IMG/VR virus record: IMGVR_UViG_3300010885_026047
Span: 49,640 to 113,639 of that record
Source of the DNA: a virus
Strand: one strand, 5' to 3'
Length of the DNA stretch: 64,000 nt
Part shown: positions 1 through 64,000 of the stretch, piece by piece
Position numbering within the stretch: the first letter of the stretch is position 1
How the letters are laid out: the number at the start of each line of letters is the position of its first letter
Notes under the pieces: generated by a model
Told to the model about the DNA's origin: nothing
Seen by the model: the letters and a program-made list of their open reading frames with translations, nothing else
Database searches by the model: none
Translations under genes and position numbers: made by a program

Positions 1-1346
1 GCACCATCAGTGTTAGCTGAGAGTACATCTATACCAGCATCACACATCCACTCTATCAGCATCAGTATCTCAAACTGGTTACCGATAGTACACTGAAAGT
101 GAACCCACGGGTCATACTGTACACTGTAAGTACTGTTGGTCATACCAAAACCACCACCGTTAACGGAGACTTTCAGTGTCTCGGCTATACCTTTGTACCG
201 GGCATCTGTCTTGCCTCTCTTCTTAGCATCTAACCGTTTCTCTATCAACCGTTTGTAGTTTACCAACCACTCTTTACCAAGATGTGCCGGATAGAGACCA
301 CGTTTTACGATACTTGACGGATACTGACTACCTGCATCAAACTCTATTAACTTGTAGCTATCTGTTGACTGTAGTAGTACTGCAGGGTTTTCTGTGTGTA
401 TACCACCTTTAGCTATCATATACTGCAGACCTTGGTACACAAACGGAAACTCCTGTTTTGCACCTCCCAGGTTCACTCTCTCCTGTTCTACCTGTTTACG
501 AATACTTTGCATCTCTGCAGACTTGAACCTAATATAACTGGGTATACAGTCCCCAAACGTAAACTCTTTCTTCTTCCGGCTCTTTTTAGCTGCATAGAGA
601 TCGTTCCAGTTCTTACCGGACTCTTTCATATACCCTAACAAGTTTACCTGTTCACCAAGCTTTACATCTGAGTAGCTGATAGCTTCTTTTGCCAGACCAA
701 ACTCTTCCATAGCGTCTAACCGTTCCTGTATCTTATCCTTACCTTTATACAGTTCGTTATCACAGTTACCCACTGTGTAGTTCCAAAGTGTCTCTGTTGC
801 TCTGATATCGTGCTCACAGTACTCTTGTACCATCTTACACTGTTCTTCAGTCAGATAAGGTTCTGTATGGTCAAACGGCATCTCATCTACTATCTGGTCA
901 GTCATAAACTCTATCCATTTCAAACTGGTCCGTTTGTTTTCGTTGAAAAAGTTGTGGATAGTTCCAAGGTCTATCTGAGCTATATCCATATACTTTTGGT
1001 TATATGGAGGCTTTATCTCATAGTCCTGGTTATTTATAATGTTTGACGCAAAACCAGCTATAAACCCAACTATCTCCATAGCAGAACAGTTACTCCATAC
1101 ATGAGCTGTATCTAACACGTACTGTATAACCTGGCCATCAAACGATATGTTGTTAAAACCACATATGTAGTCTTTTGGCATATCTACAAGCCACTTAACC
1201 AAACTGTCCAGTTCGTTCTTGTACTCGGATATCTCAAACCAGTACCACTCTTCTTTACCAACCTTCTTGAACCCGAAAAGGCTTACAGCTTGAAAGGTCT
1301 CGATGTCATATAAGAAGGTTCTATCTGCTATGTCTTTAGTCGTCAT
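1..1346 (-). CDS. polB: Family B DNA polymerase (crAss-like PolB), 5' part; runs off the left edge
   Basis: Absent from the ORF track because it is truncated. Hand translation from ATG at 1346 is open to the edge: ExoI YDIETF, ExoII GFNNISFD, ExoIII YCEHD, motif A DAGSQYPS, motif B K..VNGGGFG, motif C ANTDG. Confidence 0.93.
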   Translation of the reverse strand, partial: MTTKDIADRTFLYDIETFQAVSLFGFKKVGKEEWYWFEISEYKNELDSLVKWLVDMPKDYICGFNNISFDGQVIQYVLDTAHVWSNCSAMEIVGFIAGFASNIINNQDYEIKPPYNQKYMDIAQIDLGTIHNFFNENKRTSLKWIEFMTDQIVDEMPFDHTEPYLTEEQCKMVQEYCEHDIRATETLWNYTVGNCDNELYKGKDKIQERLDAMEEFGLAKEAISYSDVKLGEQVNLLGYMKESGKNWNDLYAAKKSRKKKEFTFGDCIPSYIRFKSAEMQSIRKQVEQERVNLGGAKQEFPFVYQGLQYMIAKGGIHTENPAVLLQSTDSYKLIEFDAGSQYPSSIVKRGLYPAHLGKEWLVNYKRLIEKRLDAKKRGKTDARYKGIAETLKVSVNGGGFGMTNSTYSVQYDPWVHFQCTIGNQFEILMLIEWMCDAGIDVLSANTDG

Positions 1347-1407
1347 ACCTCTTTAGCTTTTATATAGGTGCTGATAGGGTTTGTTTGTCCTACCAGCACC
1401 CTTTTTG

Positions 1408-1629
1408 TTAGTCTTGTTTCTTTTCTAACTTTCCCCACTTCTCCAGGTTATAATCTTTGTACTCCATAACTACCATCTTCCATACATCAGAGAACGTACC
1501 TATAACTATCCTTACGTTGACTGTTAGCTGTTCCCGTTCTGTGTCGTTTGAGAGCACATCCATCTCTCTGTACTCTGACCCGTATCTTGCTACTATCAGG
1601 TCTCCGGTCTTTAACTCGTTTAACTGCAT
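1408..1629 (-). CDS. Small hypothetical protein
   Basis: 73 aa ORF with A-rich leader, co-directional with its neighbours. Confidence 0.7.
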   Translation of the reverse strand: MQLNELKTGDLIVARYGSEYREMDVLSNDTEREQLTVNVRIVIGTFSDVWKMVVMEYKDYNLEKWGKLEKKQD

Positions 1630-1644
1630 CTTTCTGTTTGGTTT

Positions 1645-1860
1645 TTACTGTTTGTCTTCAGTTGGTTTTATCGTTTGTTGTTGTGGAGCCGATGTTATCA
1701 CTACACAGTTGGCATGTGTCTTATCTCCTACTGGCATAGTTGCTACCTGTGTTGCTTCTACAGGTAACCTGAAGAGTTCTGTAAGTAGCTGTTTCTCCAG
1801 CTCTGTTTCTGGAGTACATATCAGCTGCAGCTTTCCGTTACATATAAACGTTGTTTTCAT
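1645..1860 (-). CDS. Small hypothetical protein
   Basis: 71 aa ORF packed in the minus-strand operon. Confidence 0.65.
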   Translation of the reverse strand: MKTTFICNGKLQLICTPETELEKQLLTELFRLPVEATQVATMPVGDKTHANCVVITSAPQQQTIKPTEDKQ

Positions 1861-1929
1861 ATCTTCTTGTGTTTAAAGCTACACGGAGAGTACTTATCCC
1901 TCAAACATAGCTGGTTGTGAAAAGTACTT

Positions 1930-2283
1930 TTATACTTCTGACAGATGCTTCATTGCTGTGTTTATCAAACAACTTGCCCTGTACAATGTTTTCTTTTCCT
2001 TATAGTTGTTGTAACTTTCGGCATCTGTTACATACTTTTTTCCTCTTTCCGATACTTCAGCTACTTGCTTTCTAATATCTATACGAATACTATTTATCCG
2101 GGCCAGTATCTCTAACTTCCTGTTTTCACTATAGTTCCAGTTCAACCTGGTTCCTTGCAGATAGTTAGCTACTGTCTCTGTAGAAGGTTTGTGTTTTGGT
2201 GCAGGTACATGTGTTTGTACTGTCTTCATGTCAAGTGTACTACCTGCCAAGTAGAGAACACTTACTACTAGTTTTTTGCTCAT
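1930..2283 (-). CDS. Hypothetical basic protein
   Basis: 117 aa, preceded by AAAACAACCAAACG leader. Confidence 0.7.
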   Translation of the reverse strand: MSKKLVVSVLYLAGSTLDMKTVQTHVPAPKHKPSTETVANYLQGTRLNWNYSENRKLEILARINSIRIDIRKQVAEVSERGKKYVTDAESYNNYKEKKTLYRASCLINTAMKHLSEV

Positions 2284-2323
2284 CGTTTGGTTGTTTTAGT
2301 TGTTTTGTGAACTGTTTGTTTGT

Positions 2324-2965
2324 TTAACATCCTTCTCCAGGTTCTCTTCGGTCTGGTACTTTTCCATATACACTATCCAGAAACTCGTTCTCTTTTAACA
2401 TCGTTTCAAACTCTTCATAAGACCCTTTCTTTAGTCCTGTTGTGTGGTTATAAAGGGGCAAGTCTTCTGATGGTACAGGTTCTCCAGATAACCATCTTGC
2501 ATCTGTTTCTTGTTTTCCTTTTAGCCAGTTTACTAGTTCTTCATCAGTAGTTTCGGATAACAGTTTGTCTATATCCTTTTCTAACTGTATAAGATCAACG
2601 TGAGGTCTTTCTGTCTCTTCGTGTGTTTCGTGTACTGAGCACTCTATCTCTTTCTGTAGAGCTTTGTACTTCTGTTTTAGTTCTTCATAGCCAGTGTCCA
2701 ACATATCCCGTTGTTTTTTCATATACTTCAAAGTCTCTTGCGAAGTTTCGTACTTCTCTACCCACTCATCTCTTTGTTTAAGTAGCATGTTTCTGTGCTT
2801 TGAAAGTATATCTAACAACTGTTGAGCTTTTGTTGCTTCTGTTATAGCGTTTTTAGCTAACGGTTCCCATCTTTTTGCAGCATGTAAATATCCCCACAGA
2901 TATCCAAGACCTGTAGTTACAAGAGAGATAGCAATGTATATCAGTACTATAGTTTGTGTTGTCAT
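2324..2965 (-). CDS. Membrane-anchored coiled-coil protein
   Basis: N-terminal hydrophobic helix (IVLIYIAISLVTTGLGYLWG) followed by a heptad-like charged region. Confidence 0.75.
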   Translation of the reverse strand: MTTQTIVLIYIAISLVTTGLGYLWGYLHAAKRWEPLAKNAITEATKAQQLLDILSKHRNMLLKQRDEWVEKYETSQETLKYMKKQRDMLDTGYEELKQKYKALQKEIECSVHETHEETERPHVDLIQLEKDIDKLLSETTDEELVNWLKGKQETDARWLSGEPVPSEDLPLYNHTTGLKKGSYEEFETMLKENEFLDSVYGKVPDRREPGEGC

Positions 2966-3089
2966 ATCTGTTTTGTTTTTAATTTGGCTATCGATAGAAA
3001 AAGAGAAACAAGCAACTGGTTACCCATAAGATACACCAGTTACTGTTCTCCGTTCACATGCACAACCAAACGTACATATCTTTTTTTCC

Positions 3090-3431
3090 TTAACTTAACC
3101 ACTCTGCAGGTGCTGGTGTTGTTTTCCGGTTATAGCAGATAAGTCCTATCCAGTGTTCTCCAGTGTCTGTAACAAAGTGCTGTGGTTTCTCTACTTTCTC
3201 TGCATATCTCGGTTTTAAAACTCCTAGAGAACCAAGTAGTTCCTGAGACCTTATCCAGTCAGCGTACTGTGGATCTTCTCTACAGACATATCCCCAGGTC
3301 TTGTGTAGGTACTTTCCGAACGAGAGTAAACTTTCATACGACTCTCTGTGAGTAGACATACTGTACGGTATTTTCTTCCACTCCTTCTTCTGTGTATCTG
3401 GTTTCTGTTGGACCTTCTTACTTATCTGCAT
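3090..3431 (-). CDS. Hypothetical protein with FGKY..P.Y..W motif (DUF3820/exonuclease X C-terminal-like)
   Basis: LSFGKYLHKTWGYVCREDPQYADWI. Confidence 0.55.
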   Translation of the reverse strand: MQISKKVQQKPDTQKKEWKKIPYSMSTHRESYESLLSFGKYLHKTWGYVCREDPQYADWIRSQELLGSLGVLKPRYAEKVEKPQHFVTDTGEHWIGLICYNRKTTPAPAEWLS

Positions 3432-3760
3432 CAGTTTTGTTGATCTTCAGTGACTTCCAGTTGTTTGCTTTTCTCAACTCTTACAAATGGTTTTGTGTAC
3501 CCATGTTCTTGCAGCCATATCTCCGGTCTTCTAACACGTAACCTCTGTCTGTAGAAGTGTTGCCCTGGTCTCGTAAACCACGAGAGAGCTATACCTACAA
3601 GACCTCCTACGTTTAACAAACCTGTCCATATAGCTCCCATAACGTGACTTGGTATCAGTTCTGAACGGTTCCATAGCTCTATAGCGGAGATATCTATACA
3701 GACTAACATAACTGTTATAGCTGTTCTATACGGTAGTGTGTATATCCATCTTTGTTTCAT
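3431..3760 (-). CDS. Two-TM membrane protein
   Basis: Two hydrophobic segments; its stop overlaps the start of the next gene. Confidence 0.65.
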   Translation of the reverse strand: MKQRWIYTLPYRTAITVMLVCIDISAIELWNRSELIPSHVMGAIWTGLLNVGGLVGIALSWFTRPGQHFYRQRLRVRRPEIWLQEHGYTKPFVRVEKSKQLEVTEDQQN

Positions 3761-3927
3761 AACTGTTGTGGCTTTAAGTCGTTGTGAACAGATAGTTCTG
3801 AAACATATACATCTATCAGAGCACTTGGAGTATCATCTTCTATCCACATCCACTTGTTGGGATCGTGTACTGGTTGTGTCCACTCTGCTACTGGTATCTT
3901 TCCTGAAGTTTCTTGGTTGTTGTACAT
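3757..3927 (-). CDS. Small hypothetical protein (56 aa, not in ORF track)
   Basis: MYNNQETSGKIPVAEW...KPQQL*; A-rich leader; ATGA overlap with the next gene. Confidence 0.6.
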   Translation of the reverse strand: MYNNQETSGKIPVAEWTQPVHDPNKWMWIEDDTPSALIDVYVSELSVHNDLKPQQL

Positions 3928-3940
3928 AGTTTTGGTTGTT

Positions 3941-4246
3941 TTAGTGTGGTAACAATAGCTTACAGACCGGAGCTGAGATAAACCCTGAAGATACTCTACG
4001 TAGTTCTGGTCCTATATGTCCGGCTTTTAACATCTCTTCATAGATACCTTCGTTTTCACTGTAGTCTTTTACGATAACTTCATCGGCTTCTATCTGTTCT
4101 TCAGGTATGTTGATAGTAGCTACACACTCTGACTCTGGCCCAAACTGTTCATCTTCTGTAGAGATATACACTACAGCAAGTCGTTTGTTGTTATATCTGT
4201 GAACAGTCGGTGTCCACTTGTGAAAGTTCTCTTGTATATAGTTCAT
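3941..4246 (-). CDS. DUF4313-like protein
   Basis: Pattern Y.N.RLA...ATINI...VKDYSENEG...L..G.....R.V.SGF...PV. Confidence 0.6.
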   Translation of the reverse strand: MNYIQENFHKWTPTVHRYNNKRLAVVYISTEDEQFGPESECVATINIPEEQIEADEVIVKDYSENEGIYEEMLKAGHIGPELRRVSSGFISAPVCKLLLPH

Positions 4247-4277
4247 GTTTGGTTGTTTTGTATCGTTTAGTTTGTTG

Positions 4278-4757
4278 TTATCTGTACATCTTCATGTTGT
4301 TGTACTGGCTGTTTACTTCTTGCATGATCTTCTCGTTTCCTGTACCTGTGTCCGGGTGATACATCTTGCAGAGTTGTCTATAACGTTTCTTCACTTCCTC
4401 TGCTGTTCTACAGCTAGAGAAGTAGTCAGTTTTACTTCTTACCCAGTCACTATAGTCTCTGCTGTTATAGCTCCTTGACTTTCTCTGACGAGGTTCAACC
4501 TTCAGCATAGTCAGACAGAACAGGTTTGTTACCCACTTCTGACCAAACTGTACACTCTTAACACTGAAAGAGCCAGACACTTTATCGTTTAACTCTACAG
4601 GTCCTAACAGCTTCTCTATGTTATCGTCAAAGATAACCATATACAGGTCACGTTTGTCATCGGTGTGTATAACGATGTTGACCTTTCGTTTGATCTTACC
4701 GGTACACTCTTCAGACTCACCTACCCAGGTTATCCTGCCTATATAGTCGTATGTCAT
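4278..4757 (-). CDS. DUF3127-like OB-fold protein fused to a C-terminal J domain
   Basis: C-terminus EEVKKRYRQLCKMYHPD...MQEVNSQY carries the HPD motif; N-terminus resembles DUF3127 (V.V.FSV.S..F..KW.T.L). Confidence 0.7.
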   Translation of the reverse strand: MTYDYIGRITWVGESEECTGKIKRKVNIVIHTDDKRDLYMVIFDDNIEKLLGPVELNDKVSGSFSVKSVQFGQKWVTNLFCLTMLKVEPRQRKSRSYNSRDYSDWVRSKTDYFSSCRTAEEVKKRYRQLCKMYHPDTGTGNEKIMQEVNSQYNNMKMYR

Positions 4758-5008
4758 ATAGCTGTTATCTGAACGTCTTCATCTTCTGGTAAAACTCCTA
4801 TAACTTCTAACAGGTTGTGGTCTACTTCTGTATCTATCGGATAGTGGATAAACTCATCGAAGAACTCCTCTTGTGTATACCCTAACTGTTCCATAGTTAC
4901 CATATCTCCATCTTCTGTGTCAGTTCTTACTTTCAACTCTTTGTTGATCTCTGCAGAGACACGAAACTTGTAGTTACTTGCATCTCTATACTGTAGTTCA
5001 TACTTCAT
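4754..5008 (-). CDS. Acidic hypothetical protein
   Basis: 84 aa starting YRDASNYK; ATGA overlap with the next gene. Confidence 0.7.
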   Translation of the reverse strand: MKYELQYRDASNYKFRVSAEINKELKVRTDTEDGDMVTMEQLGYTQEEFFDEFIHYPIDTEVDHNLLEVIGVLPEDEDVQITAI

Positions 5009-5012
5009 ACTT

Positions 5013-5513
5013 TTAGTCGTTTTTAACCCATTTGCTTTCTCCTACTACCACTCTCTTTGGGTACTTTCTTATCCGGTTACCGTTAAAGAACAACTGCGGG
5101 TTTATCCAAAACACATCTTTGTACTCTGCTGTAGGTGTCATAAACTCATATCTGCAGAGTTCCTTCATAGCCTCTTTGTACGTGTTTATAGACTTTATAG
5201 TGTTCTTCTTCATGTACCACTCACGGTTCAGATATATCCAGTCTTTGTTGACTTCCACGTTATAGAGTAGATATAGATAGAGAGACTTAGCTGCTGCTGA
5301 TAAGTTATAGACCCTGTCTTTACACCCTGCTGACTGGTATATCCGTGTTGACTTAGCTTTTTCTACCAAACGTTCTACAGGTATATCTTCACCTGTTTTC
5401 TCATCTCTGACGAACATCTTACTCTCTACAACAGCAGTAGCTTCTATACACAGTTTACTGGCAAACGGGTTGTTTATCAGCTTGGTTTGGTCTATCTCTT
5501 GTCGTTTCTTCAT
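5013..5513 (-). CDS. RepL-like winged-helix replication/regulatory protein
   Basis: LS..AKSLYLYLL helix, SINTYKEAMKEL HTH-like segment and wing VFWINPQLFFNGNR. Confidence 0.65.
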   Translation of the reverse strand: MKKRQEIDQTKLINNPFASKLCIEATAVVESKMFVRDEKTGEDIPVERLVEKAKSTRIYQSAGCKDRVYNLSAAAKSLYLYLLYNVEVNKDWIYLNREWYMKKNTIKSINTYKEAMKELCRYEFMTPTAEYKDVFWINPQLFFNGNRIRKYPKRVVVGESKWVKND

Positions 5514-5514
5514 G

Positions 5515-5787
5515 TGTCAGTCTTTTGACAAAGTTACAAACTCTTTTTCAACTTGTCAAATTTTTGACTACTTTTATCTTGTTTTTGAAACTGTCAACCA
5601 GTTGACACCGATCCTGACAACTTTGTCCTCTGAAACCCTTGTCTGTACTGTCATACAACTACTTTTTACCATACAACACTTTTCCGCCCTTCTTGTTACT
5701 ACGATAAAGTACGACCTACGTAAACACTCTTCATAGCAGCCATAGGTATAGGTTTCAGCAGTTTTTAGCACTGTCAACCTACTGACA
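5515..5787. repeat. Four palindromic TGTCA-N6-TGAC(A/T) sites (operator/iteron array)
   Basis: Copies at 5515-5530, 5554-5569, 5592-5607 and 5772-5787, all with a 6-nt spacer. Confidence 0.8.
5529..5560 (-). promoter_or_regulatory. Bacteroidota primary-sigma promoter for the RepL-like gene
   Basis: Minus strand TTTG-N20-TAACTTTG, 15 nt before ATG 5513. Confidence 0.8.
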
Positions 5788-5910
5788 ACTATCTACAGCC
5801 AGTTAACCCACCAGATATAACTACTACCTGCAGAGAGTTGTTTCTAGCAGGGTTTCGTGTTTCTTCTACAGGTTGTTGTGTTCTGGGTATAGCTATACTT
5901 CTTCAGGTAG

Positions 5911-6237
5911 TTACTTGCTAGTATAAACCCTCTGCTGATACCAGTTGTGGAACTCTACAGGGTCTTTCATCATGTCTGACAGTGTCTGTGCTTTTGGCTC
6001 AACTCTGTCATAGGCAGGTCTTGTCTTCGGAAACTCTACATATCGACCACTTTCTTTGCCTATAGTCAGTTCCTGTAGACCTAACAGAGTACCTACTTCT
6101 ACACAAACCAGAACGTTATCTGTATCGCTGATAACTGGTATATACTGATCTGCAGGGTAAAACCTGGGCCGGAACAAACCTATGACCCTGTCTTGCATTT
6201 GTCTGAGAGCTTCACTCAGTTGCTTTGTGTCTTGCAT
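5911..6237 (-). CDS. Hypothetical protein
   Basis: 108 aa ORF with A-rich leader. Confidence 0.65.
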   Translation of the reverse strand: MQDTKQLSEALRQMQDRVIGLFRPRFYPADQYIPVISDTDNVLVCVEVGTLLGLQELTIGKESGRYVEFPKTRPAYDRVEPKAQTLSDMMKDPVEFHNWYQQRVYTSK

Positions 6238-6318
6238 GTTTTTGTGTTTTAACTGGTTAACTTATCTTGGATAACGCTTCACTTCTGTAGAAAGGGTGTA
6301 TAGAGCAGAACATCGAAC

Positions 6319-6558
6319 TTACTCTATATGGCTTAGGAGAAAGTTTGCCAACTGTTTTGCCTGTAGACTATCTATACCTACATGTAGCTCTCTTTCCAGG
6401 TCTTCATCCCATTTACAGATGTCCAGAAACGCACCATTACCATGTTCTGTAGAGTCTATACTGAGCCTTTCAGCAACTTTATCATCACCATACTCTGCCT
6501 GTTGACCTTCTTTGTACTCGGTCAGAAACATCTCTAACTTACTGTAGCTGAGTTTCAT
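6319..6558 (-). CDS. Hypothetical protein (start revised to ATG 6558)
   Basis: The track's longer start overlaps a terminator-like hairpin; MKLSYSKLE start preferred. Confidence 0.65.
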   Translation of the reverse strand: MKLSYSKLEMFLTEYKEGQQAEYGDDKVAERLSIDSTEHGNGAFLDICKWDEDLERELHVGIDSLQAKQLANFLLSHIE

Positions 6559-6589
6559 ATATCTAGACTTTTTAACTTTGTGTGAAACG

Positions 6590-6626
6590 AAAAACACCTG
6601 CACAGAACTATATCCATGCAGATGTT
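6590..6626 (-). terminator. Intrinsic terminator
   Basis: Minus strand AACATCTGCATGGA..TTCTGTGCAGGTGTT running into a T tract. Confidence 0.6.
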
Positions 6627-6649
6627 ACTTAAACGAACAAGGTGTGTTA

Positions 6650-6772
6650 CTACTCCTCAACTGGAGAAGGAACGTACACGAGAAGTGCTGTAGGGTACTG
6701 ATCTTCGAACTGTGACCACGTTCCAACAAACTCTCTTATCTTGGCTGACTTAGACGACAGCAGCTTAAACAT
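6650..6772 (-). CDS. Possible 40-aa small protein
   Basis: MFKLLSSKSAKIREFVGTWSQFEDQYPTALLVYVPSPVEE, tandem stops TAG TAA, then the terminator. Confidence 0.4.
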   Translation of the reverse strand: MFKLLSSKSAKIREFVGTWSQFEDQYPTALLVYVPSPVEE

Positions 6773-6870
6773 AAACAAAAACATAATATCTACAGACGCG
6801 GCATTACCCTGCTGTAGACCCTGTACTTAAACACTTATAAACTACCCTGAAGAGAGAGAGTAGTAACTAC

Positions 6871-7056
6871 AGGTAGATGATGTGAGTGAGAGTAGGATTC
6901 GGCACCTACAACAACTTTAGCTATGAACTTGACCCTATCAGTAGCCCAACCGTACTTCAGCCTGTTACAGCATGTACATATGCACTATCCTTCGTGCCGT
7001 TTATTCACTATAACGGAGCATCTGTTGCATCTTGCTTGACCTCACCCACACCACCT
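6871..7056 (-). ncRNA. Candidate tRNA-like structured RNA (~185 nt; YrlA- or tmRNA-TLD-like architecture)
   Basis: Minus-strand ends pair (AGGTGG-TGTGGGTGAGG with TCTCACTCACA-tcat-CTACCT) using G-U wobbles possible only on the minus strand; T-arm mimic GTAGG-TGCCGAAT-CCTAC sits directly before the 3' strand; internal hairpins. Confidence 0.6.
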
Positions 7057-7529
7057 ATCTATACTACTACCCTTCTATCCTCTACTACAGGTAAAACTAA
7101 CTTAAAACAACTACTAGTTATAGTAAGACCCTTCCTCACCATCCCACTCTTTACAGCAGAGTATCTGATAGTTCGGGTTATTGGCATATGCTTTTGTCCT
7201 TGCTTCAGTATCTGAAGTAGCATTGATAGTAATCCACCAAGGTCTATCTGTGTGATGACACGTAACTTGTAACTTATACAACATAACCTAGTAGCCACTG
7301 AAGTAGGCCCACACTATAAACATATGAACTTAAAAACAACTACACACACTACAAGAAACAACAACTATACCCTTCAAACTACTACAGAGATAACCATAAG
7401 CTATACAAAACCACTGCAGAAACACCACAAAACCAACCAATATACCCTGAAGATACACCATAACCCTACAAGAGAGCATAACCATACACCACTCTACCAA
7501 GCTAACAGTAGTACAGATAGCACTATAAG

Positions 7530-7725
7530 TAGGTCAAAAGGACACCAGTAAGGTCAGTTTGCGACAAAAAAGAGAGAAAATACTGTTATGTGGAGTAGTA
7601 TAATACCCTCAAATCCCCTCTTTCACACACAAAGTAGCAGTTATATATCTTCGGTGCCGCAATATGACCTTGAGAGTGGGTGTTTTTTGGTGTCAACCCC
7701 GCTATAGGCGATAACATTTGACCTA
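7530..7725 (+). repeat. Nested imperfect inverted repeat (long stem-loop)
   Basis: Ordered pairs 7530-38/7717-25, 7541-47/7688-94, 7550-56/7665-71, 7559-63/7658-62. Confidence 0.55.
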
Positions 7726-7768
7726 TAGTAAAACCAGCTTATACGTAACTCACCACAACTTAGAGAAG

Positions 7769-7805
7769 TATAGAGAGCACCCTAACTTGTAGGATACTCT
7801 CTATA
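7769..7805 (-). terminator. Strong hairpin, probable terminator or processing site
   Basis: Minus strand TATAGAGAGTATCCT-ACAAGTT-AGGGTGCTCTCTATA. Confidence 0.6.
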
Positions 7806-7835
7806 AACTCTTTATACATAACAAGGAATACTACT

Positions 7836-7985
7836 CTATGCTACTTTGAAGTGACCTTTGAACAGTCCTGCTCCAAGTGGTATCATAGTAAAAGAAACAC
7901 TCCTACGATACCTGTTACGGAGCAGTTGGTAAGCAGCTATAAGCTGTACGTAGGTCCTGGCTGAGAACGATATAATCTTTTTCAT
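7836..7985 (-). CDS. Small basic protein (49 aa, not in ORF track)
   Basis: MKKIISFSARTYVQLIAAY...GHFKVA*; typical AAAACAACCAAAG leader. Confidence 0.6.
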   Translation of the reverse strand: MKKIISFSARTYVQLIAAYQLLRNRYRRSVSFTMIPLGAGLFKGHFKVA

Positions 7986-8044
7986 CTTTGGTTGTTTTAG
8001 ATATGAACTGATGTTTTGTTTGTTAACCTTTAACGATAAGAGTG

Positions 8045-8075
8045 TAGAGAGTTACCCTTAACGGATAACCCTCTA
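8045..8075 (-). terminator. Hairpin downstream of the 8088-8759 gene
   Basis: Minus strand TAGAGGGTTATCC-GTTAA-GGGTAACTCTCTA. Confidence 0.6.
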
Positions 8076-8087
8076 TCTCTCAACTGT

Positions 8088-8759
8088 TTACGCTACAACA
8101 GGTGCTGCTGAAGTAACGGCTGGTGTAAACGCCTTGTTACGTGCAAACCATGCATCAGACAGCTGCTGTTTGTTGTCATGTGCTACATAGCTGTCCATAG
8201 CTTCGGGCTTATAAACACCGTTGTTGTTGGCAAAATGTGCCATAACCCTACGATATATCGGAGTTGCTACTGCCTCACCCTGGGCATTTGGTTCATACTT
8301 CAGCAACTGGATACCGTCTGGTGTCTTCTTCAGGTCACGACCTGGGTTAGTCTTGCTGAAAGGTATCGTACTTTCATGTACACATACCCGAACACGTTTA
8401 ACGGGTTCACCTACCTTAGCACCTAACAGTACCAAACGGGTTTCGATATCATCCCCGTCATCACCAAACACATTGGTATATACCGGAACAGGTTTCCCGC
8501 TGTCCGATAAATCCATAACACCAAGCCGCATAAATGCAACTTCTTTACCATTTGTACCCGGTTGGATACGTGCACCATTACCCTGTACTGGAGTCCATGC
8601 TCCTGAAGGGTCTTCCACAAACTCCGGTAACAGGATTACTGCACCGTCACCATACATAGCCGTCTTCTCTGCAAGATACCTGCGGATGGCTGAACGGTTA
8701 GCCTTTAACTGTGTGTCACTAAGTGACTGTCTTGCTGCAACATTAGCTGCTGTGCTCAT
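8088..8759 (-). CDS. Hypothetical early protein (possibly ssDNA-binding)
   Basis: 223 aa, beta-rich, own hairpin terminator; the function is a guess. Confidence 0.75.
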   Translation of the reverse strand: MSTAANVAARQSLSDTQLKANRSAIRRYLAEKTAMYGDGAVILLPEFVEDPSGAWTPVQGNGARIQPGTNGKEVAFMRLGVMDLSDSGKPVPVYTNVFGDDGDDIETRLVLLGAKVGEPVKRVRVCVHESTIPFSKTNPGRDLKKTPDGIQLLKYEPNAQGEAVATPIYRRVMAHFANNNGVYKPEAMDSYVAHDNKQQLSDAWFARNKAFTPAVTSAAPVVA

Positions 8760-8826
8760 AAGAATTGTTTTTAGTATAAAAGAAATGCCTACTCTGTTAC
8801 AGGTTTTCGGCTTACCCTGTTTATCT

Positions 8827-9171
8827 TTAACCAGCTATATGGGCTATCCAGTTATTGATGGCTCTGGACATGCTGATGTTATCAGTAGCCTTAGCTTGGA
8901 TTTCCTCTATGGACATAACTGTGACATCACCATATGTCTGGATGGAATTGTTCGGATTACTGGTATACACATCAACAATACCATTCTCACCATAGTACTC
9001 ATCACACAACTGTTGTACAACAAACTCATTGTTATATGTATAATACTGGATACTACCATAACACCTAAGGCATGTGAGGTAGATGTAACCGTCTGATGAT
9101 TTCTCTAACTGGTTACGTAGATTGGCTACAAGTGCTGAAGCCTTTTTATACTGCTGGATTAACTCTTTCAT
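8827..9171 (-). CDS. Hypothetical early protein
   Basis: 114 aa ORF. Confidence 0.75.
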   Translation of the reverse strand: MKELIQQYKKASALVANLRNQLEKSSDGYIYLTCLRCYGSIQYYTYNNEFVVQQLCDEYYGENGIVDVYTSNPNNSIQTYGDVTVMSIEEIQAKATDNISMSRAINNWIAHIAG

Positions 9172-9204
9172 TGCTGATATATATTTAGAAGATGAGGAAT
9201 AGAT

Positions 9205-9408
9205 TTAATGTGCTGCAAGCATTGCTATATCAGCATGGTGATTACACATGGCATAGCTACCAATATACTGTACTGCTGGATTAGGACAATCCATTTGGCA
9301 TTTGCATACAGGTATTGCCTCTGACCAGTCTAACAGGTTATCAGTAGACAGTTGTTCATTAGCCATTTGGCTCAATGTTTGCTTTTCAGATGAAGTGAAG
9401 CCTTCCAT
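9205..9408 (-). CDS. Small Cys/His zinc-finger-like protein
   Basis: CKCQMDCPNPA...MCNHH; first gene of the leftward operon. Confidence 0.65.
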   Translation of the reverse strand: MEGFTSSEKQTLSQMANEQLSTDNLLDWSEAIPVCKCQMDCPNPAVQYIGSYAMCNHHADIAMLAAH

Positions 9409-9443
9409 AAGTATTGTTTTTAAGATGTTAACAATGGTTTAAC

Positions 9444-9545
9444 TACCGGGGTTCCCCCGCTTTTGGTAAATGAACATGAAACGAGTAGGGTACTCCTAAC
9501 CACTCACGAACACAAACAAAAAATAGCCAGGAAGTTTTTGGGGAA
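9444..9545. promoter_or_regulatory. Strand-switch intergenic region with GC-rich triloop hairpin
   Basis: Genes diverge here; CGGGG-TTC-CCCCG at 9447-9459. Confidence 0.5.
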
Positions 9546-9586
9546 AAAGTTTTTATATGTGAACTCTGTTTGTATCTTTGTGTTAT

Positions 9587-9976
9587 ATGACTATAGATGA
9601 GAGGTTAGCTATACAGATAGAGTTACCGTTGTTTAGTCTGAAGTATGACAAGATAGCTGAACCTCTTATACATAGTTTAGAACTACATAGTACGTATCTG
9701 ATTTATGACTTTGAAGCTTACATGGATAAGTTCCCTGATGATGAAGATGAGTCTAAGGGATGGGTAGTACCAAAGGAGGGGGTTTATCAGAAGATACGTC
9801 TGCAGGTTAGAAAAGATCGTATCTGTTCCATGGAGAGTTCTTGGATAGAGGATAGTCAGATGTGGACACTTGTTATAACTTACCTATCTACAGACGAACA
9901 TATACGGATAAAGTTCAATACTGAGAAAGAGCTGAGAGAAGTGGAACTGAAACTATCAGAGTGGTTGTTTTCTTAG
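9587..9976 (+). CDS. Hypothetical protein
   Basis: ATG 9587 lies 6 nt after a TATCTTTG -7 box (9573-9580). Confidence 0.75.
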   Translation: MTIDERLAIQIELPLFSLKYDKIAEPLIHSLELHSTYLIYDFEAYMDKFPDDEDESKGWVVPKEGVYQKIRLQVRKDRICSMESSWIEDSQMWTLVITYLSTDEHIRIKFNTEKELREVELKLSEWLFS

Positions 9977-9985
9977 CAGAGAGTA

Positions 9986-10603
9986 TCACAAAGGACTTAC
10001 ACATAGTTCTCTCATCAAGTCTGCTATATGTTTAGCCATACGGTGATAGTGGAACTTATCAAAACGAACTAAGTTGATATCGTTATCTACACAGAACTTA
10101 GTCTTGATCTTGTCTACTTCTTTCCTATCAGGCCTGTCGTGGTAGAAGCTGTCGTACTCAACTATGGTGTTGTGATCTGGCAACCAGAAGTCAAAGCGAC
10201 CCCAACCACCTGTAGAGAGCCGGAGACCTGGAAAGCTTATCTCTCTTTCCCACTTGATATCATACTTCTGCAGTTCATCTATGATCATCTGTTCAGGTAC
10301 AGAAGGTTTGAGTGTATCTCCAAAGTTACTATCAAACCACTGCAGATCAGGACGAGGTCTGTACTTGTTATCTGGTAGCTTTTTCCACACTGTAGTTGTG
10401 CAACCTAAGAACTCATCTATCTGTTCGTGTATAGCTTTCTTGTACTCGTAAGAGGTCTTGTCTACAGGTGGTGCAGGTTTAGACAACTTCACTACGGGTT
10501 CCTGAAAAGTAGCTTTAACCGGAGTTTTCAGAGACCTATCTACCTCATGTGGTTTAAGTAACCATATAAGAAAACAAACTACTGCAAGAACAACTATACC
10601 CAT
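9986..10603 (-). CDS. Membrane-anchored Vsr/DUF559-type PD-(D/E)XK nuclease-like protein (start revised)
   Basis: N-terminal TM MGIVVLAVVCFLIWLL; S..EQ.I...L, RFDFWLP...IVEYD..YH, D..K...C.....LVR; promoter-like TTG-N20-TATCTTGT just upstream of 10603. Confidence 0.7.
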   Translation of the reverse strand: MGIVVLAVVCFLIWLLKPHEVDRSLKTPVKATFQEPVVKLSKPAPPVDKTSYEYKKAIHEQIDEFLGCTTTVWKKLPDNKYRPRPDLQWFDSNFGDTLKPSVPEQMIIDELQKYDIKWEREISFPGLRLSTGGWGRFDFWLPDHNTIVEYDSFYHDRPDRKEVDKIKTKFCVDNDINLVRFDKFHYHRMAKHIADLMRELCVSPL

Positions 10604-10698
10604 AGCACACAAGATACAACAACACTTCCATCTGTGCAAGTGGTAGAGCGAACTTTTTTCACGGTATAGTTTTTGTACAACTACTCTAAACACTCTTT

Positions 10699-10887
10699 AT
10701 GTCTGTACTTACACTTATCCTCGTTATAGTTCTTGTTGGTGTCCTTCTGTGGGCAATAAACCGCTTTATACCTATGGATGCTACTATCAAGAACATCTTG
10801 TACTTTGTAGTCGTCCTTGTTCTGATACTTTGGTTACTCCAGGCTTTTGGTGTACTGGGAACTTTAGGTTCTGTACGGATCAGGTAA
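10699..10887 (+). CDS. Two-TM small membrane protein (Thivi_2564-like)
   Basis: LVGVLLWAINRFIPMDATIKNIL..VV....ILWLLQAFG. Confidence 0.75.
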   Translation: MSVLTLILVIVLVGVLLWAINRFIPMDATIKNILYFVVVLVLILWLLQAFGVLGTLGSVRIR

Positions 10888-10900
10888 CATAAACTTTTTG

Positions 10901-10930
10901 TTGGTAGTGTTACTTTACTTTGTATCTTTG
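10901..10930 (+). promoter_or_regulatory. Bacteroidota-type promoter
   Basis: TTG-N19-TATCTTTG, 4 nt before ATG 10935. Confidence 0.7.
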
Positions 10931-10934
10931 ACCC

Positions 10935-11198
10935 ATGCAGATAAATTTAACTAACATACTGCTCTTCTCTATAGCTGGAACACTGGGTTATATAGCTTAC
11001 TTACGTCACCACTCAAACAAACATAAAATGGCAACTTTTACAGACATCACTACAGCACTTGGTAACCTTACAACAGCAGTTAACGGAGCTACTGCAGCTT
11101 TGACAGGCTCTATCACTCCTGCACAGGGAGATCAGATCGTAACGGCTATAACTGACGCTACGACTACACTGAACGCAGCAGTTACTCCTGCACCTTAA
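10935..11198 (+). CDS. Small protein with N-terminal hydrophobic segment and Thr/Ala-rich helix
   Basis: 87 aa; possible internal start at MATFTD; terminator-like hairpin follows (11225-11250). Confidence 0.65.
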   Translation: MQINLTNILLFSIAGTLGYIAYLRHHSNKHKMATFTDITTALGNLTTAVNGATAALTGSITPAQGDQIVTAITDATTTLNAAVTPAP

Positions 11199-11274
11199 AC
11201 GTTTTCTCATAGGCTACACACATCAACCTCAGTCTCTACTGGGGTTTTTGGTTTTTATCTCCTAACTTTGTCTG

Positions 11275-14200
11275 ATGTCTTTTCAACTGCTTGGTGTCTG
11301 GAACGCACAAACCAACTTGACCTCTACCGGTATACACCTTGCTGACGGTACTGGTACTACTGGAGACTGCTATACCTGCTGGACAAGTGGTACACAGAAC
11401 CTTGGACATGGGTTCTTTAACTATCAGCAAGGGCAAGTTATCTTATATACAAACGGTCAGTGGGTATGGCCTGGTTCTAACGGAGAGATAGACTTCTCTC
11501 TTATCTTTCCAACCTTTACTTTAGCCGGAACCTGGAACCCGAACACAAACACAACATCTCTTGGAACACATCTTACTGCAGGAGTTGGTACTGCTGGTAC
11601 TGTCTACACAGTTTCTACACCTGGTATCTGTGATCTTGGTTGGGGGCCTTTTAACTGGGCTACCGGGTTTAACGTTGTGTACAGTAACGGTAAGTGGTTG
11701 TGGATAGGTAAAGATCTTGTTTGTAACTATGGTAACACATCCGGTGGAACTGGTGGTGGGACCGGAACAGTTACTTACGTGAACATCCAAACATCTGGTT
11801 CTGGCCTATCTGTATCTGGTGGACCTGTAACATCTTCTGGAACTTTCCTACTGCAGAACACATTACCTGATCGTACTGTAGTACTCAACCAAGGTCCTGG
11901 TATATCTGTTACTGGTACTTACCCAAACTTTACAGTTTCTACTTCTGGTAGTACAAGCCAGACATCTGGTACTGTAACCTCTTTCAACACATCTGGTCTA
12001 TCCACACTCTTCACCACAAGTGTCAGTAACCCAACTACAACTCCATACCTTACCTTCTCACCTATAGCTGAGAACCAGAACTTGTTCTTTGCCAGTCCTA
12101 ATGGTTCTTCTGGCATACCCTTGTGGAGAGCTTTAACAGTCAACGACTTTAACAGTGGTACAAGTGCAAACGCTACAACTTTCTGGCGTGGGGACGGAAC
12201 CTGGGCAACTCCTTCCAGTACTACTTATACTGGTACATCAGGTGTAACTGTATCTGGTACATCCATCTACCTGGCACCTATAGCAGCTAACTCTGTACTA
12301 GCTAATGTTGGTTCCGGTTCAGGTTCGCCATTTAGTGCCCTGTCTTACTCTGCTGTAAGTGCTGTAAACAGTCTTGTATATAGAGACGCTAACCAAAATG
12401 CCTTTGCCAATAACTTTACATCTAAGGGAACTAATGTTGTATCTGCAGGAAGTACTACTATACTTACAGCAGCATCTACCCGGTTACAAAATCTCACAGG
12501 TTCAGCTAACCAGACATTTCAACTACCAGATGCAACAACACTGTCCATAGGGGCAAGGTTCACTTTCAACAATAACAGTACAGGTGTTCTAACAGTAACT
12601 AATAATGGAGGTATTACCATAGCGACTTGTCCTGCAGGAGGTGCTATAGAAGTTTTTGAGATAGCAGCATCTACACCAAATGGAGCATGGGACTATCACT
12701 TCTATATACCTGCCAATGTACAATGGGGTACAACTGCTCTTATCTATTCTGGTCCTATAACAGCTACAAAGTTTGTTACATCTGGAGGTACTTCCTCTCA
12801 GTTTGTAAAAGGGGATGGTACTCTTGACAGTACTATATATAGTACTACATCAGGTACAGTTACTTCTGTAAGTTTACTCTTACCAAGTTCTGTGTTCTCT
12901 ATATCCGGATCACCTGTTACTTCTTCAGGTACACTTACTGGAACACTTCAGACACAAACAGCAAACACTTTTTTTGCAGGACCTGTCAGTGGTTCTACAG
13001 CACAACCTACCTTTAGAGCTATAGTTGCTGGAGATCTTCCTTCCAGTACTGGAACAGTTGCCAGTTTCTCATCTGGTAATCTTGTACCTTTATTTACTAC
13101 AACTATAGCAAATCCTACTACAAACCCTGCACTTACTTTCAATCTTTCTTCTGCAGGAGCTAAGACTATCTTTGGTAACCAAACATCTGCCAGTACAACA
13201 CCTTCTTTCTTTATACCTATCTTAGCTGTGGGTCCTTTTGGTTCTGAAGGAGCAACAACGCAGGTACTACACGGTAATCCAAGTGGTAACCTATCTTGGT
13301 CCCAGGTCAACCTTGCTGCAGATGTTACTGGAAACTTACCTGTTACAAACCTTAACTCTGGCAGTAGTGCGGGAGCTACAACGTTCTGGAGAGGTGATGG
13401 TATATGGGCACAAACATCAGGTTCATCTATAACTCCTGGAGGATCATCTACACAGGTTCAGTATAACAATGCGGGTACTTTTGGAGGAGCTGCTCTAACT
13501 AACATTGCTACGGACGGCAATCTGTCCTTAGTTAGTACTTCCGGAGCTACAAATGCTATATCAGGATCACTAAAAGTATATAGTAATAACCAAACAGGAA
13601 TAGATGAGCTGCATGTAGTACCGTCTATAGGAATAGAAAGTATACTGCAAAACTCTTTAGGGCAAAATCAATGGGGTAGTTGGGATCTTAGTGGAGTAGT
13701 TACCACTGCTACACAAGGAGGTATATACAATCAGGCATTAGGATTTTCAGGAACACCAGTAGCTTCTACGAGAACTTATGATTCTACTAATCTTGTTCCT
13801 AATCATATGTACTTGAAATATCCTACGGGTTCAGGAAATAATTCTCAAGCAGAGTTATATTTTAGTTCTACTGCCAGGGCATCAATGATTGGTAATAATA
13901 CATATGGAGGTGGTTCAAAATGGGTTGGTAAATTTAACCTTCCACAATATACTTCTGCTAATAGAGTGTTTGTAGGATACGCATCTTCTGCTAGTGCATT
14001 AGGAACAACAGTTGACCCTTCCACATATACCAACATAATTGGTGTTGGTAAGGATGTTGCAGATACTACTTTACAGATAATGTTTAACGGTAGTGCAGGT
14101 ACAGCTACAAAAGTAAATACGGGAATAACACCAACTGCTAATGATGAATATAGAGTTACAATAATAATTTTACCTTCTGGTACAACATCCTATGTAACAC

Positions 14201-14367
14201 TAGAAAGATTTACAAAGTCAGCTGTGACAACATTTAGTTCATCAAACTCTGCTAAGATGCCGGCAGCAGGTACTCTAATGTACTTTCACATGGCTGTAAA
14301 TTCAGGTTCTGCATCTGTTGGTGTAACATCAATAGGTATTCTCCACATATTTGAAGAAATTTATTAA
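11275..14367 (+). CDS. Tail or head fibre-like structural protein (Ser/Thr/Gly-rich, modular)
   Basis: 1030 aa; repeated G.WN..TN and TTFWRGDG.WA units, SQFVKGDG and PGGSSTQVQYN fibre motifs; C-terminal beta-sandwich-like domain. Confidence 0.8.
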   Translation: MSFQLLGVWNAQTNLTSTGIHLADGTGTTGDCYTCWTSGTQNLGHGFFNYQQGQVILYTNGQWVWPGSNGEIDFSLIFPTFTLAGTWNPNTNTTSLGTHLTAGVGTAGTVYTVSTPGICDLGWGPFNWATGFNVVYSNGKWLWIGKDLVCNYGNTSGGTGGGTGTVTYVNIQTSGSGLSVSGGPVTSSGTFLLQNTLPDRTVVLNQGPGISVTGTYPNFTVSTSGSTSQTSGTVTSFNTSGLSTLFTTSVSNPTTTPYLTFSPIAENQNLFFASPNGSSGIPLWRALTVNDFNSGTSANATTFWRGDGTWATPSSTTYTGTSGVTVSGTSIYLAPIAANSVLANVGSGSGSPFSALSYSAVSAVNSLVYRDANQNAFANNFTSKGTNVVSAGSTTILTAASTRLQNLTGSANQTFQLPDATTLSIGARFTFNNNSTGVLTVTNNGGITIATCPAGGAIEVFEIAASTPNGAWDYHFYIPANVQWGTTALIYSGPITATKFVTSGGTSSQFVKGDGTLDSTIYSTTSGTVTSVSLLLPSSVFSISGSPVTSSGTLTGTLQTQTANTFFAGPVSGSTAQPTFRAIVAGDLPSSTGTVASFSSGNLVPLFTTTIANPTTNPALTFNLSSAGAKTIFGNQTSASTTPSFFIPILAVGPFGSEGATTQVLHGNPSGNLSWSQVNLAADVTGNLPVTNLNSGSSAGATTFWRGDGIWAQTSGSSITPGGSSTQVQYNNAGTFGGAALTNIATDGNLSLVSTSGATNAISGSLKVYSNNQTGIDELHVVPSIGIESILQNSLGQNQWGSWDLSGVVTTATQGGIYNQALGFSGTPVASTRTYDSTNLVPNHMYLKYPTGSGNNSQAELYFSSTARASMIGNNTYGGGSKWVGKFNLPQYTSANRVFVGYASSASALGTTVDPSTYTNIIGVGKDVADTTLQIMFNGSAGTATKVNTGITPTANDEYRVTIIILPSGTTSYVTLERFTKSAVTTFSSSNSAKMPAAGTLMYFHMAVNSGSASVGVTSIGILHIFEEIY

Positions 14368-14368
14368 T

Positions 14369-14656
14369 ATGCAAATACAAGCAATAGCACAAACCAATGA
14401 TCCCACAAAGATAGCTACCGAATTAGAGGTAACTACAAGAGATCCTACAGAGTTATCTATATACGCTGTCTGGAAGTTGACAGATGTTAATGGTGCTTAT
14501 GTAAATGACGGATCGTGTTTACTAACAGACGATGGCTCAGATCCAAACAATATTATAAATGACTACACAAAGTACTTATCGGATAACTCTTATTTATACA
14601 CTTATGTAGTAAACTTATTAGGATTAACAGTTGTAAGTTTCAATACTATTGTATAG
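14369..14656 (+). CDS. Small fibre-associated protein
   Basis: Directly follows the fibre gene and shares its atypical base composition. Confidence 0.65.
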   Translation: MQIQAIAQTNDPTKIATELEVTTRDPTELSIYAVWKLTDVNGAYVNDGSCLLTDDGSDPNNIINDYTKYLSDNSYLYTYVVNLLGLTVVSFNTIV

Positions 14657-14687
14657 ATTTGCATTGAACTAAACTAACAGTATAAAA

Positions 14688-15128
14688 ATGGCAAACGAAA
14701 AAGAACCACAGATGGACCCTTCGATGTTACCAGAAATATCGGATATCAGTAACTTCCAGGTATCGGGGCAGAGGACAGTTATCAAACCAACTAATGACTA
14801 TGCTATAAAGACCAAAGGTGGGGTGTACTTCCCGGAGAAGACTGCTGAACTAAGACGTAGGACAACACTCTCTAAAGGAGAAGTGATGTGTGTAGGCAGC
14901 GCAGTTACAGAGACAAAAGTTGGACAACATGTATACTTTTATTGGCATGAAGGAGATGGTATGATACGTGAGATCAACAAGACTGGTAAGACTACTGACG
15001 ATGATGTTATCTATGTGATACTACCAGAGTACTCTATACGCGGATATATAGTAGACAATGCTGTAGAACAAACTGCAAAAGAGCTTAGAGATAAGTTGGT
15101 ACAACCCTCTTCTATACTACTTGCATAA
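14688..15128 (+). CDS. groES: GroES/Cpn10-like co-chaperonin
   Basis: SGQRTVIKP...TKGGVYFPE...KGEVMCVG..V...KVGQHV. Confidence 0.8.
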   Translation: MANEKEPQMDPSMLPEISDISNFQVSGQRTVIKPTNDYAIKTKGGVYFPEKTAELRRRTTLSKGEVMCVGSAVTETKVGQHVYFYWHEGDGMIREINKTGKTTDDDVIYVILPEYSIRGYIVDNAVEQTAKELRDKLVQPSSILLA

Positions 15129-15134
15129 AAAAGT

Positions 15135-15166
15135 TTTGTTCTTTTCATATATAGTTTATACCTTGC
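15135..15166 (+). promoter_or_regulatory. Bacteroidota-type promoter (variant -7 box)
   Basis: TTTG-N20-TACCTTGC. Confidence 0.55.
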
Positions 15167-15194
15167 ATCTTTGTTAACAAAAAAACTAAACAAC

Positions 15195-15335
15195 ATGGCA
15201 ACAAGTCCAAAACCAAAACAGATGGCTGGAGACACTGCTAAAGCAGTAAAGAAAGTTCCGGTAGCTCCACCAAAGACACCTGCTTCTATGAAGAAAGGTG
15301 GAAAGATGATGAAGAAAGGCGGGAAGATGTGTTAA
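15195..15335 (+). CDS. 46-aa Lys/Pro-rich peptide with MKKGG repeats (not in ORF track)
   Basis: MATSPKPKQ...SMKKGGKMMKKGGKMC*; own promoter, A-rich leader and terminator. Confidence 0.75.
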   Translation: MATSPKPKQMAGDTAKAVKKVPVAPPKTPASMKKGGKMMKKGGKMC

Positions 15336-15358
15336 GCCACATACAGCCTTTTAAAGAG

Positions 15359-15389
15359 AAGAGAGTATCCACCAGGGTACTCTTTTTTT
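15359..15389 (+). terminator. Intrinsic terminator
   Basis: GAGAGTATCC-ACCA-GGGTACTCTT followed by a T run. Confidence 0.75.
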
Positions 15390-15417
15390 ATGTGCAAAAA
15401 TAAACTTTTACAAACAC

Positions 15418-15448
15418 TTGGTTTTATCAGATGCACTTTATACTTTTG
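15418..15448 (+). promoter_or_regulatory. Bacteroidota-type promoter
   Basis: TTG-N20-TACTTTTG. Confidence 0.65.
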
Positions 15449-15487
15449 TTACATCAAACAACTTTAAAAGTTTAAAACACTAAGACG

Positions 15488-16264
15488 ATGGAAATACCAA
15501 TGATGGGACTAGGTAAGACAGAAACTGATATAGAGACTCAGTACGAACAAGGTCCTCCTCCTGTAACAGAAATGTCTATACCCGGACAACCTTCTTACGA
15601 AGAGTGGAAAGCTCAACAGTCTGAGATGGTTGCAAAGATGAAAGCTGAGATAGACGATCTCCGTCTTGTCAGTGAGTATAACCGTCTTATGGTTGAAGGA
15701 GAAGAGTTAACTCTTCGTCAGATGGAAGCCAAGGTTATGTTGGGTCAGGTAGACATCAGCACTTTACCTGAGTGCCCAAAGAAGTGGGAGCTTATGGTAA
15801 GGATAGATAAAGCTGCTGTTATGGCTGGAAGGAAACCTGTACGTAACGCAGAAGGACAACTTGTGATACAAGGTCTTGCTGGTTTAGAACTGGCAGTAAA
15901 CGAAACCCAGGCACAGGACTATCTTACCCGGAAACAGGTAGACATCCAACAGGTCGTACAGATGCACAAAGAGAAAGAACAAGCTCTACAAGAAGTTTCT
16001 CTGAAGACTGGTTTAGAACTTGTTATACTATATACACCTGATCCGAAAGTAGTAGGGCAGATAAACGCTCTTGTACAAGGTAAGGATATAGAGACTGCGG
16101 GACCTATGGAGTTACCTGAAGGTATAACTACTATAACTTTCCAGGTTCCTAACGGAGACAGGAAGAGTGATGTAAGTATGAACCCTGGGGACTATATAGT
16201 AAAGTGTAAAGACGGAGTTGTTTGTGTACTAACAAGTGAAGACTATCAGAAGTGGAACAAGTAA
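15488..16264 (+). CDS. Hypothetical coiled-coil protein
   Basis: 258 aa; C-terminal PGDYIVK motif. Confidence 0.8.
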   Translation: MEIPMMGLGKTETDIETQYEQGPPPVTEMSIPGQPSYEEWKAQQSEMVAKMKAEIDDLRLVSEYNRLMVEGEELTLRQMEAKVMLGQVDISTLPECPKKWELMVRIDKAAVMAGRKPVRNAEGQLVIQGLAGLELAVNETQAQDYLTRKQVDIQQVVQMHKEKEQALQEVSLKTGLELVILYTPDPKVVGQINALVQGKDIETAGPMELPEGITTITFQVPNGDRKSDVSMNPGDYIVKCKDGVVCVLTSEDYQKWNK

Positions 16265-16647
16265 CACTTAATACATATAAGCGGGTTATAGGTGGTATGG
16301 AACTAGCAAGTATCATACTCTTTCAGTTACGTGTACACTGTTATCTAAAGTCTATCCAGTTAACTGAGATGGAAGAGAAGTACACAGTGGAGATGGCTAT
16401 AACCGGTGGTACGTGGGACCTGAAGAAGTTCTGTGATCATGTAGTAGAGAAAGGTCTAAGTTACTCTACAGAAAGTTCAAGGACTATACTCGATCACTTA
16501 GAAACTAAAGGGTTAGTAGTTAAAGAAGGACACTACAGAAAGATGGTTAAGTTAAACCCGGAGATGGGTATACAGGTAGAGGGGACGGTGTTAGTGGATA
16601 TAAAACTTAGCAACTATATAGCAAATGGTTCCAAGGAAAGCAACTGA
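16252..16647 (+). CDS. Winged-helix DNA-binding protein (putative)
   Basis: SSRTILDHLETKGLVVK wHTH-like segment. Confidence 0.6.
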   Translation: MEQVTLNTYKRVIGGMELASIILFQLRVHCYLKSIQLTEMEEKYTVEMAITGGTWDLKKFCDHVVEKGLSYSTESSRTILDHLETKGLVVKEGHYRKMVKLNPEMGIQVEGTVLVDIKLSNYIANGSKESN

Positions 16648-16987
16648 GTTGGGTAATGAGTTTGCTGACAAGAAAGGTATACCGAGAGCACATATGTTAG
16701 ATATGCTCACGTTCTACTACAGGGATATCCGGACAGTCTGCAGTAAGTTACAACATCCAAACGTATCTATCAACGGACTAGGTTACATGAAACCCTCAGT
16801 ACCGAAGCTAAAGAAAGGAAGAGCAGGAGCTATAAAGTGGACTAAGGACTTTGACAAGACAGGTAAGGATAAAACTACACAGTACTATACCAAGAAAGAG
16901 AACGCTGCACTTATGGACAAGATGATAGATACTTGCATAGAGATACGTAAAGCACACAAGTTAGTTAAAAACCTAAGAAAGTCATGA
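16625..16987 (+). CDS. HU/IHF-like protein
   Basis: Helical N-terminus followed by VSINGLGYM (HU V.I.GFG-like). Confidence 0.6.
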   Translation: MVPRKATELGNEFADKKGIPRAHMLDMLTFYYRDIRTVCSKLQHPNVSINGLGYMKPSVPKLKKGRAGAIKWTKDFDKTGKDKTTQYYTKKENAALMDKMIDTCIEIRKAHKLVKNLRKS

Positions 16988-17451
16988 TCTGGAGAGAGAA
17001 ACTAAAACTTGCATGGGATAACAGAGCACAGATAGCAGATGGTTTCTGGAACGTGTACATAGGTTGTAAACCAGAGATAGAAGCTGAAGCACTTAGGAGA
17101 AAGACTATCTGTGAGAGTAATGTCTGTGGATCCTATGACAAGGATGGTAAACCGGAGACATCTATGATACCAGGTCAACCAGCTTGTTCTATTTGTCACT
17201 GTAACATAAATGCTAAAGCTGCATGTACGTTTTGTTGGTGTGCTCTTCTTGACAAACAGATACTGAAGTTGAAAGAACTACGACCTGAGACAAACATACA
17301 AGATATAGATAGTTGTAGGGTACAGATCAAAGAGTTACAGGAGCAAGGTATAGATATGGGGCTAGATCCTTTGTGGGATGTGATGATGACAAAAGACCAG
17401 GACGATCTGATAAAGTCAAAGGAGTACACAGAGCAGTTTAAAAATAGGTAG
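16984..17451 (+). CDS. Cys-rich zinc-binding protein
   Basis: RRKTICESNVC...CSICHC...K..C..C.C. Confidence 0.7.
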   Translation: MIWREKLKLAWDNRAQIADGFWNVYIGCKPEIEAEALRRKTICESNVCGSYDKDGKPETSMIPGQPACSICHCNINAKAACTFCWCALLDKQILKLKELRPETNIQDIDSCRVQIKELQEQGIDMGLDPLWDVMMTKDQDDLIKSKEYTEQFKNR

Positions 17452-17453
17452 TT

Positions 17454-17657
17454 ATGGAACCAAAGAAGTACTGGTGGATACACTACGATAGAGTTGGTAT
17501 ACAGATGTACCGTGAAAAAGAAACTGTTATAGATATACATCCGTTTCTATGGTTAAGTGAAACGAAAAAACAAATGAAGTGGGAAGTCTGGTTAGTGAAC
17601 TGGAAGTTGATAGACGTAACTGAGTATAACCTTTGGAAAGAACTAAACGATAAGTAG
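17454..17657 (+). CDS. Small Trp-rich hypothetical protein
   Basis: 67 aa, tightly packed in the operon. Confidence 0.65.
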   Translation: MEPKKYWWIHYDRVGIQMYREKETVIDIHPFLWLSETKKQMKWEVWLVNWKLIDVTEYNLWKELNDK

Positions 17658-18475
17658 TGCTAAAGTTTCAAGAACAAAACCATCTATACTTTTCTCCTGA
17701 TCAACCAGACAGAAAGTGGACTTCTATCACTGCGATAGTTGGGATGTTGCATGAACCGTTTAAGAGAGAAGATACTGCTTGGAAGTGTGCTCTGAGAAAA
17801 CCTACAGACAAGTACCCGAACAAATGGTGGGGTATGACACAAGAACAGATACTTGCTGCTTGGGATGGAGAAGGTAAACGTAGCCAGGAACTCGGAAACT
17901 GGTATCACAACAAACGGGAAAGAGAACTTTGTGAGCCTGATAACCAGTTGATGTGGGGAGTAAGACCTCCAATAGTTGAAGATGGTATAAAGATATCCCG
18001 TGATCAGAAACTTGAAGATGGTATATACCCTGAACACTTAGTCTATCTTGACACTGCAGGTATCTGTGGACAGAGTGACTATGTTGAGGTTAAAGAACAC
18101 TCACTGAGGATACGAGACTACAAAACTTCCAAAGAGATCAAAAGAAAAGGTTTTGAGAGTAGTTGGTCTGGAGAGAAGATGATGACTGGTCCGGTAAAAC
18201 ATCTTGGAGACTGTGAGTACTGGCACTATGCTTTACAACTTTCTCTCTATGCTTACTGTATACAGAGACATAACCCAAGACTTACACATGTAGACTTAGC
18301 TGTAGAACATATAAAGTTTGTTTTGGAAGGAGAAGATAAGTTTGGCTATCCCATTGTTCTTAGACATATCAACGGAGACCCCGTAGTTAAAGAGATAGAA
18401 CTTGTCCAACTCCCATACTTACTGAAAGAGGTCAAAGCAGTTTTAGAGTGGCTTAAAACAAAACAAAAGGACTGA
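17657..18475 (+). CDS. PD-(D/E)XK (RecB/Cas4-like) exonuclease
   Basis: G...H, PEHLVY, GICGQSD, IRDYKT, YALQLSLYAY. Confidence 0.85.
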   Translation: MLKFQEQNHLYFSPDQPDRKWTSITAIVGMLHEPFKREDTAWKCALRKPTDKYPNKWWGMTQEQILAAWDGEGKRSQELGNWYHNKRERELCEPDNQLMWGVRPPIVEDGIKISRDQKLEDGIYPEHLVYLDTAGICGQSDYVEVKEHSLRIRDYKTSKEIKRKGFESSWSGEKMMTGPVKHLGDCEYWHYALQLSLYAYCIQRHNPRLTHVDLAVEHIKFVLEGEDKFGYPIVLRHINGDPVVKEIELVQLPYLLKEVKAVLEWLKTKQKD

Positions 18476-19587
18476 TGAGGATACAAGTAGTAGCAAGACA
18501 TAAGCAGGGTTGCGACTGGTTCAGATGTGTTCTACCAGCTATATATCTACAGAAAGATATAGAGTGGTGTAAGAACAACTCTATAGAGATGCTATGGATA
18601 GCTCACGATGAACTGAAGATAGACTGTGACATACTTATCTACAACAAACTTATAGCTACTACTATAGAACGTTTAAAGCACCTGAAGAAGAACGGCATGA
18701 AGATAGTGGTAGACGTAGACGATCACTGGATACTTCCTCCCGGACATGCTCACTACCAACAGTGGATGACTTGTACAGAACCAGGACAAACCAAGAGTAA
18801 CTCTGAACTAACTGAAGAACACATGAGACTGGCAGATGTAGTTACTTGCACATCTATGAGACTGCAGGAAGTTATCAGGAAGTTCAACAAGAACACAGTA
18901 GTTATACCAAACGCTCTCCCCTTCGGTCATGGGTTATACCAGCAGGGTATCAGGGAACCAAACGATAAGATGGTGTTTCTCTATGCCGGAGGGGTTAGTC
19001 ACTTACCTGATGTAGAACTACTAAAGGGGAAGTTTCAACGCATAGGCACTGACCCCTACTTAGTACAGAGAGCAGAGTTCGTACTTGCCGGATACGAGAA
19101 AGAGAAACAGAAGTTATACAAAACCAAACAGGACTACGAACAGAGAAATAGTAACTTTACAACCAAAGATATACATGGCCTCTATGACGATATGGTAAGT
19201 ATCTTTAAACAGACCAATAGTTACAAAGTTATAAATTCAGAACCTGTAAACAAGTATATAAGTTGTTATGATCAGGCAGATGTAGTACTTGCACCTCTGG
19301 TAGAAAACACCTGGAACTCGTTCAAGAGCAACTTAAAAGTTCTTGAAGCAAGCTCAAGAGAACTGCCGATCATATGTTCTGCAGTAGCTCCATATTCTGA
19401 CCTTAGACCTTGTGAAGGGATCATGTTTGTAGAAAAGTCATCTGACTGGATAGACTATATCAGAAAGTGTGTGAAAGAACCACAGTGGACAAAAGATATG
19501 GGTTTACAGTTAGCAAGTTGGATAAGAGAAGAGTACAACCTTGTAAGGTGGAACTTAGTAAGACAACAGTTATATAGTACTTTATAG
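18475..19587 (+). CDS. GT-B fold glycosyltransferase (GT4-like)
   Basis: G..WFR..LP, VVDVDDHW, VIPNA, ADVVLAPL.....N.FKSNLKVLEA...LPIICS. Confidence 0.85.
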   Translation: MRIQVVARHKQGCDWFRCVLPAIYLQKDIEWCKNNSIEMLWIAHDELKIDCDILIYNKLIATTIERLKHLKKNGMKIVVDVDDHWILPPGHAHYQQWMTCTEPGQTKSNSELTEEHMRLADVVTCTSMRLQEVIRKFNKNTVVIPNALPFGHGLYQQGIREPNDKMVFLYAGGVSHLPDVELLKGKFQRIGTDPYLVQRAEFVLAGYEKEKQKLYKTKQDYEQRNSNFTTKDIHGLYDDMVSIFKQTNSYKVINSEPVNKYISCYDQADVVLAPLVENTWNSFKSNLKVLEASSRELPIICSAVAPYSDLRPCEGIMFVEKSSDWIDYIRKCVKEPQWTKDMGLQLASWIREEYNLVRWNLVRQQLYSTL

Positions 19588-19588
19588 T

Positions 19589-19792
19589 ATGAACATGATA
19601 GCAAGATACAGACTAAGAGCAGCTATACAGTTCCATATCATCATGAGAGATAACGCTATCTATGCAACACATCATGGTATATGTATAGGTTCTCCAAGTC
19701 ACGATGTCTATGTTAAGATGCAAAGTGATACTGCAGAAAGAGAACAGAGATGTATAAACCGTATAGAGAAACTTTTAAAACGATATAAGTGA
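19589..19792 (+). CDS. Small hypothetical protein
   Basis: 67 aa in operon. Confidence 0.55.
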   Translation: MNMIARYRLRAAIQFHIIMRDNAIYATHHGICIGSPSHDVYVKMQSDTAEREQRCINRIEKLLKRYK

Positions 19793-20349
19793 TAAAACTG
19801 TTTGACATAAGTGGAGGTAAAGTGATCCCAAGTGAGCATGTGTATGTCATACCTCGGCTAAAGAAGATCATGGAACTATACCCAGATCAGTACCTGGAGA
19901 TATATAGTTACTTGTTCTACACTACATGTCCTGATAGTACTATGAACCCATATGTCAACCAACCTGAAGATATGAGAGAAGAGGTTATCATAGCAGACCT
20001 TGGACCATCTTTCTCTCTTGACGATAAGGTTATAGAAGAGACAAGAAAGTGGTGTGAGAAGATGTACGAGACACCTACACTACGATCCTGGAGAGGTGCC
20101 AAGAAGATGCTGGATAAGGTTGGTATATACCTGGCAGATAGCGAGATAACAGACGGTAAGGACACTAATGGTATGTTGATAGACAGGTTTATGAGCAAGC
20201 TTGGAGACTATCATGACATCTACAAGAAGATGGATAACGAAGTAAAAGAAGAACAAGCCAAAGTCCGAGGCAATGTAAAAATACCGTATTTCCAGCGACC
20301 AGGGTACATAGATAAAAAACAAGAAGACGATGATAACACTGAAGGATAA
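19789..20349 (+). CDS. Conserved crAss-like protein, candidate terminase small subunit
   Basis: MIKLFDI..GKVIPSEH...YETPTLR...KVRG resembles the gene I recall lying next to terL in crAss-like phages; the TerS role is inference. Confidence 0.55.
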   Translation: MIKLFDISGGKVIPSEHVYVIPRLKKIMELYPDQYLEIYSYLFYTTCPDSTMNPYVNQPEDMREEVIIADLGPSFSLDDKVIEETRKWCEKMYETPTLRSWRGAKKMLDKVGIYLADSEITDGKDTNGMLIDRFMSKLGDYHDIYKKMDNEVKEEQAKVRGNVKIPYFQRPGYIDKKQEDDDNTEG

Positions 20350-20378
20350 ACATCCCGTAACCGGAGAACAACTTGACG

Positions 20379-20966
20379 ATGAGTGAACCACTAGTAACTT
20401 TTATAGCTGTCTGTCACAACGAGGTAAGACATAACAGACCCTTCATAGACTCTATGCTCAGTCAGATAGACACTAACTGGAAAGCTATCGTATATCATAA
20501 TGGTCCAAACGAAAGGATGAAAGAATGGGTAGAGAGTTACCATGACGAAAGACTTATCTACATGGAGAGTGCTGTAGATGAAGGTAACTGGGGTACTGCT
20601 AACCGACAGAGAGCTATAGATACCTGTACCACATCTTATATAGTACAAACTTCTATACAAGACTACTGGCTACCCCAAGCCGTGAAGTATATCAACGAGA
20701 CTATAGTAAAACATGACCCGCAGATAATGGTATGGGATAGCATCAACCACTTAGTAGGACCTTGTCTGAAGTTGGATGGTCAACTTGCATGGAGTAAGTG
20801 TGACTGGGGTCAGTTTGCTTTAAAGACATGGATAGCTAAGAAGGTAGGTATAAAAAGAGGCGATGTGTATTGTGGAGACTGGGCTTTTGTAGAAGAGGTA
20901 CTGAAGTCAGGATATATAAGTAAACAACCTATAAAACTCGGAGCAATCCTGACATGTCATAACTAG
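20379..20966 (+). CDS. GT-A fold glycosyltransferase (GT2-like)
   Basis: LVTFI..., SMLSQ...W..IV, N.G..NR...I, GDW.F. Confidence 0.75.
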   Translation: MSEPLVTFIAVCHNEVRHNRPFIDSMLSQIDTNWKAIVYHNGPNERMKEWVESYHDERLIYMESAVDEGNWGTANRQRAIDTCTTSYIVQTSIQDYWLPQAVKYINETIVKHDPQIMVWDSINHLVGPCLKLDGQLAWSKCDWGQFALKTWIAKKVGIKRGDVYCGDWAFVEEVLKSGYISKQPIKLGAILTCHN

Positions 20967-20971
20967 AAACT

Positions 20972-21109
20972 ATGAAAGAAGTAGGAGATACTATAACTAT
21001 AAAAGCTGATGATGGAAGTCAGGAAACTGGAACTATCTATGCAATAGTTTCTGGACACTACTGGGTAAACTTTTCTTTTGGTTCACTTGCAATACGGATA
21101 GACTTATGA
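20972..21109 (+). CDS. 45-aa SH3/KOW-like small protein (not in ORF track)
   Basis: MKEVGDTITIKADDG..ETGTI...YWVNF..*; ATGA overlap with the next gene. Confidence 0.5.
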   Translation: MKEVGDTITIKADDGSQETGTIYAIVSGHYWVNFSFGSLAIRIDL

Positions 21110-21780
21110 AGAACATACCATGTATACTTATAAATCGTGACCGACTTTCTTGTACAGAGAAGTTAGTTGATCAGTTACTCTTACTAGGTTACACAAACTT
21201 GTATATCTTAGATATGGATAGTAGTTATCCGACTCTCCTGTCTTGGTACAAAGACAACAAAAACTTCACTCTTATACAGTCAGAGAACACCGGACACAAA
21301 ACTTTGTGGGAGAAAAACCTGTTACGTAACTTGTTTTCAGAACATGAGTGGGTTGCAGTTACAGACTCCGATATAGCTTTGTCTCCAGATACACCAAAAG
21401 GTTTTATAGAGCAGATGATAACTGTAGCTAAGGACTTCAGAACAGATAAAGTTGGTTTGGCTATAAAGTACAAAGACATAACAAACCCTCACTTGTTCAA
21501 GATCATAGAACCGATAGAGAGTAACTACTGGAAGAACAGGTTACCCCATCCAAGATATACTACATACTCGGCACCTGTAGACACCACTCTCTGTGTAGTG
21601 AGACCAAACAAACCTTTTCAGTACCAGGCTGTGAGGTTAGCTGACTGGTCTATACAACATCTTGACTGGTACATGGACTTTGAGAAGTTAACAGAAGAGC
21701 AGACTTACTACTTTGAACACGCAGATCCAAAGGTATCAACAACTAAACAACACTATCTGAAGTGGAAAAACAAGGGCTGA
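21106..21780 (+). CDS. GT-A fold glycosyltransferase (GT2-like)
   Basis: INRDR...LVD.L, ILD.DSSYP, VTDSD (DxD), APVDTT. Confidence 0.75.
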   Translation: MKNIPCILINRDRLSCTEKLVDQLLLLGYTNLYILDMDSSYPTLLSWYKDNKNFTLIQSENTGHKTLWEKNLLRNLFSEHEWVAVTDSDIALSPDTPKGFIEQMITVAKDFRTDKVGLAIKYKDITNPHLFKIIEPIESNYWKNRLPHPRYTTYSAPVDTTLCVVRPNKPFQYQAVRLADWSIQHLDWYMDFEKLTEEQTYYFEHADPKVSTTKQHYLKWKNKG

Positions 21781-22430
21781 TAGTCATCACGTATAGAGAT
21801 AGAGCAACACATCTATCTTGTTTGTTATCCCAGTTACAAAAGTACTGGCCTCAGTTCGATGTCTGTATCTGTGAGCAGTTGGATAGTTCCACATGGAACA
21901 AAGGTCTGTTGTACAACGTTGGGTTTAAAGAACTCGGTTATAAGTATGACTATCTGATACTACACGATGTAGACTTTATACCTGCATGGGATGAAGTAGA
22001 CTATAGCTTTACAGAAGTACCCTGTATGATAGCTGGAGCAGCTTCACAGTTTAACTATCAGTTACAGTTTCCTACTTTCTTTGGTGGAGTACTTACCTGC
22101 AGTAAAGAACACTACGAACTTGTGAACGGTTTCTCTAACCAGTTCAAAGGTTATGGGGGAGAGGACTGCAGTTTCAGAAACAGTTTTGTAGAGAAAGGTT
22201 TACAGCCAGGGGTTAAGATGGGAAGGTTTGAGTGTTTCGCACATCCTAAGCCAGACATATCCATAGGTAGTGAGTTCTGGAAGTCAGAAGACTACCAACA
22301 TAACTGGAAACTGGTACATCAACCAAGAGACTTTAACGAGGGGCTTTCAACAGTAAGTTACAAGCTAACGGAACAAACTATACAAAACAACATCACACAC
22401 TTATATATAGACACATGTCAAAGAACTTAG
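21762..22430 (+). CDS. GT7 beta-1,4-galactosyltransferase-like
   Basis: YRDR..HL, WNKGLLYNVGF, HDVD..P, FFGGV, NGFSN.F.GYGGED. Confidence 0.9.
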   Translation: MEKQGLIVITYRDRATHLSCLLSQLQKYWPQFDVCICEQLDSSTWNKGLLYNVGFKELGYKYDYLILHDVDFIPAWDEVDYSFTEVPCMIAGAASQFNYQLQFPTFFGGVLTCSKEHYELVNGFSNQFKGYGGEDCSFRNSFVEKGLQPGVKMGRFECFAHPKPDISIGSEFWKSEDYQHNWKLVHQPRDFNEGLSTVSYKLTEQTIQNNITHLYIDTCQRT

Positions 22431-23569
22431 GAGTTATCGGTATCGGCAAACTTGGACTATCTTTTGCACTACTTGCAGAAGAGTCAGGTTATACAGTTAT
22501 AGGTTGTGATAACCGACTGGACTATGTACACTCTTTGAACGAGAGAACTTACACTTGCTCAGAACCTTATATCAACCAGTATCTACAAACCTATCAGAGG
22601 TTTAGAGCAGAAGCTAACTTGTTCAATGTAGTAAACACCTGTGATATACTTTTCTGCTTTGTAGCCACACCTTCTTTACCTGATGGTTCTTATGACCACA
22701 GTGCTATAGAAAGTGTAGTAGCGGATATACAGAGACTTCACGTACAAGGTCTGCAGATGGACAACAAAGTACTGGTTATCGGTTGTACCACTATGCCGGG
22801 TTATACACAGACTGTAGCAGCTATGTTAGAGTCTACAGGTATGAAAGTAGCTTATAACCCGGAGTTTATAGCACAAGGTTCCATAGTAGACGGTTTGAGA
22901 AACGCAGATATGGTTCTGATGGGAGTGTCTGAAGACAGTACTTATCACTCCTTACAAGCTATCTATAGAACTATCATGACTAAAGAACCACTGATATCCA
23001 GGATGTCACCAACTGCTGCCGAGATAACCAAGATCTCCATCAACTGTTTTCTAACCATGAAGATAGCTTACGCAAACATGATAGGTGAGATAGCTATCAA
23101 CTCTAACTTAGAACCTGAAGTACCTACTATACTACAAGCTATAGGTTCAGATACACGGATAGGTTATAAGTATCTCAACTATGGTTTTGGATACGGTGGA
23201 CCATGTTTACCCAGAGACATGAGAGCTTTAGGTGTGTACATGGAAGATCTTGGTATCAAAGCACGTATACCTTCTGCAGTAGACAACACAAACGACTTTC
23301 ACTCTGAGTACCTGACACGATACTTTATAGCACAAAACCCAAACAAAGAAGTACCTTTCCAGTTCACACAACTTACCTACAAACGAGGTGTAGATATGTT
23401 AGTAGAGAGCCAACAGTACAAACTTTGTCTGAAGTTGTTACACATGGGATACTCAGTAGCTATAGACGAGAGCGATAACGTACTTATCCAAGTGAAACCG
23501 GAACTTGAACAGTACGGAGACAGAGTGATATATGGAGTAGTAGATAATGCATACAAGATAAGTATATGA
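22415..23569 (+). CDS. ugd: UDP-glucose/GDP-mannose 6-dehydrogenase
   Basis: GIGKLG Rossmann motif, V.TP, YNPEF, AE..K...N.FL..KI..AN, GYGGPCLPRD. Confidence 0.9.
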   Translation: MSKNLGVIGIGKLGLSFALLAEESGYTVIGCDNRLDYVHSLNERTYTCSEPYINQYLQTYQRFRAEANLFNVVNTCDILFCFVATPSLPDGSYDHSAIESVVADIQRLHVQGLQMDNKVLVIGCTTMPGYTQTVAAMLESTGMKVAYNPEFIAQGSIVDGLRNADMVLMGVSEDSTYHSLQAIYRTIMTKEPLISRMSPTAAEITKISINCFLTMKIAYANMIGEIAINSNLEPEVPTILQAIGSDTRIGYKYLNYGFGYGGPCLPRDMRALGVYMEDLGIKARIPSAVDNTNDFHSEYLTRYFIAQNPNKEVPFQFTQLTYKRGVDMLVESQQYKLCLKLLHMGYSVAIDESDNVLIQVKPELEQYGDRVIYGVVDNAYKISI

Positions 23570-23656
23570 TAGGATTTATTGCTACAAAGTACAATCTATA
23601 TGTGCTGAAACTACAGAGGAATTACAAACGAAAAATGAGACACAAACGACTGATAT

Positions 23657-24445
23657 ATGAACAGAATAACAGACTACAGCAAACTAGCAGATGATATCAC
23701 GAACTGGATACGTGACTATGCAACAACCAACAATATCAAATCACTGGTAGTAGGTGTATCTGGTGGGATAGACTCTGCAGTAGTTTCAACTTTGTGTGCG
23801 AGAACAGGATTACCTGTATGGTGTTGTGTGATAGATATACATAGCAATCGGGATCATTTGGATCTTGCCAGAACTCATATAGACTCTATACGAGAAAAAG
23901 GGATAGTGTCTTATCTATATAGTAGTCTATCTTCTACATACAACAGTTTCCTAATGGATGGACCTGTTTCTAACAGTGCTCATACGAGAGCTAACCTGAA
24001 GAGTCGATTACGGATGATATTGCTATATGCTACTGCATGTACTGAACAAGGTATAGTAGTAGGTACAGGTAACAAAGTAGAAGACTTTGGTGTAGGTTTC
24101 TATACCAAGTATGGAGACGGTGGTGTAGATATATCACCTATAGCAGACCTGTATAAGACTGAGGTGAGAGAACTTGGTAGATATCTGGGTATATCACAAG
24201 AGATACTTGACGCTGCACCTACAGACGGACTATGGGGAGAGAACCAAAAAACTGACGAAGAGTGTCTTGGTGCAACTTACGAAGAGCTTGAGTGGGCTAT
24301 GGAAGAGTTTGTAGATACTGGAGAACCCTTACATAGTATGTACTATACAGACAGAGAAAATGAGGTACTTACTATCTACAAGAAACTTAACAAACAGAAC
24401 CAACACAAGATGTTACCTATACCTGTATATAAACTGAACCAATGA
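23657..24445 (+). CDS. nadE: NH3-dependent NAD+ synthetase
   Basis: GVSGGIDSAV, NLKSRLRM, GTGNKVE, YTKYGDGG.D..PIADLYKTEV, PTDGLW.....DE..LG..Y. Confidence 0.93.
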   Translation: MNRITDYSKLADDITNWIRDYATTNNIKSLVVGVSGGIDSAVVSTLCARTGLPVWCCVIDIHSNRDHLDLARTHIDSIREKGIVSYLYSSLSSTYNSFLMDGPVSNSAHTRANLKSRLRMILLYATACTEQGIVVGTGNKVEDFGVGFYTKYGDGGVDISPIADLYKTEVRELGRYLGISQEILDAAPTDGLWGENQKTDEECLGATYEELEWAMEEFVDTGEPLHSMYYTDRENEVLTIYKKLNKQNQHKMLPIPVYKLNQ

Positions 24446-24455
24446 TAAGGTTACT

Positions 24456-25163
24456 ATGAAATTAATATTCGACATAGGTGCTAATGTAGGAGATATGACT
24501 GATGTGTATTCTCAGAAGGCTGATACTGTAGTAGCCTTTGAACCTAATCCATCTATGGTAGAAGAGTTGACCAAGAGGTTTTTTGGTAATCCTAATATCA
24601 TTATAGATAGGAGAAGCTTAGATAATAAAGTAGGTACTAATATACTTATGACCTCACCTTATGCAGCTAGTTTATCTACTTTCTCCGAGGAGTGGACTAA
24701 GAATACCAGATTTTTAGGACAGCAGTGGAATGAGCATATCGTAGTTCCTACTATCACGATAGACTCTGCTATAGAATATTACGGTGTACCAGACTATATT
24801 AAAATAGATGTAGAAGGCTATGAGTATCAGGTTATTAAAGGACTAAGTATGTTACTACCTAATACAGTTGTATGTTTTGAATGGGTAGAGGAACAATTAA
24901 GTTCAATACTGTCTATCATTACTTATGTAAACACACTGGGATACAAAGCATTTTCCTATACCAATATGGATAATGTAATGTGGGAAGAAGACCTTACCTG
25001 GGGTTCCTGGGAGAAACTTAATTTCCAGAAGAATATAGTACCTGATAGACATCTTAGGTGGGGGATGATCTACTTTAAGAAAGAGAGAAAAGAAAGTGAT
25101 CGTCCTTTTCAGTTTGATGGGGATATATATAACTTAACAGATTTTATACACATAGAGAAATAA
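24456..25163 (+). CDS. FkbM-family SAM methyltransferase
   Basis: FDIGANVG, AFEPNP, IKIDVEGYE..V..G. Confidence 0.9.
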   Translation: MKLIFDIGANVGDMTDVYSQKADTVVAFEPNPSMVEELTKRFFGNPNIIIDRRSLDNKVGTNILMTSPYAASLSTFSEEWTKNTRFLGQQWNEHIVVPTITIDSAIEYYGVPDYIKIDVEGYEYQVIKGLSMLLPNTVVCFEWVEEQLSSILSIITYVNTLGYKAFSYTNMDNVMWEEDLTWGSWEKLNFQKNIVPDRHLRWGMIYFKKERKESDRPFQFDGDIYNLTDFIHIEK

Positions 25164-25172
25164 ACTACAAAA

Positions 25173-26714
25173 ATGGACAATAGAAAGATCTCCATATGTA
25201 TACCTTCATGGAATAGGTATCAACTTACTATTGATTCTGTCATTCAGGTAATAGATGATAGTAGAATAAGTGAGATAGTTATAGTTGATGACTGCAGTAC
25301 TAATGGTGAAGGTGTTAGGCTACAAGAGTCCTACAGTGGTAACCCAAAAGTGAAGTTCTACACAAACCCTGTTAACTTAGACTGTTACCGGAACAAACAC
25401 GAAGCAGTACACAAAGCAAGTAACGAGTGGTGTATACTATTTGATAGTGACAACGTTCTGACTACACAGTATATAGATACTTTGTTTGCTATATCTGACT
25501 GGGACAAACAGACTATCTATCAACCTTCTTTTGCAAGACCTCACTTTGACTTCAGACCACATGCAGGTATAACTTTCACTTACGAGAACATAGCTGACTA
25601 TATACATACCAATGTTATGACAGCTATGAACGCTATGAACTTCTTCATAAACAGAAGTGAGTATCTTAGAGTTTGGGACGGTTCTATAGACCCTGTTACC
25701 AGTGACAGTATCTACTTCAACTACTGTTGGTTACTGGCAAGAAACAAGTTCTACATAACACCGGGACTTGAGTACGACCACTTAGTACACAGAGGTCACT
25801 ACCAGGATAACGTACATAGAACCGGAAACTTTCACAACGAACTACTTGAAAAGATAAGACATATCAGAAACCATATGCCACAGATAGAAACAGTACAAGA
25901 ATCAGTTATAGAGCAAGTCACAAACGCTGTAGAAGTGTCAGACAAGATAAGTATGGATACTATCTACGCTGCTTATGTGAACCTATCTATCCGACCAGAC
26001 AGGAATGAGCACATGATACGAGAGTTGACAAGAGTAGGTTTACCTATAGAACGGTTTAACGCTTTTACACCTGACGAGGTCTACAAGTTTATACCTGCAG
26101 ACAAGTTACAAGCTATGGAACGAAGAGGTACGAGAGGTGCTATAGGATGCCACTACGGACAAGTAGCTATCATGGAAGAAGCACTGAAGAGAGGTCAGTC
26201 AGCTTGGGTTCAAGAAGACGATCTCGTTTACTGTGACGATATACAAGACCGGTTAAAAGTTATCTTCGACTATCTGAACACTCATGAATGGGATATCTTC
26301 TGGTTAGGTGGAACGTATCATAAAGACGCAACATGGCACAAGTCAGAGAACGGCAGACACACTCACCCTGATCTGCAGATGTGTACCTGTACGTTGAACA
26401 GAGACTGGGAACCTACAGATAACCAGGATATAGTTAGAACCTATGGAGCTTTTAGTACACATAGTTATATAGTAAACGTAAAGAGTTTACCAAAGATCCT
26501 TGACCTGTTAGACCAAAACGTTTACAGGAGCATGGGCATCGACTGGATCATGCTTTTGATACAACCAGAGCTACACACCTTTGCTCACAGTTACGGTTGT
26601 GCTAAACAGTTTGATAACCAGAGCAACATAGGTTCAGGTATAAGTTACTTTTCCGGCTTCGTTAACTTAGGCTCACATTGGTTTTTAAAAGATATGAAGG
26701 ATGCAAATAGATAG
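25173..26714 (+). CDS. GT2 + GT25 fusion glycosyltransferase
   Basis: N-terminal ISICIP.WNR, IVDDCST, FDSDN; C-terminal YVNL..RPDR, GAIGC..G, QEDD, STHSYIV. Confidence 0.85.
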   Translation: MDNRKISICIPSWNRYQLTIDSVIQVIDDSRISEIVIVDDCSTNGEGVRLQESYSGNPKVKFYTNPVNLDCYRNKHEAVHKASNEWCILFDSDNVLTTQYIDTLFAISDWDKQTIYQPSFARPHFDFRPHAGITFTYENIADYIHTNVMTAMNAMNFFINRSEYLRVWDGSIDPVTSDSIYFNYCWLLARNKFYITPGLEYDHLVHRGHYQDNVHRTGNFHNELLEKIRHIRNHMPQIETVQESVIEQVTNAVEVSDKISMDTIYAAYVNLSIRPDRNEHMIRELTRVGLPIERFNAFTPDEVYKFIPADKLQAMERRGTRGAIGCHYGQVAIMEEALKRGQSAWVQEDDLVYCDDIQDRLKVIFDYLNTHEWDIFWLGGTYHKDATWHKSENGRHTHPDLQMCTCTLNRDWEPTDNQDIVRTYGAFSTHSYIVNVKSLPKILDLLDQNVYRSMGIDWIMLLIQPELHTFAHSYGCAKQFDNQSNIGSGISYFSGFVNLGSHWFLKDMKDANR

Positions 26715-28734
26715 TAGAAAGCAGTTAGGAGACTTGATAAAGCACTTAGGTTTAACCAAAGGTGTTGCTGAGATAGGTGTAGCAGAAGGCTCGTTCTCAT
26801 CACAGATCATAGAGTGGGGGACTTTTCCACTTTACTTAGTAGACAGGTGGTTATCTGTGCCTGAAGACTATGGAGATAGTGGTTTTGACCAGGAGTGGCA
26901 CGATACAAACTACAGGTCAGTGCTTGAGAGAACGCAACCTCATGGAGGCAAGTGTATAGTCTTGAGAGGGGATAGTTCGGAAATGGCTAACTCTGTACCG
27001 GATAACTCTTTATCTTTAGTCTATCTGGATGCAAACCATACCTATGAAGGAGTTAAACGAGACATAGAAGCATGGTATCCAAAGGTTGAAGAAGGTGGTA
27101 TCATAGCAGGGCATGACTACTTCAGTCAGGACTACGGGGTGCATACAGCTATAAACGAGTTTGTGAACGGAAGGTTTGATATCATACCTATACCTGAGAA
27201 CGAACTAAACAACGCATCTTTTTACTTTATAAAACGACAAAAACAAAAAACAATGGCAGTAACATGTTACTTTTCAGGAAGATTGGGAAACATCTTTTAC
27301 AACATAGCGATGTTGATAGCTTACGCAAAAAAGCACAACTTACAGTACTATATACCCACAGAAGCTATAGCTTGTACTAACCGGGTTCCAACTATAACAG
27401 TTCCATCTACAGGACCTAAACCGGTGAACCCAAGTGTGTATAGAGAACCGAACATGTCTCAAGGTAACCCGTACTATCACGAGATACCTTATATGGACAA
27501 CGTGCTCTTTGATGGCTACTACCAGTCCTTCAAGTACTTTAACTGGTGCAGACAGGATGTACTGGATGCTTTTAACCTGCCACATGTAACAGAGTATGGA
27601 GTAGTGGGTGTATCTGTACGGAGAGGTGACTGTGTAGGTTCTGAACCGTTCCCCATGGCCCCTACTATCTACTATCACAGAGCTATAGAGCACATGCAGA
27701 AACTAGGACATAACCACTTCCGTTTGTATAGTGATGATATACCTTGGTGCAAAGAAGAGTTTACAACAGTCAACTATCCAGGAGCAACCTTTGAGTTTTC
27801 TGAAGGTAGAACAGAACTGGAAGACTATACATCACTTACACAGTGCGAACATAACATAACTGCACGAAGTACGTTCTCTCTGACGGCAGCATGGATGAAC
27901 CAGAACCCGGACAAGATAGTACTTGTACCACAAGAGAACATGTGGTGGAAGAGCCAGAACAGAAACCTGTTAACAGACAGTGGGTTTACACAGATCTTCT
28001 TTCCGCAAGAGTATCATCCTCACATGCTGAAGTACACTTACACTTATAAGGACATCAGTTTCAAGCTTATCATACAGAACTACTGGAAAGACATCTATAG
28101 AGGTGTGGAACAAGAACCTTTGTACCCGGACTACTGCAAGATGTTAGACCTTGTACAGCAGTGTAGTAAAGACAGATATGTGTTGGATATAGGTGCAAAT
28201 CACGGTATCTTTGCTGTACCTTGTTCTCTGTTAGGATATAAAGTGTTAGCGTTTGAACCAGTAGAAAGAAACGTAAACAGTATACAGTTAGCAGCTATAG
28301 AAAACAAACTTACTAACTTTACCATATGCCCATATGCTCTTTCTGACAAGACTGAAACTATAGATATCTACGTACCGGAGTGTTCAGATAACGCCTCTTT
28401 GAGTAAAGACGCTTCTATCTCAAACATGATAAAGAAAGACTACAGTACAGAGACTATACAGTGTGTAAGGTTTGATGACTGGATAAAAGAGTACGAAGTA
28501 TATAAAGATATAGGCTTTATCAAACTTGATGTACAGGGAGCAGAGTACAAGATAGTAGAAGGTATGAAAGAGTTCCTGGAACAAGCACATAACCTTACTG
28601 TAGTGTGTGAGTATGAACACCATTTAGTTACTATGGGCCACTCTTTTGAACAGATGGACAACCTGTTTACTTCTTTAGGTTTCGAGTACAAAGGACATTT
28701 AACACCAAACGATAAGATCTTTTACAAAGCATAA
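26701..28734 (+). CDS. Triple fusion: Methyltransf_24 + GT11 (alpha-1,2-fucosyltransferase-like) + FkbM
   Basis: EIGVAEG/YLDANHTY/GHDY; GRLGN/GYYQS..YF/VSVRRGD/YSDD..W/STFS; LDIGANHG/FEP/KLDVQGAE. Confidence 0.88.
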   Translation: MQIDSRKQLGDLIKHLGLTKGVAEIGVAEGSFSSQIIEWGTFPLYLVDRWLSVPEDYGDSGFDQEWHDTNYRSVLERTQPHGGKCIVLRGDSSEMANSVPDNSLSLVYLDANHTYEGVKRDIEAWYPKVEEGGIIAGHDYFSQDYGVHTAINEFVNGRFDIIPIPENELNNASFYFIKRQKQKTMAVTCYFSGRLGNIFYNIAMLIAYAKKHNLQYYIPTEAIACTNRVPTITVPSTGPKPVNPSVYREPNMSQGNPYYHEIPYMDNVLFDGYYQSFKYFNWCRQDVLDAFNLPHVTEYGVVGVSVRRGDCVGSEPFPMAPTIYYHRAIEHMQKLGHNHFRLYSDDIPWCKEEFTTVNYPGATFEFSEGRTELEDYTSLTQCEHNITARSTFSLTAAWMNQNPDKIVLVPQENMWWKSQNRNLLTDSGFTQIFFPQEYHPHMLKYTYTYKDISFKLIIQNYWKDIYRGVEQEPLYPDYCKMLDLVQQCSKDRYVLDIGANHGIFAVPCSLLGYKVLAFEPVERNVNSIQLAAIENKLTNFTICPYALSDKTETIDIYVPECSDNASLSKDASISNMIKKDYSTETIQCVRFDDWIKEYEVYKDIGFIKLDVQGAEYKIVEGMKEFLEQAHNLTVVCEYEHHLVTMGHSFEQMDNLFTSLGFEYKGHLTPNDKIFYKA

Positions 28735-28743
28735 ACAAACTAT

Positions 28744-30219
28744 ATGATACGAGAAGACAAGTTACACACAAAAACCGCTATACTGTTTTCAGGAAGTGCT
28801 TACAATGTGAAGTTCTCCCTGCAGTCACAACTGGAGAACTTCATCCTACCTAACAACGCTGATGTCTTTATACTGACAGAGAGACGTTGTAAGAACAGAA
28901 AAACGGTCCATGGAGTTATCCCTGATGGCTTTGACCCATACTGGCATGAGAAAGCAGCAACTATAACCCATGAAGAGACTGAACTATCTGATAACGATAT
29001 ACAGTTTATCAAAGACACTTTAGGGGACAGGTTAAAGGGTTTCTATCTGAAAGATGATATGTCTGACTATGTAAACTATCTCAGGAACCAGAGAAGTAAG
29101 ATGATGGAGATAGCTAACAACTACCGTCAGTATAACATAGACAACAACTTACCTAAGAGTTTTGGTTTTGCTATAGGTAACCCTGATGATGGTAACCTCC
29201 GGTGTGTAGTAGACCAGTATGGACATGTTCGTAAGTGCTTTGAGTTGATGGCAGAGTACGAACAACAGCACGGTTTTAAGTATGACTATGTAGTTCGTGC
29301 CCGGATAGACTTTATAGTACCTGACGTGATAGACGTAGAACAGTATACGCTCAACCACGACCAACAGTACTTGTATGTTATGGGCAGTGTTAACCGTGAT
29401 CCTTTTGAGTTTGCTGACGAGTTCTGTTGGTTCTGTAAACGACCTATGGCAGATAAGCTCTTTCCATATCTGGACAGGTTGGGTATGTTAGATGACCGGA
29501 AGTATAAGACTTACCTGGAAGAACAAGCTAACGACTTCAGGTTTGGAGCAGAGACACAGTGGGCTATCTTGTTGAAAGAGTTACAGTTACCTATCATAAA
29601 CGTAAAGATCTTTAGGTCAGCTAAGTTTACAGATGGACAAGACGGATATGACTACATGAACTATATGTATCGGTGGGACATGACCAACATAGAAGAGGAG
29701 TATAAGTTAGTTTGCGACTGTCCAAGTGATATCAACGAACACTTACCAAAACTACGTGAGTATGGAGAGCAGTGTACACATATAACTGAACTTGGAACAC
29801 GGTGGGGTAACAGTACTATAGCTTTTATGGCAGCAAAACCTGGTAAGTTTGTATCTTACGATGTGCAGTACAACTCCCGGATAGACTACCTGAAAAGAGT
29901 AGCTAAGGACAACGAGATAAACTTCCACTTCCGGTTAGAGAACGTAGAACAGGTAGAACTGGAAGAAACAGACCTGCTCTTTATAGACACAAACCACCAT
30001 GTAGAACAGTGCAGTGAGGAACTCAGACTACATGCAGATAAAGCAAAGAAGTTTATAGTTTTCCATGACACAACTACTTTCTGGGAGAAGGGACAAGGGC
30101 ATGAAGTCGGTCACGGTTTGAAGTATGCTATAGAACCGTTCTTAGAGCAACACCCAGAGTGGGTACAAGACTACCGAGCTATGAACAACAACGGTTTACT
30201 GATACTGAAGAGGATATGA
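28744..30219 (+). CDS. GT-like domain + C-terminal Methyltransf_24-like domain
   Basis: TAILFSG, ADVFI, YDYVVRARID; then SDINEHL, ELGTR.G.ST, DLLFIDT.H, VFHDT. Confidence 0.75.
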   Translation: MIREDKLHTKTAILFSGSAYNVKFSLQSQLENFILPNNADVFILTERRCKNRKTVHGVIPDGFDPYWHEKAATITHEETELSDNDIQFIKDTLGDRLKGFYLKDDMSDYVNYLRNQRSKMMEIANNYRQYNIDNNLPKSFGFAIGNPDDGNLRCVVDQYGHVRKCFELMAEYEQQHGFKYDYVVRARIDFIVPDVIDVEQYTLNHDQQYLYVMGSVNRDPFEFADEFCWFCKRPMADKLFPYLDRLGMLDDRKYKTYLEEQANDFRFGAETQWAILLKELQLPIINVKIFRSAKFTDGQDGYDYMNYMYRWDMTNIEEEYKLVCDCPSDINEHLPKLREYGEQCTHITELGTRWGNSTIAFMAAKPGKFVSYDVQYNSRIDYLKRVAKDNEINFHFRLENVEQVELEETDLLFIDTNHHVEQCSEELRLHADKAKKFIVFHDTTTFWEKGQGHEVGHGLKYAIEPFLEQHPEWVQDYRAMNNNGLLILKRI

Positions 30220-30701
30220 TAGTGCAGTTTAAAGAACAGTTAGGGGACTTACTGAGAGAGCTAAACCTACCACTTACAGTACTGATGATAGGTGTGGGAG
30301 ACGGAACTTTCGCCAAACAAGTTATGGACTGGGGGACTACTAGGTTATACTTGGTAGATAAGTGGGAAGGTTACGAACTCGATGACTCTTATCTGGGTGA
30401 CTGGTTTGAAAACCCTTTGTTACAGGTAAGAGATAAACTGGCTATATACGACAAGAGACCAGAGCAGTATCTTATCCTGCAGGGAGACGAGAAAGAAACT
30501 CTGGAACATATACAGGACCAAAGTGTATCTCTGGTATATATGGATCAGGAAACCGTAGACAGAGAACTTATAGAACTATCTCTGGAGAAACTGGTAAACG
30601 GTGGTATCTTTGCATGTAAGTACAACGAAAGTGGTATAGAGCAACTATACAAGCTTATAGATATACCAAGAGATAGAAGTGGTTACTTTATAAAACAATA
30701 A
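30216..30701 (+). CDS. Degenerate Methyltransf_24 paralog
   Basis: Resembles the N-domain of 26701 (QLGDL...L.L, IGV..G.F, LYLVD.W, SLVY.D, GGI.A) but lacks the D..H and HD residues. Confidence 0.7.
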   Translation: MIVQFKEQLGDLLRELNLPLTVLMIGVGDGTFAKQVMDWGTTRLYLVDKWEGYELDDSYLGDWFENPLLQVRDKLAIYDKRPEQYLILQGDEKETLEHIQDQSVSLVYMDQETVDRELIELSLEKLVNGGIFACKYNESGIEQLYKLIDIPRDRSGYFIKQ

Positions 30702-30704
30702 CTT

Positions 30705-31853
30705 ATGAACATACTCATAACCGGATCTGGAGGTTTTGTTGGCGGTCATCTTTGTAAACGACTTTTAGAAGAAGGTCATACTGTTATAGGTGCAGATATC
30801 AAACCTATAACCGACTGGGATCAGTATAACTGTACAGACCATCACATAGTAGATCTTAGAGATCAGTCAGCTATCGTATCTTTGTTTGGTTTATATGGTG
30901 TTTTTGACGAAGTATATACTTTAGCAGCAGACATGGGAGGTGCCGGTTACATCTTTACTGGAGAGCACGATGCTGATGTTATGCACAACTCGGCACAGAT
31001 AAACCTAAACATAGCAAAAGCATGTGTTGACTATAAAGCAGGGAGAGTGTTCTACAGTAGTTCAGCTTGTATGTATAACCAAGACTATCAAGACGATCCG
31101 GCTAACCCTGGTTTAAAAGAGTATATGGGATGGCCTTTAAACCCTGATAGTGAGTACGGTGTAGAGAAAGGTTTCTCTGAACGTCTCTACAAAGCCTTTG
31201 AGAGAAACTACGGACTAACTGTACGGATAGCCAGGTTCCATAACATTTTCGGTCCACAAGGTACTTGGAAAGGTGGTAAAGAGAAAGCACCTGCAGCTAT
31301 ATGTAGAAAGGTTGCTGAGACACTTGAAGGTCCTCCAAAACACTACAAAAAGCTTACATGGGTAAAAGAGAATGGATCTACGGTACAGGACATAGTAAAC
31401 ACTAACTATACTATAACATATCCTCCTGTTTATAACACACTTATAAACGGTGAGAAAACTGCTGAAACTCTTGTACAAGGAGAACACTTAGACGATCTTT
31501 TTATACCGGGGACTATAGATATCTGGGGAGACGGTAAACAAACACGTAGCTTTCTCTACATAGATGAGTGTATAGATGGGGTTATAAAACTGATGAGATC
31601 TGACTGTACAGATATAGTCAACATAGGTTCTGATGAGATGATCTCTATAAATGATCTGGCAAAGATGGTTATAGATATATCAGGTAAGAACTTAACTATC
31701 AACAACATAGATGGTCCTACCGGTGTAAGAGGGCGTAACTCCAACAACGATCTTATCTTTGAGAAACTTAACTGGAAACCGACACAACCACTTCGTACAG
31801 GTATGGAGAAACTTTATAACTGGGTAAACGAACAGGTATGCAGCAACAAGTAA
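30705..31853 (+). CDS. GDP-mannose 3,5-epimerase-like NAD-dependent epimerase with internal insertion
   Basis: GSGGFVG, LAADMGGAGYI, YSSSACMY, YGVEK, RFHNIFGP.GTW.GGKEKAPAA.CRK, WGDG.QTRSF, GVRGRNS.N. Confidence 0.9.
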   Translation: MNILITGSGGFVGGHLCKRLLEEGHTVIGADIKPITDWDQYNCTDHHIVDLRDQSAIVSLFGLYGVFDEVYTLAADMGGAGYIFTGEHDADVMHNSAQINLNIAKACVDYKAGRVFYSSSACMYNQDYQDDPANPGLKEYMGWPLNPDSEYGVEKGFSERLYKAFERNYGLTVRIARFHNIFGPQGTWKGGKEKAPAAICRKVAETLEGPPKHYKKLTWVKENGSTVQDIVNTNYTITYPPVYNTLINGEKTAETLVQGEHLDDLFIPGTIDIWGDGKQTRSFLYIDECIDGVIKLMRSDCTDIVNIGSDEMISINDLAKMVIDISGKNLTINNIDGPTGVRGRNSNNDLIFEKLNWKPTQPLRTGMEKLYNWVNEQVCSNK

Positions 31854-32059
31854 ACGATCCGATATGGCAAGTAGTTCTGCAGATAGAGAAGAACTACATG
31901 ATGGTTTACAAGGGGCAAGATGTAACTGAGTTTATATCTGCTCCAGACAAAGAAGCAGCTATAGACAAAGCACTTAGAGCTAACGATATGGAACGATCAC
32001 ATATACCTGAAGTAGCTACAGTAAAAGGAGTACGACAACTGGAAGAACATGAAGAGTAG
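31838..32059 (+). CDS. Small hypothetical protein
   Basis: 73 aa, overlapping both neighbours. Confidence 0.6.
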   Translation: MQQQVNDPIWQVVLQIEKNYMMVYKGQDVTEFISAPDKEAAIDKALRANDMERSHIPEVATVKGVRQLEEHEE

Positions 32060-34304
32060 CTATAAGATACCCACTTGGAGTCCGGAGAAAAACTGGCACT
32101 ACACAAAGTTTCCTAACAAGGAAGCTTTTCGTGTTTATGTCAAGTCCTTGTTTAAAGAACCGGGTAAGTACAAGTTTGACGAGACCAGTTTCAAGTTTAA
32201 CGAACATAGTAGGTTTTTCACCAAGAACAAAGTATATACTATAGCACCTGAAGACTCACAAGACTTTTACGAGTACTGGGACACAGAAAAAGAGAAGTGT
32301 AAGAAGGGAGTTATTTTTCATAACGACAAAGGAGACAGTTGGTATCTGACTCGATGGTACTACCACTGGATAAACTTCCTGCAGATATACGACAAGAGAC
32401 CAAGTGTAAAGAGTTTCAACTTCCCGGATGTCATGGATCATCAGTATCATGTCTGTCTATACGAGATGTGTGCTATACTCCATGGCAAAGACGAAGCTGC
32501 GTTAAAGAAACGGCAAATGGCTTGGTCATATATGCATGAGGCTCGTATGTATAACTGTTACTTGTTTGATAGTGGTTTTGTTGGTAAGATGGTTGCTTCT
32601 GATAAGAAGTATATCAACGCTACTGGCGGTGAGTGGAAGTTCTTAGATGAGTATCATAACTTCAACAACACGCATACTGCATGGGCCTGTTCTAACAACC
32701 CTCACAAGGAGTTCTCCTGGAAGCAACAAGTAGAACAGAAAACAGTTGATGGTAGAAAGGTGTTTATAGGTTCAAAAGCAACTATCTCCGGGATAACTCT
32801 TGATAAAGACCCGATCAGTGGAGTAGGAGGTGCCTGTGACTTATGTATATATGTAGAAGGAGGTATAGCTCCAAGTGCAAACATCACACATGGGTTTATG
32901 AAACCAGCTATGAACTTTGGTGGGATAAAGACAGGTACGTTTAACATAGGAGGGTCTGTGGGTGATCTGGATCAGTGTGAACCACTAAAAGACATGATCG
33001 AAAACCCAGAAGGTCATGATATCTATGCTATAGAGTCTAACTTACTAGATGAGAACGGAACTATAGGTATGACTGGTTTGTTTATACCGGAACAGTGGGG
33101 ATATAGTGGAGAAACGGAAGAAACAAACTGTATAGACCAGTACGGTAACTCTCTGGTAGAAAAAGCACTGGAAGTACTTAACAAAAAGTATACTCAGGCA
33201 AAACTTACCAAAAAACACGAAGACTATCAACTGGCAGTATCACAAGGACCAAGAAACATAGCTGAAGCTTTTGCTATTCGTAAAGTATCTGTGTTCCCGG
33301 TAAGACACACTGCAGCACAAACAAAACGTATAGAAGACGGAGAAGTATATCTACGTTATGTAGAACTTGAAAGAGACGAAGATAACTCTATAAGTTTCAA
33401 GATAACTACAGATAGAAAACCCTGCCCATATCCGATAAAGTTGACTGAAGAAGACAAGAGAGGTGTGGTAGTTGTTCATGAGTTTCCTGGTAAGAGTCCT
33501 GAGTGGGGAGACTTTTACTTCTCTGTAGATCCAGTCGAAGTGGGCAAGTCCGAAACTTCGGACTCCTTAGCAGCTATCTATATCTATAAGAACCCGGTTA
33601 AGGTTACACAGATAGACGAAGAAGGTAACAGTACAACATATATAGAACGTGGTAAGTTGGTATGTGAGTGGGTAGGTAGGTATGATGACCCTAACGAAAC
33701 CAACGAACAGCTATCCAAGGTAGTGGAGTGGTATAACGCATGGGGTATAAGTGAGAACAACAAGACCTCTTTCAACAACTATATGATCCTCAAACGGAGA
33801 GTTAAACACTTAGCTCCTTCTACCGAGATGTTGTATGACAAAGAGATAGGAGTATCTCAGAACGTTTACCAGAAGTTTGGTTGGTCTAAAACAGGCAGTA
33901 ACGAAACAGGTATCTGGAAGAAGATGTTAACAGACGGTATCAACTATCTCTCTGAAGAGTTAAAAGAAGACAGAGATGAGGAAGATAAAGTTGTCAAGGT
34001 TCACTATGGAGTAGAACGTATACCGTTTATATGGCTTTTGAAAGAGATGCAAGAGTATCAGCCAAAGAAAAACTTTGACCGGGTTATAGCTTACTGTGCT
34101 CTTATATCTTTTGCTAAGATACAAGAAGCTGCCAGGGAGATCAAAGAGAAGACAGAGCGAGTATCGGATACGAACAAAAAGCATACCTTTACTAGGTCAA
34201 ACTTTTTAAAGTCAGTAGGTAGACAGCAACAAGCAACTCAACAAAGACCTATGCAGATGTACAGAAGTGTTGGCAAACAACAACTCACAGTTAAAAAGAA
34301 GTAG
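32049..34304 (+). CDS. terL: Terminase large subunit (crAss-like)
   Basis: KKRQMAWSY Walker A variant, IYVEGG Walker B, LFIPEQW, P....EAF, RNase H-like SVDPV, ENN, NFDR. Confidence 0.9.
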   Translation: MKSSYKIPTWSPEKNWHYTKFPNKEAFRVYVKSLFKEPGKYKFDETSFKFNEHSRFFTKNKVYTIAPEDSQDFYEYWDTEKEKCKKGVIFHNDKGDSWYLTRWYYHWINFLQIYDKRPSVKSFNFPDVMDHQYHVCLYEMCAILHGKDEAALKKRQMAWSYMHEARMYNCYLFDSGFVGKMVASDKKYINATGGEWKFLDEYHNFNNTHTAWACSNNPHKEFSWKQQVEQKTVDGRKVFIGSKATISGITLDKDPISGVGGACDLCIYVEGGIAPSANITHGFMKPAMNFGGIKTGTFNIGGSVGDLDQCEPLKDMIENPEGHDIYAIESNLLDENGTIGMTGLFIPEQWGYSGETEETNCIDQYGNSLVEKALEVLNKKYTQAKLTKKHEDYQLAVSQGPRNIAEAFAIRKVSVFPVRHTAAQTKRIEDGEVYLRYVELERDEDNSISFKITTDRKPCPYPIKLTEEDKRGVVVVHEFPGKSPEWGDFYFSVDPVEVGKSETSDSLAAIYIYKNPVKVTQIDEEGNSTTYIERGKLVCEWVGRYDDPNETNEQLSKVVEWYNAWGISENNKTSFNNYMILKRRVKHLAPSTEMLYDKEIGVSQNVYQKFGWSKTGSNETGIWKKMLTDGINYLSEELKEDRDEEDKVVKVHYGVERIPFIWLLKEMQEYQPKKNFDRVIAYCALISFAKIQEAAREIKEKTERVSDTNKKHTFTRSNFLKSVGRQQQATQQRPMQMYRSVGKQQLTVKKK

Positions 34305-34305
34305 T

Positions 34306-34977
34306 ATGGATAACATAGTTGTATACAGATATCTGAGAAACGATACAGGTTATCCTGTTTATATAGGTATAGGTACTTTAAAACGTGCCAGAGATACAAA
34401 GAATGGACGGAGTGAGTTCTTTAAACGTATCAGAGATAAACATGGTATAGAGTTAGAGATAGTTGAAGAAAGGTTAGACTGGAACACTGCTGCTGAAAAA
34501 GAGAAGTGGTGGATAGCTTTATATGGTCGTATAGATAACGGTACAGGGATACTTTGTAACCTAACAGATGGTGGAGAAGGAAGGTTTGGTTGTAAATTAT
34601 CACCTGAGAGTATCCAGAAGGGAAAAGATACAAAAGCAAGAAATGGGTTTAAAGGGATGCTAGGAAGAACTCATACTGAAGAAGTAAGACAAAGAATGTC
34701 TAAAAGTAGGCAGGGTAGAGAAGTCACAAAAGAGACAAGAAGAAAGATAAGTGAGAGTGAGAAAGAAAAGCCAAAACGTAGGACTGAGAAGTTTATACAA
34801 GCTATAGCTAACAGGATAGGTAAGACACACAATGTCAGAGCAGTTATAAACACCACTACAGGACAAGTATTTCCATCAGTTCGTCAAGCTGCAGAAAGTG
34901 CAGGTATCAGGGATGCCACATTGGGCAGGAAACTAAGAGGGGATAGGACAAACAACACAAGTTTTAAGTTTATATAA
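34306..34977 (+). mobile_element. Free-standing GIY-YIG-like homing endonuclease with NUMOD3/NUMOD1 repeats
   Basis: VYRY...PVYIGIG...RA, E...I..YGR, NLTDGGEG, HTEEVRQRMS, TGQVFPSVRQAAE; lies between terL and portal. Confidence 0.8.
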
Positions 34978-34989
34978 AACATACAAGAC

Positions 34990-37746
34990 ATGAGTATAGT
35001 TAGCGGCTACGAGTTATATAAGGGTAAAAAACTACCGGAGAATGACTACCCTACAAACAGTTTCTTCCAACCCTTGCAGTTCTTACCGAGTAAGTCTAAA
35101 GATAGCAGTTGGTATTGCCAGTGTCTGAATTACATAGACTGGCAGTCACTTATACAGTTAAGACGAAACGCTAACTGGATGATGAAAAACTACAAGTTAG
35201 CTATAGGTGAGATAGAAAAGAGTGATTATATACAACAGGATAGTGAGTATGCAGACATGATAGAGTCCTTAGACCAAAGGGCTGGAGGTGTTCTGGAGTC
35301 TATGGAGATCAAAAACTATAGTTTTGCCAACACAGTTATCAACATACTTGATGACGAGTTTGCTAAAAGGGTTTCTCACATGTCCTTTTCTGATGGTAGT
35401 CCACAGTGGGCTAATGACATGCTTACCCAGAAAAAAGAGGACATAGAGCAAGTACTGGAGCAAAAAGCTATGATAAACCAGATGCTGCAGATGCAGAAGA
35501 TGGGTATCGCTCCAGACAGTGACCAGGGTAAGCAGATGGTTGATCCAAACACTATCAAGTCCCTACCAGAGATACAGAAGTACTATAACAAGAGTTACCG
35601 GGATATATATCAACAGTGGGCCGAGAAACAGATGGTCTACGATAACGAAAGGTTCTGTATGCCTGAGTTAGAACGTGTCCAGTTCAGGAACATGTTGATA
35701 ACAGATAGAGAGATATGGCACTTTCGTATGATGGAAAACGACTACAACCTTGAAGTCTGGAACCCTCCACAAGTAGCTTACAGAAAGTCACCTGATGTAA
35801 GATACCTATCTGATGCTGCATGGGTATGTCATGTTACCTACCTGACAGTACCTGACTGTATAGACAGACATGGTTGGAAGATGAGTGAAGAACAATTACT
35901 CTCTTTAAACACTATACACGGAGCAAGATCAGCTACTTATGCACTTGATGGTAAAGAACCAGATCAGTACTGGAGAGGTGACCAAAGTTACGACTGGAAC
36001 AGAACAGGACCAGGTATAGGTATGAGACAAGCTTTATCTGTACTTGATAACGTATCTGGTTCCGGAGGTGATATAACTAGGGCCATCTTAAACCAGGGAG
36101 AAGACGTAGTAAACATCAACGGAGAGTTTATGGTTCGTGAGTCTACTATCTACTGGAAGAGTGAACGAAAGTTCTTTCACCTGACCAAGATAGATGATCA
36201 GGGGAACCAGATACAGGATATAGTAGGTGAAGACTACAAGGTTACCAGTAAACCTATGTACAATACAGTTCTCTATCCTGAAAAGTGTAAAGAAACTTTG
36301 ATATACGGAGAGCACTTAGATCCTTTGTGGTGTAACGAAACATGGGGAGGTATCCGTATAGGTACAAACGTTCCATCTATAGGTTGGCAGGGAACTTCTG
36401 CTACTTTTGCACCTATCTATCTGGGAACTACAGGACCAGTTCCATCAAGACTTCCGTTTCAGTTCAAAGGAGACAAGAACTTGTACGGAGCAAAACTACC
36501 TGTAGAAGGACGCATCTATAACGATCACAACACTAAGTCCAGAGCTTTCTTAGATAACCTGAAACCGTGGCAGATAGGTGTAAACATGACCATGAACCTT
36601 ATCGTGGATACTATGGTTAACGATCTGGGAGTTATAGCTGGTATAGATCCTAATGCTATAGCTAAACACTCTTTGGGAGAAGACTGGGGACCTAACATCT
36701 GGTCTGCTGCTATAACAGTAGCAAAGAACACAGGTACTATGCCCATAAACTCTGCAGGTAGGGGTTCTGATGGACAACCTATAGGACATGATCCTTTACG
36801 AAGAGTGGACTTATCTCAGACAGACAGGTTGATGGGTCTTATGAAGATAGCTGACTGGTTCAAAACAAATGGCTTAGACAGTGTAGGTTTAAACCCAAGA
36901 CGTACCGGAACACCTATAGGACAAGAAGCAACAGCTACTGAAGTTAAACAAGATGTAGCCAGTTCTTATAGCCATACGGAGTATCTCTTTACACAACATA
37001 GCGATGATGTTATGCCAAGAGTTCACCAAATGAGAACTGATCTTGCCCAGTACTATAACAGCACAAACCCATCTTTAAGACTACAGTATCTGACAGCTTC
37101 TGACGAACAGGTACTTTTCCAGATAGATGGAACTAAGCTACTAGGAAGAGACTTTAACTGCAAGAGCACAACTACAGTAAATGCCCGGTCTATCATGCAG
37201 AAGATAGAGCAGTTACTGATGACCGATAACACTTCCGGAGCAGACGTTTACGATAAGATAAAAGCTATCCAGACACCAAACTTATCAGCTCTAAACCAGG
37301 TAGTAGAACAGTTAGGTAAGAAGAAAGAACAAGAACAACAGGCTCAACAACAGGCAGAACAGCAACAAGCACAGGCAGAACAGCAACATCAGATGCAGAT
37401 GCTACAAGAGAAACAGCAGTTTGAAGCTGAAGAGAATGCTAAAAAGATACAAGCAGAGAACTATAGAGCAGAAATAGCAGCAGCGGCTAAAGCGGCTACT
37501 GGAAAACCTGCAGATGAGAGTGAAGGAGCTTACCAGGAAGCAACCAAGATGCAGCAACAACAACAGATGCACACTGATAAGATATCCCTGGAACGTAGCA
37601 AAGAAGCCAACAAGAACTCTTTAGAGACACAGAAACTGGCACTTGGTAAACAGAAGTTACAGTCTGAGGATGCCAGAACCCGTCAGGAACTTCAGGTAGC
37701 GAAGATCAACCAAAAGACCAAGGAGAAAGAGAAGACAAAGAAGTAA
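34990..37746 (+). CDS. Portal protein (crAss-like)
   Basis: 918 aa after terL; PLQFLP...K, NYKLA.G, LITDRE.WHF.M.E.DY..E.WNP, FQFKGD...YG.KLPVEG; Gln-rich C-terminal coil. Confidence 0.88.
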   Translation: MSIVSGYELYKGKKLPENDYPTNSFFQPLQFLPSKSKDSSWYCQCLNYIDWQSLIQLRRNANWMMKNYKLAIGEIEKSDYIQQDSEYADMIESLDQRAGGVLESMEIKNYSFANTVINILDDEFAKRVSHMSFSDGSPQWANDMLTQKKEDIEQVLEQKAMINQMLQMQKMGIAPDSDQGKQMVDPNTIKSLPEIQKYYNKSYRDIYQQWAEKQMVYDNERFCMPELERVQFRNMLITDREIWHFRMMENDYNLEVWNPPQVAYRKSPDVRYLSDAAWVCHVTYLTVPDCIDRHGWKMSEEQLLSLNTIHGARSATYALDGKEPDQYWRGDQSYDWNRTGPGIGMRQALSVLDNVSGSGGDITRAILNQGEDVVNINGEFMVRESTIYWKSERKFFHLTKIDDQGNQIQDIVGEDYKVTSKPMYNTVLYPEKCKETLIYGEHLDPLWCNETWGGIRIGTNVPSIGWQGTSATFAPIYLGTTGPVPSRLPFQFKGDKNLYGAKLPVEGRIYNDHNTKSRAFLDNLKPWQIGVNMTMNLIVDTMVNDLGVIAGIDPNAIAKHSLGEDWGPNIWSAAITVAKNTGTMPINSAGRGSDGQPIGHDPLRRVDLSQTDRLMGLMKIADWFKTNGLDSVGLNPRRTGTPIGQEATATEVKQDVASSYSHTEYLFTQHSDDVMPRVHQMRTDLAQYYNSTNPSLRLQYLTASDEQVLFQIDGTKLLGRDFNCKSTTTVNARSIMQKIEQLLMTDNTSGADVYDKIKAIQTPNLSALNQVVEQLGKKKEQEQQAQQQAEQQQAQAEQQHQMQMLQEKQQFEAEENAKKIQAENYRAEIAAAAKAATGKPADESEGAYQEATKMQQQQQMHTDKISLERSKEANKNSLETQKLALGKQKLQSEDARTRQELQVAKINQKTKEKEKTKK

Positions 37747-37766
37747 GCTTTAATACAACTATGTAG

Positions 37767-37794
37767 AAAGGGTTCCTAAAAAGGAGCCTTTTTT
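37767..37794 (+). terminator. Intrinsic terminator
   Basis: AAAGGGTTCCT-AAA-AGGAGCCTTT followed by T run. Confidence 0.75.
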
Positions 37795-37942
37795 AGTTTA
37801 AAGTGTGTTGTATAAAGAAAAACACTTATGAACTGATATAACCCTAAGCTATGGGATATTTCTATCTAGCCTCTGAAACATCCCTATCCGTATAGTTTGA
37901 TAGTTGTTCGATGTAGTTTTACATAGAACCAACCAATATCTT

Positions 37943-39268
37943 ATGTTTGACAACGTATTTGAAACTAATCAACAGTCAGCCGGTACAGATGTACTGGACG
38001 GTATCTTTGGTACAAGCGGTACTAATGATATCCTGATGGCTAAACCAGAGGATAAGAAAGCTCTTGAACAAAAAGAGATAGCTGCCAATGTTTTGAAAAA
38101 CGAAACACTGGACAAAGTTTTAGATAAGTCAGTTGAACAAGCTGCTGAAAACAAACTACTGAAAGAGAAAGAAGTAAAGACTGAACCTGTAGTAGTTGAC
38201 GATAAGAAAGTTAAAGATATACTGGACAGTGCTATAACTGAAACACTTAAAACTGTCGAAGTAGAAGAAACAGAAGAACAACCTACTGCAGGTCGTCCCA
38301 AGACTGAGAAGAACACACTGATCAGTTATCTGAAAAAGAAAATAGAAACAAACGACTACGGTCTTCCTGATACTATAGAGTTTGATGCTACCAAGCAGTC
38401 ACTTGATGATGTTCTGGCTAAACAGTCTGAAGAGTCTCTTCACTCTATACTAGATGCTAATTGGGCAGCTAAAGAGAAAGCTCTTATAGACCAGACACCT
38501 ACAGAGTTCTTTGAGTCACTTCCAGAGTCTTTACAGTATGCAGCTAAAGCAGTTGCTGCTGGTGCTGGAGAAGACCAACTACAGGATATATACAGGGCAC
38601 TTTTCTGGGTAGAACAAGTTAAAGCACTTGATGAACGTAACGAAGATCATCAACCTGCCATCATCCAGAACTATCTACAAGCTACTGGCTGGAAACAAGA
38701 AGCTATAGCTGAACAGATAGAAGAGTGGAAAGAGAACAACAAACTTGGAAAAAAAGCTGCTGAGTTCAAACCTATGTTGGACGAGATGCAGAAAGAACAG
38801 GTTGAAGGACAGATTCGTGCGCAGGAAGAACAGCGTAAACGAGAAGAACAACTAGCTAACTTCTACAGTGAAAACGTATATAAAACACTGGAAGGTAACC
38901 AGTTAGCTGGCGTAAAACTTGATAAAAAGTGGGCACGTCAACTGGCAGATAACATGACCAACACAGTTCAGTCTCCATGGAACGGACAACCTGTTAACTA
39001 CTTAGGTTATGGTTTACACAAGGCTCAGTTTGTAGAACCTGACTATGAAGCAGTTATGATAGCTGCCTGGGTTCTTAACGATAAGAAAGCAGCACTTGAA
39101 GCACTTGGTCAAAGATCAGCAAATGCTCAGGTAGAAAAAGATGTTAAACTGATAAAGGCCAACCAACCTGGTTTTGGTACATCCGGTCAACCTCAGATAG
39201 CAGAACCAAAAAAACAGATAAAACGTATCAACACTTCAAACGTACTAAAGCGTCCAAGTGTAGTATAA
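37943..39268 (+). CDS. Scaffold-like protein upstream of the capsid gene
   Basis: Acidic N-terminus, GRPK, EFFESLP..LQYAA; lies between portal and MCP. Confidence 0.75.
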   Translation: MFDNVFETNQQSAGTDVLDGIFGTSGTNDILMAKPEDKKALEQKEIAANVLKNETLDKVLDKSVEQAAENKLLKEKEVKTEPVVVDDKKVKDILDSAITETLKTVEVEETEEQPTAGRPKTEKNTLISYLKKKIETNDYGLPDTIEFDATKQSLDDVLAKQSEESLHSILDANWAAKEKALIDQTPTEFFESLPESLQYAAKAVAAGAGEDQLQDIYRALFWVEQVKALDERNEDHQPAIIQNYLQATGWKQEAIAEQIEEWKENNKLGKKAAEFKPMLDEMQKEQVEGQIRAQEEQRKREEQLANFYSENVYKTLEGNQLAGVKLDKKWARQLADNMTNTVQSPWNGQPVNYLGYGLHKAQFVEPDYEAVMIAAWVLNDKKAALEALGQRSANAQVEKDVKLIKANQPGFGTSGQPQIAEPKKQIKRINTSNVLKRPSVV

Positions 39269-39300
39269 CATAAAACATTCACAACTAAAACAAACACACA

Positions 39301-41040
39301 ATGGCAACTCCAGTCCAAAACCTCCAATCCACTTTCTTCGCAGATAAGTACTATGAGTTAGGTGGGTCACTAGACAGCTATCACCTCCGTAACATCCTGC
39401 AGAACGGTAAACCTGATGACTTGGGTATCATAGAGTACTGGTCACAGATGCAACAGACAGCAACTCCTCTCTACCTGATGAGTTCGTTTGGTGGTAAAAA
39501 CGTCCGTACTGTACAAGATGCTATGGGCAGGTATACGTGGAAGACTCCGGTTATAAATGACCTTCCACACATCACTCGTGACGTTAGTCCTTCTAATGTC
39601 AAGAAAGGTAAAGCCGGTCAACCTTTCCAGATAGCTCTTAACCGTAGAGCTTTTAGTTATACAGACGTTATCACTTACGATAAGATGTCCGGTCTGGAAA
39701 TGCGTGTATGTGACAATGAGATCATATCTCTTGGTAACAACGAGTTCCTATATACAGTACGGTTGATGAACAACAACAACGCTGCATACCTGGACAACAA
39801 GTATCTTGTACCTCAAACCTCTTTCTTCCGTAAGTACTCTGTCAAAGCCAATGACTATGGAGAGCGTTACAGTGAAGTGTATGTTCGTACAGGTCTCCGT
39901 GAGTACTACAACTTCGTAGGTGGAGGTGTGGCAACTGCTTCGTTCACAGTCAGTAACATGGCTGAGAGGATGATGAGGGCTACCTATAACGGAAAAACAG
40001 GTGGTATAGACCTTAAACCAAACAACAATGGTAAAAAAGGTATACCAGTTCGTGAGTTCTGGAAGATCAACGACTGGAAACAAGTATGGGCTAAAGACCC
40101 ATCTATCGTTTCTATACCTGATGCAGCTACCAAACTAGGTCAGGCTGGTATCATAGAAGGTCTGGAGAATGGTTGGTTGGATAGGTCTATAGTTACTTCT
40201 CTGGAACAGGCATGTATCACTAAACTTGTGGAAGATGTAGAGAACAACCTGATGTGGGGTCTTGGTGGACGTACCACTACAGATGGTCCAGATATGGTTC
40301 GTACTTCTGTAGGTCTGTGGAAACAGATGGATAACGCCTTTAAGACTGTTTACAACATCGGCACTTTCACACCAAACATACTGGAGAACCAGATATATAA
40401 CTTCTTCCGTGGGCGTGTTGACTTTGTGGGACCAGACCCAGAGCGTAAACTGATCGTACAAACAGGTCAGGCAGGTATGAGGCAGATGAACAACGCTATC
40501 AAACAGATGGCTATCAACTCCGGTCTTGTTATCAATGCTTCTGAAGTAGGGGCTATATCACATAACGGTGGTGGAGGCTCAGGTCTGATAACTAAGGGTG
40601 GAGACAGTCTTATACAGAGAGGTATGGATCTGGACTTCGGTTATGCTTACACCAGTTACACTATACCTTTCCTTGCAAACGTAAAGTTTGTCATCAACCC
40701 TGCACTTGACCCTATCCTGGCTAACGACATAGAAAACCCATGGGTAGACGGTTATCGCACAAGTTCTTACTGCTATATAGTATGGGACATCACCGATAAC
40801 CCTGAAGACAACATCTTCCTGATGAAAAAACAGACAGACGAAGATGACTTCCAGTGGTTCTACCAGAATGGTACAAGTGACTACATGGGTTCTACCAAGA
40901 ACTTCCAGTCAAGTGGTTTGTTCTCCGGGTTTAAAGTGTTCATGAGTATGGATCATAAGAGCCTACAAGTAATCGATAACACTAAATTACTTAAGGTGGT
41001 CCCATACAACGTTGTTACGAAATTGCCATTTGGCGGATAA
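39301..41040 (+). CDS. Major capsid protein (crAss-like)
   Basis: DSYHL, PLY.MSSFGGKN, D.E..LMWG.GG, SVGLW.Q.DN, LIVQTG..GM, FAYTSY.IPFLANVKFV.NPA.D-like segment. Confidence 0.92.
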   Translation: MATPVQNLQSTFFADKYYELGGSLDSYHLRNILQNGKPDDLGIIEYWSQMQQTATPLYLMSSFGGKNVRTVQDAMGRYTWKTPVINDLPHITRDVSPSNVKKGKAGQPFQIALNRRAFSYTDVITYDKMSGLEMRVCDNEIISLGNNEFLYTVRLMNNNNAAYLDNKYLVPQTSFFRKYSVKANDYGERYSEVYVRTGLREYYNFVGGGVATASFTVSNMAERMMRATYNGKTGGIDLKPNNNGKKGIPVREFWKINDWKQVWAKDPSIVSIPDAATKLGQAGIIEGLENGWLDRSIVTSLEQACITKLVEDVENNLMWGLGGRTTTDGPDMVRTSVGLWKQMDNAFKTVYNIGTFTPNILENQIYNFFRGRVDFVGPDPERKLIVQTGQAGMRQMNNAIKQMAINSGLVINASEVGAISHNGGGGSGLITKGGDSLIQRGMDLDFGYAYTSYTIPFLANVKFVINPALDPILANDIENPWVDGYRTSSYCYIVWDITDNPEDNIFLMKKQTDEDDFQWFYQNGTSDYMGSTKNFQSSGLFSGFKVFMSMDHKSLQVIDNTKLLKVVPYNVVTKLPFGG

Positions 41041-41067
41041 TTATATATGTTCTGCTATAAAAAGACT

Positions 41068-41095
41068 AACCCTACCAAGTGTAGGGTTTTTCTTT
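41068..41095 (+). terminator. Intrinsic terminator after MCP
   Basis: AACCCTAC-CAAGT-GTAGGGTT followed by T run. Confidence 0.75.
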
Positions 41096-41126
41096 GTGTA
41101 CTTACTAAAAATATATAAGTAAATAC

Positions 41127-41157
41127 TTGGAAAGATAACAGAAAGATGCTAACTTTG
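41127..41157 (+). promoter_or_regulatory. Bacteroidota-type promoter of the LAGLIDADG gene
   Basis: TTG-N20-TAACTTTG. Confidence 0.7.
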
Positions 41158-41178
41158 TTCAAACTAAAAACATTGAAC

Positions 41179-42096
41179 ATGGAAGAAGAAATAGTAAAGA
41201 AGCCAGTAAGTTCTCTAAAGAAGGTAAGCCAGGAAAGACGAGATAAAGTGATCGAACTACATGATGCCGGACACTCTCAAAACTATATCTCAACCGTACT
41301 ATCTATGACCTGCAGAACTGCTCAGGCTATCTTAGAAGCTAGTGGGAGAAAAAGAACGAGAAGTGAACAGAGTTACTTTCATCATAAAACATCTACACTA
41401 AAAGAAGATGCTTTTGATGTTATAGATACTGAAGAAAAAGCCTACTGGTTAGGTTTTATTTATGCTGATGGGTTTATAACTAACCCTAATGCCAAAAGTA
41501 GTAAAAAATATAATGTGGGCATACTTCTTAAAAAAGATGATATAGGACATTTGGAAAAGTTCAAACAGTTTTTAGATGCTCCTCAGAAGATAACACTTGG
41601 TACATCTACAATCAAGGGTATAGATAAGACTTACTATAACGCAAGGATAAACATAGGTTCTCAAAAGCTGCATAAAAAGTTGCAAAACTGGGGTATAACA
41701 TGGAACAAGAGTTATGATGCAAAACCTCCAGAGGAGATGAAGACTAACAGAGACTTCTGGAGAGGTGTAGTCGATGGCGATGGATACTTAGGTATAGTAA
41801 ACGATAAGAGTAGAGCGAAAGGGAGGAAGAGATTGCACTTATGTGGAACTATAGATATGGTACAAGGGTTTAAAGACTTTCTTGTAAGTAATGGTATAGG
41901 TACTACGTATGAAGTAGTTAGTGTAAGGGAGAGTATGCAGTATAAGATGGAAGTCAGTAGTACAATGGCTGAAAAGGCTGTAAAACTTCTTTATGAAGGG
42001 TCTACAGTTTACCTAGAGAGAAAATACCAACGCTATTTGGAGATCATAAAAGAAAACTCTAACTTTGAAACTCAAAAGGAACCATATGCCAGTTAA
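41179..42096 (+). mobile_element. Free-standing double-motif LAGLIDADG homing endonuclease with N-terminal HTH
   Basis: KAYWLGFIYADG and DFWRGVVDGDG, ending LY......LERKY. Confidence 0.85.
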
Positions 42097-43711
42097 AGAG
42101 AAGGAAACTCCAGAGCAAAAAGCTGTACGTATAGAGAAGTGGAAAGCTGACATGAAGTTGGCTAAAGAGCGAAAGAAGTTAGAGAAAGAGACGGAACAAG
42201 TAGAAGTTAAAGAGATGGGTATACCTTTAGACGTAAACACAGGGCAGCCTATTGCAGAAGTAGTAGAACTCGATATACCTGCAGATCTAAACTTACCTAA
42301 AACAGACCCAACTAAACAGTATAGAGACTTTCAAAAACTTCATAGAGGGGATCAGACAACGATAAGTCTGCAGGAGTTGCCTATAGAAGATATGATAAAA
42401 GCGAAAAGTGACTTGAACCTTCGTGAGGCAGAAGAGAAGTTACCGGGAGAGTCACCCATTCCTTTTATCCGAAAAAAAGTAGAAGATGTACAAAAAGGTT
42501 TGTTACAGGAGACAGAGAAAGCAATGTTTAAGTTATCAGAAGACCCACCTGTACCTTTTGTAGCAAAAGAAATGATACCAGTAAAGGAACCAACCAAACA
42601 GAACCATATGTCAGAAACAGCAGTACTCGAAGTAACAAAACCGCTCCTTTCAGAGATAAAGGGTCGTATAGCTATAAAACCTTATGTATCCGGTGAGGAG
42701 AACATGGGCCTGGAAGATGAGAACCAACCAGGGGGAGCTATGGTCATATCTCCAGATAGTCGTCAGTTAGATCGTATAGGATGTGAAGTAGTTAACGGTT
42801 TTATCACCTACTTTACAGGACTTAACGAACAAGCCAAAGAGGTACAGCTCCTGCCAGAAGCTAAAAAAAGAGCTAAGATAGCAACTATACGTCAGGTAGT
42901 AGCTTACCTGGAAAACTCTATAGCCAGTAACTTTAAAGTACGTGTAGAGACCTGCATGGATAACTTCGGTACTAAAGACGATAACTTCTGGGAGAACGTA
43001 ACCAAGTTCAGGAGTAGTGGTATGATACAAGTTGATCAGAAAGGGTCTCGTATACCTACCTACTGGGATGGTGTAGAAGTAGAGCTAAACAACGCTACTA
43101 AAGTACTTGATAAAAGTAACCCGAAAGACCTGATCATATACTATGCTATACAAGGACAAGGTTTAAGCCTTATAGCTCCAAGTTTAAACGCTGCTATAGA
43201 AGCAAGAGGTGCTTATAAGTGGTACTTAGACCAACCTGAAGAGACAGCAAACATACAGACAGAAAGTATCAAACTAAAGTATCAGGCTGCTGCAGCTTTG
43301 GAGACTATGCGTACCAGTGACGAAAACCGGTTGTTCTTGGTAAGTAAAATGGTTGCACTTAACAACTCTTCCTACTACAAACGTGGAGGTCCCGGATATA
43401 CCCCTATAAACTTCATGTATAAAGACATGAGTGACTATATAGAGGGAAAACGTGGAGAAGTATCTATAGCTGCTGTAGATAGGTTCTTAGAGTTCTATAA
43501 GATGCCTATAGACGAACTGATGTGGAGAGCTATCCTTAAAGATGCTGCAGAGTATCACTTACTGGATACCAAGGGTGATGGCAGGACTTACTACAAGAAC
43601 GAAGCTTTGGGTAAAACCATAGAAGATATCGTAGAGTATCTAAGCAGGTCTATAAACGAAAAAACAGCAGCAGATCTATCAAATGCGATAGAGAACGTTT
43701 GGGCTGAGTAA
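42086..43711 (+). CDS. Conserved crAss-like protein downstream of MCP, with charged N-terminal extension
   Basis: IKPY....NMGLE, Y.TGLNE.A.EV, IR..V..LE; possible internal start MSETAV near 42608. Confidence 0.75.
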   Translation: MPVKEKETPEQKAVRIEKWKADMKLAKERKKLEKETEQVEVKEMGIPLDVNTGQPIAEVVELDIPADLNLPKTDPTKQYRDFQKLHRGDQTTISLQELPIEDMIKAKSDLNLREAEEKLPGESPIPFIRKKVEDVQKGLLQETEKAMFKLSEDPPVPFVAKEMIPVKEPTKQNHMSETAVLEVTKPLLSEIKGRIAIKPYVSGEENMGLEDENQPGGAMVISPDSRQLDRIGCEVVNGFITYFTGLNEQAKEVQLLPEAKKRAKIATIRQVVAYLENSIASNFKVRVETCMDNFGTKDDNFWENVTKFRSSGMIQVDQKGSRIPTYWDGVEVELNNATKVLDKSNPKDLIIYYAIQGQGLSLIAPSLNAAIEARGAYKWYLDQPEETANIQTESIKLKYQAAAALETMRTSDENRLFLVSKMVALNNSSYYKRGGPGYTPINFMYKDMSDYIEGKRGEVSIAAVDRFLEFYKMPIDELMWRAILKDAAEYHLLDTKGDGRTYYKNEALGKTIEDIVEYLSRSINEKTAADLSNAIENVWAE

Positions 43712-43723
43712 AACTGATAACAC

Positions 43724-44431
43724 ATGCTTAACCAGTTGTTGCGTTTAAAACTTAAAAACAGAGTCAACAAACTTGACTCCTTAGACTATGGTCTGGTTGA
43801 GCCATGGATACAAGCTGAAGTTTTAAACAAAGCTCAGAGCGACTGGGTTAGGAGACAGTTGGAAGGAGTTAACCAGGAGAAAACAGGTAACGAAGCATCT
43901 ATCAGACGTATAGATGACCTACAACAACTACTCTCTACCTGGACTGGAAGTTTTACAGATAGAGGGCAGTTCTGGCAATCAGAGACTTGGCCCTCAAACT
44001 ATATGGAGTGGTGTCGTATAGATGTACAAGGACAGGATGACTGTAAGAAATGTCCTCCTCGGAACATGACGATCTTCATGGGTAACGAAGCAGATGTCTC
44101 TATATACCTATCCGATAAGTACAGAACTCCAAACTATGAATGGGCTACTACTTTTGCAACTGTAGCTAACAACACTTTTAAGATCTGGACAAATGACCAG
44201 TTTGATCTGGTAGACCCTTTAGTTACTTTCTATAGAGCACCTCAAACTATAGTTTTTATTGGAACTTTAGACCCTTACACAAACACTGTAAGTCCTGTAG
44301 ATATACCCTGTGAGTTTCCAGATAACATAGCTGAGATTATAGTAGATGAAGCTGCTGCTATACTTATAGGAGATATAGACGATTACATGAAGAATAAACT
44401 ACTGGTAGAACGAGCAGAACATAACACATGA
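43724..44431 (+). CDS. Head-tail connector / tail ring protein (putative)
   Basis: K.R.NKLDS.DY, NKAQ..WVRRQL.G.N, RRIDDLQ.LL, EWA.TF.T, E..VDEAA.I..GDI. Confidence 0.7.
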   Translation: MLNQLLRLKLKNRVNKLDSLDYGLVEPWIQAEVLNKAQSDWVRRQLEGVNQEKTGNEASIRRIDDLQQLLSTWTGSFTDRGQFWQSETWPSNYMEWCRIDVQGQDDCKKCPPRNMTIFMGNEADVSIYLSDKYRTPNYEWATTFATVANNTFKIWTNDQFDLVDPLVTFYRAPQTIVFIGTLDPYTNTVSPVDIPCEFPDNIAEIIVDEAAAILIGDIDDYMKNKLLVERAEHNT

Positions 44432-45216
44432 CCATGGCAGACTTTAACTTTAACTTAAAACCACCTGACTCCATACCTGGACAAGCTGCTTATGGAGCTT
44501 ATGGAGTATATGCTCTATGGAGACGAGTTAATGGTATAAGTACTAGTGGCGGAGGTGGAGGAACACCTTCTCTTACATCTACCTATATAGGATATGGAAA
44601 TAGCAGTAATCAACTTACCGGTAGTAGTGATTTCTACTATGATCCCACAAAAGAATTTATAGTTGGTTTTTCAGGAAAGCGGGTAATAAAAGCAAGTAGT
44701 GACACAATAATATTAGGAGACGTAGACTCCGCAGGACATAGCACTACATTGAGTATTAGTGATGCTTCTCAAAGTATAACTGTGGGTACTGGTGCTAAAA
44801 ATGTTGTAACTACTTTATCTAATATAACAGGGATTAGAACAAGAACAGAACCAGACAAGGACGGTACATATGCAATGACTTCTGATCTTGTTGGAACTAT
44901 AACTACTCCTGCATATGGTACTACTGTAGACCTATCTGCTGTAACAATGGTTGCTGGAGAGATAAGAGACATAGAGTTTTCCAGTTCTACAGGAGCAACA
45001 AGTGTACTACTTCCAACAGGAACCAAGGCTGCTATAGGAGCTATAGTTATAGTAGGCGATCTTCTTGCTATATCAAACACTAGTAACATAACTGTAGACG
45101 CAGGTACAAGTAACACTTTAAACTCTAACGTGATAGCACAAACAAAAGTTATGAACCAGGCAGGTAACTGTTGGACCTTCAAAAAAGTGAGTGCAACTCA
45201 GTGGAAACTTCAATAG
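44428..45216 (+). CDS. Virion structural protein, fibre-like
   Basis: Ser/Thr/Gly-rich; C-terminal beta domain ending W. Confidence 0.6.
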   Translation: MTMADFNFNLKPPDSIPGQAAYGAYGVYALWRRVNGISTSGGGGGTPSLTSTYIGYGNSSNQLTGSSDFYYDPTKEFIVGFSGKRVIKASSDTIILGDVDSAGHSTTLSISDASQSITVGTGAKNVVTTLSNITGIRTRTEPDKDGTYAMTSDLVGTITTPAYGTTVDLSAVTMVAGEIRDIEFSSSTGATSVLLPTGTKAAIGAIVIVGDLLAISNTSNITVDAGTSNTLNSNVIAQTKVMNQAGNCWTFKKVSATQWKLQ

Positions 45217-45217
45217 T

Positions 45218-45628
45218 ATGGCATATACGACAACTCCAACAAGCAATCCCCAGTGGATCAAAGTAGCTACCAAAACCTTTACTGACTTCAGTACTGCAGG
45301 AGCTACAAACACTATAGCTTCTGGGTATCTGTTACCAGCTAACGGAGTTATAACAGGTTGTCAGGTTATACCTACAGTAGCATTTTCTGGTGGAACTATA
45401 GCTACTTATACAATATCTGTAGGTATAGCAAGTAGTCATCTGAAATATGCTATAGCAACTAATGTGTTTACAGGTTTTTCTCTATCAACACCTAACGTTT
45501 TACCAGGCATAGAGAGTACAAGTGCAACAACTTCTATTACACTTACTGCAACTGCCACAGTCGGACTTTTAAACGCTTCCACTGCAGGTTCCGTAGATAT
45601 CTGGTTGCTTGTAAGTGTCCTAAGTTAG
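45218..45628 (+). CDS. Small beta-sandwich structural protein (decoration-like)
   Basis: LPANGVI......TVAF.G.....ISVG....TAGSV. Confidence 0.6.
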   Translation: MAYTTTPTSNPQWIKVATKTFTDFSTAGATNTIASGYLLPANGVITGCQVIPTVAFSGGTIATYTISVGIASSHLKYAIATNVFTGFSLSTPNVLPGIESTSATTSITLTATATVGLLNASTAGSVDIWLLVSVLS

Positions 45629-45669
45629 TGGCACTCTTTTACTACTTATAAACTATAAACATAAACAAT

Positions 45670-46002
45670 ATGCTACTATTAGATGTAGTAAGTATGAATA
45701 CCACAATAGCAGCTACATTAATGACAGCAGTTATAGGTTCTTTTACCTTTGTGATAACTTATTGGATAAAGTCTTCAGATGGTGATAAGAGACGTACTAA
45801 CGAACACATTATAAAGAAACTGGATGAGATAACCAGTAACCAGATACAGTTTGAACAAGAGATAAGACCTTTAGGTATACAGTTAGCGGAACATGCTATA
45901 GAGATAAAAAACATAAAGGAGAAAGTAGCTGAAACAAATAGATGGGTAGGTCTACATGACCAACAGATACAAGAGATACATAGAGCAGTAAAACGTACAT
46001 AA
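45670..46002 (+). CDS. Single-TM coiled-coil protein (holin/antiholin-like)
   Basis: N-terminal TM then coiled coil; first of three membrane genes. Confidence 0.55.
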   Translation: MLLLDVVSMNTTIAATLMTAVIGSFTFVITYWIKSSDGDKRRTNEHIIKKLDEITSNQIQFEQEIRPLGIQLAEHAIEIKNIKEKVAETNRWVGLHDQQIQEIHRAVKRT

Positions 46003-46003
46003 C

Positions 46004-46312
46004 ATGACTAAGCAAAACTGGTTTCAGGAGTTTGCCACAAGACTTGGGCAGAGTACTCCATGGTTCTTCCGTATAGCTATGAAGATAGGTCTCTGGTGTA
46101 CGGGTATAGGTACAGGTTTACTTGCTTTACAAGTAGTTCCGGGGTTTGTGCCCCATCTGTGGATGGCAGGACTTGGTTCTAACTTGTTAGTAGCAGGGGT
46201 TGTTTTATCAGTTATATCCAAAACTGCTACAACTACACCACAAGACTTACCTAACAACAAGCCGAACCCTATACCTAAAGAGGAAGAGATAGACAACAAA
46301 CAAACTTCATGA
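46004..46312 (+). CDS. Two-TM holin-like protein
   Basis: TPWFFR then two TM helices and a charged tail. Confidence 0.6.
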   Translation: MTKQNWFQEFATRLGQSTPWFFRIAMKIGLWCTGIGTGLLALQVVPGFVPHLWMAGLGSNLLVAGVVLSVISKTATTTPQDLPNNKPNPIPKEEEIDNKQTS

Positions 46313-47010
46313 AGAACTTACTTATAACTATACTTGTGATACTTCTCTTTTTACTGGCTCTTGGGTGGTGGAAAAGTTCCAGAGACTGGAACAGGGAGAA
46401 AGACACTTTTACTGTAGACCTGAAGAAAACGCAGAAACTCGTACAAGACACAAGAGACAGTGTCGGTAGAGAGATAACTGTCTTTCAGGTACAAGCTATC
46501 GGGAGAGATCAGTTACATAACATAGACTCTGCAGAAAGGGCCGAACTCAACTATCAGTTACAACAGGCACATCTGAAGTTAAAAAACGTCCATAACACAG
46601 TTACTTTCGGACAAACTACCCACGATACTACTTCTGTAGTTTTACACGATACTTTAAACCTCGGAGACTCTGCAGAGAAGCTCGTAAACTTTCAAGACCC
46701 TGGCACAGATACTTTCATCCGGTTTATAGGAGTGGCAGACTTCAAACCTATACCCGGAGCTTATATCTTCAAAGGACTAACCTTGGACTACACACTCAAG
46801 ACCGGAGCTACTGTTACCTGGGTAAACAGAAGTAAGTTTCTCCGAAGAGCACAACTTGAACTTCAACTGGTAGAAGCAAACCCAAAGTCAACTACTTACG
46901 GTGTCAGAAGTTACTATATCATACCTGATAAACACTGGTATCAAACCTGGTGGTTTCATGCAGGACTTGGAGTTGTTGGAACTCTTGTTGTTTTACACTA
47001 CTTACGATAA
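46309..47010 (+). CDS. Spanin-like membrane protein
   Basis: N-terminal TM, coiled coil, DT repeats and C-terminal KHWYQ.WW..G.GV anchor. Confidence 0.55.
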   Translation: MKNLLITILVILLFLLALGWWKSSRDWNREKDTFTVDLKKTQKLVQDTRDSVGREITVFQVQAIGRDQLHNIDSAERAELNYQLQQAHLKLKNVHNTVTFGQTTHDTTSVVLHDTLNLGDSAEKLVNFQDPGTDTFIRFIGVADFKPIPGAYIFKGLTLDYTLKTGATVTWVNRSKFLRRAQLELQLVEANPKSTTYGVRSYYIIPDKHWYQTWWFHAGLGVVGTLVVLHYLR

Positions 47011-47471
47011 GAGTTTATCCGTTCTACATGTTTACAAAACTGAGAGTGAGACATAGTATCTCTCATAACTCTGCATATCTTACAACAGGAAACTATCTTA
47101 CTATCTGACATAACTGGTTGGTTATCATCCATAAAACTACAGTACACACAAGGTTCTGAAACTATCTTCAACCACTCTGCTTTTGATAGTATTGAGATGG
47201 CAGACTTTTTATAGTCTCTATATAACTTTCCCTGCAGTTTCTCCTCAGCACTTTTCTGCAGAGACTTACCTCTTTCTATAGCAGCTTTTCTACCAAGGCA
47301 TCCACAACTATCCCTACTATGTAACTGATAACCTCCAAGTGTTATAGTTCTTCGACACTTGCACTTACATAACCAAAGACCTCCTTTATTTGTACCTGAA
47401 GAAGCTTCTACACACTCCATCACTTTGAGGAGGCCAAACGTTTTGTTTAGATAGTTTGCTTTTGCTTTCAT
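46998..47471 (-). mobile_element. Zn-binding HNH-type homing endonuclease, probably degenerate
   Basis: FG.L.V..., WLCKCKC, SCGC, PCVYC, VSCCKIC..M; antisense, with its own TTTG-N20-TATCTTTG promoter (47512-47481). Confidence 0.65.
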
Positions 47472-47610
47472 ATATAGAAACAAAGATAGTTTTTTAAAAC
47501 CAAGTAACCAAACTAACCATTAGCTATAGGATAGGACTTTGGAGATATAAGTTTGTTCTGTTTTGAAGTGGTCGTACTATTTTTACATCCGAACACAAAA
47601 CAAACTTACT

Positions 47611-48933
47611 ATGCTGCCAGATTCATTTCAGCCGTATCTACTTAACAAGCCAGTTGGTAATACGGTAAACTTCACAACTTCCGGTACTACAGATCTGCTT
47701 ACTGCAGGTCAGTTTGGTATCTTTACCTGTCCTCCATCTACAGGTTCTTATGGGTCAGCTATAGCTGCGGGTACATCTACTCCTTGTATCATAGCCTCTG
47801 GTTCGTGGTACAGTGCGGATCAGATCAACCCTTTGTGGGGAGGTTTACAAGAGCCTGACTATACCCAGATCATCGACTGGAAACTGGTAAATGCTTATAT
47901 CTTTACACAAGGAACTGCGGCAGTCAACCAGATAAGTGCTTTCGGATGGAACCAGACATCTGCATCTACTGTAGGTCCTGCTTACTTCTGTGGTACTACA
48001 TATCAGTTCCAGCTTATCGTACAGGGTAACCCTGCACTGAACTTCCTTGATAAACAGTACTACAAGAGCTTTACTGCTTTTGGTGGTTGCTGTGGAACTG
48101 GTTGTACATCAGGTTGCACTACTACTTATGCTGATGCTGCTTGTATACATCTTCAGTGGAAGGATGGTATGACACAAGATCCATACATGCCTTCGTTCAT
48201 ATATCCACAAGTGTTTATACAAACATCTGCAGGTACAGCAGTTGAGGTATATAGTGCTTATGACGTACAAAGGGCAACTGCTGGTACATACGGACTTGTT
48301 CCAGGGTCTACCGGGCCAGGTAACTCTGCACTACAGGCACAAGTTCTTGCTGCAGGAGCTTACACTTGTAACACATCTAATCCTCAAGCAGTAGTATCTT
48401 CCCTACAGATAACCTGTGCTTATATACAGACTGTCTTCGGAACATGTACGTTCTCACCAACAGATCACTTCGAGGTAGAACCTATCTATGTACAAGGTTC
48501 TCTGTTCACTCAGGATGCTAATCCTTGTGCAGTAAACACTACGATAGATACATCAGTACCTAACATGTGGGTTCAGATACAAGCACCTTTGCAGATGCGT
48601 GGTATAGGGCAGACAGTTGTACGTAACATGATCGAGTGGGGTAGGTACAAACAAGAAGACTTCCCTGATAGCCAGTGGGTAGGATCACTCAGGATGCGTG
48701 AGATAGAACTGTATCCATGGTTGACTGCTGTTAACCTTGCAGGTATCTATGACATGCTTTACCTGAAATATAATGTCTATAGGCCATACAACGATCAGCA
48801 GATACACAACAACAATGAGTATGCGCTGACTATGTACTTCCCTACAGGAACAGTAATAACAGCTTGGACTAACCTGATAAACTCTTGTTTGAGTGCTGCA
48901 GGAAACTACATCGTGTCACCAACTACTGTCTAA
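47611..48933 (+). CDS. Conserved crAss-like virion protein (auxiliary capsid/tail)
   Basis: L.AGQFG.F, ASGS....D.I.P..GG..E, F.CG.TY, G.PAL.FL, FG.CTF...D..E.EP, RMREIE. Confidence 0.7.
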   Translation: MLPDSFQPYLLNKPVGNTVNFTTSGTTDLLTAGQFGIFTCPPSTGSYGSAIAAGTSTPCIIASGSWYSADQINPLWGGLQEPDYTQIIDWKLVNAYIFTQGTAAVNQISAFGWNQTSASTVGPAYFCGTTYQFQLIVQGNPALNFLDKQYYKSFTAFGGCCGTGCTSGCTTTYADAACIHLQWKDGMTQDPYMPSFIYPQVFIQTSAGTAVEVYSAYDVQRATAGTYGLVPGSTGPGNSALQAQVLAAGAYTCNTSNPQAVVSSLQITCAYIQTVFGTCTFSPTDHFEVEPIYVQGSLFTQDANPCAVNTTIDTSVPNMWVQIQAPLQMRGIGQTVVRNMIEWGRYKQEDFPDSQWVGSLRMREIELYPWLTAVNLAGIYDMLYLKYNVYRPYNDQQIHNNNEYALTMYFPTGTVITAWTNLINSCLSAAGNYIVSPTTV

Positions 48934-48937
48934 GTAG

Positions 48938-48970
48938 TGGGGAGAGTATCTGAAAAGTTTACTCTCCCCA
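48938..48970 (+). terminator. Hairpin after the 47611 gene
   Basis: TGGGGAGAGTA...TACTCTCCCCA. Confidence 0.6.
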
Positions 48971-49076
48971 TATCATTACATACATCATACTAGTACTATG
49001 ATTTTGAAGAAAGTGTCTTACAGCAGTTTGTTATGTACTAGATAACTTACTTCCTGTAAGACATTATTACTTTACA

Positions 49077-49589
49077 ATGGAAAGGTTTTGGAAGAAAGTT
49101 GATATAAGAACAGAAGAAGAGTGCTGGAACTGGACAGCTTATAAGGACAAAGGAGGGTATGGGATATTTAAAGTAAAGAGTGGTATAAATGAAACTGCTC
49201 ATAGGTTCTCATATAACTGGTGTAAGGGAGATATAACAAACGGGTTACATGTATGCCATAAGTGTGATAACCCTTCCTGTGTAAACCCAAACCATCTATT
49301 TCTAGGTACTCCTGCTGAGAACCATGAAGATGCTACTCGAAAAGGGAGAAAGGATATGAAAGTTATAGCTGGTATAGGGAGAACTTTTACTAAGTTATTT
49401 GAACGAGGACATATACCTCATAACAGAACAGTATCTGATGAAACAGTACTATATGTTAAAAGGTTGTTGAGGGATTATCCAGATAAAACAGTAAAGAGTA
49501 TAGCTGAAGATACTAACGTATCTGTAGATATAGTAAACAAGATAAAGTCAGGAGTATCATATAGTTATTTACGACTAGAAGAAATATGA
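49077..49589 (+). mobile_element. Free-standing HNH homing endonuclease
   Basis: RFW.KV....[37 protein letters not shown]. Confidence 0.9.
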
Positions 49590-50140
49590 GTCAGCATATC
49601 TTATCAGTACAGGTGGACGATACTTATAACCCAGGAGTTTTCTTGGTTCGAGATACGTCTATCTATACCTCATCACTTCCTGTTAGTTGTCAGAGTTTGC
49701 AGATAACACCTCCGGGTTTTACTACACCTACAGTTATAGTACCTACTACCCAGAACTTTCAGTATGTGTTAAATGCTTGTACACTTGGTATAGTTAACCC
49801 TACAGGTTGTTCTGATATGTGCCCAAACATACCTGATGGTATATATGGGATATGGTATAGTGTTTCTCCTAACGATAAAGTGTTTGTTGGATACCAGTAT
49901 CTACGGATAGTGCAAGCTATAAACAGGTTAAACAAGTATCTCTGTGCTTTACAACTTCCTAACTGTTTACCAGGCCAGGAGCTGACTTACGAGTTACAAA
50001 ACATAGACATCATCCGTAACTATCTGAGAAGTGCTCAGACTAACATAAACGAGTTACATGAGTTAACTGACGGTATCAACCAATATAGGTTTGCTATAGA
50101 CTTGATGAACAAAATGAGTAGAAAAAAACCATACTGTTAA
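49586..50140 (+). CDS. Conserved crAss-like structural protein
   Basis: [32 protein letters not shown]. Confidence 0.7.
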
Positions 50141-50142
50141 CT

Positions 50143-50391
50143 ATGACTGTATGCAGGAACTGTGGGAACCCATGCTGTGCATGTAACTGTCCAGGATGTC
50201 ACTGTCAGATACTAACAGGACCAGGAGGAGTACAGTGTTGTACGATGTGCATAACAGGACTACAAAGACAAGAACAAGCACAACAGGTAGTAAATACACC
50301 TCTGGTACAAGGGGCACAGTCACCGGAGATAATGGAACAAATAGTAAAACAAAGGTTACAGCAAGTACAACTAAACAGGTTCAGAGTATGA
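50143..50391 (+). CDS. Small Cys-rich protein
   Basis: CRNCGNPCCACNCPGCHC...CCTMC. Confidence 0.65.
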   Translation: MTVCRNCGNPCCACNCPGCHCQILTGPGGVQCCTMCITGLQRQEQAQQVVNTPLVQGAQSPEIMEQIVKQRLQQVQLNRFRV

Positions 50392-50759
50392 CAGACTTCA
50401 GACTGGAACGAAAGAAAGTAAACAGTGACTACTGTTCCTCTTACCTTGCACTATACATGCTCGGCGAGTATGGTATAGAAGTGGGCTATAGCGTTCCTCC
50501 TGTACAAGTATCTACTATGAACAAAGAACTACTGGACTGGCAGGAAGGAAGTGACTGTTGTGCTTTATGCGGTAAGTCTGCTCTTAACCAAGGTTTTACT
50601 ATAACTTCTTATGCAGTTCTGTCACCAAACCCTTGTACACCACTTGTTCCTCTTTTTGCAGGAGATCAGTGTTGTCCTTGTTTTGTGAATCCTGCTTTAA
50701 ATAACCAGGCAACTAACTGTTGGCCACAAACCCCTATATATGGAACCTGTTGTAACTAA
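50388..50759 (+). CDS. Cys-rich protein (start revised to ATG 50388)
   Basis: ATGA overlap with the upstream stop; YGIE, KELLDW motif. Confidence 0.65.
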   Translation: MTDFRLERKKVNSDYCSSYLALYMLGEYGIEVGYSVPPVQVSTMNKELLDWQEGSDCCALCGKSALNQGFTITSYAVLSPNPCTPLVPLFAGDQCCPCFVNPALNNQATNCWPQTPIYGTCCN

Positions 50760-51285
50760 CTCAGCAAGTAACACTTGCGATAACCCGATATCCAGTAACT
50801 GTGTGTTAGTTTCAACACCTGTACCTGGAACTCAAGGACTATGTTATCCGACTACTCTTACACAGGTTATTACTAATCTTGGTAATATCATTACTGGGGG
50901 AAATGGTACTGGAACTGACGGTTTAGGAGGAGTTACTATCCCTGGTATAGATCTTGGATGTTTATACAGTACAACTGTAGGAACTTGTCCTGCAGGTTGG
51001 ACGTTTGTACCAGCTACTGCAACTGTAGCTGCTCACTGTTCTAATGGGTGTCCTCCCGGAAGCGTTCCTAATGGTACTAATCCGGATGGAACACTTTTAT
51101 GTGCTTTCTGTCCATCATTTTCACCTTGTCCCCCTCCTGCTCCTACTTACATAGCTAACTCTGACCCCTCACCTACAACACTTGCAGGTATCTTGCAACA
51201 GATCGTTGACTTTCTACAACCCTTTTGTACATGTAATCCTTGTGCCGCTGTTAGTGCTTCAGCGGGACCTAATCATACTCCATAA
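50740..51285 (+). CDS. Cys/Pro-rich virion protein
   Basis: C.NPISSNCV, DLGCL, CPAGW/CPPGS repeats. Confidence 0.65.
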   Translation: MEPVVTNSASNTCDNPISSNCVLVSTPVPGTQGLCYPTTLTQVITNLGNIITGGNGTGTDGLGGVTIPGIDLGCLYSTTVGTCPAGWTFVPATATVAAHCSNGCPPGSVPNGTNPDGTLLCAFCPSFSPCPPPAPTYIANSDPSPTTLAGILQQIVDFLQPFCTCNPCAAVSASAGPNHTP

Positions 51286-51294
51286 ACAGATAAC

Positions 51295-52515
51295 ATGACC
51301 CCAGCAACTCCATACTTTCCTATACAACTCCCAGCTAATCTCAAGTTTATAAATGCGAGTGGTAACACTGTGTCCCAGTTACCTCCTGTAGCTGCTACTG
51401 CTCAACTTGATAATGCTCAAACAGGAGCTATATCTCTCAACCTTGCTGCTACAAACAATCTTATAAACCAAACTGCAGTTATAAACCAAACCCTTATAAG
51501 TTACAATACTCAACTTACTTCACTTCAGACTCAGATAACAGCCATCAACACATCTGGAGCAGTAGCTATACCTCAAGTTAACGGAGGTTGTTTAACAAGT
51601 CCTGTAGGTCAGGTGCTTCCTATAAACGTAGCAGTCACTAACCTTATATCTAATACTTGTGCTTATAACACAGTCCTTGGAACAACTACACAGTTAACTA
51701 ATGCTATACTTGCTCAGTGTAACAACTTAAACACTTTACAAGCTTATAGCCAGAACAGTGTCATGTCAGGACTTACTGGGTGGATATCTACAGTAACTAA
51801 CATAGCTCAGTCTTTTAACAACCTGTGGTTAGCTTACTGTGATATGAGAACTGGTGTCACACAAGCGTTAGCTCAGAGCAGCATCACTTGTGCAGATATA
51901 ACTCTGAACTACCAGGGCGTATATAGTATGAGTGCCAAGACTATCACGATGTACTTCTACACTAGTTCTATACCTTCTAACTTTAGCAGTTCCGGTAGTA
52001 GTAGTGGTACATTTACTATAACAGATACTTACGGTAATGTATACACACAAAGCTTTAACTTATACTCTACAGTAACTACAGGATCTATAGTACTGAACAT
52101 CGGAGCAAGTGCTTTGGCTCAGAACGTAACTTACGAAGCTGTTCTATCTTATAGTTTAACTAGTACAACACCATCACTTGGCTGTAGTGGTTCCATACCT
52201 AACACTATCATTAACAACACGTCTACATGTCCTGTAGTAGTTCTATCTGCCATTGCAGGACCTGCTATACAGTATATACTTACACCAACACTTATAAGTA
52301 ATGTTACTTACAACGTATCTTTGATAAACAGTTCAGGTTCAACATCTGGTGGAACAGTTTTAAGTACCAACAGTTATAACAATCCATCAACACCAACTAT
52401 AGGATCGTTTACAGGACTTACACCAAGTACTCTATACTTTGTAAGAGTGACAGTTATAACCAGTGAGAACACAACTATATGTCCGGCACAATCACAACTA
52501 ACAGGAGGATCTTAA
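51295..52515 (+). CDS. Virion fibre/needle-like protein with coiled coil and FN3-like C-terminus
   Basis: NLWLAYCDMR; FTGLTPSTLY.V.V. Confidence 0.7.
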   Translation: MTPATPYFPIQLPANLKFINASGNTVSQLPPVAATAQLDNAQTGAISLNLAATNNLINQTAVINQTLISYNTQLTSLQTQITAINTSGAVAIPQVNGGCLTSPVGQVLPINVAVTNLISNTCAYNTVLGTTTQLTNAILAQCNNLNTLQAYSQNSVMSGLTGWISTVTNIAQSFNNLWLAYCDMRTGVTQALAQSSITCADITLNYQGVYSMSAKTITMYFYTSSIPSNFSSSGSSSGTFTITDTYGNVYTQSFNLYSTVTTGSIVLNIGASALAQNVTYEAVLSYSLTSTTPSLGCSGSIPNTIINNTSTCPVVVLSAIAGPAIQYILTPTLISNVTYNVSLINSSGSTSGGTVLSTNSYNNPSTPTIGSFTGLTPSTLYFVRVTVITSENTTICPAQSQLTGGS

Positions 52516-52518
52516 CAT

Positions 52519-52983
52519 ATGTGTAACTGCAGCTCAACAACTTCGTGCTTAAACTGCCAACAGGGTATACAATGCAACTGCCCACCTACATACCCTGTAC
52601 CTCATGCAACTGTTCCTTGTAGCTGTTGTCCTCCTGGGTATACTCTTGTGTCAGGTTCCTGTGTAGATACTGCTACTGGAAAGATAAAGATATCACCTAT
52701 ACCATGTGTGGCTTGTGAAACATCACAGACTACCGACTGTGTGTTTTATAGCGGAGAGGTTCCTTTACTGTGTAACCCATCTGGTATAAACCCTGCAGAT
52801 AACCTAACTACGATCATAAACAAGTTATGTTTTAGCAGTCCTCAGAACATCATGGCTTTTTTGAGTGCTATATCTCTTAACCAAACTTTGTACGATGGTT
52901 TCTGTAACCTGGTTTCTGGTTGCACAGGTTTACCATCTCCCGTTGTCCCGGTGATCGGAACTTTGTCATGGAGCATACCATAA
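52519..52983 (+). CDS. Cys-rich virion protein
   Basis: CCPPGY, C.E....DCV.Y.G, L..II.KL. Confidence 0.65.
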   Translation: MCNCSSTTSCLNCQQGIQCNCPPTYPVPHATVPCSCCPPGYTLVSGSCVDTATGKIKISPIPCVACETSQTTDCVFYSGEVPLLCNPSGINPADNLTTIINKLCFSSPQNIMAFLSAISLNQTLYDGFCNLVSGCTGLPSPVVPVIGTLSWSIP

Positions 52984-52992
52984 AACTTATAT

Positions 52993-53541
52993 ATGTCAGT
53001 AACTACAACAGCATCATTTCCCATAACACTTACCAATACAGTTGGACATACCTACTATACGATACAGTCTCGTTTAAGTGGTACAAGTGCCTGGACCGAC
53101 TTTAACACAAGTGGTAGTACTGCTTCTATATCTGGTTTAGAGCCAAATATGTTGTATGACTTTCAGGTTATCAACGTGAACGGAACTACTAACCCAGCTT
53201 CTGCTATAGTTCAAAGTGCTAACATAACTGATCCTGATCCTAACTTCAGTCCTGTTAACAATGCTATATCTATGTCATGGATCAACCTAAGTTCTGATAT
53301 AACAGGTTATGGGACAACTATAGCTTTAGAAAGTAATCCTACAGTTATACTAGCTACTCATAATCCTACTATAAACCCGACTGTAACAGATACCTTTAGT
53401 GGCCTTGCTCCATTTACTCTATATAACATAACGGTAACTCCTGCTATAGGAAGTATAGCTAACACTTTTACTTATCCTGTACTTACTACAGCTACATCTA
53501 CTTGTCCGGCACCACTTAACGTAACAGCAACACTTGTATAA
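52993..53541 (+). CDS. Fibronectin type III domain protein
   Basis: ISGLEPNMLYDFQV and FSGLAPFTLYNITV. Confidence 0.75.
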   Translation: MSVTTTASFPITLTNTVGHTYYTIQSRLSGTSAWTDFNTSGSTASISGLEPNMLYDFQVINVNGTTNPASAIVQSANITDPDPNFSPVNNAISMSWINLSSDITGYGTTIALESNPTVILATHNPTINPTVTDTFSGLAPFTLYNITVTPAIGSIANTFTYPVLTTATSTCPAPLNVTATLV

Positions 53542-53543
53542 CT

Positions 53544-54497
53544 ATGTCACAGACACTTACAGTTTTATGGACTCCCCCTACACCTGATCCAGGATCATAC
53601 CAGTTATCTTATAGAGCGCAGGGAGGTGTTTCATATACTACAGTTAATACTTCAGGAAGTCCTACTAGTATATACTCACTTGTTCCTGCCAATTATGAAG
53701 GTTATATACAGTCAAACTGTTTAACACCAGATCCTCCTACACTTAGTAGTGCTGCTCCTTTTGGTGTAAATGGATGGCAACCTTTCTATGTAAACCTTAG
53801 TACATCAGGTAGTACCTGGACAGTTTACGGTACATCTGTCTATGGAAATCCTTATGCGACATTAGTTAGCGGTACTATATACTATCATGTAGGAGCTAGT
53901 AACCTTACAGTATCAGGATCAGGTACATATCCTGCAGGCTCTACATACGCTTCACTTCTGGTAACATCTGTACCCGGAGGAGCTGTAGTAGATAAAGTAC
54001 TGATTACTAATATGTCCCCTATCTTTGATAACGGAGGGGCGTTACAACAGTTTGATAGTGTTTCTACACCTAAGTACTTTTCTTTTTATAACACTTCTGG
54101 TTGTACAAGTGGTAATACTTCAGGATGTACAGCCCCTACATGGAACGGTTCACCTATAACACTTCCTTCTTTTTTCCTGAGAGGTTTTAACGTTACTTCT
54201 GTAGACGGTTCTGGAAATCCACTATCAGGTAACATACTTGTACAGTGGATACAGAGTGCTGTATATGGAGGAGGGTTAGGTATATATAGCCACATTACTT
54301 TTAATGTTTATGATCCGGATAAAACGCTTATGGGTACGGTTACTGTACCTTATGGACAACCTGGTCTCAATAATGCGACTATTCCTGTAAGTAAAGTAAC
54401 AGCTCCTTTAAGTATAACAAGTCAGTTTACCATGAAAACTTTATGGGCAGATACTTCAGTCTCTGCTACCAAGCTCTTTTACTTACCGAGTTTTTAA
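53544..54497 (+). CDS. Ig/FN3-like Ser/Thr-rich virion protein
   Basis: W.PP.P.P.SY.L.YR, YEG.IQSNC. Confidence 0.65.
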   Translation: MSQTLTVLWTPPTPDPGSYQLSYRAQGGVSYTTVNTSGSPTSIYSLVPANYEGYIQSNCLTPDPPTLSSAAPFGVNGWQPFYVNLSTSGSTWTVYGTSVYGNPYATLVSGTIYYHVGASNLTVSGSGTYPAGSTYASLLVTSVPGGAVVDKVLITNMSPIFDNGGALQQFDSVSTPKYFSFYNTSGCTSGNTSGCTAPTWNGSPITLPSFFLRGFNVTSVDGSGNPLSGNILVQWIQSAVYGGGLGIYSHITFNVYDPDKTLMGTVTVPYGQPGLNNATIPVSKVTAPLSITSQFTMKTLWADTSVSATKLFYLPSF

Positions 54498-54526
54498 AGA
54501 TATCCCAGAGTGGTTCCCTGGTATAG

Positions 54527-54565
54527 GTGAGTAGGTTATCTTAACTGGATAACCTTTCACTTTTT
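54527..54565 (+). terminator. Intrinsic terminator
   Basis: AGGTTATC-TTAACTG-GATAACCT, with TTTTT shortly after. Confidence 0.55.
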
Positions 54566-54640
54566 ATAACTGTAAGAGTTTAGTAATTGCAATCGAAACT
54601 GTGTAACAAAACTTTTATACGAAAGAAATAACTTCGTACT

Positions 54641-55258
54641 ATGGCTGAAAAACCACCACGATATAAAACAGATACTTTCGATGTACTTGCCAGATACTAT
54701 CGGAAAGGTAACAGTGTTTGTAAGTCAGACAACGACTTTTACAAACGGATGAAAGAGACTTACCCTGATCTGTCTATATACCCAGATGTTCAGATACAAA
54801 AGCTATGTATAGAGTTCAACAAGTTTCTTTCTGAAGTTATAGTAGAACACAGGGATGGTGTACTCTTACATGCTAACCTGGGCTTTGTGATGGTCTGTAC
54901 TGCAGGTAAAAGAACTTGTGCTGTGAACTATAAGGAGTCCAAGAAACAGGGAGAGAAAGTGTTTTATAGAAATGAGCACTCTGAGAGTTATGGGGCCATG
55001 GTTTACTATAGTGGCTACTACAGAGAGCGTAACTCTAAACCACTAAGGATGTTTGCTAACTGTGAAGTGTGGTCTTTTTGTGCTGGTAGAAGGTTAAACA
55101 GACTTGTAGCACAGGGTTACAAAGAGTGCTATAAGAAGTACTGGAAGTTACCTAAGAGCAGACGGATAACAGACATGTTAAACAGTTACCAGAAACAGAT
55201 GAGAGTAAAGAGAAAGGTTAAAGCTATACCAGAGAACTACGATGAGTTTAAGTTTTAA
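54641..55258 (+). CDS. IHF/HU-like conserved crAss-like protein
   Basis: FN......I.E.RDGV.L...LG; basic protein. Confidence 0.55.
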   Translation: MAEKPPRYKTDTFDVLARYYRKGNSVCKSDNDFYKRMKETYPDLSIYPDVQIQKLCIEFNKFLSEVIVEHRDGVLLHANLGFVMVCTAGKRTCAVNYKESKKQGEKVFYRNEHSESYGAMVYYSGYYRERNSKPLRMFANCEVWSFCAGRRLNRLVAQGYKECYKKYWKLPKSRRITDMLNSYQKQMRVKRKVKAIPENYDEFKF

Positions 55259-55273
55259 ACATATACAAAAAAG

Positions 55274-55951
55274 ATGTCAGATACTCGTATAGGAGATGTA
55301 ACTAGTCGTATCCGTAACTCAGTGAAAGCAGTCAGACAAGACTCCTTTTTAACCGACTACTACATATATGGTTTGTTTCTGAAGTATGCAGCAGTTCGTA
55401 TCAAACAACTAGATGAAAAGGGTAGGTTATATGCTTTCAGTTCTATCTTTGAAACACTGGACTTTGTAAAACTTGAAGAGACTGACTGGGTAGAAGCAGG
55501 TTGTTCAGGGATACAGAGTTACCGAACTATGAGAAAGACTTGTGACTCCTTACCTATGTTTATGGAAGGTAAGTTTGGACCTATGGTACGATCTATAACT
55601 TCTTTGGACGGCAGAACTCCTTTTCAGCTTACATCACTTGATAACTATGTTCTACTCTCTAAACAGGGAACTTTCAAGTACAACAGAACTAACTACTGCT
55701 GGTGGCTAAACGATCACTTGTACTTTCCAGATGCACCTTATCCTGCTATACGTATAGAAGGTATGTTCCAGGAAGACATCAGTAAGTTCAAGTGTAACTA
55801 CGATGACTGTTGTAAACGAAGACAAGACCAGTCACTTAACGTACCTGACTACATACTTTCAGATATCGAAAAGTTTGTACTTGCTGAGTTAAACGGTGAG
55901 GAACGTATACCTTCAGACATTGCTCACGATGCTATAAACCCCACTCGATAA
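55274..55951 (+). CDS. Tail ring/tubular protein (putative)
   Basis: IG...SR.RN..KAV..D.FLTD..IY, Y.W..ND.LYFP. Confidence 0.65.
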   Translation: MSDTRIGDVTSRIRNSVKAVRQDSFLTDYYIYGLFLKYAAVRIKQLDEKGRLYAFSSIFETLDFVKLEETDWVEAGCSGIQSYRTMRKTCDSLPMFMEGKFGPMVRSITSLDGRTPFQLTSLDNYVLLSKQGTFKYNRTNYCWWLNDHLYFPDAPYPAIRIEGMFQEDISKFKCNYDDCCKRRQDQSLNVPDYILSDIEKFVLAELNGEERIPSDIAHDAINPTR

Positions 55952-57165
55952 TGGCAAGTATCAAAGAAGTTACATACCGTCCTGTAGATGAGCTTATAGA
56001 TAGTGTAAGAATAGACCTTCAGTCATACCAAAGCAATGGAGATATAGATGCAGCTAACCTTATAAAAGTAGCTCTACGGATAAACTACGAGCTTGGTTTA
56101 CGGATACACCAGCCAAAAGAGACTATGGTTGAGATTTGTAAGGGGAGAGCTGCTTTACCTGCAGACTTCTACCAGATGCTTATAGCTCTATCTTGTTATA
56201 ACTACAGGGTTGTATCTGAAGCTCCATGGAACGGGGATGTTATACTTGAAGAGTACTGCCCTCCCGGAACTGGTGGGTTTAAACCTTCTAACTGTCCCTG
56301 TTGGAAAGTCACTGCAGGTTCTAATGGTTACCAGACAAAGTATGTTGACTGTGCAGGTATAGAACATGCTATATACTTTCCTGAAGGTGTAACAAACCTA
56401 TGTGCTACTAGTATAGATACGGTAAACGGACATGGTGGTCCTACTACAGCAACTACATCTTCTTTCTGTTATCCGGGAACAAACGGTGTTTATGACTGTT
56501 CTCCGCAGACTTGTAACATCTGTTCTGTAGAACACTCCGGGAACTGTCCGGAACTTGTCGTAAACCCTTATCCACTGGGTAAGTGCAGAACTATCTGTAG
56601 TGGTACAGAACAACAAGCTACTATAAGGATGTTGGAGTACTGTTCTACACAAGTGTTCTGTTGGGAGACTTTTGAGAGACTCTGGATAGTTCCTAACGTA
56701 CAAGCAAGTGGTTTTTCTACAGGAGCTATACCTTTTAACGGAAACCCTAACACAGCTTCTATAAACGGCAGGTTCTTAGAACTACATCAACCTAACTGTA
56801 ACAAAGTCTATATCCAGTACCTGGGAGCTATGGAGGACGAGAGAGGTAACTTACTGGTACTTGACCATCCGACCATAAACTTCTACTATGAGTGGGCCTT
56901 AAAGCATTACATACTAGAACTTCTGTACTTAAACGGAGAAGCAGATATAGAACGTAGGTTAGCACATGCAGAGAAGCAGATGCAGGAGTATAAACTACAA
57001 GCTTTAAACATAGTAAATACTCCTAATATGAGAGATGTTCTGAACACTAACTATGTTCTGAAGAGTAACCATAACCGTCAGTATTACAACACACTTAGTA
57101 AATGGTTTGGCTATCTTGGATGGGGAGGGTGGAGTTCAGGGACGGACCCTTATAACGTACATTAG
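55951..57165 (+). CDS. Tail ring protein with Cys-rich insertion (putative)
   Basis: LIKVA.R.NY.LGLRI, LP.DF; C-terminal Y.G.MED..GNLLVLDHP....YEWALK. Confidence 0.65.
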   Translation: MASIKEVTYRPVDELIDSVRIDLQSYQSNGDIDAANLIKVALRINYELGLRIHQPKETMVEICKGRAALPADFYQMLIALSCYNYRVVSEAPWNGDVILEEYCPPGTGGFKPSNCPCWKVTAGSNGYQTKYVDCAGIEHAIYFPEGVTNLCATSIDTVNGHGGPTTATTSSFCYPGTNGVYDCSPQTCNICSVEHSGNCPELVVNPYPLGKCRTICSGTEQQATIRMLEYCSTQVFCWETFERLWIVPNVQASGFSTGAIPFNGNPNTASINGRFLELHQPNCNKVYIQYLGAMEDERGNLLVLDHPTINFYYEWALKHYILELLYLNGEADIERRLAHAEKQMQEYKLQALNIVNTPNMRDVLNTNYVLKSNHNRQYYNTLSKWFGYLGWGGWSSGTDPYNVH

Positions 57166-57182
57166 TTTTAACTTATATATAA

Positions 57183-60100
57183 GTGGCAGATAACCAAGAA
57201 CAACAAGGTAGACCAGAAACTAACAACGAGTTTGGTAAGGGACTTAACAAAGACCTTATAGATACCTTCATGCCACCAGGGTCCTACTTCCACAGTCGGA
57301 ATGCTACTATATCTCTTCCTGATGGTAACACTGGTCCAGTTCTCCACACAGAACCAGCAAACATACTTGAGGTTGTTCTTCCTTATACTCTTATAGGTTC
57401 TATACAACTAGAAGGAGACCGGTGGATACTTTTTACTACTAACAACACTTATAGTGAGATAGGTCTGTATATAGAGACAACTGGTACTTACACAACTTTG
57501 TTAAACGATGTAGCTACTATAACTGCTACTACTGTTCCTCCTACATACGTACTACCTGCACCTTTGCCTTTACCTGGTCTGAACTTTAACACAGCTAACC
57601 TTATAACTGGTCAGGCACGTAGAAACTTTGACTGTGGTTTTGATGTTTACTGGTCTGATGGTGGGAGAAATCCTGATAGGATGATAGATACAGCTTATCT
57701 CTATCCTAACCCTTGGGTACAAGACTGTTCTACAGTAGCTGCTTGTACTACTTGTACAAACACAAACCTTATAGATACAAACGCTATAAGGATGTCTCCC
57801 CAGTTTACCATACCTTGTCTGAACTTGTCCAAGTCTACCAACTCCGGTTTACTTTTAAACGGTTCTTATCAGGTTTGTCTAAGGTTTGCTATAAACGGTA
57901 TAGCTTGTACAGACTTTGTAGCACAGTCTAACGTGATGAGTGTGTTCTCACATAACAACCAGGCAGGAGCACTAACTTTGAAACTATCCGGTATATCTGC
58001 AGAGACTACAGTTATCTTCCCTGAAGTGGAGATAGTTGTTGTATCTATGGTAAACTTTCAAGTACAGGCTAAAAGACTTGGTATCTACAACAGTGATCTG
58101 AGTACTATCCACATAGATAACTTAGCACAGGAACTTGTAAACATAGACCTGAAGTTACTACCTCTTTCTACTCCTATCATAGATAGTTGTGATGCTATGT
58201 ACGGAGTTTCAGACTATCTGGTAAAAGTTGGTGTGAGAGAGAAACCAGACTTTAACTATCAGTTACTTGCTAACCAGATACAAGTGTGGTGGGTATGCAT
58301 AGAGTATCCGGATATCTACTATCACAACGGTGGAAACAACGGATATCCCATGAACGTTGGCTATATGCGTGGAGAGGTCTATAGCTTGTATAACCGTTGG
58401 GACTACACTACTGGAGACAAAACTGCTTCTTATCATATACCTGGTCTACCTGGTGGAACTCCTGCTACAGTGTTTTTAGGAGCACCTCCCGGAGTAACTA
58501 TAAACGATGGTGGTACTATAGTAGCTTATGGACGTATGGCTGGATATAGTTCTGATATAACTTATCCGGATAACGAAGCAGATATCTGGGGACCTTTGTG
58601 TGGGCAACCTATCATGCACCACAAGTTTCCAGACCAGACTGACTCTGCAGTACTTACACACTATACTGCTAACGGCACTATCAGAGTCATGGGTTTGTTC
58701 CTGACAAACGTTTTAGCACCTACAGATAACACCGGAGCACTTTTACCAAACATACAAGGTTACGAGATACTTAGAGATGTGCGTAATGGTAACGAGTCTG
58801 TACTTGCTAAGGGTATGATCAACAACATGCGTACCTATACTGATAGTAGTGGAGAACAAGGTATCTTCCAGAACTATCCGTATAACGACTTGAGGCCTGA
58901 TCCATATCTTTCTGCAAGTGTTACAACAGTAAACCACGGAGCACCTGGAGAAGGTTTAGATCACTCTAACATGTTAACTGGTTACAGAACAGATATACTT
59001 TCTTTCCACTCTCCAGATACAGTCTTTCAACATCCATATCTCGGTAACGGCTCCCTAAAGATACTTATGGGTATGGCCGGTAGTACACATGGTAGGTTCC
59101 ACGAACCATATAAACATCCCTTGTTTAAAGTACTTACTAACTTTGATAGTTTACTTGCTGACTTTATATCTCTACTTGAAGTAGCTTTAAACGTAGCAAG
59201 TGCTGTTTCAGTTGCAGCTGGAGGAAACCCTCCTGAGTGGCAGTTTGCATCTACAGAAGCTTTACCTCTTACAGTACCTGTGTTTGTACCACCTGCCCCT
59301 TCTTTAGATATAGACGGAACAGATATAAACATAGCACTTAACTACGTTATAGCTGCTCTGAACATAGCCACTTTAGTACTCCTTAGTGCTATAGAGATAG
59401 CAGCTTTAAGAGAGCAGATACTTGTTATCATAAAAGGTCTTGTACCTGGCAGACAGTATGCTGCTCAGTACGATAGTTCAGGTTTCTACAACCTTCCACA
59501 GACAGGAGTTGGGTCATCAGGTGCTTCTTATACGATAAACGACTATAGCTATATCAAGAGTCAGTTACAGACTTTCCAGGACTTAACTGTTAACAACATC
59601 TACAGAAACGACTTTGTAGCACTTAGTCTTAACGGAGGACCTTCTCCTTTGACTGGAGATACTAGTAGGTTCTTGATAAGTGATGTTAGCAATAACCCTA
59701 ACTGGTTGAAGTACAACGGAGCACAGTGGTTAAGTCCTACACAGGGTCTTCCTGCAGGTTTAGGAGATGTAGTCTCTTACTACGCAGCTTATAACATAGA
59801 CCAACCTTCTCAGTATGGAGGTATAGGTACTTGTAAACAGGTTCCGATAGGTTGTATGCAACCGACTGTACCTATATCAGCTCCTGCAAGTTATACATCA
59901 GCTATACAGTTTGGTGGAGATACTTATATCAACAGATATACAGAGAAGAACCCTTTTATGTTCTTTAACGACTGGTTAGTAAATGCACCTGAAGACTTTA
60001 TCTATGACTACCGTAACTATGTGAACGTTCCATATCCGATGTTCTGGATAGACAATGATGTGATAAACTACACTTTGTTAGGACTTGCTTCAGACAACAG

Positions 60101-61868
60101 GCGTTTAGATGGTCCTATAAACTTAGCTATACCGTTCTTTCCTGGTATGAGTGGCAAACTCTTTTACGTAAACACTGGTTACTTCTACCTGTTCTGTAAT
60201 GGTGTAAGAGACTTCTATGTAGAGAGTTCTGTAAACGTTGGTTATCGTGACTGGGGAGAACTTATACAAGAACAGTACTATAACCCATACGGTCTAACAC
60301 AAGATATAGCACAGATCTTCAGGTCAGATATCATTAAAAGTGATCCTGTCTATAAGTATGACTACAGTCTGTCTGCAGATAAGTTCTTTAACCAGTACTT
60401 GTCATGGTCACAGTGTCTTGACAGAGACTATAACCCTGTACTTGCTTATAGTTGTTTTGCTTACTATCCAAGGCGTATAGCTTACTCCTTACCACAGGAA
60501 GAAGAACTACGTAAAGACAACTGGAAAGTGTTCTTACCAAATAACTACAAAGACTTCCCTACTAATGTCATAGCTATAAAAGATATCCATAAAACAGGAG
60601 CACTTATACTACTGGATGACCAGGCCCCTCTTAGTTGGATTGGTGTTGAGAGCATCCCGTCTAAAAGTGGTACAGACTTTACAGTAGGTACAGGTGTTTT
60701 GTTCAAACAACAGTTACAGTCTTTAACTAACGTAGATAACTCTTATCAGTACGGCAGTTGTCAGAACAAGTTATCAGTTATCTCTACACCTCATGGAGTT
60801 TTCTGGTGTTCCCGAAACACAGGTAAGATCTTTCACTACAAATCATCCCAGCTAGACGACATATCCCAGTATGGACTGAAGTATGACCTATCACTCTTCA
60901 TGCCATCACAACTGCTTAAACAGTTCCCACAATATCCGTTAGCAGATAATCCTGTAGCAGGTATAGGTATGCAGATGTTATATGACTCTATAAACGAGAT
61001 AGTATATATCTGTAAGAAAGACTACCAGGTAAAAAGTGAGTATATAAGATCTGTATATCTATCTGGTAATAACTTTTACTATAGCGGAGGACCTTCAAAA
61101 CTTCAGATAACCTTGGGAGATCCTTTGTACTTCACAGACTGTAGCTGGACTTTAAGTTATGACCCAAGAAAGAGACAGTTCATCAGTCATCATGATTGGG
61201 TTCCGGCTTTAAACATACCTGCAAAAACGCACTTCTTAACTACAGATACTGTATACGGACCAGGTAACACACTCTGGAGACATAACCAGGCTACTAACTT
61301 GTTTTGTACCTACTATGACCAGTCCTTTCCTTTTGAAGTCGGCTATCCTGTTATAACTGGAGTTAACGTGACCACCTTAGAGTCGATAGAGGTTTACCTT
61401 GAGAGTTATCTATATAACATAGACCAAGTAGATCGCTTTCAGCAATATGACGGGTTCTTTGACTACTGTGTTCTCTGGAACTCAGAGCAAGGTTCTCTGC
61501 CCATGTTGTTAACCTTAAAACCTCGGGATGACCCATATGCAGAGTTTAACTATCCTATCATAACTGCTGCTGGGGCTGAAGTGCTGTACACCAAACAAGA
61601 GCAGAAGTACAGACTGGGGATGTTACTGAAAGACTTTACAAACGACAGAGGACAGTTTACACTTGATACTGAGCAGTTCATGCAGACAAGTTCTAAGTGG
61701 TACGTTTGGGATATCAACCCGTTATATCTCGACTTTTTTAAAGACGTAACACAACTGAAGAAGATAAGACACTACAAGTCCCGTATCTTCCTGAGAAAGT
61801 TCAACCCAAGTAACATGAGCATGAGTATATACTTCACAAAACAGAAACTTTTAAACAGTCCAAGATAA
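57183..61868 (+). CDS. Tail muzzle/stabilization protein (P22 gp10-like, crAss-like)
   Basis: 1561 aa; F.KGLNKD, GYMR.EVY....RW, GGDTYI.RYTEK, YGS.Q...S...TP.G.F, WTLSYD...F.S.HDW.P. Confidence 0.8.
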   Translation: MADNQEQQGRPETNNEFGKGLNKDLIDTFMPPGSYFHSRNATISLPDGNTGPVLHTEPANILEVVLPYTLIGSIQLEGDRWILFTTNNTYSEIGLYIETTGTYTTLLNDVATITATTVPPTYVLPAPLPLPGLNFNTANLITGQARRNFDCGFDVYWSDGGRNPDRMIDTAYLYPNPWVQDCSTVAACTTCTNTNLIDTNAIRMSPQFTIPCLNLSKSTNSGLLLNGSYQVCLRFAINGIACTDFVAQSNVMSVFSHNNQAGALTLKLSGISAETTVIFPEVEIVVVSMVNFQVQAKRLGIYNSDLSTIHIDNLAQELVNIDLKLLPLSTPIIDSCDAMYGVSDYLVKVGVREKPDFNYQLLANQIQVWWVCIEYPDIYYHNGGNNGYPMNVGYMRGEVYSLYNRWDYTTGDKTASYHIPGLPGGTPATVFLGAPPGVTINDGGTIVAYGRMAGYSSDITYPDNEADIWGPLCGQPIMHHKFPDQTDSAVLTHYTANGTIRVMGLFLTNVLAPTDNTGALLPNIQGYEILRDVRNGNESVLAKGMINNMRTYTDSSGEQGIFQNYPYNDLRPDPYLSASVTTVNHGAPGEGLDHSNMLTGYRTDILSFHSPDTVFQHPYLGNGSLKILMGMAGSTHGRFHEPYKHPLFKVLTNFDSLLADFISLLEVALNVASAVSVAAGGNPPEWQFASTEALPLTVPVFVPPAPSLDIDGTDINIALNYVIAALNIATLVLLSAIEIAALREQILVIIKGLVPGRQYAAQYDSSGFYNLPQTGVGSSGASYTINDYSYIKSQLQTFQDLTVNNIYRNDFVALSLNGGPSPLTGDTSRFLISDVSNNPNWLKYNGAQWLSPTQGLPAGLGDVVSYYAAYNIDQPSQYGGIGTCKQVPIGCMQPTVPISAPASYTSAIQFGGDTYINRYTEKNPFMFFNDWLVNAPEDFIYDYRNYVNVPYPMFWIDNDVINYTLLGLASDNRRLDGPINLAIPFFPGMSGKLFYVNTGYFYLFCNGVRDFYVESSVNVGYRDWGELIQEQYYNPYGLTQDIAQIFRSDIIKSDPVYKYDYSLSADKFFNQYLSWSQCLDRDYNPVLAYSCFAYYPRRIAYSLPQEEELRKDNWKVFLPNNYKDFPTNVIAIKDIHKTGALILLDDQAPLSWIGVESIPSKSGTDFTVGTGVLFKQQLQSLTNVDNSYQYGSCQNKLSVISTPHGVFWCSRNTGKIFHYKSSQLDDISQYGLKYDLSLFMPSQLLKQFPQYPLADNPVAGIGMQMLYDSINEIVYICKKDYQVKSEYIRSVYLSGNNFYYSGGPSKLQITLGDPLYFTDCSWTLSYDPRKRQFISHHDWVPALNIPAKTHFLTTDTVYGPGNTLWRHNQATNLFCTYYDQSFPFEVGYPVITGVNVTTLESIEVYLESYLYNIDQVDRFQQYDGFFDYCVLWNSEQGSLPMLLTLKPRDDPYAEFNYPIITAAGAEVLYTKQEQKYRLGMLLKDFTNDRGQFTLDTEQFMQTSSKWYVWDINPLYLDFFKDVTQLKKIRHYKSRIFLRKFNPSNMSMSIYFTKQKLLNSPR

Positions 61869-62272
61869 TGACAGACATAAGACGTATACCCGGAACCGGA
61901 CTTACACCGGAGAAGATAGTAAGTACTTTGTTTAACTTTCACAACAAAGCGCACTTTTATCACTTACAGACAGATACTATAGGTAAGCACCTACTCTTAG
62001 ACGAGTTGTACAAAGCCCTGGTAGAGTTCAAAGATGAGATAGCAGAGTATCTGTTAGGAGTACAGGTTCCAAAACGTTTTGGACCTCTTACCATGGAACA
62101 GATACAACCTTATACAGATGCTAACATGTTAAGTTTTCTGAACGAAGGTTTTGACTTTTCTGTAGAACTCTGTGCTTATGCAGAGAAAAACAACGAAGAA
62201 GAGCTTTGTAACCTTAGTTCAGACTTACAAAAAGCGTTTAACAAAGCCAGACTTTTCACTACTTACAAGTAA
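61868..62272 (+). CDS. Ferritin/Dps-like protein (DUF5856-like)
   Basis: AHFYHLQT...KH..LDELY.....KDEIAE. Confidence 0.7.
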   Translation: MTDIRRIPGTGLTPEKIVSTLFNFHNKAHFYHLQTDTIGKHLLLDELYKALVEFKDEIAEYLLGVQVPKRFGPLTMEQIQPYTDANMLSFLNEGFDFSVELCAYAEKNNEEELCNLSSDLQKAFNKARLFTTYK

Positions 62273-62397
62273 AAACCTGTAACTTTGAAGATAGAGATAT
62301 GGTATATAGATCAAAGCAAGATAACTATAGAAGAAACTATAGATATCTGGTATGACTTACAACCGGATATGATGTTTTACGAAGAAGCTTATAACTG

Positions 62398-64000
62398 ATG
62401 AAGAAAAAGAACAGATATCAACAGGGTGGTTTATGGAACACTGATAAAAAGGGTTTCGTAGACAGTGTGTTTAACGCAAACAGTTCCAAGAACTTTGTAA
62501 AGCGTTATCAGAACCCTAGTGCTTATCCGGTTATAAACAACCCTGACGGAAGTTACTCTACACATCGGATGGCAAATGATGGAAATCGTGTATATCCTAC
62601 TATAGTACAAGATAAGTCTGGTAAGTTGATAAACTATGGAAACAACGATAATGCTTGGAACTACGCAGATAGCACTGGAGAGTACATAAACTTTGCAACT
62701 CCTGAACAAGCTAACTGGTTTGCTTCTTCTAAAGATAACACAAGTGGTTACAAGATGGGTACACAGAAGAAACAGCAGGGAGGATACGGTCCTCGAAAAG
62801 ATAAACAAAATATAATACCTGGACAACCTCCAGTACCAACTAGAAAAAATGGTGGTTGGTTAGATCAGTATCAAGATGGTGGACCTGTAGAGATGCAGAG
62901 TGGTGGCAGAGCACCTATCTATGTAACTGATCCGCATGATCCTAGGTTACAGGCATATCAGGATAGTCTATCTACTTACAATGCTATACCAGTCTTTAAT
63001 CAAGGGTTAAGAGACATTTTATCAAAGAATCCTTTTCCTGATGTATATAAGATAGAACTTAATGCTTTGATGGATAAAGTTCCGTATAATTCTGATCTTG
63101 TCAGAAGGGGAAATTGGATAGGAAAAACACAACAGGTAAATGGTTATCATCGTGATGTTTTTGAACAAATAGCTACTAATCCTGTACAACCAGTGGTATA
63201 TCAACCACAAAAACTTGTAAACAAACCAAAACCAAGACCAAAAACTCAAATACAATCACTATCTATATCAGACCCAAAACTATTACCTGTAACCAGACGA
63301 GAACCACAACCAGAACAAATCAATATCAATGATCTAAACCCAAATGAGGAACAATGGTTATTTCCACAGACTACTCCTTTCAGACCAGCAGGGTTCTACA
63401 AGAAGAGTATGATACCCGGAGGAGAACCAGTACCAACTAGAAAAAATGGTGGTTGGTTAGATCAATATCAGAAGGGAGGATATATACCAAAGGCTCAGTA
63501 TGGTAGGGCAACAGGAAGTCCTTCAATGGATAGTGTTCAACATCAAGCTGGTAATATGATGGATTTTGAATCCAGAAAAGGTTCTCCTGTAGGTACAGGA
63601 TTAAGTAACTGGGGCTATAATCAATCCCAAATGCCTTATAACCAAGTACCTTCTAATTGGACACAGCCTCAGACAAAAGACCAGGCTGTTGATTTGTACA
63701 TGAAGGAGATAGGCAATAGTGGTAAATTAGACTACTATCCATCAGCTATGGAAAAAGGAGAAGCTGGAGATTTCTTGTATAACACAGGGAGAGATCCAAG
63801 AGTATACATGCTTGATCAGTATCTAAAGTCTAAAGGACAAGCAGGTATTCCTAATAGAGGTTCTTATAATGTAGACACTAAGTCACCACAATGGACTTCT
63901 GATTTGCAAAACTCTTTAGACCAGCAATGGAATCAGCATCAAGGTGATATAATGAATTTGCCTACAAATAATAGAAGAATATTATTAAATAAAGGTAGAG
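62398..64000 (+). CDS. Modular virion cargo polyprotein with QxGG/KNGG linkers; runs off the right edge
   Basis: Not in ORF track. Open frame from ATG 62398: YQQGG, KQQGG, RKNGGWLDQYQDGG, MQSGG, RKNGGWLDQYQKGG, AQYG; last module has a lysozyme-like DFLYNTG. Confidence 0.8.
   Translation, partial: MKKKNRYQQGGLWNTDKKGFVDSVFNANSSKNFVKRYQNPSAYPVINNPDGSYSTHRMANDGNRVYPTIVQDKSGKLINYGNNDNAWNYADSTGEYINFATPEQANWFASSKDNTSGYKMGTQKKQQGGYGPRKDKQNIIPGQPPVPTRKNGGWLDQYQDGGPVEMQSGGRAPIYVTDPHDPRLQAYQDSLSTYNAIPVFNQGLRDILSKNPFPDVYKIELNALMDKVPYNSDLVRRGNWIGKTQQVNGYHRDVFEQIATNPVQPVVYQPQKLVNKPKPRPKTQIQSLSISDPKLLPVTRREPQPEQININDLNPNEEQWLFPQTTPFRPAGFYKKSMIPGGEPVPTRKNGGWLDQYQKGGYIPKAQYGRATGSPSMDSVQHQAGNMMDFESRKGSPVGTGLSNWGYNQSQMPYNQVPSNWTQPQTKDQAVDLYMKEIGNSGKLDYYPSAMEKGEAGDFLYNTGRDPRVYMLDQYLKSKGQAGIPNRGSYNVDTKSPQWTSDLQNSLDQQWNQHQGDIMNLPTNNRRILLNKGR
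62830..63470 (+). repeat. 38-bp perfect direct repeat (44 bp with one mismatch) flanking one polyprotein module
   Basis: CCAGTACCAACTAGAAAAAATGGTGGTTGGTTAGATCA at 62830-62867 and 63427-63464. Confidence 0.9.

Follow-up and report, generated by a model that had tools for sequence, protein, structure and literature searches.

Depletion of the trinucleotide AAT/ATT on both strands of a lake phage genome, and what might read the word

Why would the core genome of a virus of bacteria be nearly free of one trinucleotide? The question is raised by a ~114 kb lake virus whose genome of 113,639 bp is 88% complete. The window that we analyzed is a stretch of 64,000 nucleotides (genome positions 49640–113639), and all coordinates below are those of the window. 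A preliminary description, made from its letters, had claimed that AAT and its complement ATT are avoided throughout by a rule acting on DNA.

Extent of the depletion and the word itself

The window contained 597 AAT and ATT sites, whereas base composition predicts ~3400 and a dinucleotide-preserving null 2243 ± 48 (60 first-order Markov simulations of the window; z = −34). The ratios of observed to expected (o/e) were 0.21 for AAT (388 sites) and 0.13 for ATT (209 sites) by composition, and 0.33 and 0.19 by the first-order Markov model. By both measures these were the two lowest of the 64 trinucleotides, and the depletion was significant on both strands against either expectation. In the whole 113.6-kb genome the ratio was 0.25 (z = −44), with 1003 sites present and an expected start of ~6000 copies. 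The hand counts that had first drawn attention to the word proved to be exact: one site at 1–360 (15.6 expected from local composition), none at 29041–29400 (18.3 expected), six AAT and no ATT at 39301–39900 (26.3 expected; five of the six were AATG), and 19 at 13981–14340 (22.2 expected from local composition). AAA, TTT and TATA remain common, as had been described, with ratios of 0.79, 1.00, and 1.58, respectively.

The avoidance was stronger than had been claimed, but it was not uniform. In the backbone, the 82 kb of the genome outside of dense islands, o/e was 0.05, that is, ~95% of AAT/ATT is gone from the core genome, a ~20-fold depletion. The islands, which make up ~28% of the genome and are of normal or intermediate density (graded from ~10 to 54 sites per kb), hold ~770 of the 1003 sites.

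Which word is avoided could be defined closely. All 16 NAATN contexts were depleted (o/e 0.01–0.21, or 5- to 100-fold), and AATT was no lower than its constituent trimers predict. A single 4-mer such as AATT, or any longer word, was therefore rejected as the cause. The preliminary description had raised that explanation and had also left the choice between AATH and AATG to be settled: AATH/DATT was purged hardest and is the effective word, and AATG/CATT was the least purged context, being somewhat tolerated. The word is 3 bp, A/T-only and non-palindromic, not a 4–8-bp palindrome, and since it is A/T-only, neither CpG nor methylation of cytosine can be involved.

The depletion is a property of DNA

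Coding and non-coding parts of the backbone were depleted to the same degree (o/e 0.052 vs. 0.063). Each of the three frames was depleted in either orientation, and within the backbone open reading frames (ORFs) the six frame/orientation classes were equally purged. Synonymous-codon shuffles, which retain amino acids and codon usage and permute codon order alone, predicted 5–6 times more off-frame AAT/ATT than was seen over all ORFs (ratio 0.18), and 12–28 times more in the 58 backbone ORFs (off-frame ratios 0.035–0.082). Asn and Ile occur at ordinary frequencies in the proteins and were written as had been noted: backbone ORFs use AAC for 95% of Asn (AAT 5%), and ATA for 73% and ATC for 25% of Ile (ATT 2%). 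T-ending codons in the other NAY/NNY families of these ORFs were preferred or tolerated (45–81%). Even at position −1 of start codons A was avoided (21% A, 48% T), despite an A-rich leader.

These data show that the depletion is a property of DNA and not of codons, proteins or transcripts, as the preliminary description had held; it persisted under both the Markov and the codon-shuffled nulls that had been suggested there, and the amino-acid, codon and dinucleotide controls were passed. Codon-usage bias was rejected because the depletion stays when codon order alone is shuffled. Avoidance of mRNA interferases (MazF/ToxN-type) was rejected as well, as it had been on first reading, because the depletion extends beyond transcribed sense sequence: on the sense strand AAT and ATT alike are down 12–28 fold, and non-coding DNA is equally depleted. 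The sense-strand residue in backbone ORFs, with somewhat more AAT (78) than ATT (42), might be taken as the trace of such an effect, but the excess of A over T predicts a ratio of 1.55, close to the one seen. Given that the depletion persists off-frame, antisense and in non-coding DNA, that Asn and Ile are not scarce, and that the sequence was recovered at ≥99% in an independent contig set, with diverged forms of it turning up in three other lake metagenomes, we regard codon usage, an RNA-level effect, amino-acid content or an assembly artefact as refuted by the controls and scarcely credible as the cause.

Islands, lake strains and relatives

The distribution of the remaining sites follows the gene map (Table 1). 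Normal-density islands consist of homing endonucleases and swapped domains: modules that move horizontally either escape the purge or have yet to undergo it. The part of the DNA polymerase gene within the window had 3.9 sites per kb, vs. ~54 per kb expected, and in the island at 8262..9711 a non-coding stretch of 481 nt had 23 sites. The boundary can fall within a gene. In the tail protein gene, a normal-density island (~12137–14961) takes in the C-terminal part and the small ORF that follows, and the ORF that is open at the contig end is of normal density from ~62950 on, so that its C-terminal part is the island. The C-terminal domain of the tail protein has homologues 50–60% identical in two unrelated large phages, in which AAT/ATT is normal (o/e 1.07 and 1.19); the donors of islands evidently did not avoid the word. 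Exceptions within the glycan cassette were the gene for a 235-aa FkbM methyltransferase (24456–25163; 49 sites per kb) and an NAD synthase gene (23657–24445; 14 per kb). The segment at 44886..45247 is replaced by a 23–24-nt stretch without AAT/ATT in some X1 contigs and in strains X3 and X4, and is therefore a polymorphic island. The HNH endonuclease gene was not covered by contigs of the other lake strains.

Table 1. Location of the purge, and of backbone genes and islands, in the 64,000-nt window (sites are AAT plus ATT).
Feature	Coordinates	Strand	Remarks
Window-wide AAT/ATT purge	1..64000		Also spans the remainder of the 113,639-bp genome
Family-B-type DNA polymerase gene, 3' part	1..1346	-	Backbone; phrog_1252 DNA polymerase, E 1.9e-101
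Near-normal-density island	8262..9711		ORF 8221-9096 without family match, and non-coding stretch
Tail protein, 1030 aa	11275..14367	+	N-terminal part purged, C-terminal part in island
Glycosyltransferase, sugar-nucleotide and FkbM-methyltransferase cassette	18475..31853	+	Purged like backbone, 0.7-4.5 sites per kb
Large terminase gene	32049..34304	+	Backbone, 1.3 sites per kb
Portal gene	34990..37746	+	PHROG family match; carries the 39 listed synonymous strain differences
Major head protein gene	39301..41040	+	PHROG family match; first 600 nt, 5/6 survivors AATG
HNH endonuclease gene	41146..42096	+	Directly after head gene; intermediate island, 13.7 sites per kb
AAT/ATT-rich segment, ~360 nt	44886..45247	+	Polymorphic island
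ORF open at contig end	62398..64000	+	First ~550 nt purged

The diverged forms of the phage in the three other lake metagenomes (strains X2–X4) showed that the purge is enforced at present. None of the 39 listed synonymous differences to these strains in the portal gene creates an AAT/ATT site, where 7.0 were expected (P = 5e-5), and two of the 39 remove three sites. The substitution spectrum of X2 was balanced and ordinary (T>C 120, C>T 109, A>G 85, G>A 74).

Comparison with related phages had also been suggested, and relatives were gathered via the large terminase (TerL) gene. Of the 135 related phage loci, none had the AAT/ATT purge, which was thereby shown to be private to the lineage. Many relatives were instead purged of other trinucleotides (CCG, TCG and GCG), with lowest values of 0.01 for CCG/CGG, 0.00 for TCG/CGA, and 0 of 87 for YCGR. 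These purges resemble that of AAT/ATT, as one trinucleotide pair is nearly eliminated by silent changes in a clade-specific manner, but AAT/ATT is the only A/T-only word among them. They track clades, and a subclade whose G+C has shifted no longer shows the CCG purge. The possibility that the host chromosome shares the depletion was checked by proxy: 77 chromosomal loci, mostly Flavobacteriales (Bacteroidota), had AAT/ATT o/e of 0.82–1.40 and no purge, so that avoidance of the word is no compositional trait of the phylum to which the host likely belongs.

The phage itself is crAss-like, based on its TerL (22–26% identical to crAss-like terminases), its portal and head proteins, giant ORFs of 4638 and 2144 aa (RNA-polymerase-sized), and its use of the standard code (table 11; coding density 91%). 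In the 113.6 kb we found no DNA methyltransferase (N6/N4, Dam-type, N6_Mtase, C5), no thymidylate-synthase-type hydroxymethylase, and no integrase or tyrosine recombinase, and the phage is thus predicted to be virulent, non-temperate and without a protecting methyltransferase. The genome also avoids CTAG, CGCG, GCGC, GAGCTC, CTTAAG, GGTACC and CAGCTG. No restriction-like nuclease was recognised in the ~70 ORFs scanned, and many ORFs have no family. The nucleases seen were homing-type HNH/GIY-YIG enzymes (in AAT-rich islands), a RecB/Cas4-like PD-(D/E)XK exonuclease, a DUF3799 protein and RNase H; genes related to repair encode RecA, a UDG-family glycosylase and several nicking-type homing endonucleases.

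What may read the word

The near-total loss of AAT from the core genome by selection on DNA indicates that something reads a 3-bp target. We tentatively favor the reading that purifying selection continues to act on the core genome against the double-stranded word AAT/ATT (most strongly AATH/DATT), and that the agent is a host defence from which the phage escapes by removal of the word, as this phage does for classical restriction palindromes. The agent would read DNA with an effective specificity of ~3 bp, and its cost would grow as sites become more numerous or locally denser, one site by itself not being lethal; a nickase that acts frequently, a toxin that modifies DNA, or a restriction-like complex needing several sites could act in this way. 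Our best guess for the reading factor is a short-word, restriction-like host activity. The least certain step is that it would be a defence of the host, probably a Bacteroidota bacterium. In favor of the reading as a whole are the size and specificity of the depletion, its DNA-level nature and present enforcement, the escape routes at all three positions of the word, the avoidance of palindromes in a phage without a methyltransferase, the purges of other words in relatives, the unpurged chromosomal loci, and the existence of enzymes with 2–3-bp specificity. To our knowledge, no bacterial restriction or defence system has a fully specified 3-bp, A/T-only site. An enzyme that cuts at every site would still destroy the genome at the ~770 island sites, so the agent must tolerate local clusters; this is an added assumption that counts against a host defence, as do the clade-stable single-word purges, which are not typical of strain-variable restriction systems. 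Survival of those sites would be difficult to explain under a hard double-strand cutter, whether from the host or the phage.

In addition, unpurged donors and unpurged phages with the tail domain fit a phage-intrinsic cause at least as well. The phage could encode a factor directed at AAT-dense host DNA, which would serve to salvage nucleotides or to shut off the host and would spare the phage's own genome because that lacks the word; a nickase or nuclease that acts frequently, or a shut-off protein that binds DNA, would qualify. We consider this less probable than a host defence, on the unlikely side overall, although much agrees with it: the AAT purge is lineage-private and other-word purges are inherited along phage clades, no methyltransferase was found that would provide other self-protection, few other possible targets would be as frequent as AAT in host DNA of ~60% A+T, and virus-encoded nickases with 2–3-bp sites are documented (PMC3017599, PMC3592412). 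Against it, no candidate gene was found, the nucleases seen being those named above, a real cutter would also strike the phage's own islands, and the loss of the CCG purge in the G+C-shifted subclade looks more like a change of host. A word-directed bias in mutation or repair, in which nick-directed or mismatch-specific repair, or biased gene conversion, removes the word-bearing strand or allele and islands are simply young, is improbable. The equal depletion of coding and non-coding DNA, the graded island densities, as in amelioration over time, and the repair-related genes would suit it. A 20-fold equilibrium depletion, however, requires a very strong word-specific drive, for which we know of no enzyme, and the X2 spectrum is balanced. 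Synonymous escape across the six classes uses word position 1, 2 or 3, and this favors selection over a one-base mutational process; a single-base, single-position (deaminase-like) process cannot clear all six. The context-specific mutational process that had been put forward at the outset is disfavored on this account, and decay of a hypermutable, CpG-like motif was rejected for the same reason together with the ordinary strain spectrum. CpG decay, and the very-short-patch repair that shapes CTAG/CCWGG in E. coli/enterobacteria, change one defined base. They likewise cause genome-wide loss of a short word independent of frame and strand, but here all three positions are escape routes and strain differences fail to create the word.

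More improbable still is that AAT/ATT is the minimal crossover or insertion core of a recombinase or mobile element, with copies selected against in essential DNA and tolerated in accessory cassettes. An additive, local cost per site would fit purged essential DNA beside unpurged accessory modules, but no attC-like hairpin family was found in the window and no tyrosine recombinase in the genome, the non-coding backbone is purged as hard as genes, and the words of the relatives would require as many different cores. We give even less weight to AAT or ATT being the PAM of a host CRISPR-Cas system, so that the phage cuts down its usable protospacers. PAMs are 2–5 nt and act on both strands, and selection against such 2–3-nt motifs, seen as PAM under-representation in phages, is reported in the part of PMC12174588 available to us. 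What that part describes is a weak shift to lower-than-expected frequency and not near-elimination, whereas here the word is down ~20-fold, to an equal degree inside and outside genes; a phage with thousands of PAMs would gain very little from the loss of one, and hundreds of sites are left in islands.

Most cases of site avoidance in phages concern orthodox Type II systems, in the part of Rusinov et al. 2018 (PMC6286503) available to us. The likeness to restriction-site avoidance in virulent dsDNA phages, as treated in that part, is that the word is under-represented on both strands by silent changes in a putatively non-temperate phage without a methyltransferase, and the present genome also shuns classical 4–6-bp palindromes. 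Unlike the words avoided there, which are of 4–8 bp, mostly palindromic and in few copies, the present word is 3 bp, A/T-only and non-palindromic with ~6000 expected copies, and hundreds of copies persist in islands. The specificity class implied by the purge, 2–3 bp, is that of Nt.CviPII (CCD) and Nt.CviQII (RAG) (PMC3017599) and of the phage HNH nickase N.BceSVIII, which reads S/RT (PMC3592412). Unlike in the chlorovirus frequent cutters, no such nickase or methyltransferase was found in the present phage. Chloroviruses protect themselves by cognate methyltransferases, not word avoidance, and T4 Alc tells self by base modification; a phage-intrinsic factor would resemble either in function. 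None of the frequent nickases known to us reads AAT, and we know of no cognate restriction enzyme with a 3-bp AAT site.

Returning to selection by a DNA-reading agent, we think it quite possible, though short of probable, that an undescribed activity in freshwater Bacteroidota hosts or in the phage reads only AAT/ATT (AATH preferred) at a cost that scales with site density, and that it is one of a wider class of three-base readers (of CCG, TCG, GCG and others) that purged related lake and marine crAss-like phages. With such scaling, it would not be a classical restriction enzyme that cuts at every site. The genome is a natural AAT-free substrate and its AAT-rich islands are internal controls, so the question is directly testable.

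Word avoidance in phages records what cells, or phages themselves, can read on DNA. Here the purge persists across lakes, sister lineages show purges of other trinucleotides, and known restriction, CRISPR and toxin systems do not explain it. An enzyme as the reader would represent a new specificity class that could be used as a frequent-cutting or nicking tool, and it would be of relevance to k-mer host prediction and to the ecology of phages and their hosts in lakes.

Extent and level of the AAT/ATT purge

The trinucleotide AAT and its complement ATT have been nearly removed from most of this genome. The window contains 388 copies of AAT (observed/expected, o/e, 0.21) and 209 of ATT (o/e 0.13), the two lowest values of the 64 trinucleotides, and the two words were also lowest against a first-order Markov expectation. 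Together these make 597 sites in the window versus 2243 +/- 48 in first-order Markov simulations (z = -34), and the same comparison for the whole genome gave a ratio of 0.25 (z = -44). In most 1.5-kb stretches each word occurred 0-5 times, against an expectation of 25-55. There is no statistical doubt that the purge is real, and it is very strong; the four hand counts of AAT plus ATT in the preliminary description all proved exact on recount. That description took the avoidance to be genome-wide, which holds for the 82-kb backbone, where 228 sites were present versus 4262 expected (o/e 0.05); the avoidance is nevertheless uneven, as about 31.5 kb lies in islands dense in AAT/ATT (5 or more sites per 300 nt).

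The purge acts at the level of the DNA and not as a codon preference, as had been proposed. Off-frame AAT and ATT were 5-6 times below their numbers in within-gene synonymous-codon shuffles that held protein sequence and codon usage constant. In 58 essentially island-free ORFs, the four off-frame classes reached 0.057, 0.082, 0.059 and 0.035 of what the shuffles predicted, Asn was encoded by AAC in 95% of instances and Ile by ATT in 2%; other codon pairs ending in T or C had T in 45-81%. Coding and non-coding backbone were similarly depleted (o/e 0.052 and 0.063). In the same 58 ORFs, 78 sense AAT and 42 sense ATT had survived, which is near the ratio predicted by composition and argues against a marked strand asymmetry. 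The effect extends to the start codons: the leader before them is A-rich (45-60% A at positions -2 to -15), yet at position -1 T makes up 48% and A 21%, which avoids A-ATG. The 113.6 kb yielded no tRNA genes, although ATA makes up 73% of Ile codons, so there is no phage tRNA to offset the heavy use of ATA and AAC.

A longer word does not account for these data. All 16 NAATN contexts were depleted in the backbone (0.01-0.21), AATT being the lowest and AATG/CATT the highest, and AATT did not fall below the trimer prediction (ratio 1.82). Amino-acid content and dinucleotide bias also fail as explanations, since the depletion survives both the shuffles and the Markov null. To the extent that testing was possible, the three objections named in the preliminary description do not hold: amino-acid and dinucleotide effects, a single 4-mer site, and an equal depletion in the host chromosome. 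Trivial causes are extremely improbable.

The phage and its islands

The window spans bases 49640-113639 of one virus record of 113,639 bp. This record is linear by its IMG/VR class and 88% complete by the CheckV estimate; the contig ends within its last ORF, and the genome is therefore incomplete or permuted. The 113,639 bp have 115 ORFs of 80 aa or longer (translation table 11, 91% coverage), two of them giants of 4638 and 2144 aa. PHROG family matches were obtained for a portal, a major head protein and a DNA polymerase, and RecA, a DnaB-like helicase, a DnaG-type zinc ribbon, RNase H and a UDG-family domain are also encoded. The large terminase (TerL) is only 22-26% identical to those of named crAss-like phages. 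Phage DNA was present at at least 99% identity in contigs of one freshwater metagenome (X1), and three lake-water metagenomes of separate studies (X2-X4) contained forms about 4-10% diverged; none of the sequencing runs with the phage was listed as RNA data. No integrase was found in the 113.6 kb. From the terminase, the PHROG matches, the lake contigs and the lack of an integrase, we conclude that this is a divergent crAss-like lake phage with a virulent lifestyle.

Features of the genome, including its AAT/ATT islands (L137 is a piece of this genome; L137:12040 corresponds to genome position 32040)
Feature	Coordinates	Content or observation
Glycan cassette	window 18475-31853	13 kb, directly upstream of TerL; GT1/4, GT2, GT7, GT11 and GT25 glycosyltransferases, UDP-glucose dehydrogenase, NAD-dependent epimerase, NAD synthase, several FkbM/Methyltransf_24 methyltransferases; candidate targets are the virion, the host surface or DNA
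Part of glycan cassette	window 26001-30669	No coverage by X2-X4 strain contigs
FkbM methyltransferase		Island inside the otherwise purged glycosyltransferase cassette
TerL gene	window 32049-34304 (+)	Large terminase
Homing-type endonuclease genes (two HNH, two GIY-YIG)	window 41146-42096; L137:6706-7278; L137:10882-11916; L137:15694-17265	HNH-NUMOD4, two GIY-YIG, and an HNH directly after the head gene; one GIY-YIG domain shares its ORF with a UDG-family domain
Strain-variable segment	window 44886-45247	360 nt, AAT-rich; replaced by 23-24 nt without the word in some X1 contigs, X3 and X4
Tail protein, C-terminal part		Island
Giant ORF, C-terminal end		Island
Last, open ORF, C-terminal part		Island
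Peptide motif in last ORF	window 62838-62880; window 63430-63475	Same motif of about 15 residues twice, about 590 nt apart
Structural genes		Some short island patches
A-rich island genes	L137:12040-13560; L137:14070-15200	Genome 32040-33560 and 34070-35200; sense strand about 40% A

The islands look like horizontally exchanged modules, based on their content and their variation between strains. All four homing-type endonuclease genes lie in islands that are rich or intermediate in AAT/ATT, and at least two islands differ among strains, namely the strain-variable segment and the HNH gene after the head gene, which has no coverage in contigs of the other lakes (the junction sequence of HNH-less strains was not located downstream). 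In the donor search, the FkbM methyltransferase island had no homologue above 50% identity and the tail C-terminal domain only homologues of 50-60%, and the C-terminal part of the last ORF had no relative in viral contigs; recency of transfer is thus not demonstrable from identity. Two unrelated large phages with the tail C-terminal domain had AAT/ATT o/e values of 1.07 and 1.19. In the A-rich island genes, sense TAA and TTT were low (e.g., on the + strand TTA 4 versus 31 expected, AAA 0 versus 10). We do not consider a second k-mer purge at genome 32-35 kb to be established, as expectations there were small (7-13) and composition is strongly skewed.

Ongoing constraint and purges in related phages

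Comparison of the portal gene in the window with strains of the three other lakes revealed that none of 39 synonymous differences creates AAT or ATT (40 of 668 strain differences were visible). In this gene, 51% of all C>T changes that are synonymous would create the word, and random sampling of the same substitution types put the expected number of creators at 7.0 (P = 5e-5 for zero). Two of the 39 differences delete three of the six sites in the window's version of the gene. The constraint is still in force. A silent change can abolish any AAT/ATT, but the route depends on the class: T3>C for in-frame AAT, the middle position for xAA-Txx and xAT-Txx, position 1 of AAT for xxA-ATx and in-frame ATT, and position 3 for xxA-TTx. 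All frame and orientation classes are purged alike, and so the cause is not a process acting on one base in one context; the word itself is removed. Taken with the ordinary, balanced substitution spectrum between strains, this points towards selection or towards repair or conversion driven by recognition of the word. The purge is most likely selective, and a bias in word-directed repair or conversion seems to us rather improbable.

A protein search returned a large clade of TerL homologues of 45-67% identity; scanning viral contigs with the TerL protein alone, or genome contigs by alignment, returned nothing. We compared 135 loci, taken from IMG/VR and from JGI metagenomes, whose TerL is 44-61% identical to that of this phage, a set outside which the closest homologues (66-67%) fall. 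None has the AAT/ATT purge (o/e 0.47-0.99, median 0.81, in loci that span 6 kb or more). Many relatives have purges of their own, of CCG/CGG (to 0.01), TCG/CGA (to 0.00), GCG/CGC or GCC/GGC, confirming that trimer purges of other words are common within this clade. Near-total purges were seen in loci L010, L018, L097, L101, L128 and others (CCG/CGG 0.01-0.1, TCG/CGA 0.00-0.1). These purges are also trimer-level: in L010 all CCGN/NCCG contexts were low and YCGR was absent (0/87, 0/25, 0/74), with ACGT and GCGC at expectation. As AAT/ATT is the sole A/T-only word beside those purged in relatives, a link to CpG or cytosine methylation is ruled out.

In a quick TerL tree, purges track TerL clades, and one subclade, in which G+C has risen to 0.46-0.48, has lost the CCG purge; our phage sits on a long branch beside L002, which is unpurged. 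Its small subclade has a common GCG/CGC purge (0.09-0.38), which makes the AAT purge the younger, private one. Five TerL homologues (P0002, P0027, P0028, P0040 and P0111) were 1065-1139 aa, about 350 aa longer, and carry Hom_end/intein-type domains (PF05204, PF05203, PF14528); these extra domains are inteins. A scan with the NAD synthase found Flavobacteriales and archaeal homologues (48-56% identity), and 77 chromosomal loci reached by this route, mostly Flavobacteriales, had AAT/ATT o/e values of 0.82-1.40. These homologues do not identify the host, and we use the loci as compositional background only.

Candidate readers of the word

In the 113.6 kb, neither a DNA methyltransferase of four major families (N6/N4, Dam-type, N6_Mtase and C5) nor a hydroxymethylase of the thymidylate-synthase type was found. 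It also avoids the palindromes CTAG (o/e 0.26-0.29), CGCG, GCGC, GAGCTC (1 versus 12 expected), CTTAAG (1 versus 12), GGTACC (3 versus 26) and CAGCTG (4 versus 30); four of its five most depleted hexamers are palindromes. A second, weaker purge affects GCG/CGC over the whole genome (backbone o/e 0.15; CGCG 3 and GCGC 10, each versus 186 expected). Lacking methyltransferases and avoiding palindromes, the phage evidently lives by site avoidance, the classical way in which virulent phages counter restriction (PMC6286503). Applied to AAT, the same logic would need a reader with about 3-bp specificity. Such specificity is documented in viruses, in the chlorovirus nickases Nt.CviPII (CCD) and Nt.CviQII (RAG) (PMC3017599) and the phage HNH nickases N.phiGamma (CG/GT) and N.BceSVIII (S/RT) (PMC3592412), although none of the four reads AAT. 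About 770 sites persist in the islands, and a cutter of every site, whether from host or phage, would still be lethal, so the cost would have to be additive or local. It might consist of nicks, adducts or bound protein, and in large phage populations a small cost per site may be enough.

We tentatively suggest a host defence as the reader, in keeping with the phage's general habit of avoidance and with the loss of the CCG purge along with the shift in G+C. A reader intrinsic to the phage is less likely; in its favour, single words are stable along clades, and both the island donors and the phages with a related tail domain are unpurged. That AAT marks the core of a recombination or insertion hazard is very unlikely, as no attC-like hairpin family was found in the window and no tyrosine recombinase in the genome, and avoidance of a CRISPR PAM is highly improbable. 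Several other candidates, none of which finds support in the sequence, were set aside, minor-groove alkylators among them. Avoidance of primase recognition trinucleotides would bring no benefit. The word is missing from non-coding backbone as well, which does not fit promoter or terminator signals; leftover sites are biased only 65:35 by orientation, in disagreement with a Type III-like system; and AAA, TTT and TATA are undepleted, which disagrees with UV or A-tract effects.

None of the described systems accounts for the AAT/ATT purge. It belongs with motif avoidance, of which it is an extreme form, and it is specific to this phage lineage and maintained today.

What the first reader, a model, noticed from the sequence alone, without database searches (positions are those of the whole stretch)
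18475..31853. Self-contained glycan synthesis and methylation island wired into the packaging operon
Seen: about 8 glycosyltransferase domains (GT-B, three GT2-like, GT7, GT25, GT11, one GT-like), 5 methyltransferase domains (two FkbM, three Methyltransf_24-like, one degenerate), a nucleotide-sugar dehydrogenase and a GDP-mannose 3,5-epimerase. They are tightly coupled, and most lie between the candidate small terminase and terL. No flippase, polymerase, undecaprenyl-phosphate transferase or obvious TM segments are present. Most of the island follows the AAT purge, so it looks long resident. Established: the epimerase makes GDP-L-galactose/L-gulose, GT11 uses GDP-L-sugars, the dehydrogenase makes uronic acids, and some actinobacteriophages and giant viruses glycosylate virions with their own GTs. 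Inference: a cytoplasmic pathway builds a methylated oligosaccharide on virion proteins (the Ser/Thr-rich fibres are candidates) or, less likely, on DNA or the host surface. A pathway this complete would be unusual for a crAss-like phage.
Basis: partly seen in the sequence, partly recalled or inferred. Interest (0 to 1): 0.85.

Follow-up and report, generated by a model that had tools for sequence, protein, structure and literature searches.

The report
Phage glycan-building, sugar-methylating gene cassette
A freshwater crAss-like phage and its closest relatives carry, wedged between two DNA-packaging genes, a 13-kb set of soluble enzymes that should build and methylate a short sugar chain, most likely on the phage's own particle proteins; this has not been described for this phage group, but it resembles untested gene sets in cyanophages and proven ones in giant algal viruses.

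Summary
Window 18475-31853 encodes seven supported glycosyltransferase domains plus one weak one. It also encodes five methyltransferase domains (one degenerate), a nucleotide-sugar dehydrogenase and a clear GDP-mannose 3,5-epimerase (GME).

No island protein has a membrane helix, and the 113.6-kb record holds no polytopic membrane protein. The cassette is not self-contained: it has no sugar-activating enzymes.

It is not an assembly artefact. It shares the genome's AAT/ATT purge, except a ~1.8-kb tract around one FkbM gene. Independent assemblies of relatives carry shuffled versions in the same slot. On a terL tree these phages form one clade, while 74 relatives lack the cassette.

Parts have homologues in the cyanophage S-SSM7 sugar cluster (GME, dehydrogenase next to NadE) and in a phi92 glycosyltransferase cluster. 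The transferase-methyltransferase fusions recall chlorovirus A064R.

The GME carries an in-frame copy of the portal's SH3-like wing loop, which in ΦcrAss001 binds a cargo protein.

Best reading (~0.45): late, cytoplasmic glycosylation of virion proteins. Host-envelope remodelling is the main rival (~0.3). DNA glycosylation is unlikely. The target is untested. I class it as a new variant of a known kind.

The parts
17657..18475 (+). Flank: PD-(D/E)XK exonuclease-like core gene. Its stop overlaps the start of the GT-B gene.
   Evidence: phrog_298 E 1.3e-17. Homologues in 57 of 80 related loci, always upstream of g02.
18475..19587 (+). g01: GT-B fold glycosyltransferase (GT4-like), 370 aa. Candidate first (acceptor-priming) transferase.
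   Evidence: Pfam Glyco_trans_1_4 E 1.5e-5. 55% identical in L003 and 45% in L005 at the same place. 31% identical over 97% of its length to phi92 gp164, annotated GT-B, inside a four-GT cluster.
19589..19792 (+). Small ORF, 67 aa, filling the GT-B/g02 gap. Function unknown.
   Evidence: no Pfam match. L005 has a 77-aa ORF at the same place.
19789..20349 (+). g02: conserved 186-aa core protein, not a glycan gene. Candidate small terminase by position only.
   Evidence: Homologues in 68 of 80 loci, always the last conserved gene before terL. No PDB or PHROG annotation.
20373..20966 (+). g03: short divergent GT2-like (GT-A) protein without a canonical DxD.
   Evidence: Pfam GT2 E 1.3e-4. NCBIfam WcaA/TuaG N-terminal region. 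SIQD in place of DSD. Homologues in L003 and two in L005.
20972..21109 (+). Small ORF, 45 aa. Function unknown.
21106..21780 (+). g04: 224-aa protein, possibly GT-A-like (weak evidence).
   Evidence: Pfam Anp1 E 0.007. Atlas neighbours at 0.95-0.96, one cluster with GT2 in 14% of members. 56% identical in L003.
21762..22430 (+). g05: GT7-like (beta-1,4-galactosyltransferase-type) glycosyltransferase.
   Evidence: Pfam Glyco_transf_7C E 2.7e-16 and 7N E 1.1e-13. 51% identical in L003 and L006. No match in 50,697 phage records.
22415..23569 (+). g06: NAD-dependent nucleotide-sugar 6-dehydrogenase that makes a uronic acid. Substrate not resolved.
   Evidence: TIGR03026 209 bits, over cut-off. Pfam N and central domains. 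PDB matches: UDP-Glc dehydrogenases at 1e-34 to 1e-26, GDP-Man dehydrogenase at 2e-23. 45% identical to S-SSM7 gp259.
23657..24445 (+). g07: NH3-dependent NAD(+) synthetase (NadE family).
   Evidence: Pfam NAD_synthase E 2.6e-47. TIGR00552 171 bits. PDB 3fiu E 1.4e-36. 48% identical to S-SSM7 gp258, which there also lies next to the dehydrogenase.
24456..25163 (+). g08: FkbM-family methyltransferase. Lies in the tract that is not AAT-purged, so probably a recent import.
   Evidence: PF05050 E 3.2e-17. TIGR01444 E 4.4e-25. 35 AAT/ATT against 40 expected; GC 0.349. 50% identical to the FkbM half of the L006 FkbM-GT25 fusion.
25173..26714 (+). g09: two-domain glycosyltransferase, GT2 (aa 1-230) + GT25 (aa 260-505).
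   Evidence: Pfam GT2 E 9e-14 and GT25 E 1.7e-10. DSD motif present. The two halves are separate genes or fused differently in L003 and L006.
26701..28734 (+). g10: three-domain enzyme, Methyltransf_24 (aa 1-178) + GT11 fucosyltransferase-like (aa ~181-436) + FkbM methyltransferase (aa ~480-677).
   Evidence: Pfam E 9.3e-13, 6.2e-15 and 1.7e-19. Motif I reads SVRRGD. The three domains are separate genes in L003 and L006.
28744..30219 (+). g11: two-domain enzyme, GT-A-fold domain (aa 1-315, DUF7796) + class I SAM O-methyltransferase (aa 316-491).
   Evidence: AF2 models with pLDDT 93.9 and 93.6. C-terminal domain Z 18.9 to 8c9v and 17.1 to the sugar O-methyltransferase MeT1. N-terminal domain Z 10.8/10.7/10.6 to BoGT6a, Mnn9 and SpsA, and Foldseek GT6 at E 5e-4. 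622 homologues of ~490 aa in metagenomes.
30216..30701 (+). g12: degenerate Methyltransf_24 paralogue. The ORF opens at GTG 30159; the likely start is ATG 30216, overlapping the g11 stop.
   Evidence: Pfam E 9.8e-4. Alignment shows deletions at the conserved D-x-x-H-x-Y-E-G and H-D-Y blocks.
30705..31853 (+). g13: GDP-mannose 3,5-epimerase with catalytic residues aligned.
   Evidence: E 1.3e-86 to 2c59, next family 4.5e-23. Alignment keeps the Cys, Tyr-x3-Lys and Lys catalytic positions. 58% identical in L003. 46-53% identical in T4-like cyanophages.
31317..31520 (+). In-frame ~61-aa insertion in GME (aa ~205-270), homologous to the SH3-like wing loop of the phage portal.
   Evidence: 42% identical to the phage's own portal aa 393-453, E 7e-12. 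The same segment matches the portals of 57 relatives. It aligns with ΦcrAss001 gp20 ~333-383, the wing loops 337-380 that bind cargo protein gp45 (PMC10172136). It is shared by three other phage GMEs.
31838..32059 (+). Small ORF, 73 aa, bridging the GME stop and the terL start. Function unknown.
   Evidence: L003 has a 113-aa ORF at this place.
32049..34304 (+). Flank: large terminase.
   Evidence: phrog_6681 E 1.7e-58. 22-26% identical to Crassvirales TerL.
23546..25302 (.). Tract with normal AAT/ATT density inside a purged genome: a recent recombinational import covering NadE (partly), FkbM and the first 130 nt of g09.
   Evidence: Positions listed; per-gene counts. Depth and identity of public contigs are even across it.

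Best explanation
This is a clade-specific accessory cassette of soluble enzymes, inserted in the cargo slot between the conserved g02 gene and terL.

Proposed working:
1. The host supplies GDP-mannose, a UDP- or GDP-hexose and SAM.
2. The epimerase turns GDP-mannose into GDP-L-galactose and/or GDP-L-gulose.
3. The dehydrogenase makes a uronic-acid sugar nucleotide. NadE next to it supports its NAD demand or acts in the same step.
4. Seven or eight glycosyltransferase domains add sugars one by one to a non-lipid acceptor in the cytoplasm. They are GT-B, GT2-like, GT7, GT25, a GT11 that would take the GDP-L-sugar, and a GT6-like GT-A domain.
5. Four intact O-methyltransferase domains, three of them fused to transferases, methylate and cap the chain.

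The most likely acceptor is one or more virion proteins, made at the same time from the same gene block. The particle would then leave the cell carrying a small methylated heteroglycan.

Shown: gene content, solubility, position, conservation and shuffling.
Inferred: donor sugars, order of steps, late expression and the acceptor.
For: - Domain identities.
- No TM helix in any island protein, and no polytopic membrane protein in the whole 113.6-kb record. A lipid-linked initiation, flipping or export step cannot be phage-encoded.
- Same strand as the packaging genes, with overlapping or abutting stops and starts from the exonuclease gene through terL. There is no excess of terminator-like sites. 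Portal and capsid genes follow directly.
- The cassette shares the genome's AAT/ATT purge.
- It is present, reshuffled, in all five phages of the clade whose upstream DNA is held, and absent from 74 others and from two near-complete relatives.
- Fusions of transferase and methyltransferase (g10, g11) match the architecture of chlorovirus A064R, whose GT-GT-MT domains were shown to build and methylate the capsid glycan (PMC9614988).
- Atlas neighbours of g11 are viral GT+Methyltransf_24 fusion families. This is a lead only.
- The GME carries a copy of the portal SH3-like wing loop, which in ΦcrAss001 binds cargo protein gp45. It is kept in four diverged GMEs. This hints at a physical link to head assembly.
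- In two relatives a ~330-aa N-terminal domain with a weak glycosyltransferase-like signature is fused to GME.
- For virulent phages, remodelling an abundant surface glycan within one lytic cycle has been argued to be futile (PMC11990801).
Against: - There is no direct evidence for any acceptor.
- The capsid protein has no Ser/Thr-rich C-terminal extension of the kind glycosylated in mycobacteriophages, and no feature that tracks the cassette.
- No recognisable protein-priming transferase was identified.
- GT2, GT4-like, GT11, GT25, FkbM and RfbT-like enzymes are typical of O-antigen and lipo-oligosaccharide clusters.
- The homologous cyanophage clusters are usually read as host cell-wall modification genes, though untested (PMC12801897).
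- Late expression is inferred from gene order only; no RNA data exist.
- g03 lacks DxD, g12 is degenerate, and GT11 motif I has Ser for His. Some parts may therefore be inactive.
Confidence: 0.45

Rival explanations
1. Host-envelope remodelling. The soluble phage transferases and methyltransferases act at the inner face of the membrane on the host's own undecaprenyl-linked O-antigen, capsule or general O-glycan intermediates. Host initiation, flipping and export then carry the altered, methyl-capped glycan to the surface. This could block superinfection or stop progeny sticking to debris.
For: - The families present (GT2, GT4-like, GT11, GT25, FkbM, RfbT-like hit E 1.5e-5) are those of O-antigen and LOS clusters.
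- Such transferases are normally soluble or peripheral, so the lack of TM segments does not exclude this.
- GME, the dehydrogenase and NadE have 45-48% homologues in the S-SSM7 cluster. Related cyanophage gene sets are interpreted as cell-wall synthesis and modification genes (PMC12801897).
- Bacterial homologues of GME at ~50% identity come from Bacteroidota.
Against: - The cassette lies inside the packaging and structural block, not among early genes.
- The phage looks virulent: it is crAss-like, and I noticed no integrase in the genes I annotated, though I did not search for one.
- Complete modification of an abundant surface glycan in one lytic cycle is argued to be futile (PMC11990801).
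- There is no phage Gtr-type or other membrane component.
- The portal-derived module in GME has no obvious role in this model.
Confidence: 0.3
2. DNA hypermodification. The transferases glycosylate a modified base in phage DNA and the methyltransferases decorate the sugar, protecting the genome from restriction.
For: - Phage GT-B and GT-A enzymes glycosylate hydroxymethyl-pyrimidines, and multi-sugar DNA glycans are known (Pyle et al. 2024, cited in PMC12619734).
- g01 homologues sit in phi92-like coliphages near replication genes.
- The genome shows a striking defence-like signature, the AAT purge.
Against: - No thymidylate-synthase-like hydroxymethylase and no TET/JBP dioxygenase was found in the record. 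The record is 88% complete, and the TET control rang nowhere.
- ThyX occurs only in one island-less relative.
- Eight transferase domains, an L-sugar and a uronic acid exceed any known DNA glycan.
- A genome that must purge a 3-mer is evidently still read by sequence.
Confidence: 0.05
3. A non-virion cytoplasmic product. The cassette makes a free methylated oligosaccharide, as in the mycobacterial methylmannose and methylglucose polysaccharide pathways, or it glycosylates a host protein or small molecule to redirect metabolism or defence.
For: - All enzymes are soluble.
- The g11 methyltransferase domain is structurally close to MeT1 of the methylmannose polysaccharide pathway, Z 17.1.
- That pathway is cytoplasmic and carrier-free (my recollection of Ripoll-Rozada et al. 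2019).
Against: - No hydrolase or other hallmark of those pathways is present.
- The diversity of transferase families argues for a hetero-oligosaccharide, not a homopolymer.
- No benefit to a lytic phage is evident.
- Rapid shuffling and import of capping methyltransferases fit a surface-exposed epitope better.
Confidence: 0.1
4. Assembly chimera: bacterial polysaccharide genes wrongly joined into a phage contig.
For: The contig comes from a metagenome. One 1.8-kb tract has a different k-mer signature.
Against: - About 11.6 kb of the cassette carries the phage's own extreme AAT/ATT depletion.
- The same slot holds homologous cassettes in four other contigs, from separate IMG/VR sample records.
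- Public contigs of a freshwater run cover 16500-34500 at 100% identity with even depth. Pieces bridge both outer junctions, with no joints or loose ends. That run may be the source sample, so this is not independent.
Confidence: 0.02

Closest known systems
Sugar / 'LPS' gene cluster of T4-like cyanophage S-SSM7 (NC_015287, ~199.9-211.7 kb) and the 'cell wall synthesis and modification' genes of S-SCSM2R, P-SSM2 and S-SCSM1
   Same: - A phage-borne block of nucleotide-sugar epimerases, a methyltransferase, several glycosyltransferases and a UDP-glucose dehydrogenase directly next to an NAD synthetase.
- GME is 46% identical, the dehydrogenase 45%, NadE 48%, and the GT11-like part 22%.
- It is an aquatic phage, and the function is untested there too.
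   Different: - The virus lineage differs (myovirus with a 233-kb genome), and the cluster lies in a hyperplastic region, not the packaging block.
- The enzymes are single-domain there. Here they are GT-MT and GT-GT fusions with five methyltransferase domains.
- GT7, GT25 and the g11 family have no homologue in any deposited phage.
- The cyanophage cluster is interpreted in the literature as host cell-wall modification (PMC12801897).
Chlorovirus PBCV-1 capsid glycosylation enzymes A064R (GT-GT-methyltransferase), A061L and A111/114R
   Same: - Virus-encoded, soluble, multidomain enzymes that fuse glycosyltransferase and SAM O-methyltransferase domains.
- They build and methyl-cap an atypical glycan on the major capsid protein without the host's membrane machinery (PMC9614988).
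- The A064R domain 1 structure 2p6w is among the fold matches of g11-N, Z 8.8.
   Different: - No detectable sequence homology.
- Eukaryotic algal host.
- The genes are scattered in PBCV-1 rather than in one cassette.
- The acceptor is proven there and unknown here.
Virion glycosylation of mycobacteriophages (Freeman et al. 2023, as cited in PMC12619734 and PMC12801897)
   Same: Phage-encoded glycosyltransferases that modify the phage's own capsid and tail-tube subunits. This is the only proven bacteriophage precedent for the proposed function.
   Different: - Few transferases, and no sugar-nucleotide or methylation enzymes as far as I recall.
- The acceptors are C-terminal extensions, which this phage's capsid protein lacks.
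- Gram-positive-type host.
- The primary paper is not held, so its details were not checked.
Four-glycosyltransferase cluster gp163-gp166 of coliphage phi92 and rV5-like relatives
   Same: g01 is 31% identical over 97% of its length to phi92 gp164, a GT-B enzyme that sits with another GT-B and two GT-A enzymes. The function there is also unknown.
   Different: It lies near lysis and replication genes and has no methyltransferases or sugar-nucleotide enzymes. Only one of the island's genes is shared.
Bacterial O-antigen / LOS clusters with terminal methylation (WbdD-type capping, V. cholerae RfbT, FkbM-family sugar methyltransferases)
   Same: The same enzyme families (GT2, GT4, GT11, GT25, FkbM; RfbT hit E 1.5e-5), and the logic of sequential transfer followed by methyl capping.
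   Different: There is no polyprenyl-phosphate glycosyl-phosphate transferase, flippase, polymerase, chain-length regulator or ABC exporter anywhere in the record.

Membership tests
GDP-mannose 3,5-epimerase (extended SDR) | Scores far better against characterised GME than against any other SDR sugar epimerase or dehydratase | tested here: met
   E 1.3e-86 (294 bits) to Arabidopsis GME 2c59 and 1.7e-86 to 8sg0. The best non-GME entry scores 4.5e-23.
GDP-mannose 3,5-epimerase (extended SDR) | N-terminal GxxGxxG NAD motif, catalytic Tyr-x3-Lys, and the Cys/Lys acid-base pair (Cys145/Lys217 in Arabidopsis numbering, recalled from Major et al. 2005) | tested here: met
   In the residue-by-residue alignment, GSGGFVG, SSAC, YGVEK and KEKAP align with GAGGFIA, SSAC, YGLEK and REKAP of 2c59.
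GDP-mannose 3,5-epimerase (extended SDR) | Converts GDP-D-mannose to GDP-L-galactose / GDP-L-gulose | not testable with these tools
   Needs an enzyme assay. The 61-aa insertion replaces a 5-residue loop after Arabidopsis residue 229, and its effect on activity is unknown.
GT11 alpha-1,2-fucosyltransferase family | Pfam PF01531 match above the gathering score | tested here: met
   55.6 bits against a cut-off of 23.9, but only profile positions 165-275 of 298 are covered.
GT11 alpha-1,2-fucosyltransferase family | Motif I HxRRGD (GDP-sugar binding; recalled) | tested here: inconclusive
   The window has SVRRGD: RRGD is kept and His is replaced by Ser. L003 and L006 homologues have HFRRGD and HIRRGD.
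Nucleotide-sugar 6-dehydrogenase (UDP-Glc/GDP-Man dehydrogenase family) | NCBIfam TIGR03026 above cut-off, with N-terminal NAD and central domains | tested here: met
   209.1 bits against 189.8. PF03721 E 3e-24 and PF00984 E 6.9e-22. The C-terminal domain was not detected by Pfam. The substrate is unresolved.
Lipid-carrier polysaccharide pathway (Wzx/Wzy or ABC-transporter O-antigen/CPS cluster) | Polyprenyl-phosphate initiating transferase, flippase/polymerase or ABC exporter (polytopic membrane proteins) encoded with the transferases | tested here: not met
   The highest 19-residue hydropathy in island proteins is 1.65, in the NadE P-loop strand. No ORF in the 113.6-kb record combines ≥300 aa with four or more TM-like segments.
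Seroconverting Gtr-type phage glycosylation system | GtrA flippase, GtrB bactoprenol glucosyltransferase and GtrC-type membrane transferase | tested here: not met
   No polytopic membrane protein is present. GtrB appears only as a generic GT-A fold neighbour of g11-N, Z 9.1.
Phage DNA glycosylation (T4-type and hypermodifying systems) | A route to a hydroxymethylated or otherwise activated base (ThyA-like dNMP hydroxymethylase or TET/JBP dioxygenase) | tested here: not met
   PF00303 gave no match, with positive controls ringing in 10 of 14 genomes. PF12851 gave no match, but its control rang nowhere, so that half is inconclusive. The record is 88% complete.
Virus-encoded virion glycosylation (chlorovirus A064R type) | Soluble multidomain proteins that fuse glycosyltransferase and SAM methyltransferase domains | tested here: met
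   g10 is MT24+GT11+FkbM. g11 is a GT-A fold plus an O-methyltransferase fold. There is no TM or signal-like segment.
Virus-encoded virion glycosylation (chlorovirus A064R type) | Glycan found on a virion protein | not testable with these tools
   Needs virions or co-expression with MS.
Mycobacteriophage-type virion glycosylation | Glycosylated C-terminal extensions on capsid / tail-tube subunits | tested here: not met
   In a capsid protein alignment with 12 relatives, no C-terminal extension or Ser/Thr-rich tag appears, and nothing is shared only by cassette-bearing phages. Tail proteins were not compared.
Small terminase (for g02) | Sequence or profile similarity to known TerS | tested here: inconclusive
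   A profile of 35 homologues gives no PDB hit better than E 0.2 and no annotated PHROG. The only support is its conserved position directly upstream of terL.

The most novel reading that the evidence does not exclude
A clade of environmental crAss-like phages glycosylates its own virion or cargo proteins in the bacterial cytoplasm. The glycan would be methyl-capped and contain L-galactose (or L-gulose) and a uronic acid, and would be built by fused transferase-methyltransferase enzymes. The sugar-nucleotide epimerase is docked to head assembly, or packaged, through a domain copied from the portal's cargo-binding SH3-like wing loop. This would be the first virion glycosylation system in Crassvirales-like phages of Gram-negative hosts. 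It would also be the first case of a metabolic enzyme borrowing a portal module.
Probability: 0.3. Interest if true: 0.8.

Novelty: new variant of a known kind. Interest (0 to 1): 0.6.

Why it matters
Virion glycosylation by phage-encoded enzymes is proven only in a few actinobacteriophages and in giant algal viruses. Big sugar-gene clusters in cyanophages remain unexplained.

This cassette has three useful properties:
- It is compact, entirely soluble and clade-defining.
- It sits in the packaging block of an abundant but uncultured freshwater branch of crAss-like phages.
- Natural variants exist (reshuffled fusions, a recently imported capping methyltransferase, relatives without it) that amount to a ready-made comparative experiment.

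If the glycan sits on the particle, it would bear on how such phages avoid adsorption traps, grazing or host recognition. It would also supply new enzymes for methylated L-sugar glycans.

The portal-derived module in the epimerase is a concrete, testable handle on whether metabolic enzymes are recruited to, or packed into, crAss-type heads.

Tried and rejected
The contexts of the many terL, GME and g11 homologues from the large protein collection could therefore not be read.
- The search for related loci with terL alone found nothing. An alignment was needed.
- g02 as small terminase: no PDB or PHROG support.
- Capsid protein as acceptor: no tag or cassette-linked feature.
- Sigma-70 promoter and terminator scans: fewer sites than in shuffles, so uninformative for a Bacteroidota or phage-RNAP system.
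- No RNA holder listed for the stretch, so expression timing is untested.
- The insert alone, searched against 1.84 billion proteins, gave portals at E 1e-4 to 1e-5. A top hit, P0361, proved to be compositionally odd, with scattered meaningless Pfam matches. No third context for the module was found.
- The A2 profile against PDB sequences found nothing; fold search was needed.
- The IQ-TREE quick search did not finish, so the tree is FastTree only.
- Freeman et al. 2023 is not held, and its details are taken from citing papers.
- Literature searches for glycosyltransferase cassettes in crAss-like phages or Crassvirales found no relevant paper.
- The idea that NadE might amidate the uronic acid rather than make NAD was considered but not tested. 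The protein is an ordinary NadE-family member by sequence.

Full report
WHAT THE WINDOW IS. The window is bases 49640-113639 of a 113,639-bp IMG/VR virus record rated 88% complete. The large terminase is 22-26% identical to those of Crassvirales. Terminase, portal and major capsid protein match crAss-type PHROGs. The portal aligns end to end with ΦcrAss001 gp20. The only public run that holds the stretch is a freshwater metagenome. It is therefore a distant, environmental crAss-like phage.

GENE-BY-GENE CHECK. All genes from 15.5 kb to beyond 46 kb are on the + strand. The stated interval contains the following.

Glycosyltransferases:
- g01 (18475-19587) is GT-B. Its Pfam match is just under cut-off, but it is 31% identical over 97% of its length to phi92 gp164.
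- g03 is a short GT2-like protein with SIQD where GT2 has DxD.
- g04 has only weak GT-A leads.
- g05 is GT7.
- g09 is GT2 + GT25.

Sugar-nucleotide and cofactor enzymes:
- g06 is a nucleotide-sugar dehydrogenase. It passes TIGR03026, but its substrate is unresolved between UDP-Glc-type and GDP-Man-type.
- g13 is a GDP-mannose 3,5-epimerase (GME). It scores E 1.3e-86 against the plant enzyme and 4.5e-23 against the next family. The NAD motif and all four catalytic positions align.

Methyltransferases and fusions:
- g08 is FkbM.
- g10 is Methyltransf_24 + GT11 + FkbM. GT11 motif I reads SVRRGD.
- g11 was resolved by modelling. The whole-protein model has pLDDT 93.9, and the model of the N-terminal domain alone has 93.6. 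The C-terminal half is a class I O-methyltransferase: Z 18.9 to 8c9v and 17.1 to the sugar O-methyltransferase MeT1. The N-terminal 315 residues have a GT-A fold: Z 10.8, 10.7 and 10.6 to BoGT6a, Mnn9 and SpsA, with Foldseek GT6 hits at E 5e-4. Every one of the 50 best rows is a GT-A-fold enzyme.
- g12 is a Methyltransf_24 paralogue with deletions through conserved blocks, so it is degenerate.

Also inside the interval are the conserved non-glycan gene g02 (19789-20349) and three small ORFs that fill the apparent gaps.

SOLUBLE AND HOST-DEPENDENT. No island protein has a hydrophobic stretch of TM quality. No ORF in the whole record looks like a flippase, polymerase, ABC permease, initiating phosphotransferase or Gtr protein. 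The record also lacks any sugar-1-phosphate nucleotidyltransferase. The cassette therefore modifies host GDP-mannose and UDP-sugars, and 'self-contained' overstates it.

REAL AND RESIDENT.
- The genome has 1003 AAT/ATT where 3992 are expected from dinucleotides. Island genes have 0-9.7 per kb, like terL and the portal.
- The exception is g08, at 49 per kb (35 against 40 expected, GC 0.35). NadE is intermediate, and the first 130 nt of g09 are unpurged. The tract ~23546-25302 looks like a recent import.
- Public contigs of one freshwater run cover 16500-34500 at 100% identity with even depth. Pieces bridge both outer junctions, and there are no joints or loose ends. This run may be the source sample.
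- Independent support comes from relatives. An alignment-based scan of IMG/VR gave 80 loci with terL 44-59% identical.
- The core order is gm3 - exonuclease - g02 - terL - portal.

SHUFFLED VERSIONS IN RELATIVES. Homologous cassettes lie in the same slot in four contigs.
- L002/L003: GT-B | g02 | GT2-like | g04-like | GT7 | GT2 | GT11 | DUF5672-GT25 | MT24 | FkbM | GIY-YIG endonuclease | GME | terL.
- L006: ... GT7 | GT2 | GT11 | FkbM-GT25 | GT34 | MT24 | FkbM | GME | GT11-like | terL.
- L005, a small version: GT-B | g02 | GT2-like | GT92 | GT2-like | terL.

The same domains are thus separate, fused or reordered in different phages.

On a FastTree of terL, these phages plus L004 (upstream DNA missing) form one group with support 100, against 74 others. 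Two near-complete cassette-less relatives (94% and 99% complete) have no GME and no GT2 anywhere.

A CARGO SLOT. The g02-to-terL distance is -11 to 2606 bp in cassette-less relatives, 8272 bp in L002/L003 and 11,699 bp here. In other relatives the slot holds ThyX, PhoH, a lone GT-B-like gene or a GT2-like gene. The exonuclease-to-g02 junction also varies. The cassette therefore grew in a standing hot spot for auxiliary genes. That tempers the claim that it is 'wired into' packaging. Even so, stops and starts abut or overlap from the exonuclease gene through terL.

RELATION TO KNOWN SYSTEMS.
- Cyanophage S-SSM7 has a cluster with a GME homologue (46%), a methyltransferase, NadE (48%) directly next to a UDP-glucose dehydrogenase (45%), and four to five transferases.
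- GME homologues occur in 41 deposited phage records, all cyanophages or marine viruses.
- Large cyanomyoviruses with up to 13 transferases are described as carrying cell-wall synthesis and modification genes, without experiments (PMC12801897).
- phi92-like coliphages carry a four-transferase cluster that includes the g01 homologue.
- Chlorovirus A064R is an experimentally dissected GT-GT-methyltransferase acting on the capsid glycan, with A061L adding a second methyl group (PMC9614988).
- Mycobacteriophages glycosylate the C-termini of capsid and tail-tube subunits (cited in PMC12619734).
- GT7, GT25 and g11 have no or almost no homologues in 50,697 deposited phage genomes.
- Literature searches found nothing on sugar cassettes in crAss-like phages.

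THE PORTAL MODULE IN THE EPIMERASE.
- The GME match to the plant enzyme is split. Residues ~205-270 replace a five-residue loop.
- That segment is 42% identical (E 7e-12) to residues 393-453 of the phage's own portal. It hits the same portal position in 57 relatives.
- The portal segment aligns with ΦcrAss001 gp20 ~333-383. These are the SH3-like wing loops (337-380) that interdigitate with cargo protein gp45 inside the head (PMC10172136).
- Three other phage GMEs, 60-67% identical, carry the same insert. Most have only short variable loops there.
- The insert is AAT-purged like the rest of the gene.
- It is an old, maintained, in-frame domain graft. I could not test whether it docks the enzyme to cargo protein or head assembly.

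MECHANISM AND ODDS. The chemistry is inferred from family knowledge:
- GDP-mannose is converted to GDP-L-galactose or GDP-L-gulose.
- A hexose nucleotide is oxidised to a uronic acid.
- Sugars are transferred stepwise.
- The chain is O-methylated and capped.

The acceptor decides between readings.
- Virion or cargo protein, ~0.45. For it: the position in the structural block, a complete lack of membrane parts, the viral-type GT-MT fusions, the portal module, and the futility argument for lytic phages (PMC11990801). Against it: no identified acceptor tag and no expression data.
- Host lipid-linked glycans, ~0.3. This remains open because such transferases are soluble anyway and the families are typical of O-antigen clusters.
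- DNA glycosylation, ~0.05. I found no base-activating enzyme.
- A free cytoplasmic glycan or a host-protein target, ~0.1.
- Assembly chimera, ~0.02.

VERDICT. This is a new variant of a known kind (virus-encoded glycan cassettes) in a lineage where none was known. It comes with informative natural variation and one really odd feature, the portal module in GME.

Noticed in passing
window 31317-31520 (GME aa ~205-270); portal 36166-36348 (aa 393-453): The sugar epimerase carries an in-frame copy of the portal's SH3-like wing loop. It is 42% identical to the phage's own portal. In ΦcrAss001 this loop binds cargo protein gp45. The same graft occurs in three other phage GMEs (P0242, P0243, P0248).
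   Followed up: yes
window 22415-24445; L082 (S-SSM7) 19979-21899: The nucleotide-sugar dehydrogenase and NadE are neighbours both here and in cyanophage S-SSM7 (45% and 48% identity), in opposite order. This suggests a co-transferred or functionally coupled pair. NadE could supply NAD for the dehydrogenase or, speculatively, amidate the uronic acid. Its best PDB match is Francisella NadE (3fiu).
   Followed up: partly
window 23546-25302: A 1.8-kb tract with normal AAT/ATT density and lower GC lies inside the purged genome. It covers part of NadE, the FkbM gene and the first 130 nt of g09. It looks like a recent import from an unpurged relative; L006 has a 50%-identical FkbM fused to GT25.
   Followed up: partly
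window 34267-34977 and 41146-42096; L003 7680-8459; proteins P0002, P0027, P0028, P0040, P0111: Selfish nucleases riddle the packaging and head block. An HNH/NUMOD3 endonuclease lies between terL and the portal, and an HNH endonuclease lies after the capsid gene. L003 has a GIY-YIG/NUMOD3 endonuclease inside its cassette. Several relatives' terL genes carry Hint/homing-endonuclease (intein) domains.
   Followed up: no
L044 6037-6753; L061 9325-9987; L043 5080-6135; L033 3828-4916; L080 6003-6881: In cassette-less relatives the same g02-terL slot holds other cargo: ThyX, PhoH, lone GT-B-like genes and a GT2-like gene. The slot is a general hot spot for auxiliary genes, and single glycosyltransferases recur there.
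   Followed up: partly
window 39301-41040 (major capsid protein): The capsid protein has two Gly/Lys-rich loop insertions of about 13 and 18 aa. L004 shares them in part, and the other 11 relatives aligned, including cassette-bearing L003, L005 and L006, lack them.
   Followed up: no
P0341 (contig of the closest terL relative P0003) and P0255: In two relatives GME is fused to a ~330-aa N-terminal domain with a weak RXYLT1/exostosin-like glycosyltransferase signature (E 0.004). This would couple the L-sugar donor directly to a transferase.
   Followed up: partly
window 28744-30219 (g11 family): The GT-A + O-methyltransferase protein belongs to a large, well-conserved, unnamed family. It has 622 homologues of ~490 aa at 44-82% identity, on contigs up to 138 kb. 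Some are mislabelled 'cephalosporin hydroxylase'. None occurs in deposited phage genomes.
   Followed up: partly

Follow-up and report, generated by a model that had tools for sequence, protein, structure and literature searches.

A repeated Gly-Gly peptide joins exchangeable modules in the probable cargo protein of a freshwater crAss-like phage

What kind of phage protein is assembled from unrelated segments that are joined, time and again, by the same short peptide, and what might that peptide do? The question is raised by an open reading frame at the 3' end of a 64,000-nucleotide stretch of IMG/VR virus record IMGVR_UViG_3300010885_026047 (hereafter the window), which the original prediction took to encode an array of injected effectors processed by a protease at its linkers. 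The window ends where the 113,639-nt record ends, and the reading frame is still open there after 534 aa, its 3' part lying beyond the contig. The genome, which is 88% complete with its gap in the cargo region, encodes the muzzle, ring protein 2, a crass capsid protein, portal and TerL; its opposite contig end carries giant RNAP-like ORFs, beginning with another, complete giant ORF, and a search of the last 940 aa of the giant ORF for repeated 6-residue peptides found none. Upstream of the cargo reading frame lies, as a conserved neighbour, the muzzle gene; in the window a DUF5856 gene sits between the two, an order shared by the relatives designated L002, L089 and L090. Lying 3' of the muzzle gene with the DUF5856 gene interposed, the reading frame occupies the position of gp45 in phage crAss001. 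The window belongs to a freshwater (lake-water) crAss-like phage, and the reading frame is the 5' part of its probable cargo gene.

Translation bore out the predicted architecture, with at least three modules that match different proteins and each of the predicted linker peptides present (Table 1). Six Gly-Gly seams punctuate the 534 aa, two of which, containing the peptides RKNGGWLDQYQDGG (residues 148-162) and RKNGGWLDQYQKGG (residues 347-361), form a direct repeat in the DNA. What had been described as a perfect 38-bp repeat proved to be the longest exact core of a 73-nt repeat whose copies are 84% identical and 597 nt apart. The protein contains five QxGG motifs, against a mean of 0.37 in shuffled versions, 0 of 20,000 of which reached five, and GG occurs 8 times compared to 3.9 in shuffles (P 0.019). 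Seams at residues 1-6 and 126-131 are of low confidence in the structure model of module 1 (pLDDT < 50). Similar peptides stand at the corresponding places in relatives: the position before module 3 holds PKAQYG, KAQQG or KFQAGG, stand-alone module 1 proteins open alike (P0135 with MLLYKYQNGG, P0045 with ...RKFQSGG), and a seam lies at most 25 aa upstream of module 1 in 50 of 91 cases versus 9% at random positions. Searches of IMG/VR with an exact 26-nt piece of linker DNA and with back-translated PTRKNGGWL gave 0 matches each, the window's own record possibly being left out of that search space. A published description of the seam peptide was not found in the accessible portions of the crassvirus-cargo and polyvalent-protein literature.

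Table 1. Features of the muzzle-cargo region, in window coordinates
Feature	Position	Strand	Basis or remark
Muzzle (tail-tip gatekeeper) gene, 1561 aa	57183..61868	+	Pfam PF25731 crAss_MUZ, E 2e-14; PHROG virion structural protein, E 1e-28
DUF5856 / Dps-like gene, 134 aa	61868..62272	+	PF19174, E 5e-7 (below Pfam cut-off); phrog_858, E 5.8e-9
Probable cargo / polyvalent protein gene, first 534 codons only	62398..64000 (ORF 62398-63999)	+	887 proteins match module by module, E<=1e-3
Seam 1, RYQQGG, residues 6-11 (GG 10-11), N-terminal short seam	62413..62430	+	Peptide present in translation
Module 1 (M1), residues about 12-123, compact alpha/beta domain (predicted)	62431..62766	+	AAT/ATT-purged DNA
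Seam 2, KQQGG, residues 125-129 (GG 128-129)	62770..62784	+	L002 homology block ends here, residue 129
Long seam copy 1, IIPGQPPVPTRKNGGWLDQYQDGG	62811..62883	+	Exact 38-nt core 62830-62867
EMQSGG seam, residues 165-170 (GG 169-170)	62890..62907	+	Peptide present in translation
Module 2 (M2), residues about 171-337, proline-rich second half	62908..63407	+	DNA without AAT/ATT purge
Long seam copy 2, MIPGGEPVPTRKNGGWLDQYQKGG	63408..63480	+	Exact 38-nt core 63427-63464; L089 homology block starts inside, residue 352
PKAQYG seam variant, residues 364-369 (AQYG 366-369)	63487..63504	+	Peptide present in translation
Module 3 (M3), residues 370-534, about the first four fifths of the domain	63505..63999	+	Lysozyme-like predicted peptidoglycan glycosidase
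Candidate catalytic Glu391 of M3	63568-63570	+	E391 in 53/53 aligned sequences

Across the 887 matches (E<=1e-3), M1, M2 and M3 are found separately and without a fixed place, the proteins that hold them ranging from 116 to 2394 aa, and by these independent matches to different proteins the three modules are mutually unrelated in sequence. The order M1-M2-M3 occurs in 0 of the 150 relatives listed, M1-M3 and M3-M1 both occur, and the relatives closest by muzzle or DUF5856 carry other sets of modules; module order and content thus vary, as anticipated, even among the nearest relatives. Twelve of 48 scanned relatives carry Pfam families, among them YkuD, LysM, SLT, Phage_lysozyme2, His_Phos_1 and SET; relative L090 has an ART-PolyVal domain (PF18760, E 9.8e-15) and relative L091 a LysM domain. 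Cell-wall enzymes make up most of the modules that can be identified in this phage and its relatives; the anti-host role originally proposed for such domains is, in the sense of defence, hypothetical. The 534-aa sequence and its three parts matched nothing in PHROGs or in Pfam (E<=0.1 for the whole, E<=1 for the parts).

M1, which 91 of the 150 listed relatives contain, is a confidently predicted fold (pLDDT 85.7, pTM 0.77) for which our structural searches returned no solved relative, the best Foldseek hit having an E value of 0.51 and the best VIA wide hit a Z of 2.9. Profile searches of the PDB with M1 and M3 alignments produced chance-level rows only (E 0.3-0.5), and a BFVD search with M1 recovered only uncharacterised members of its own family. 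M2, for which 17 of the 150 listed relatives have a match, often with a long seam after it, gave no Pfam family at E<=1 and no usable Atlas lead.

The lysozyme-like character that had been suspected of M3 is upheld by fold comparison and by conservation of its early glutamate. The fold was judged from a model of the stand-alone homologue P0030 (pLDDT 75.5), which is 48% identical to the part of M3 in the window. Lysozyme-type glycosidases fill the first 14 rows of a VIA wide search with this model (Z 8.0 to 4.6), headed by a P. gingivalis protein (2nr7_A, Z 8.0), Brucella SagA (7dnp_A, Z 7.4) and Neisseria NMB1012 (2ikb_A, Z 6.7). The best neighbours align over 129-141 residues with an rmsd of 3.8-4.4 Å and 7-15% sequence identity, and the top Z of 8.0 is in a middling range that common helical arrangements can also reach. 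We take 2nr7 and 2ikb to be, like SagA, GH108 muramidases, and the Atlas leads for M3 likewise name GH108 (PF05838), at 0.84-0.85, below that tool's bar of 0.9. Foldseek with the M3 model gave no match at E<=0.001, and Pfam was silent on M3 at E<=1, PF05838 included. Three acidic residues are invariant or nearly so in the M3 alignment (E391 53/53, D458 53/53, D466 52/53), and the family conserves the motifs E...GS..GTGL and D-F-x-Y-N-x-G-x-D, which presumably echo those of lytic transglycosylases. E49 of P0030, the equivalent of E391, falls within model helix 34-52; it ends the first helix, like Glu17, the catalytic residue of SagA (PMC8334348). M3 has no Asp nine residues after this Glu, and no clear counterpart of the Asp and Thr in the SagA/T4-lysozyme triad is seen where their spacing would place them. 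Overall, the model supports assignment of M3 to a predicted lysozyme-like fold with GH108 as its nearest group.

The spacer peptide takes two forms, a short [K/Y/F/M]-Q-x-G-G and a long GG-W-L-x-x-Y-x-x-GG. Among the 150 listed relatives, the core W[LIM]xx[YF] was observed 109 times versus 7.0 in shuffles, and [YFM]QxGG 176 times versus 6.8. The core is present in 35 of these proteins, in 15 N-terminal, 28 C-terminal and 53 internal copies, with the N-terminal form reading M-x-x-WLxKY-xxGG. In IMG/VR the long tag was found in 68 ORFs, and all 68 loci have a muzzle homologue upstream on the same strand and lack the DUF5856 gene. Fifty-one of the 53 long-tag proteins with a complete 3' end terminate in WLxKY plus 0-2 residues, while only 1 of 199 ORFs neighbouring long-tag genes is tag-ended. 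The C-terminal tags are written in 34 distinct DNA strings, in which Leu appears as five codons and Tyr as both of its codons; the L002 protein spells its two WLSKY ends with different codons, and proteins that fall into separate clusters below 50% identity still retain W, L and Y. Among cultured phages, Cellulophaga phages phi17:2 and phi4:1 have seams of this kind, four of the [YF]QxGG form in gp041. Together, these comparative data show that selection has kept GG-WLxxY-xxGG as an amino-acid sequence, that its places are the borders of modules and the natural ends of proteins, and that the long form keeps to the gene that follows the muzzle gene.

Could the seams simply be hinges, flexible linkers that permit unfolding and threading through the tail and that resemble each other through descent and the copying of linkers along with modules? 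Their disorder in the models fits such a role, as does the proposal, in the available text of the crAss001 structural study, that gp45 crosses the portal partly unfolded (PMC10172136). Linker DNA is also more similar between relatives than the adjoining modules are, long seam copy 1 being 89% identical to an L089 linker over 56 nt and 95% to an L090 linker over 41 nt, which could reflect recent copying. A hinge, however, has no need of an invariant Trp, Leu and Tyr, yet these are kept over the 34 DNA versions with synonymous variation; nor would hinges be expected at the extreme C-terminus (51/53) or be restricted to one gene position (1/199 neighbours tag-ended). We consider this explanation unlikely.

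Other viruses cut polyproteins after Gly-Gly. Effectors could be freed from the chain by a protease, as the original prediction had proposed; a phage or host enzyme would cut at GG or close to it, while the head matures or once the protein has been injected. A regular motif does stand at every module border, and C-termini 0-2 residues past WLxKY are what cutting after Tyr would leave; autoproteolysis by MPTase domains has moreover been proposed in the accessible text on polyvalent proteins (PMC5512222), and relative P0019 shows a weak match to a metallopeptidase family (DUF6782, E 7.3e-5, below cut-off). Against this, no peptidase family was found among the 67 of 111 genome ORFs scanned, the other 44 being sugar-cassette genes and small ORFs, in a genome whose incomplete part is the cargo region. 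A pure cut site would have no purpose at the N-termini of 15 of the 150 listed proteins, and because the tag stands at natural N- and C-termini, an arrangement of spacer, tag and spacer fits better than a cut site. In crAss001, as far as the text at hand describes it, gp45 was modelled by cryo-EM at segments 214-245 and 425-552, and its seam AFGGWLNTQGG (residues 425-435) lies inside the second; cleavage goes unmentioned in the crAss001 papers searched, and in the structural study 'cleav', 'proteoly' and 'protease' have 0 occurrences each (PMC10172136). Purified crAss001 virions yielded SDS-PAGE bands of up to 150, 270 and over 300 kDa, not matched to proteins in the portion of the report available (PMC6235969). 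The predicted array holds as a multi-module protein at a crAss-like cargo position; protease processing finds no support in the scanned ORFs or the crAss001 virion, and we judge it somewhat less likely still than plain hinges.

A further explanation would place the tag on the host side, as a handle that anchors modules to the membrane interface or to peptidoglycan in the periplasm at the site of entry. A composition of W, Y and K is typical of interfacial anchors, and many partner modules act on the wall (YkuD, LysM, SLT, Phage_lysozyme2 and the GH108-like M3). The tag also accompanies enzymes that do not, such as SET, His_Phos_1 and ART-PolyVal, however, and its link to the muzzle-following gene in 68 of 68 loci points to a partner on the virion side, leaving a host-envelope handle improbable.

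The seams do more than separate modules, because the evidence places exchange at or near them. Homology blocks run from seam to seam (residues 6-129 with L002, 352-534 with L089 and L090). M3 shares 80-81% identity with L089 and L090, whose muzzle proteins are 50-52% and DUF5856 proteins 55-57% identical to those of the window; M1 is 81% identical to residues 406-529 of L002, whose muzzle part stands at 35% and DUF5856 protein at 53%. A second signature comes from a purge of AAT/ATT that is genome-wide in this phage and ends near the first long seam, with 3 sites observed versus 22.2 expected at 62398-62810 and 56 versus 69.4 at 62811-64000. The best single change point, 62980, agrees with the earlier reading of an AAT-poor M1 followed by AAT-rich DNA, and its 2-lnL interval of 62795-62995 (log-likelihood gain 37.5) starts just 5' of long seam copy 1 and extends into early M2. 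The discordance of identities and the AAT/ATT signature together indicate exchange at or near the seams, in keeping with the proposal that linkers, which mark the borders of modules and the limits of homology blocks alike, serve as exchange points; homology across these genomes shows that modules between seams have moved between phage lineages. Since the purge stops near the first long seam, M2-M3 look recently imported into this genome. The exact 38-nt repeat is no more than a candidate recombination site. Logan contigs from 3 runs at depth 2-5 contain no 597-nt deletion joint, but their unitigs break inside the repeat and are uninformative; no other IMG/VR contig matched the linker DNA. Taken jointly, this anatomy of the cargo protein and the exchange of its modules are very probably correct.

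An assembly chimera, in which the AAT-rich 3' 1.2 kb (M2-M3) came from an unpurged co-occurring relative and was joined at the shared linker, making the import an artefact while the seams stand, is the least probable explanation we weighed: the AAT/ATT shift does lie 1.2 kb from the contig end, linker depth in one Logan run is 13.8 versus 4-5 beside it with loose ends entering unlike sequence, and unitigs break inside the 38-nt repeat with no independent contig bridging the junction, but flanking pieces in the same run are 100% identical to the window at comparable depth (4.17 and 5.02), the piece joined to M1 has AAT/ATT sites of its own at 62809 and 62814, 5' of the repeat core, L089 and L090 show real genes of the lineage combining these modules, and the exact repeat, at 38 nt, does not reach the length of the reads or last k-mers that assemblers usually work with.

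The explanation that accommodates these observations best, and which we hold to be moderately probable as a whole, is a cargo protein made of exchangeable modules jointed by seams and bearing an uncut docking tag. The protein would be a polyvalent chain of the 'beads-on-a-string' kind, with small self-folding modules held apart by flexible Gly-Gly spacers; in this uncultured phage we infer that it would travel inside the virion and leave it before the DNA does, and M3 would then open peptidoglycan. The tag, left uncut, may dock the chain or keep it in order within the portal and tail channel or during ejection, a docking role that we advance tentatively. One peptide flanks every module, frequently together with similar DNA, and recombination in frame at the seams would for that reason give new combinations that work. 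A bolder and, in our view, rather doubtful extension is that GG-WLxKY-xxGG, with K-[YFM]-Q-x-G-G as its short form, is a portable address tag whose flanked modules dock at sites repeated within the portal, the tail barrel or the lumen of the muzzle and are packaged and injected in a set order; recombination at the tag would then amount to plug-and-play loading of new enzymes, M3 and its neighbour having been taken up recently enough to escape the AAT/ATT purge. If the tag is a sorting signal, it would be the first candidate for crassvirus cargo, tied to the gene behind the muzzle; if this holds true, it would explain the fast diversification of these proteins and, in phage-host systems kept in the laboratory, offer a means of getting foreign proteins into phage particles. 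The purge, for its part, may serve as an internal clock that separates long-resident from newly imported modules within one gene. In abundance, crAss-like phages rank with the foremost of known viruses.

Short terminal peptides on flexible spacers, which send proteins otherwise unrelated to each other into HK97-type shells, are familiar from the capsid-targeting sequences of T4 internal proteins and the cargo-loading peptides of encapsulins; these are single terminal signals, the T4 one being cut off. The tag described here is by contrast repeated between all modules and at both ends, and its likeness to such signals is one of functional analogy only. A nearer counterpart is gp45 of crAss001 (C1; Bayfield et al. 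2023), which by the accessible text was detected in virions by mass spectrometry and follows the muzzle gene in the order gp44 (muzzle)-gp45-gp46-gp47, gp45 and gp46 standing directly after gp44 (PMC10172136). The gene position behind the muzzle is the same, although in the window's lineage the DUF5856 gene intervenes. Both proteins consist of small segments punctuated by aromatic-GG peptides, and in gp45 such GG peptides bracket the two segments given as modelled in the text consulted. Mini-modules of gp45 recur in members of the protein pool to which M1 and M3 belong, namely P0028 (E 1.6e-29), P0051, P0011, P0023, P0026, P0136 and P0046, but gp45 and the cargo reading frame have no direct sequence match, and the gp45 seams read A[FY]GG rather than [YFM]QxGG, with no C-terminal WLxKY. 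The portal-binding domain of gp45 (PF25725 crAss_CARG1, residues 424-555) is absent from the 534 aa present in the window, where the 3' part of the ORF is missing, and from L089 (1151 aa, complete), L091 (1527 aa, complete) and L090, with a gp45 control at E 2.3e-66. The polyvalent proteins of Iyer, Burroughs, Anand, de Souza and Aravind (2017), whose delivery with invading DNA is predicted in the text we could draw on, likewise combine at least two unrelated domains per phage polypeptide in highly variable architectures, and their repertoire includes lysozyme and cell-wall domains, matched here by the lysozyme-like M3, by ART-PolyVal in L090 and by SLT and Phage_lysozyme2 in other relatives (PMC5512222). 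That account, in the main text available, describes no conserved junction peptide and uses 'linker' 0 times, whereas the family of the cargo reading frame carries one conserved tag at its junctions and at both of its ends, with the long form bound to a single gene position.

The cargo ORF, on the plus strand and comprising modules M1, M2 and M3, is truncated at the contig end and has no extension within its own record because the window forms the 3' end of that record, a linear virus sequence of 113,639 nt rated 88% complete. At the opposite contig end, a complete 4638-aa ORF comes first and is followed by a 2145-aa ORF, and the DNA absent from the record is that between the cargo ORF and these two giant ORFs. 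The window also encodes a crass-type major capsid protein, ring protein 2, portal and large terminase, and in the reference Bacteroides phage crAss001 the muzzle gene gp44 is followed by gp45 and gp46 and then by the RNAP-associated giants. Based on its neighboring genes and this crAss001 order, the cargo ORF therefore lies in the cargo-gene position. In crAss001, gp45 (C1) and gp46 (C2) were identified as virion cargo proteins by mass spectrometry, and cryo-EM resolved gp45 residues 425-552 on the portal and 214-245 in the tail barrel (available text of PMC10172136).

Coordinates and composition of the cargo region and related loci (window numbering unless a locus is named)
Feature	Location	Detail
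Muzzle protein gene (crassvirus)	57183-61868	upstream of cargo ORF; PF25731, E 2e-14; PHROG virion protein; AAT/ATT 17 observed, 245.9 expected
DUF5856 / Dps-like gene	61868-62272	134 aa; between muzzle gene and cargo ORF
Cargo ORF	62398-63999	534 aa; still open at 63999
M1 part of cargo ORF		AAT/ATT 3 observed, 22.2 expected
Remainder from first long linker	62811-64000	AAT/ATT 56 observed, 69.4 expected
Direct repeat, 73 nt	62811-62883 and 63408-63480	the two long linkers; 84% identical, 597 nt apart
Exact repeat core, 38 nt	62830-62867 and 63427-63464	identical
Glu391 of M3	63568-63570	
Homing-endonuclease-type genes	34267-34974, 41146-42093, 49077-49586; full record (G000:C1) about 26.7-31.9 kb, 35.7-37.3 kb	
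L089 cargo gene		1151 aa, same protein as P0001; in order N-tag, M3, tag, YkuD portion, tag, additional sequence, WLNKY at the C-terminus
L090 cargo gene		at least 1777 aa, has ART-PolyVal; in order N-tag, a distant M1, M3, additional sequence, an M2-like part, tags
Stand-alone M1 gene, Pseudomonas phage Littlefix gp26	L003:5872-6315	
Second cargo genes with conserved C-terminal peptide	L002:5898-7217; L089:6494-8641; L091:4603-6741; L092:13030-15838	

Several further features of the neighborhood were observed. The DUF5856/Dps-like gene occurs between muzzle and cargo genes only in the sub-lineage of the window and relatives L002, L089 and L090, and in none of 68 long-tag loci of IMG/VR. Homing-endonuclease-type genes (NUMOD3, LAGLIDADG, HNH, GIY-YIG) are numerous in the genome, some of them between structural genes. 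The second cargo gene, next after the tagged gene, has its own conserved C-terminal peptide (...GYKIKRIK, MGYKFDII, KGYTIQYL, GYQFDIIK), which could represent an additional end tag, belonging to another class of cargo; that of L002 matches Pfam DUF7210 (E 5e-6).

The original prediction had described modules joined by Gly-Gly linkers, and all of the peptides it listed were found in the cargo ORF translation, as was the predicted direct repeat formed by the two long linkers. QxGG occurs five times versus 0.37 expected, a count reached in 0 of 20,000 shuffles. An exhaustive HMMER search with the cargo ORF gathered 887 proteins at E<=1e-3, of which 256 reached E<=1e-10 and 31 reached E<=1e-30. 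Among the 150 matches listed, the short form [YFM]QxGG is present 176 times versus 6.8 in shuffles, with the logo L-P-K-[YMF]-Q-x-G-G-x-[ILV], and the W[LIM]xx[YF] core of the long form 109 times versus 7.0. The Gly-flanked core is found in 35 of these 150 proteins, with 53 internal copies; M-x-x-WLxKY-xxGG starts 15 proteins, GG-WLxKY ends 28, and both occur in 15. We also scanned IMG/VR with back-translated GGWL[DNEK]KYxxGG, yielding 70 loci that represent 68 distinct ORFs once two overlapping windows of one contig were removed, and all 68 have a muzzle homologue upstream on the same strand. WLxKY plus 0-2 residues forms the C-terminal end of 51 of the 53 long-tag ORFs with a complete 3' end and of only 1 of 199 neighboring ORFs of at least 200 aa. 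These C-terminal tags, which lay outside the selection by the DNA scan pattern, comprise 34 different DNA strings, among which five Leu codons and both Tyr codons are used, and in the L002 protein the WLSKY at one end differs in its codons from that at the other; because of this variety, the seam is, as judged from sequence, conserved as a peptide. At L019-L046, many proteins open with one of two mini-modules of ~45 aa ahead of the first long tag, the first being LTxxKAxxILHDKxVHGxPLTxKQxxFFGAIAGGA and the second zinc-ribbon-like (CTCGHSW...CHICGK).

Protease processing at GG had also been proposed, and we found nothing for cleavage in a peptidase scan or in the crAss001 structure and gel. No peptidase families were detected in the 67 of 111 ORFs of the genome that were scanned, the available text of the crAss001 structure paper contains 0 occurrences of cleavage or protease terms, and the homologous gp45 seam lies inside a segment described there as modelled (PMC10172136). 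The virion gel of crAss001 has bands at 85, 100, 150, 270 and over 300 kDa, sizes in which its authors note a 'moderate deviation' from those calculated (available text of PMC6235969). These observations would also be compatible with cutting after injection. Each seam consists of a leading spacer, the tag and a trailing spacer, with the outer spacer missing at protein ends, a layout that fits better with a functional peptide on flexible arms than with a cut site.

The modules were predicted to be unrelated, and the three parts of the ORF indeed have separate matches in different proteins, regardless of position, the lengths of these proteins ranging from 116 to 2394 aa. Local re-mapping of the 150 matches listed located M1 in 91 proteins, M3 in 54, M2 in 17 and the long linker in 19. 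The order M1-M2-M3 was found in 0 of the 150; M1-M3, M3-M1, M1-M2, M2-M1 and M3-M2 were all present. Pfam assigned named families to 12 of the first 48 matches (YkuD, LysM, SLT, Phage_lysozyme2, His_Phos_1, SET, DUF3597, DUF5872 and a weak DUF6782) and none to the other 36. M1 has a confident predicted fold (pLDDT 85.7, pTM 0.77) with no solved structural neighbor in Foldseek (best E 0.51) or a wide VIA search (best Z 2.9), and its matches in the viral model library are uncharacterised relatives only. M1 was also observed on its own, as a 147-aa gene between the N4 gp69-like and gp68-like genes of N4-like Pseudomonas and Erwinia phages, and its range is therefore wider than the crAss-like phages. 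Pfam and Atlas searches gave no lead for M2.

The fold of M3 was examined through a model of P0030 (pLDDT 75.5, pTM 0.73), a stand-alone homologue that is complete and shares 48% identity with the part of M3 present in the window. Foldseek returned no match to this model at E<=0.001. In an exhaustive VIA search, lysozyme-type glycosidases filled the first 14 rows, in line with the lysozyme-like features originally predicted. These rows include 2nr7_A (best; Z 8.0, rmsd 3.9 Å, 141 residues aligned), Brucella SagA 7dnp_A (Z 7.4), 2ikb_A (Z 6.7) and chitosanases (Z 7.1, 6.4 and 5.7), Z values that are middling for helical proteins, so that we place weight on the coherence of the list, which also holds VgrG3, SpmX muramidase and phage endolysins. 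Glu391 is invariant in 53 of 53 aligned relatives, as is Asp458, and Asp466 is kept in 52 of 53. The catalytic residues of SagA are Glu17, Asp26 and Thr31 (available text of PMC8334348); M3 has an evident counterpart for the Glu only, not for Asp26 or Thr31. Atlas leads point to GH108 with scores under Atlas's own bar. We read M3, from its model, as a putative peptidoglycan glycosidase of the lysozyme superfamily, with GH108 as a possible family.

A metagenome scan identified close relatives L089 and L090, which share the order muzzle, DUF5856, cargo. Protein identity between the window and these loci is 80-81% for M3, 50-52% for the muzzle and 55-57% for DUF5856; with L002 it is 81% for M1, 35% for the C-terminal part of the muzzle and 53% for DUF5856. 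Seams bound each homology block: the block shared with L002 covers residues 6-129, and the one shared with L089 covers 352-534 and opens within the tag. DNA identity to L089 is 80% in M3 and 68% in the muzzle gene, and linker DNA is 89-95% identical to that of relatives, with no copy in other IMG/VR contigs. The five closest muzzle relatives among the tag loci have other module sets, with M1 in two and M3 in none. The direct repeat is a plausible recombination substrate.

The genome is purged of AAT/ATT (8.8 per kb versus 53 expected), and the contrast predicted within the cargo ORF was recovered: the M1 part is purged, whereas 62811-64000 is not, with the best change point at 62980 (2-lnL interval 62795-62995; log-likelihood gain 37.5). 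No such purge is seen in L089, L090 and L002, which have 52-67 AAT/ATT per kb. Because the purge ends near the first long seam and the relatives are unpurged, we read M2-M3 as a recent entry into a purged resident gene, with the junction at or just past that seam; both long seams probably entered together with M2-M3. On this reading the AAT/ATT purge acts as a clock internal to the gene. A chimeric assembly, in keeping with a junction that lies only 1.2 kb short of the contig end and with independent unitigs that break inside the 38-nt repeat, is a very improbable source of this boundary. In sequencing run X1, contig depth over the first long linker (62818-62918) is 13.8 versus 4-5 on both sides and loose ends there continue into unlike sequence; linker DNA therefore also occurs in other contexts within that sample. 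Elsewhere in the record, an unpurged AAT/ATT island at G000:C1 13001-14000 (33 per kb versus 0-4 in adjoining bins) coincides with the point (13978) at which the 4638-aa giant ORF meets the 2145-aa one.

Polyvalent proteins have already been described (PMC5512222), in a paper whose available text contains the word 'linker' 0 times and does not treat junction peptides, and no account of the seam peptide emerged from the literature searched on crassvirus cargo proteins and polyvalent proteins. Four [YF]QxGG seams are present in gp041 of Cellulophaga phage phi17:2, which is encoded two genes past that phage's muzzle homologue and carries the annotation virion structural protein. In crAss001 gp45 a related motif, A[FY]GG, stands at 209, 263, 332, 427 and 562, and the gp45 mini-modules at 262-335 and about 361-461 are found again among proteins of the cargo-ORF relative pool (P0028, E 1.6e-29; six others, 2.5e-9 to 4.5e-5, in a small local database). 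The gp45 seam AFGGWLNTQGG lies exactly at the start of the portal-bound segment 425-552 (segment as given in the available text of PMC10172136).
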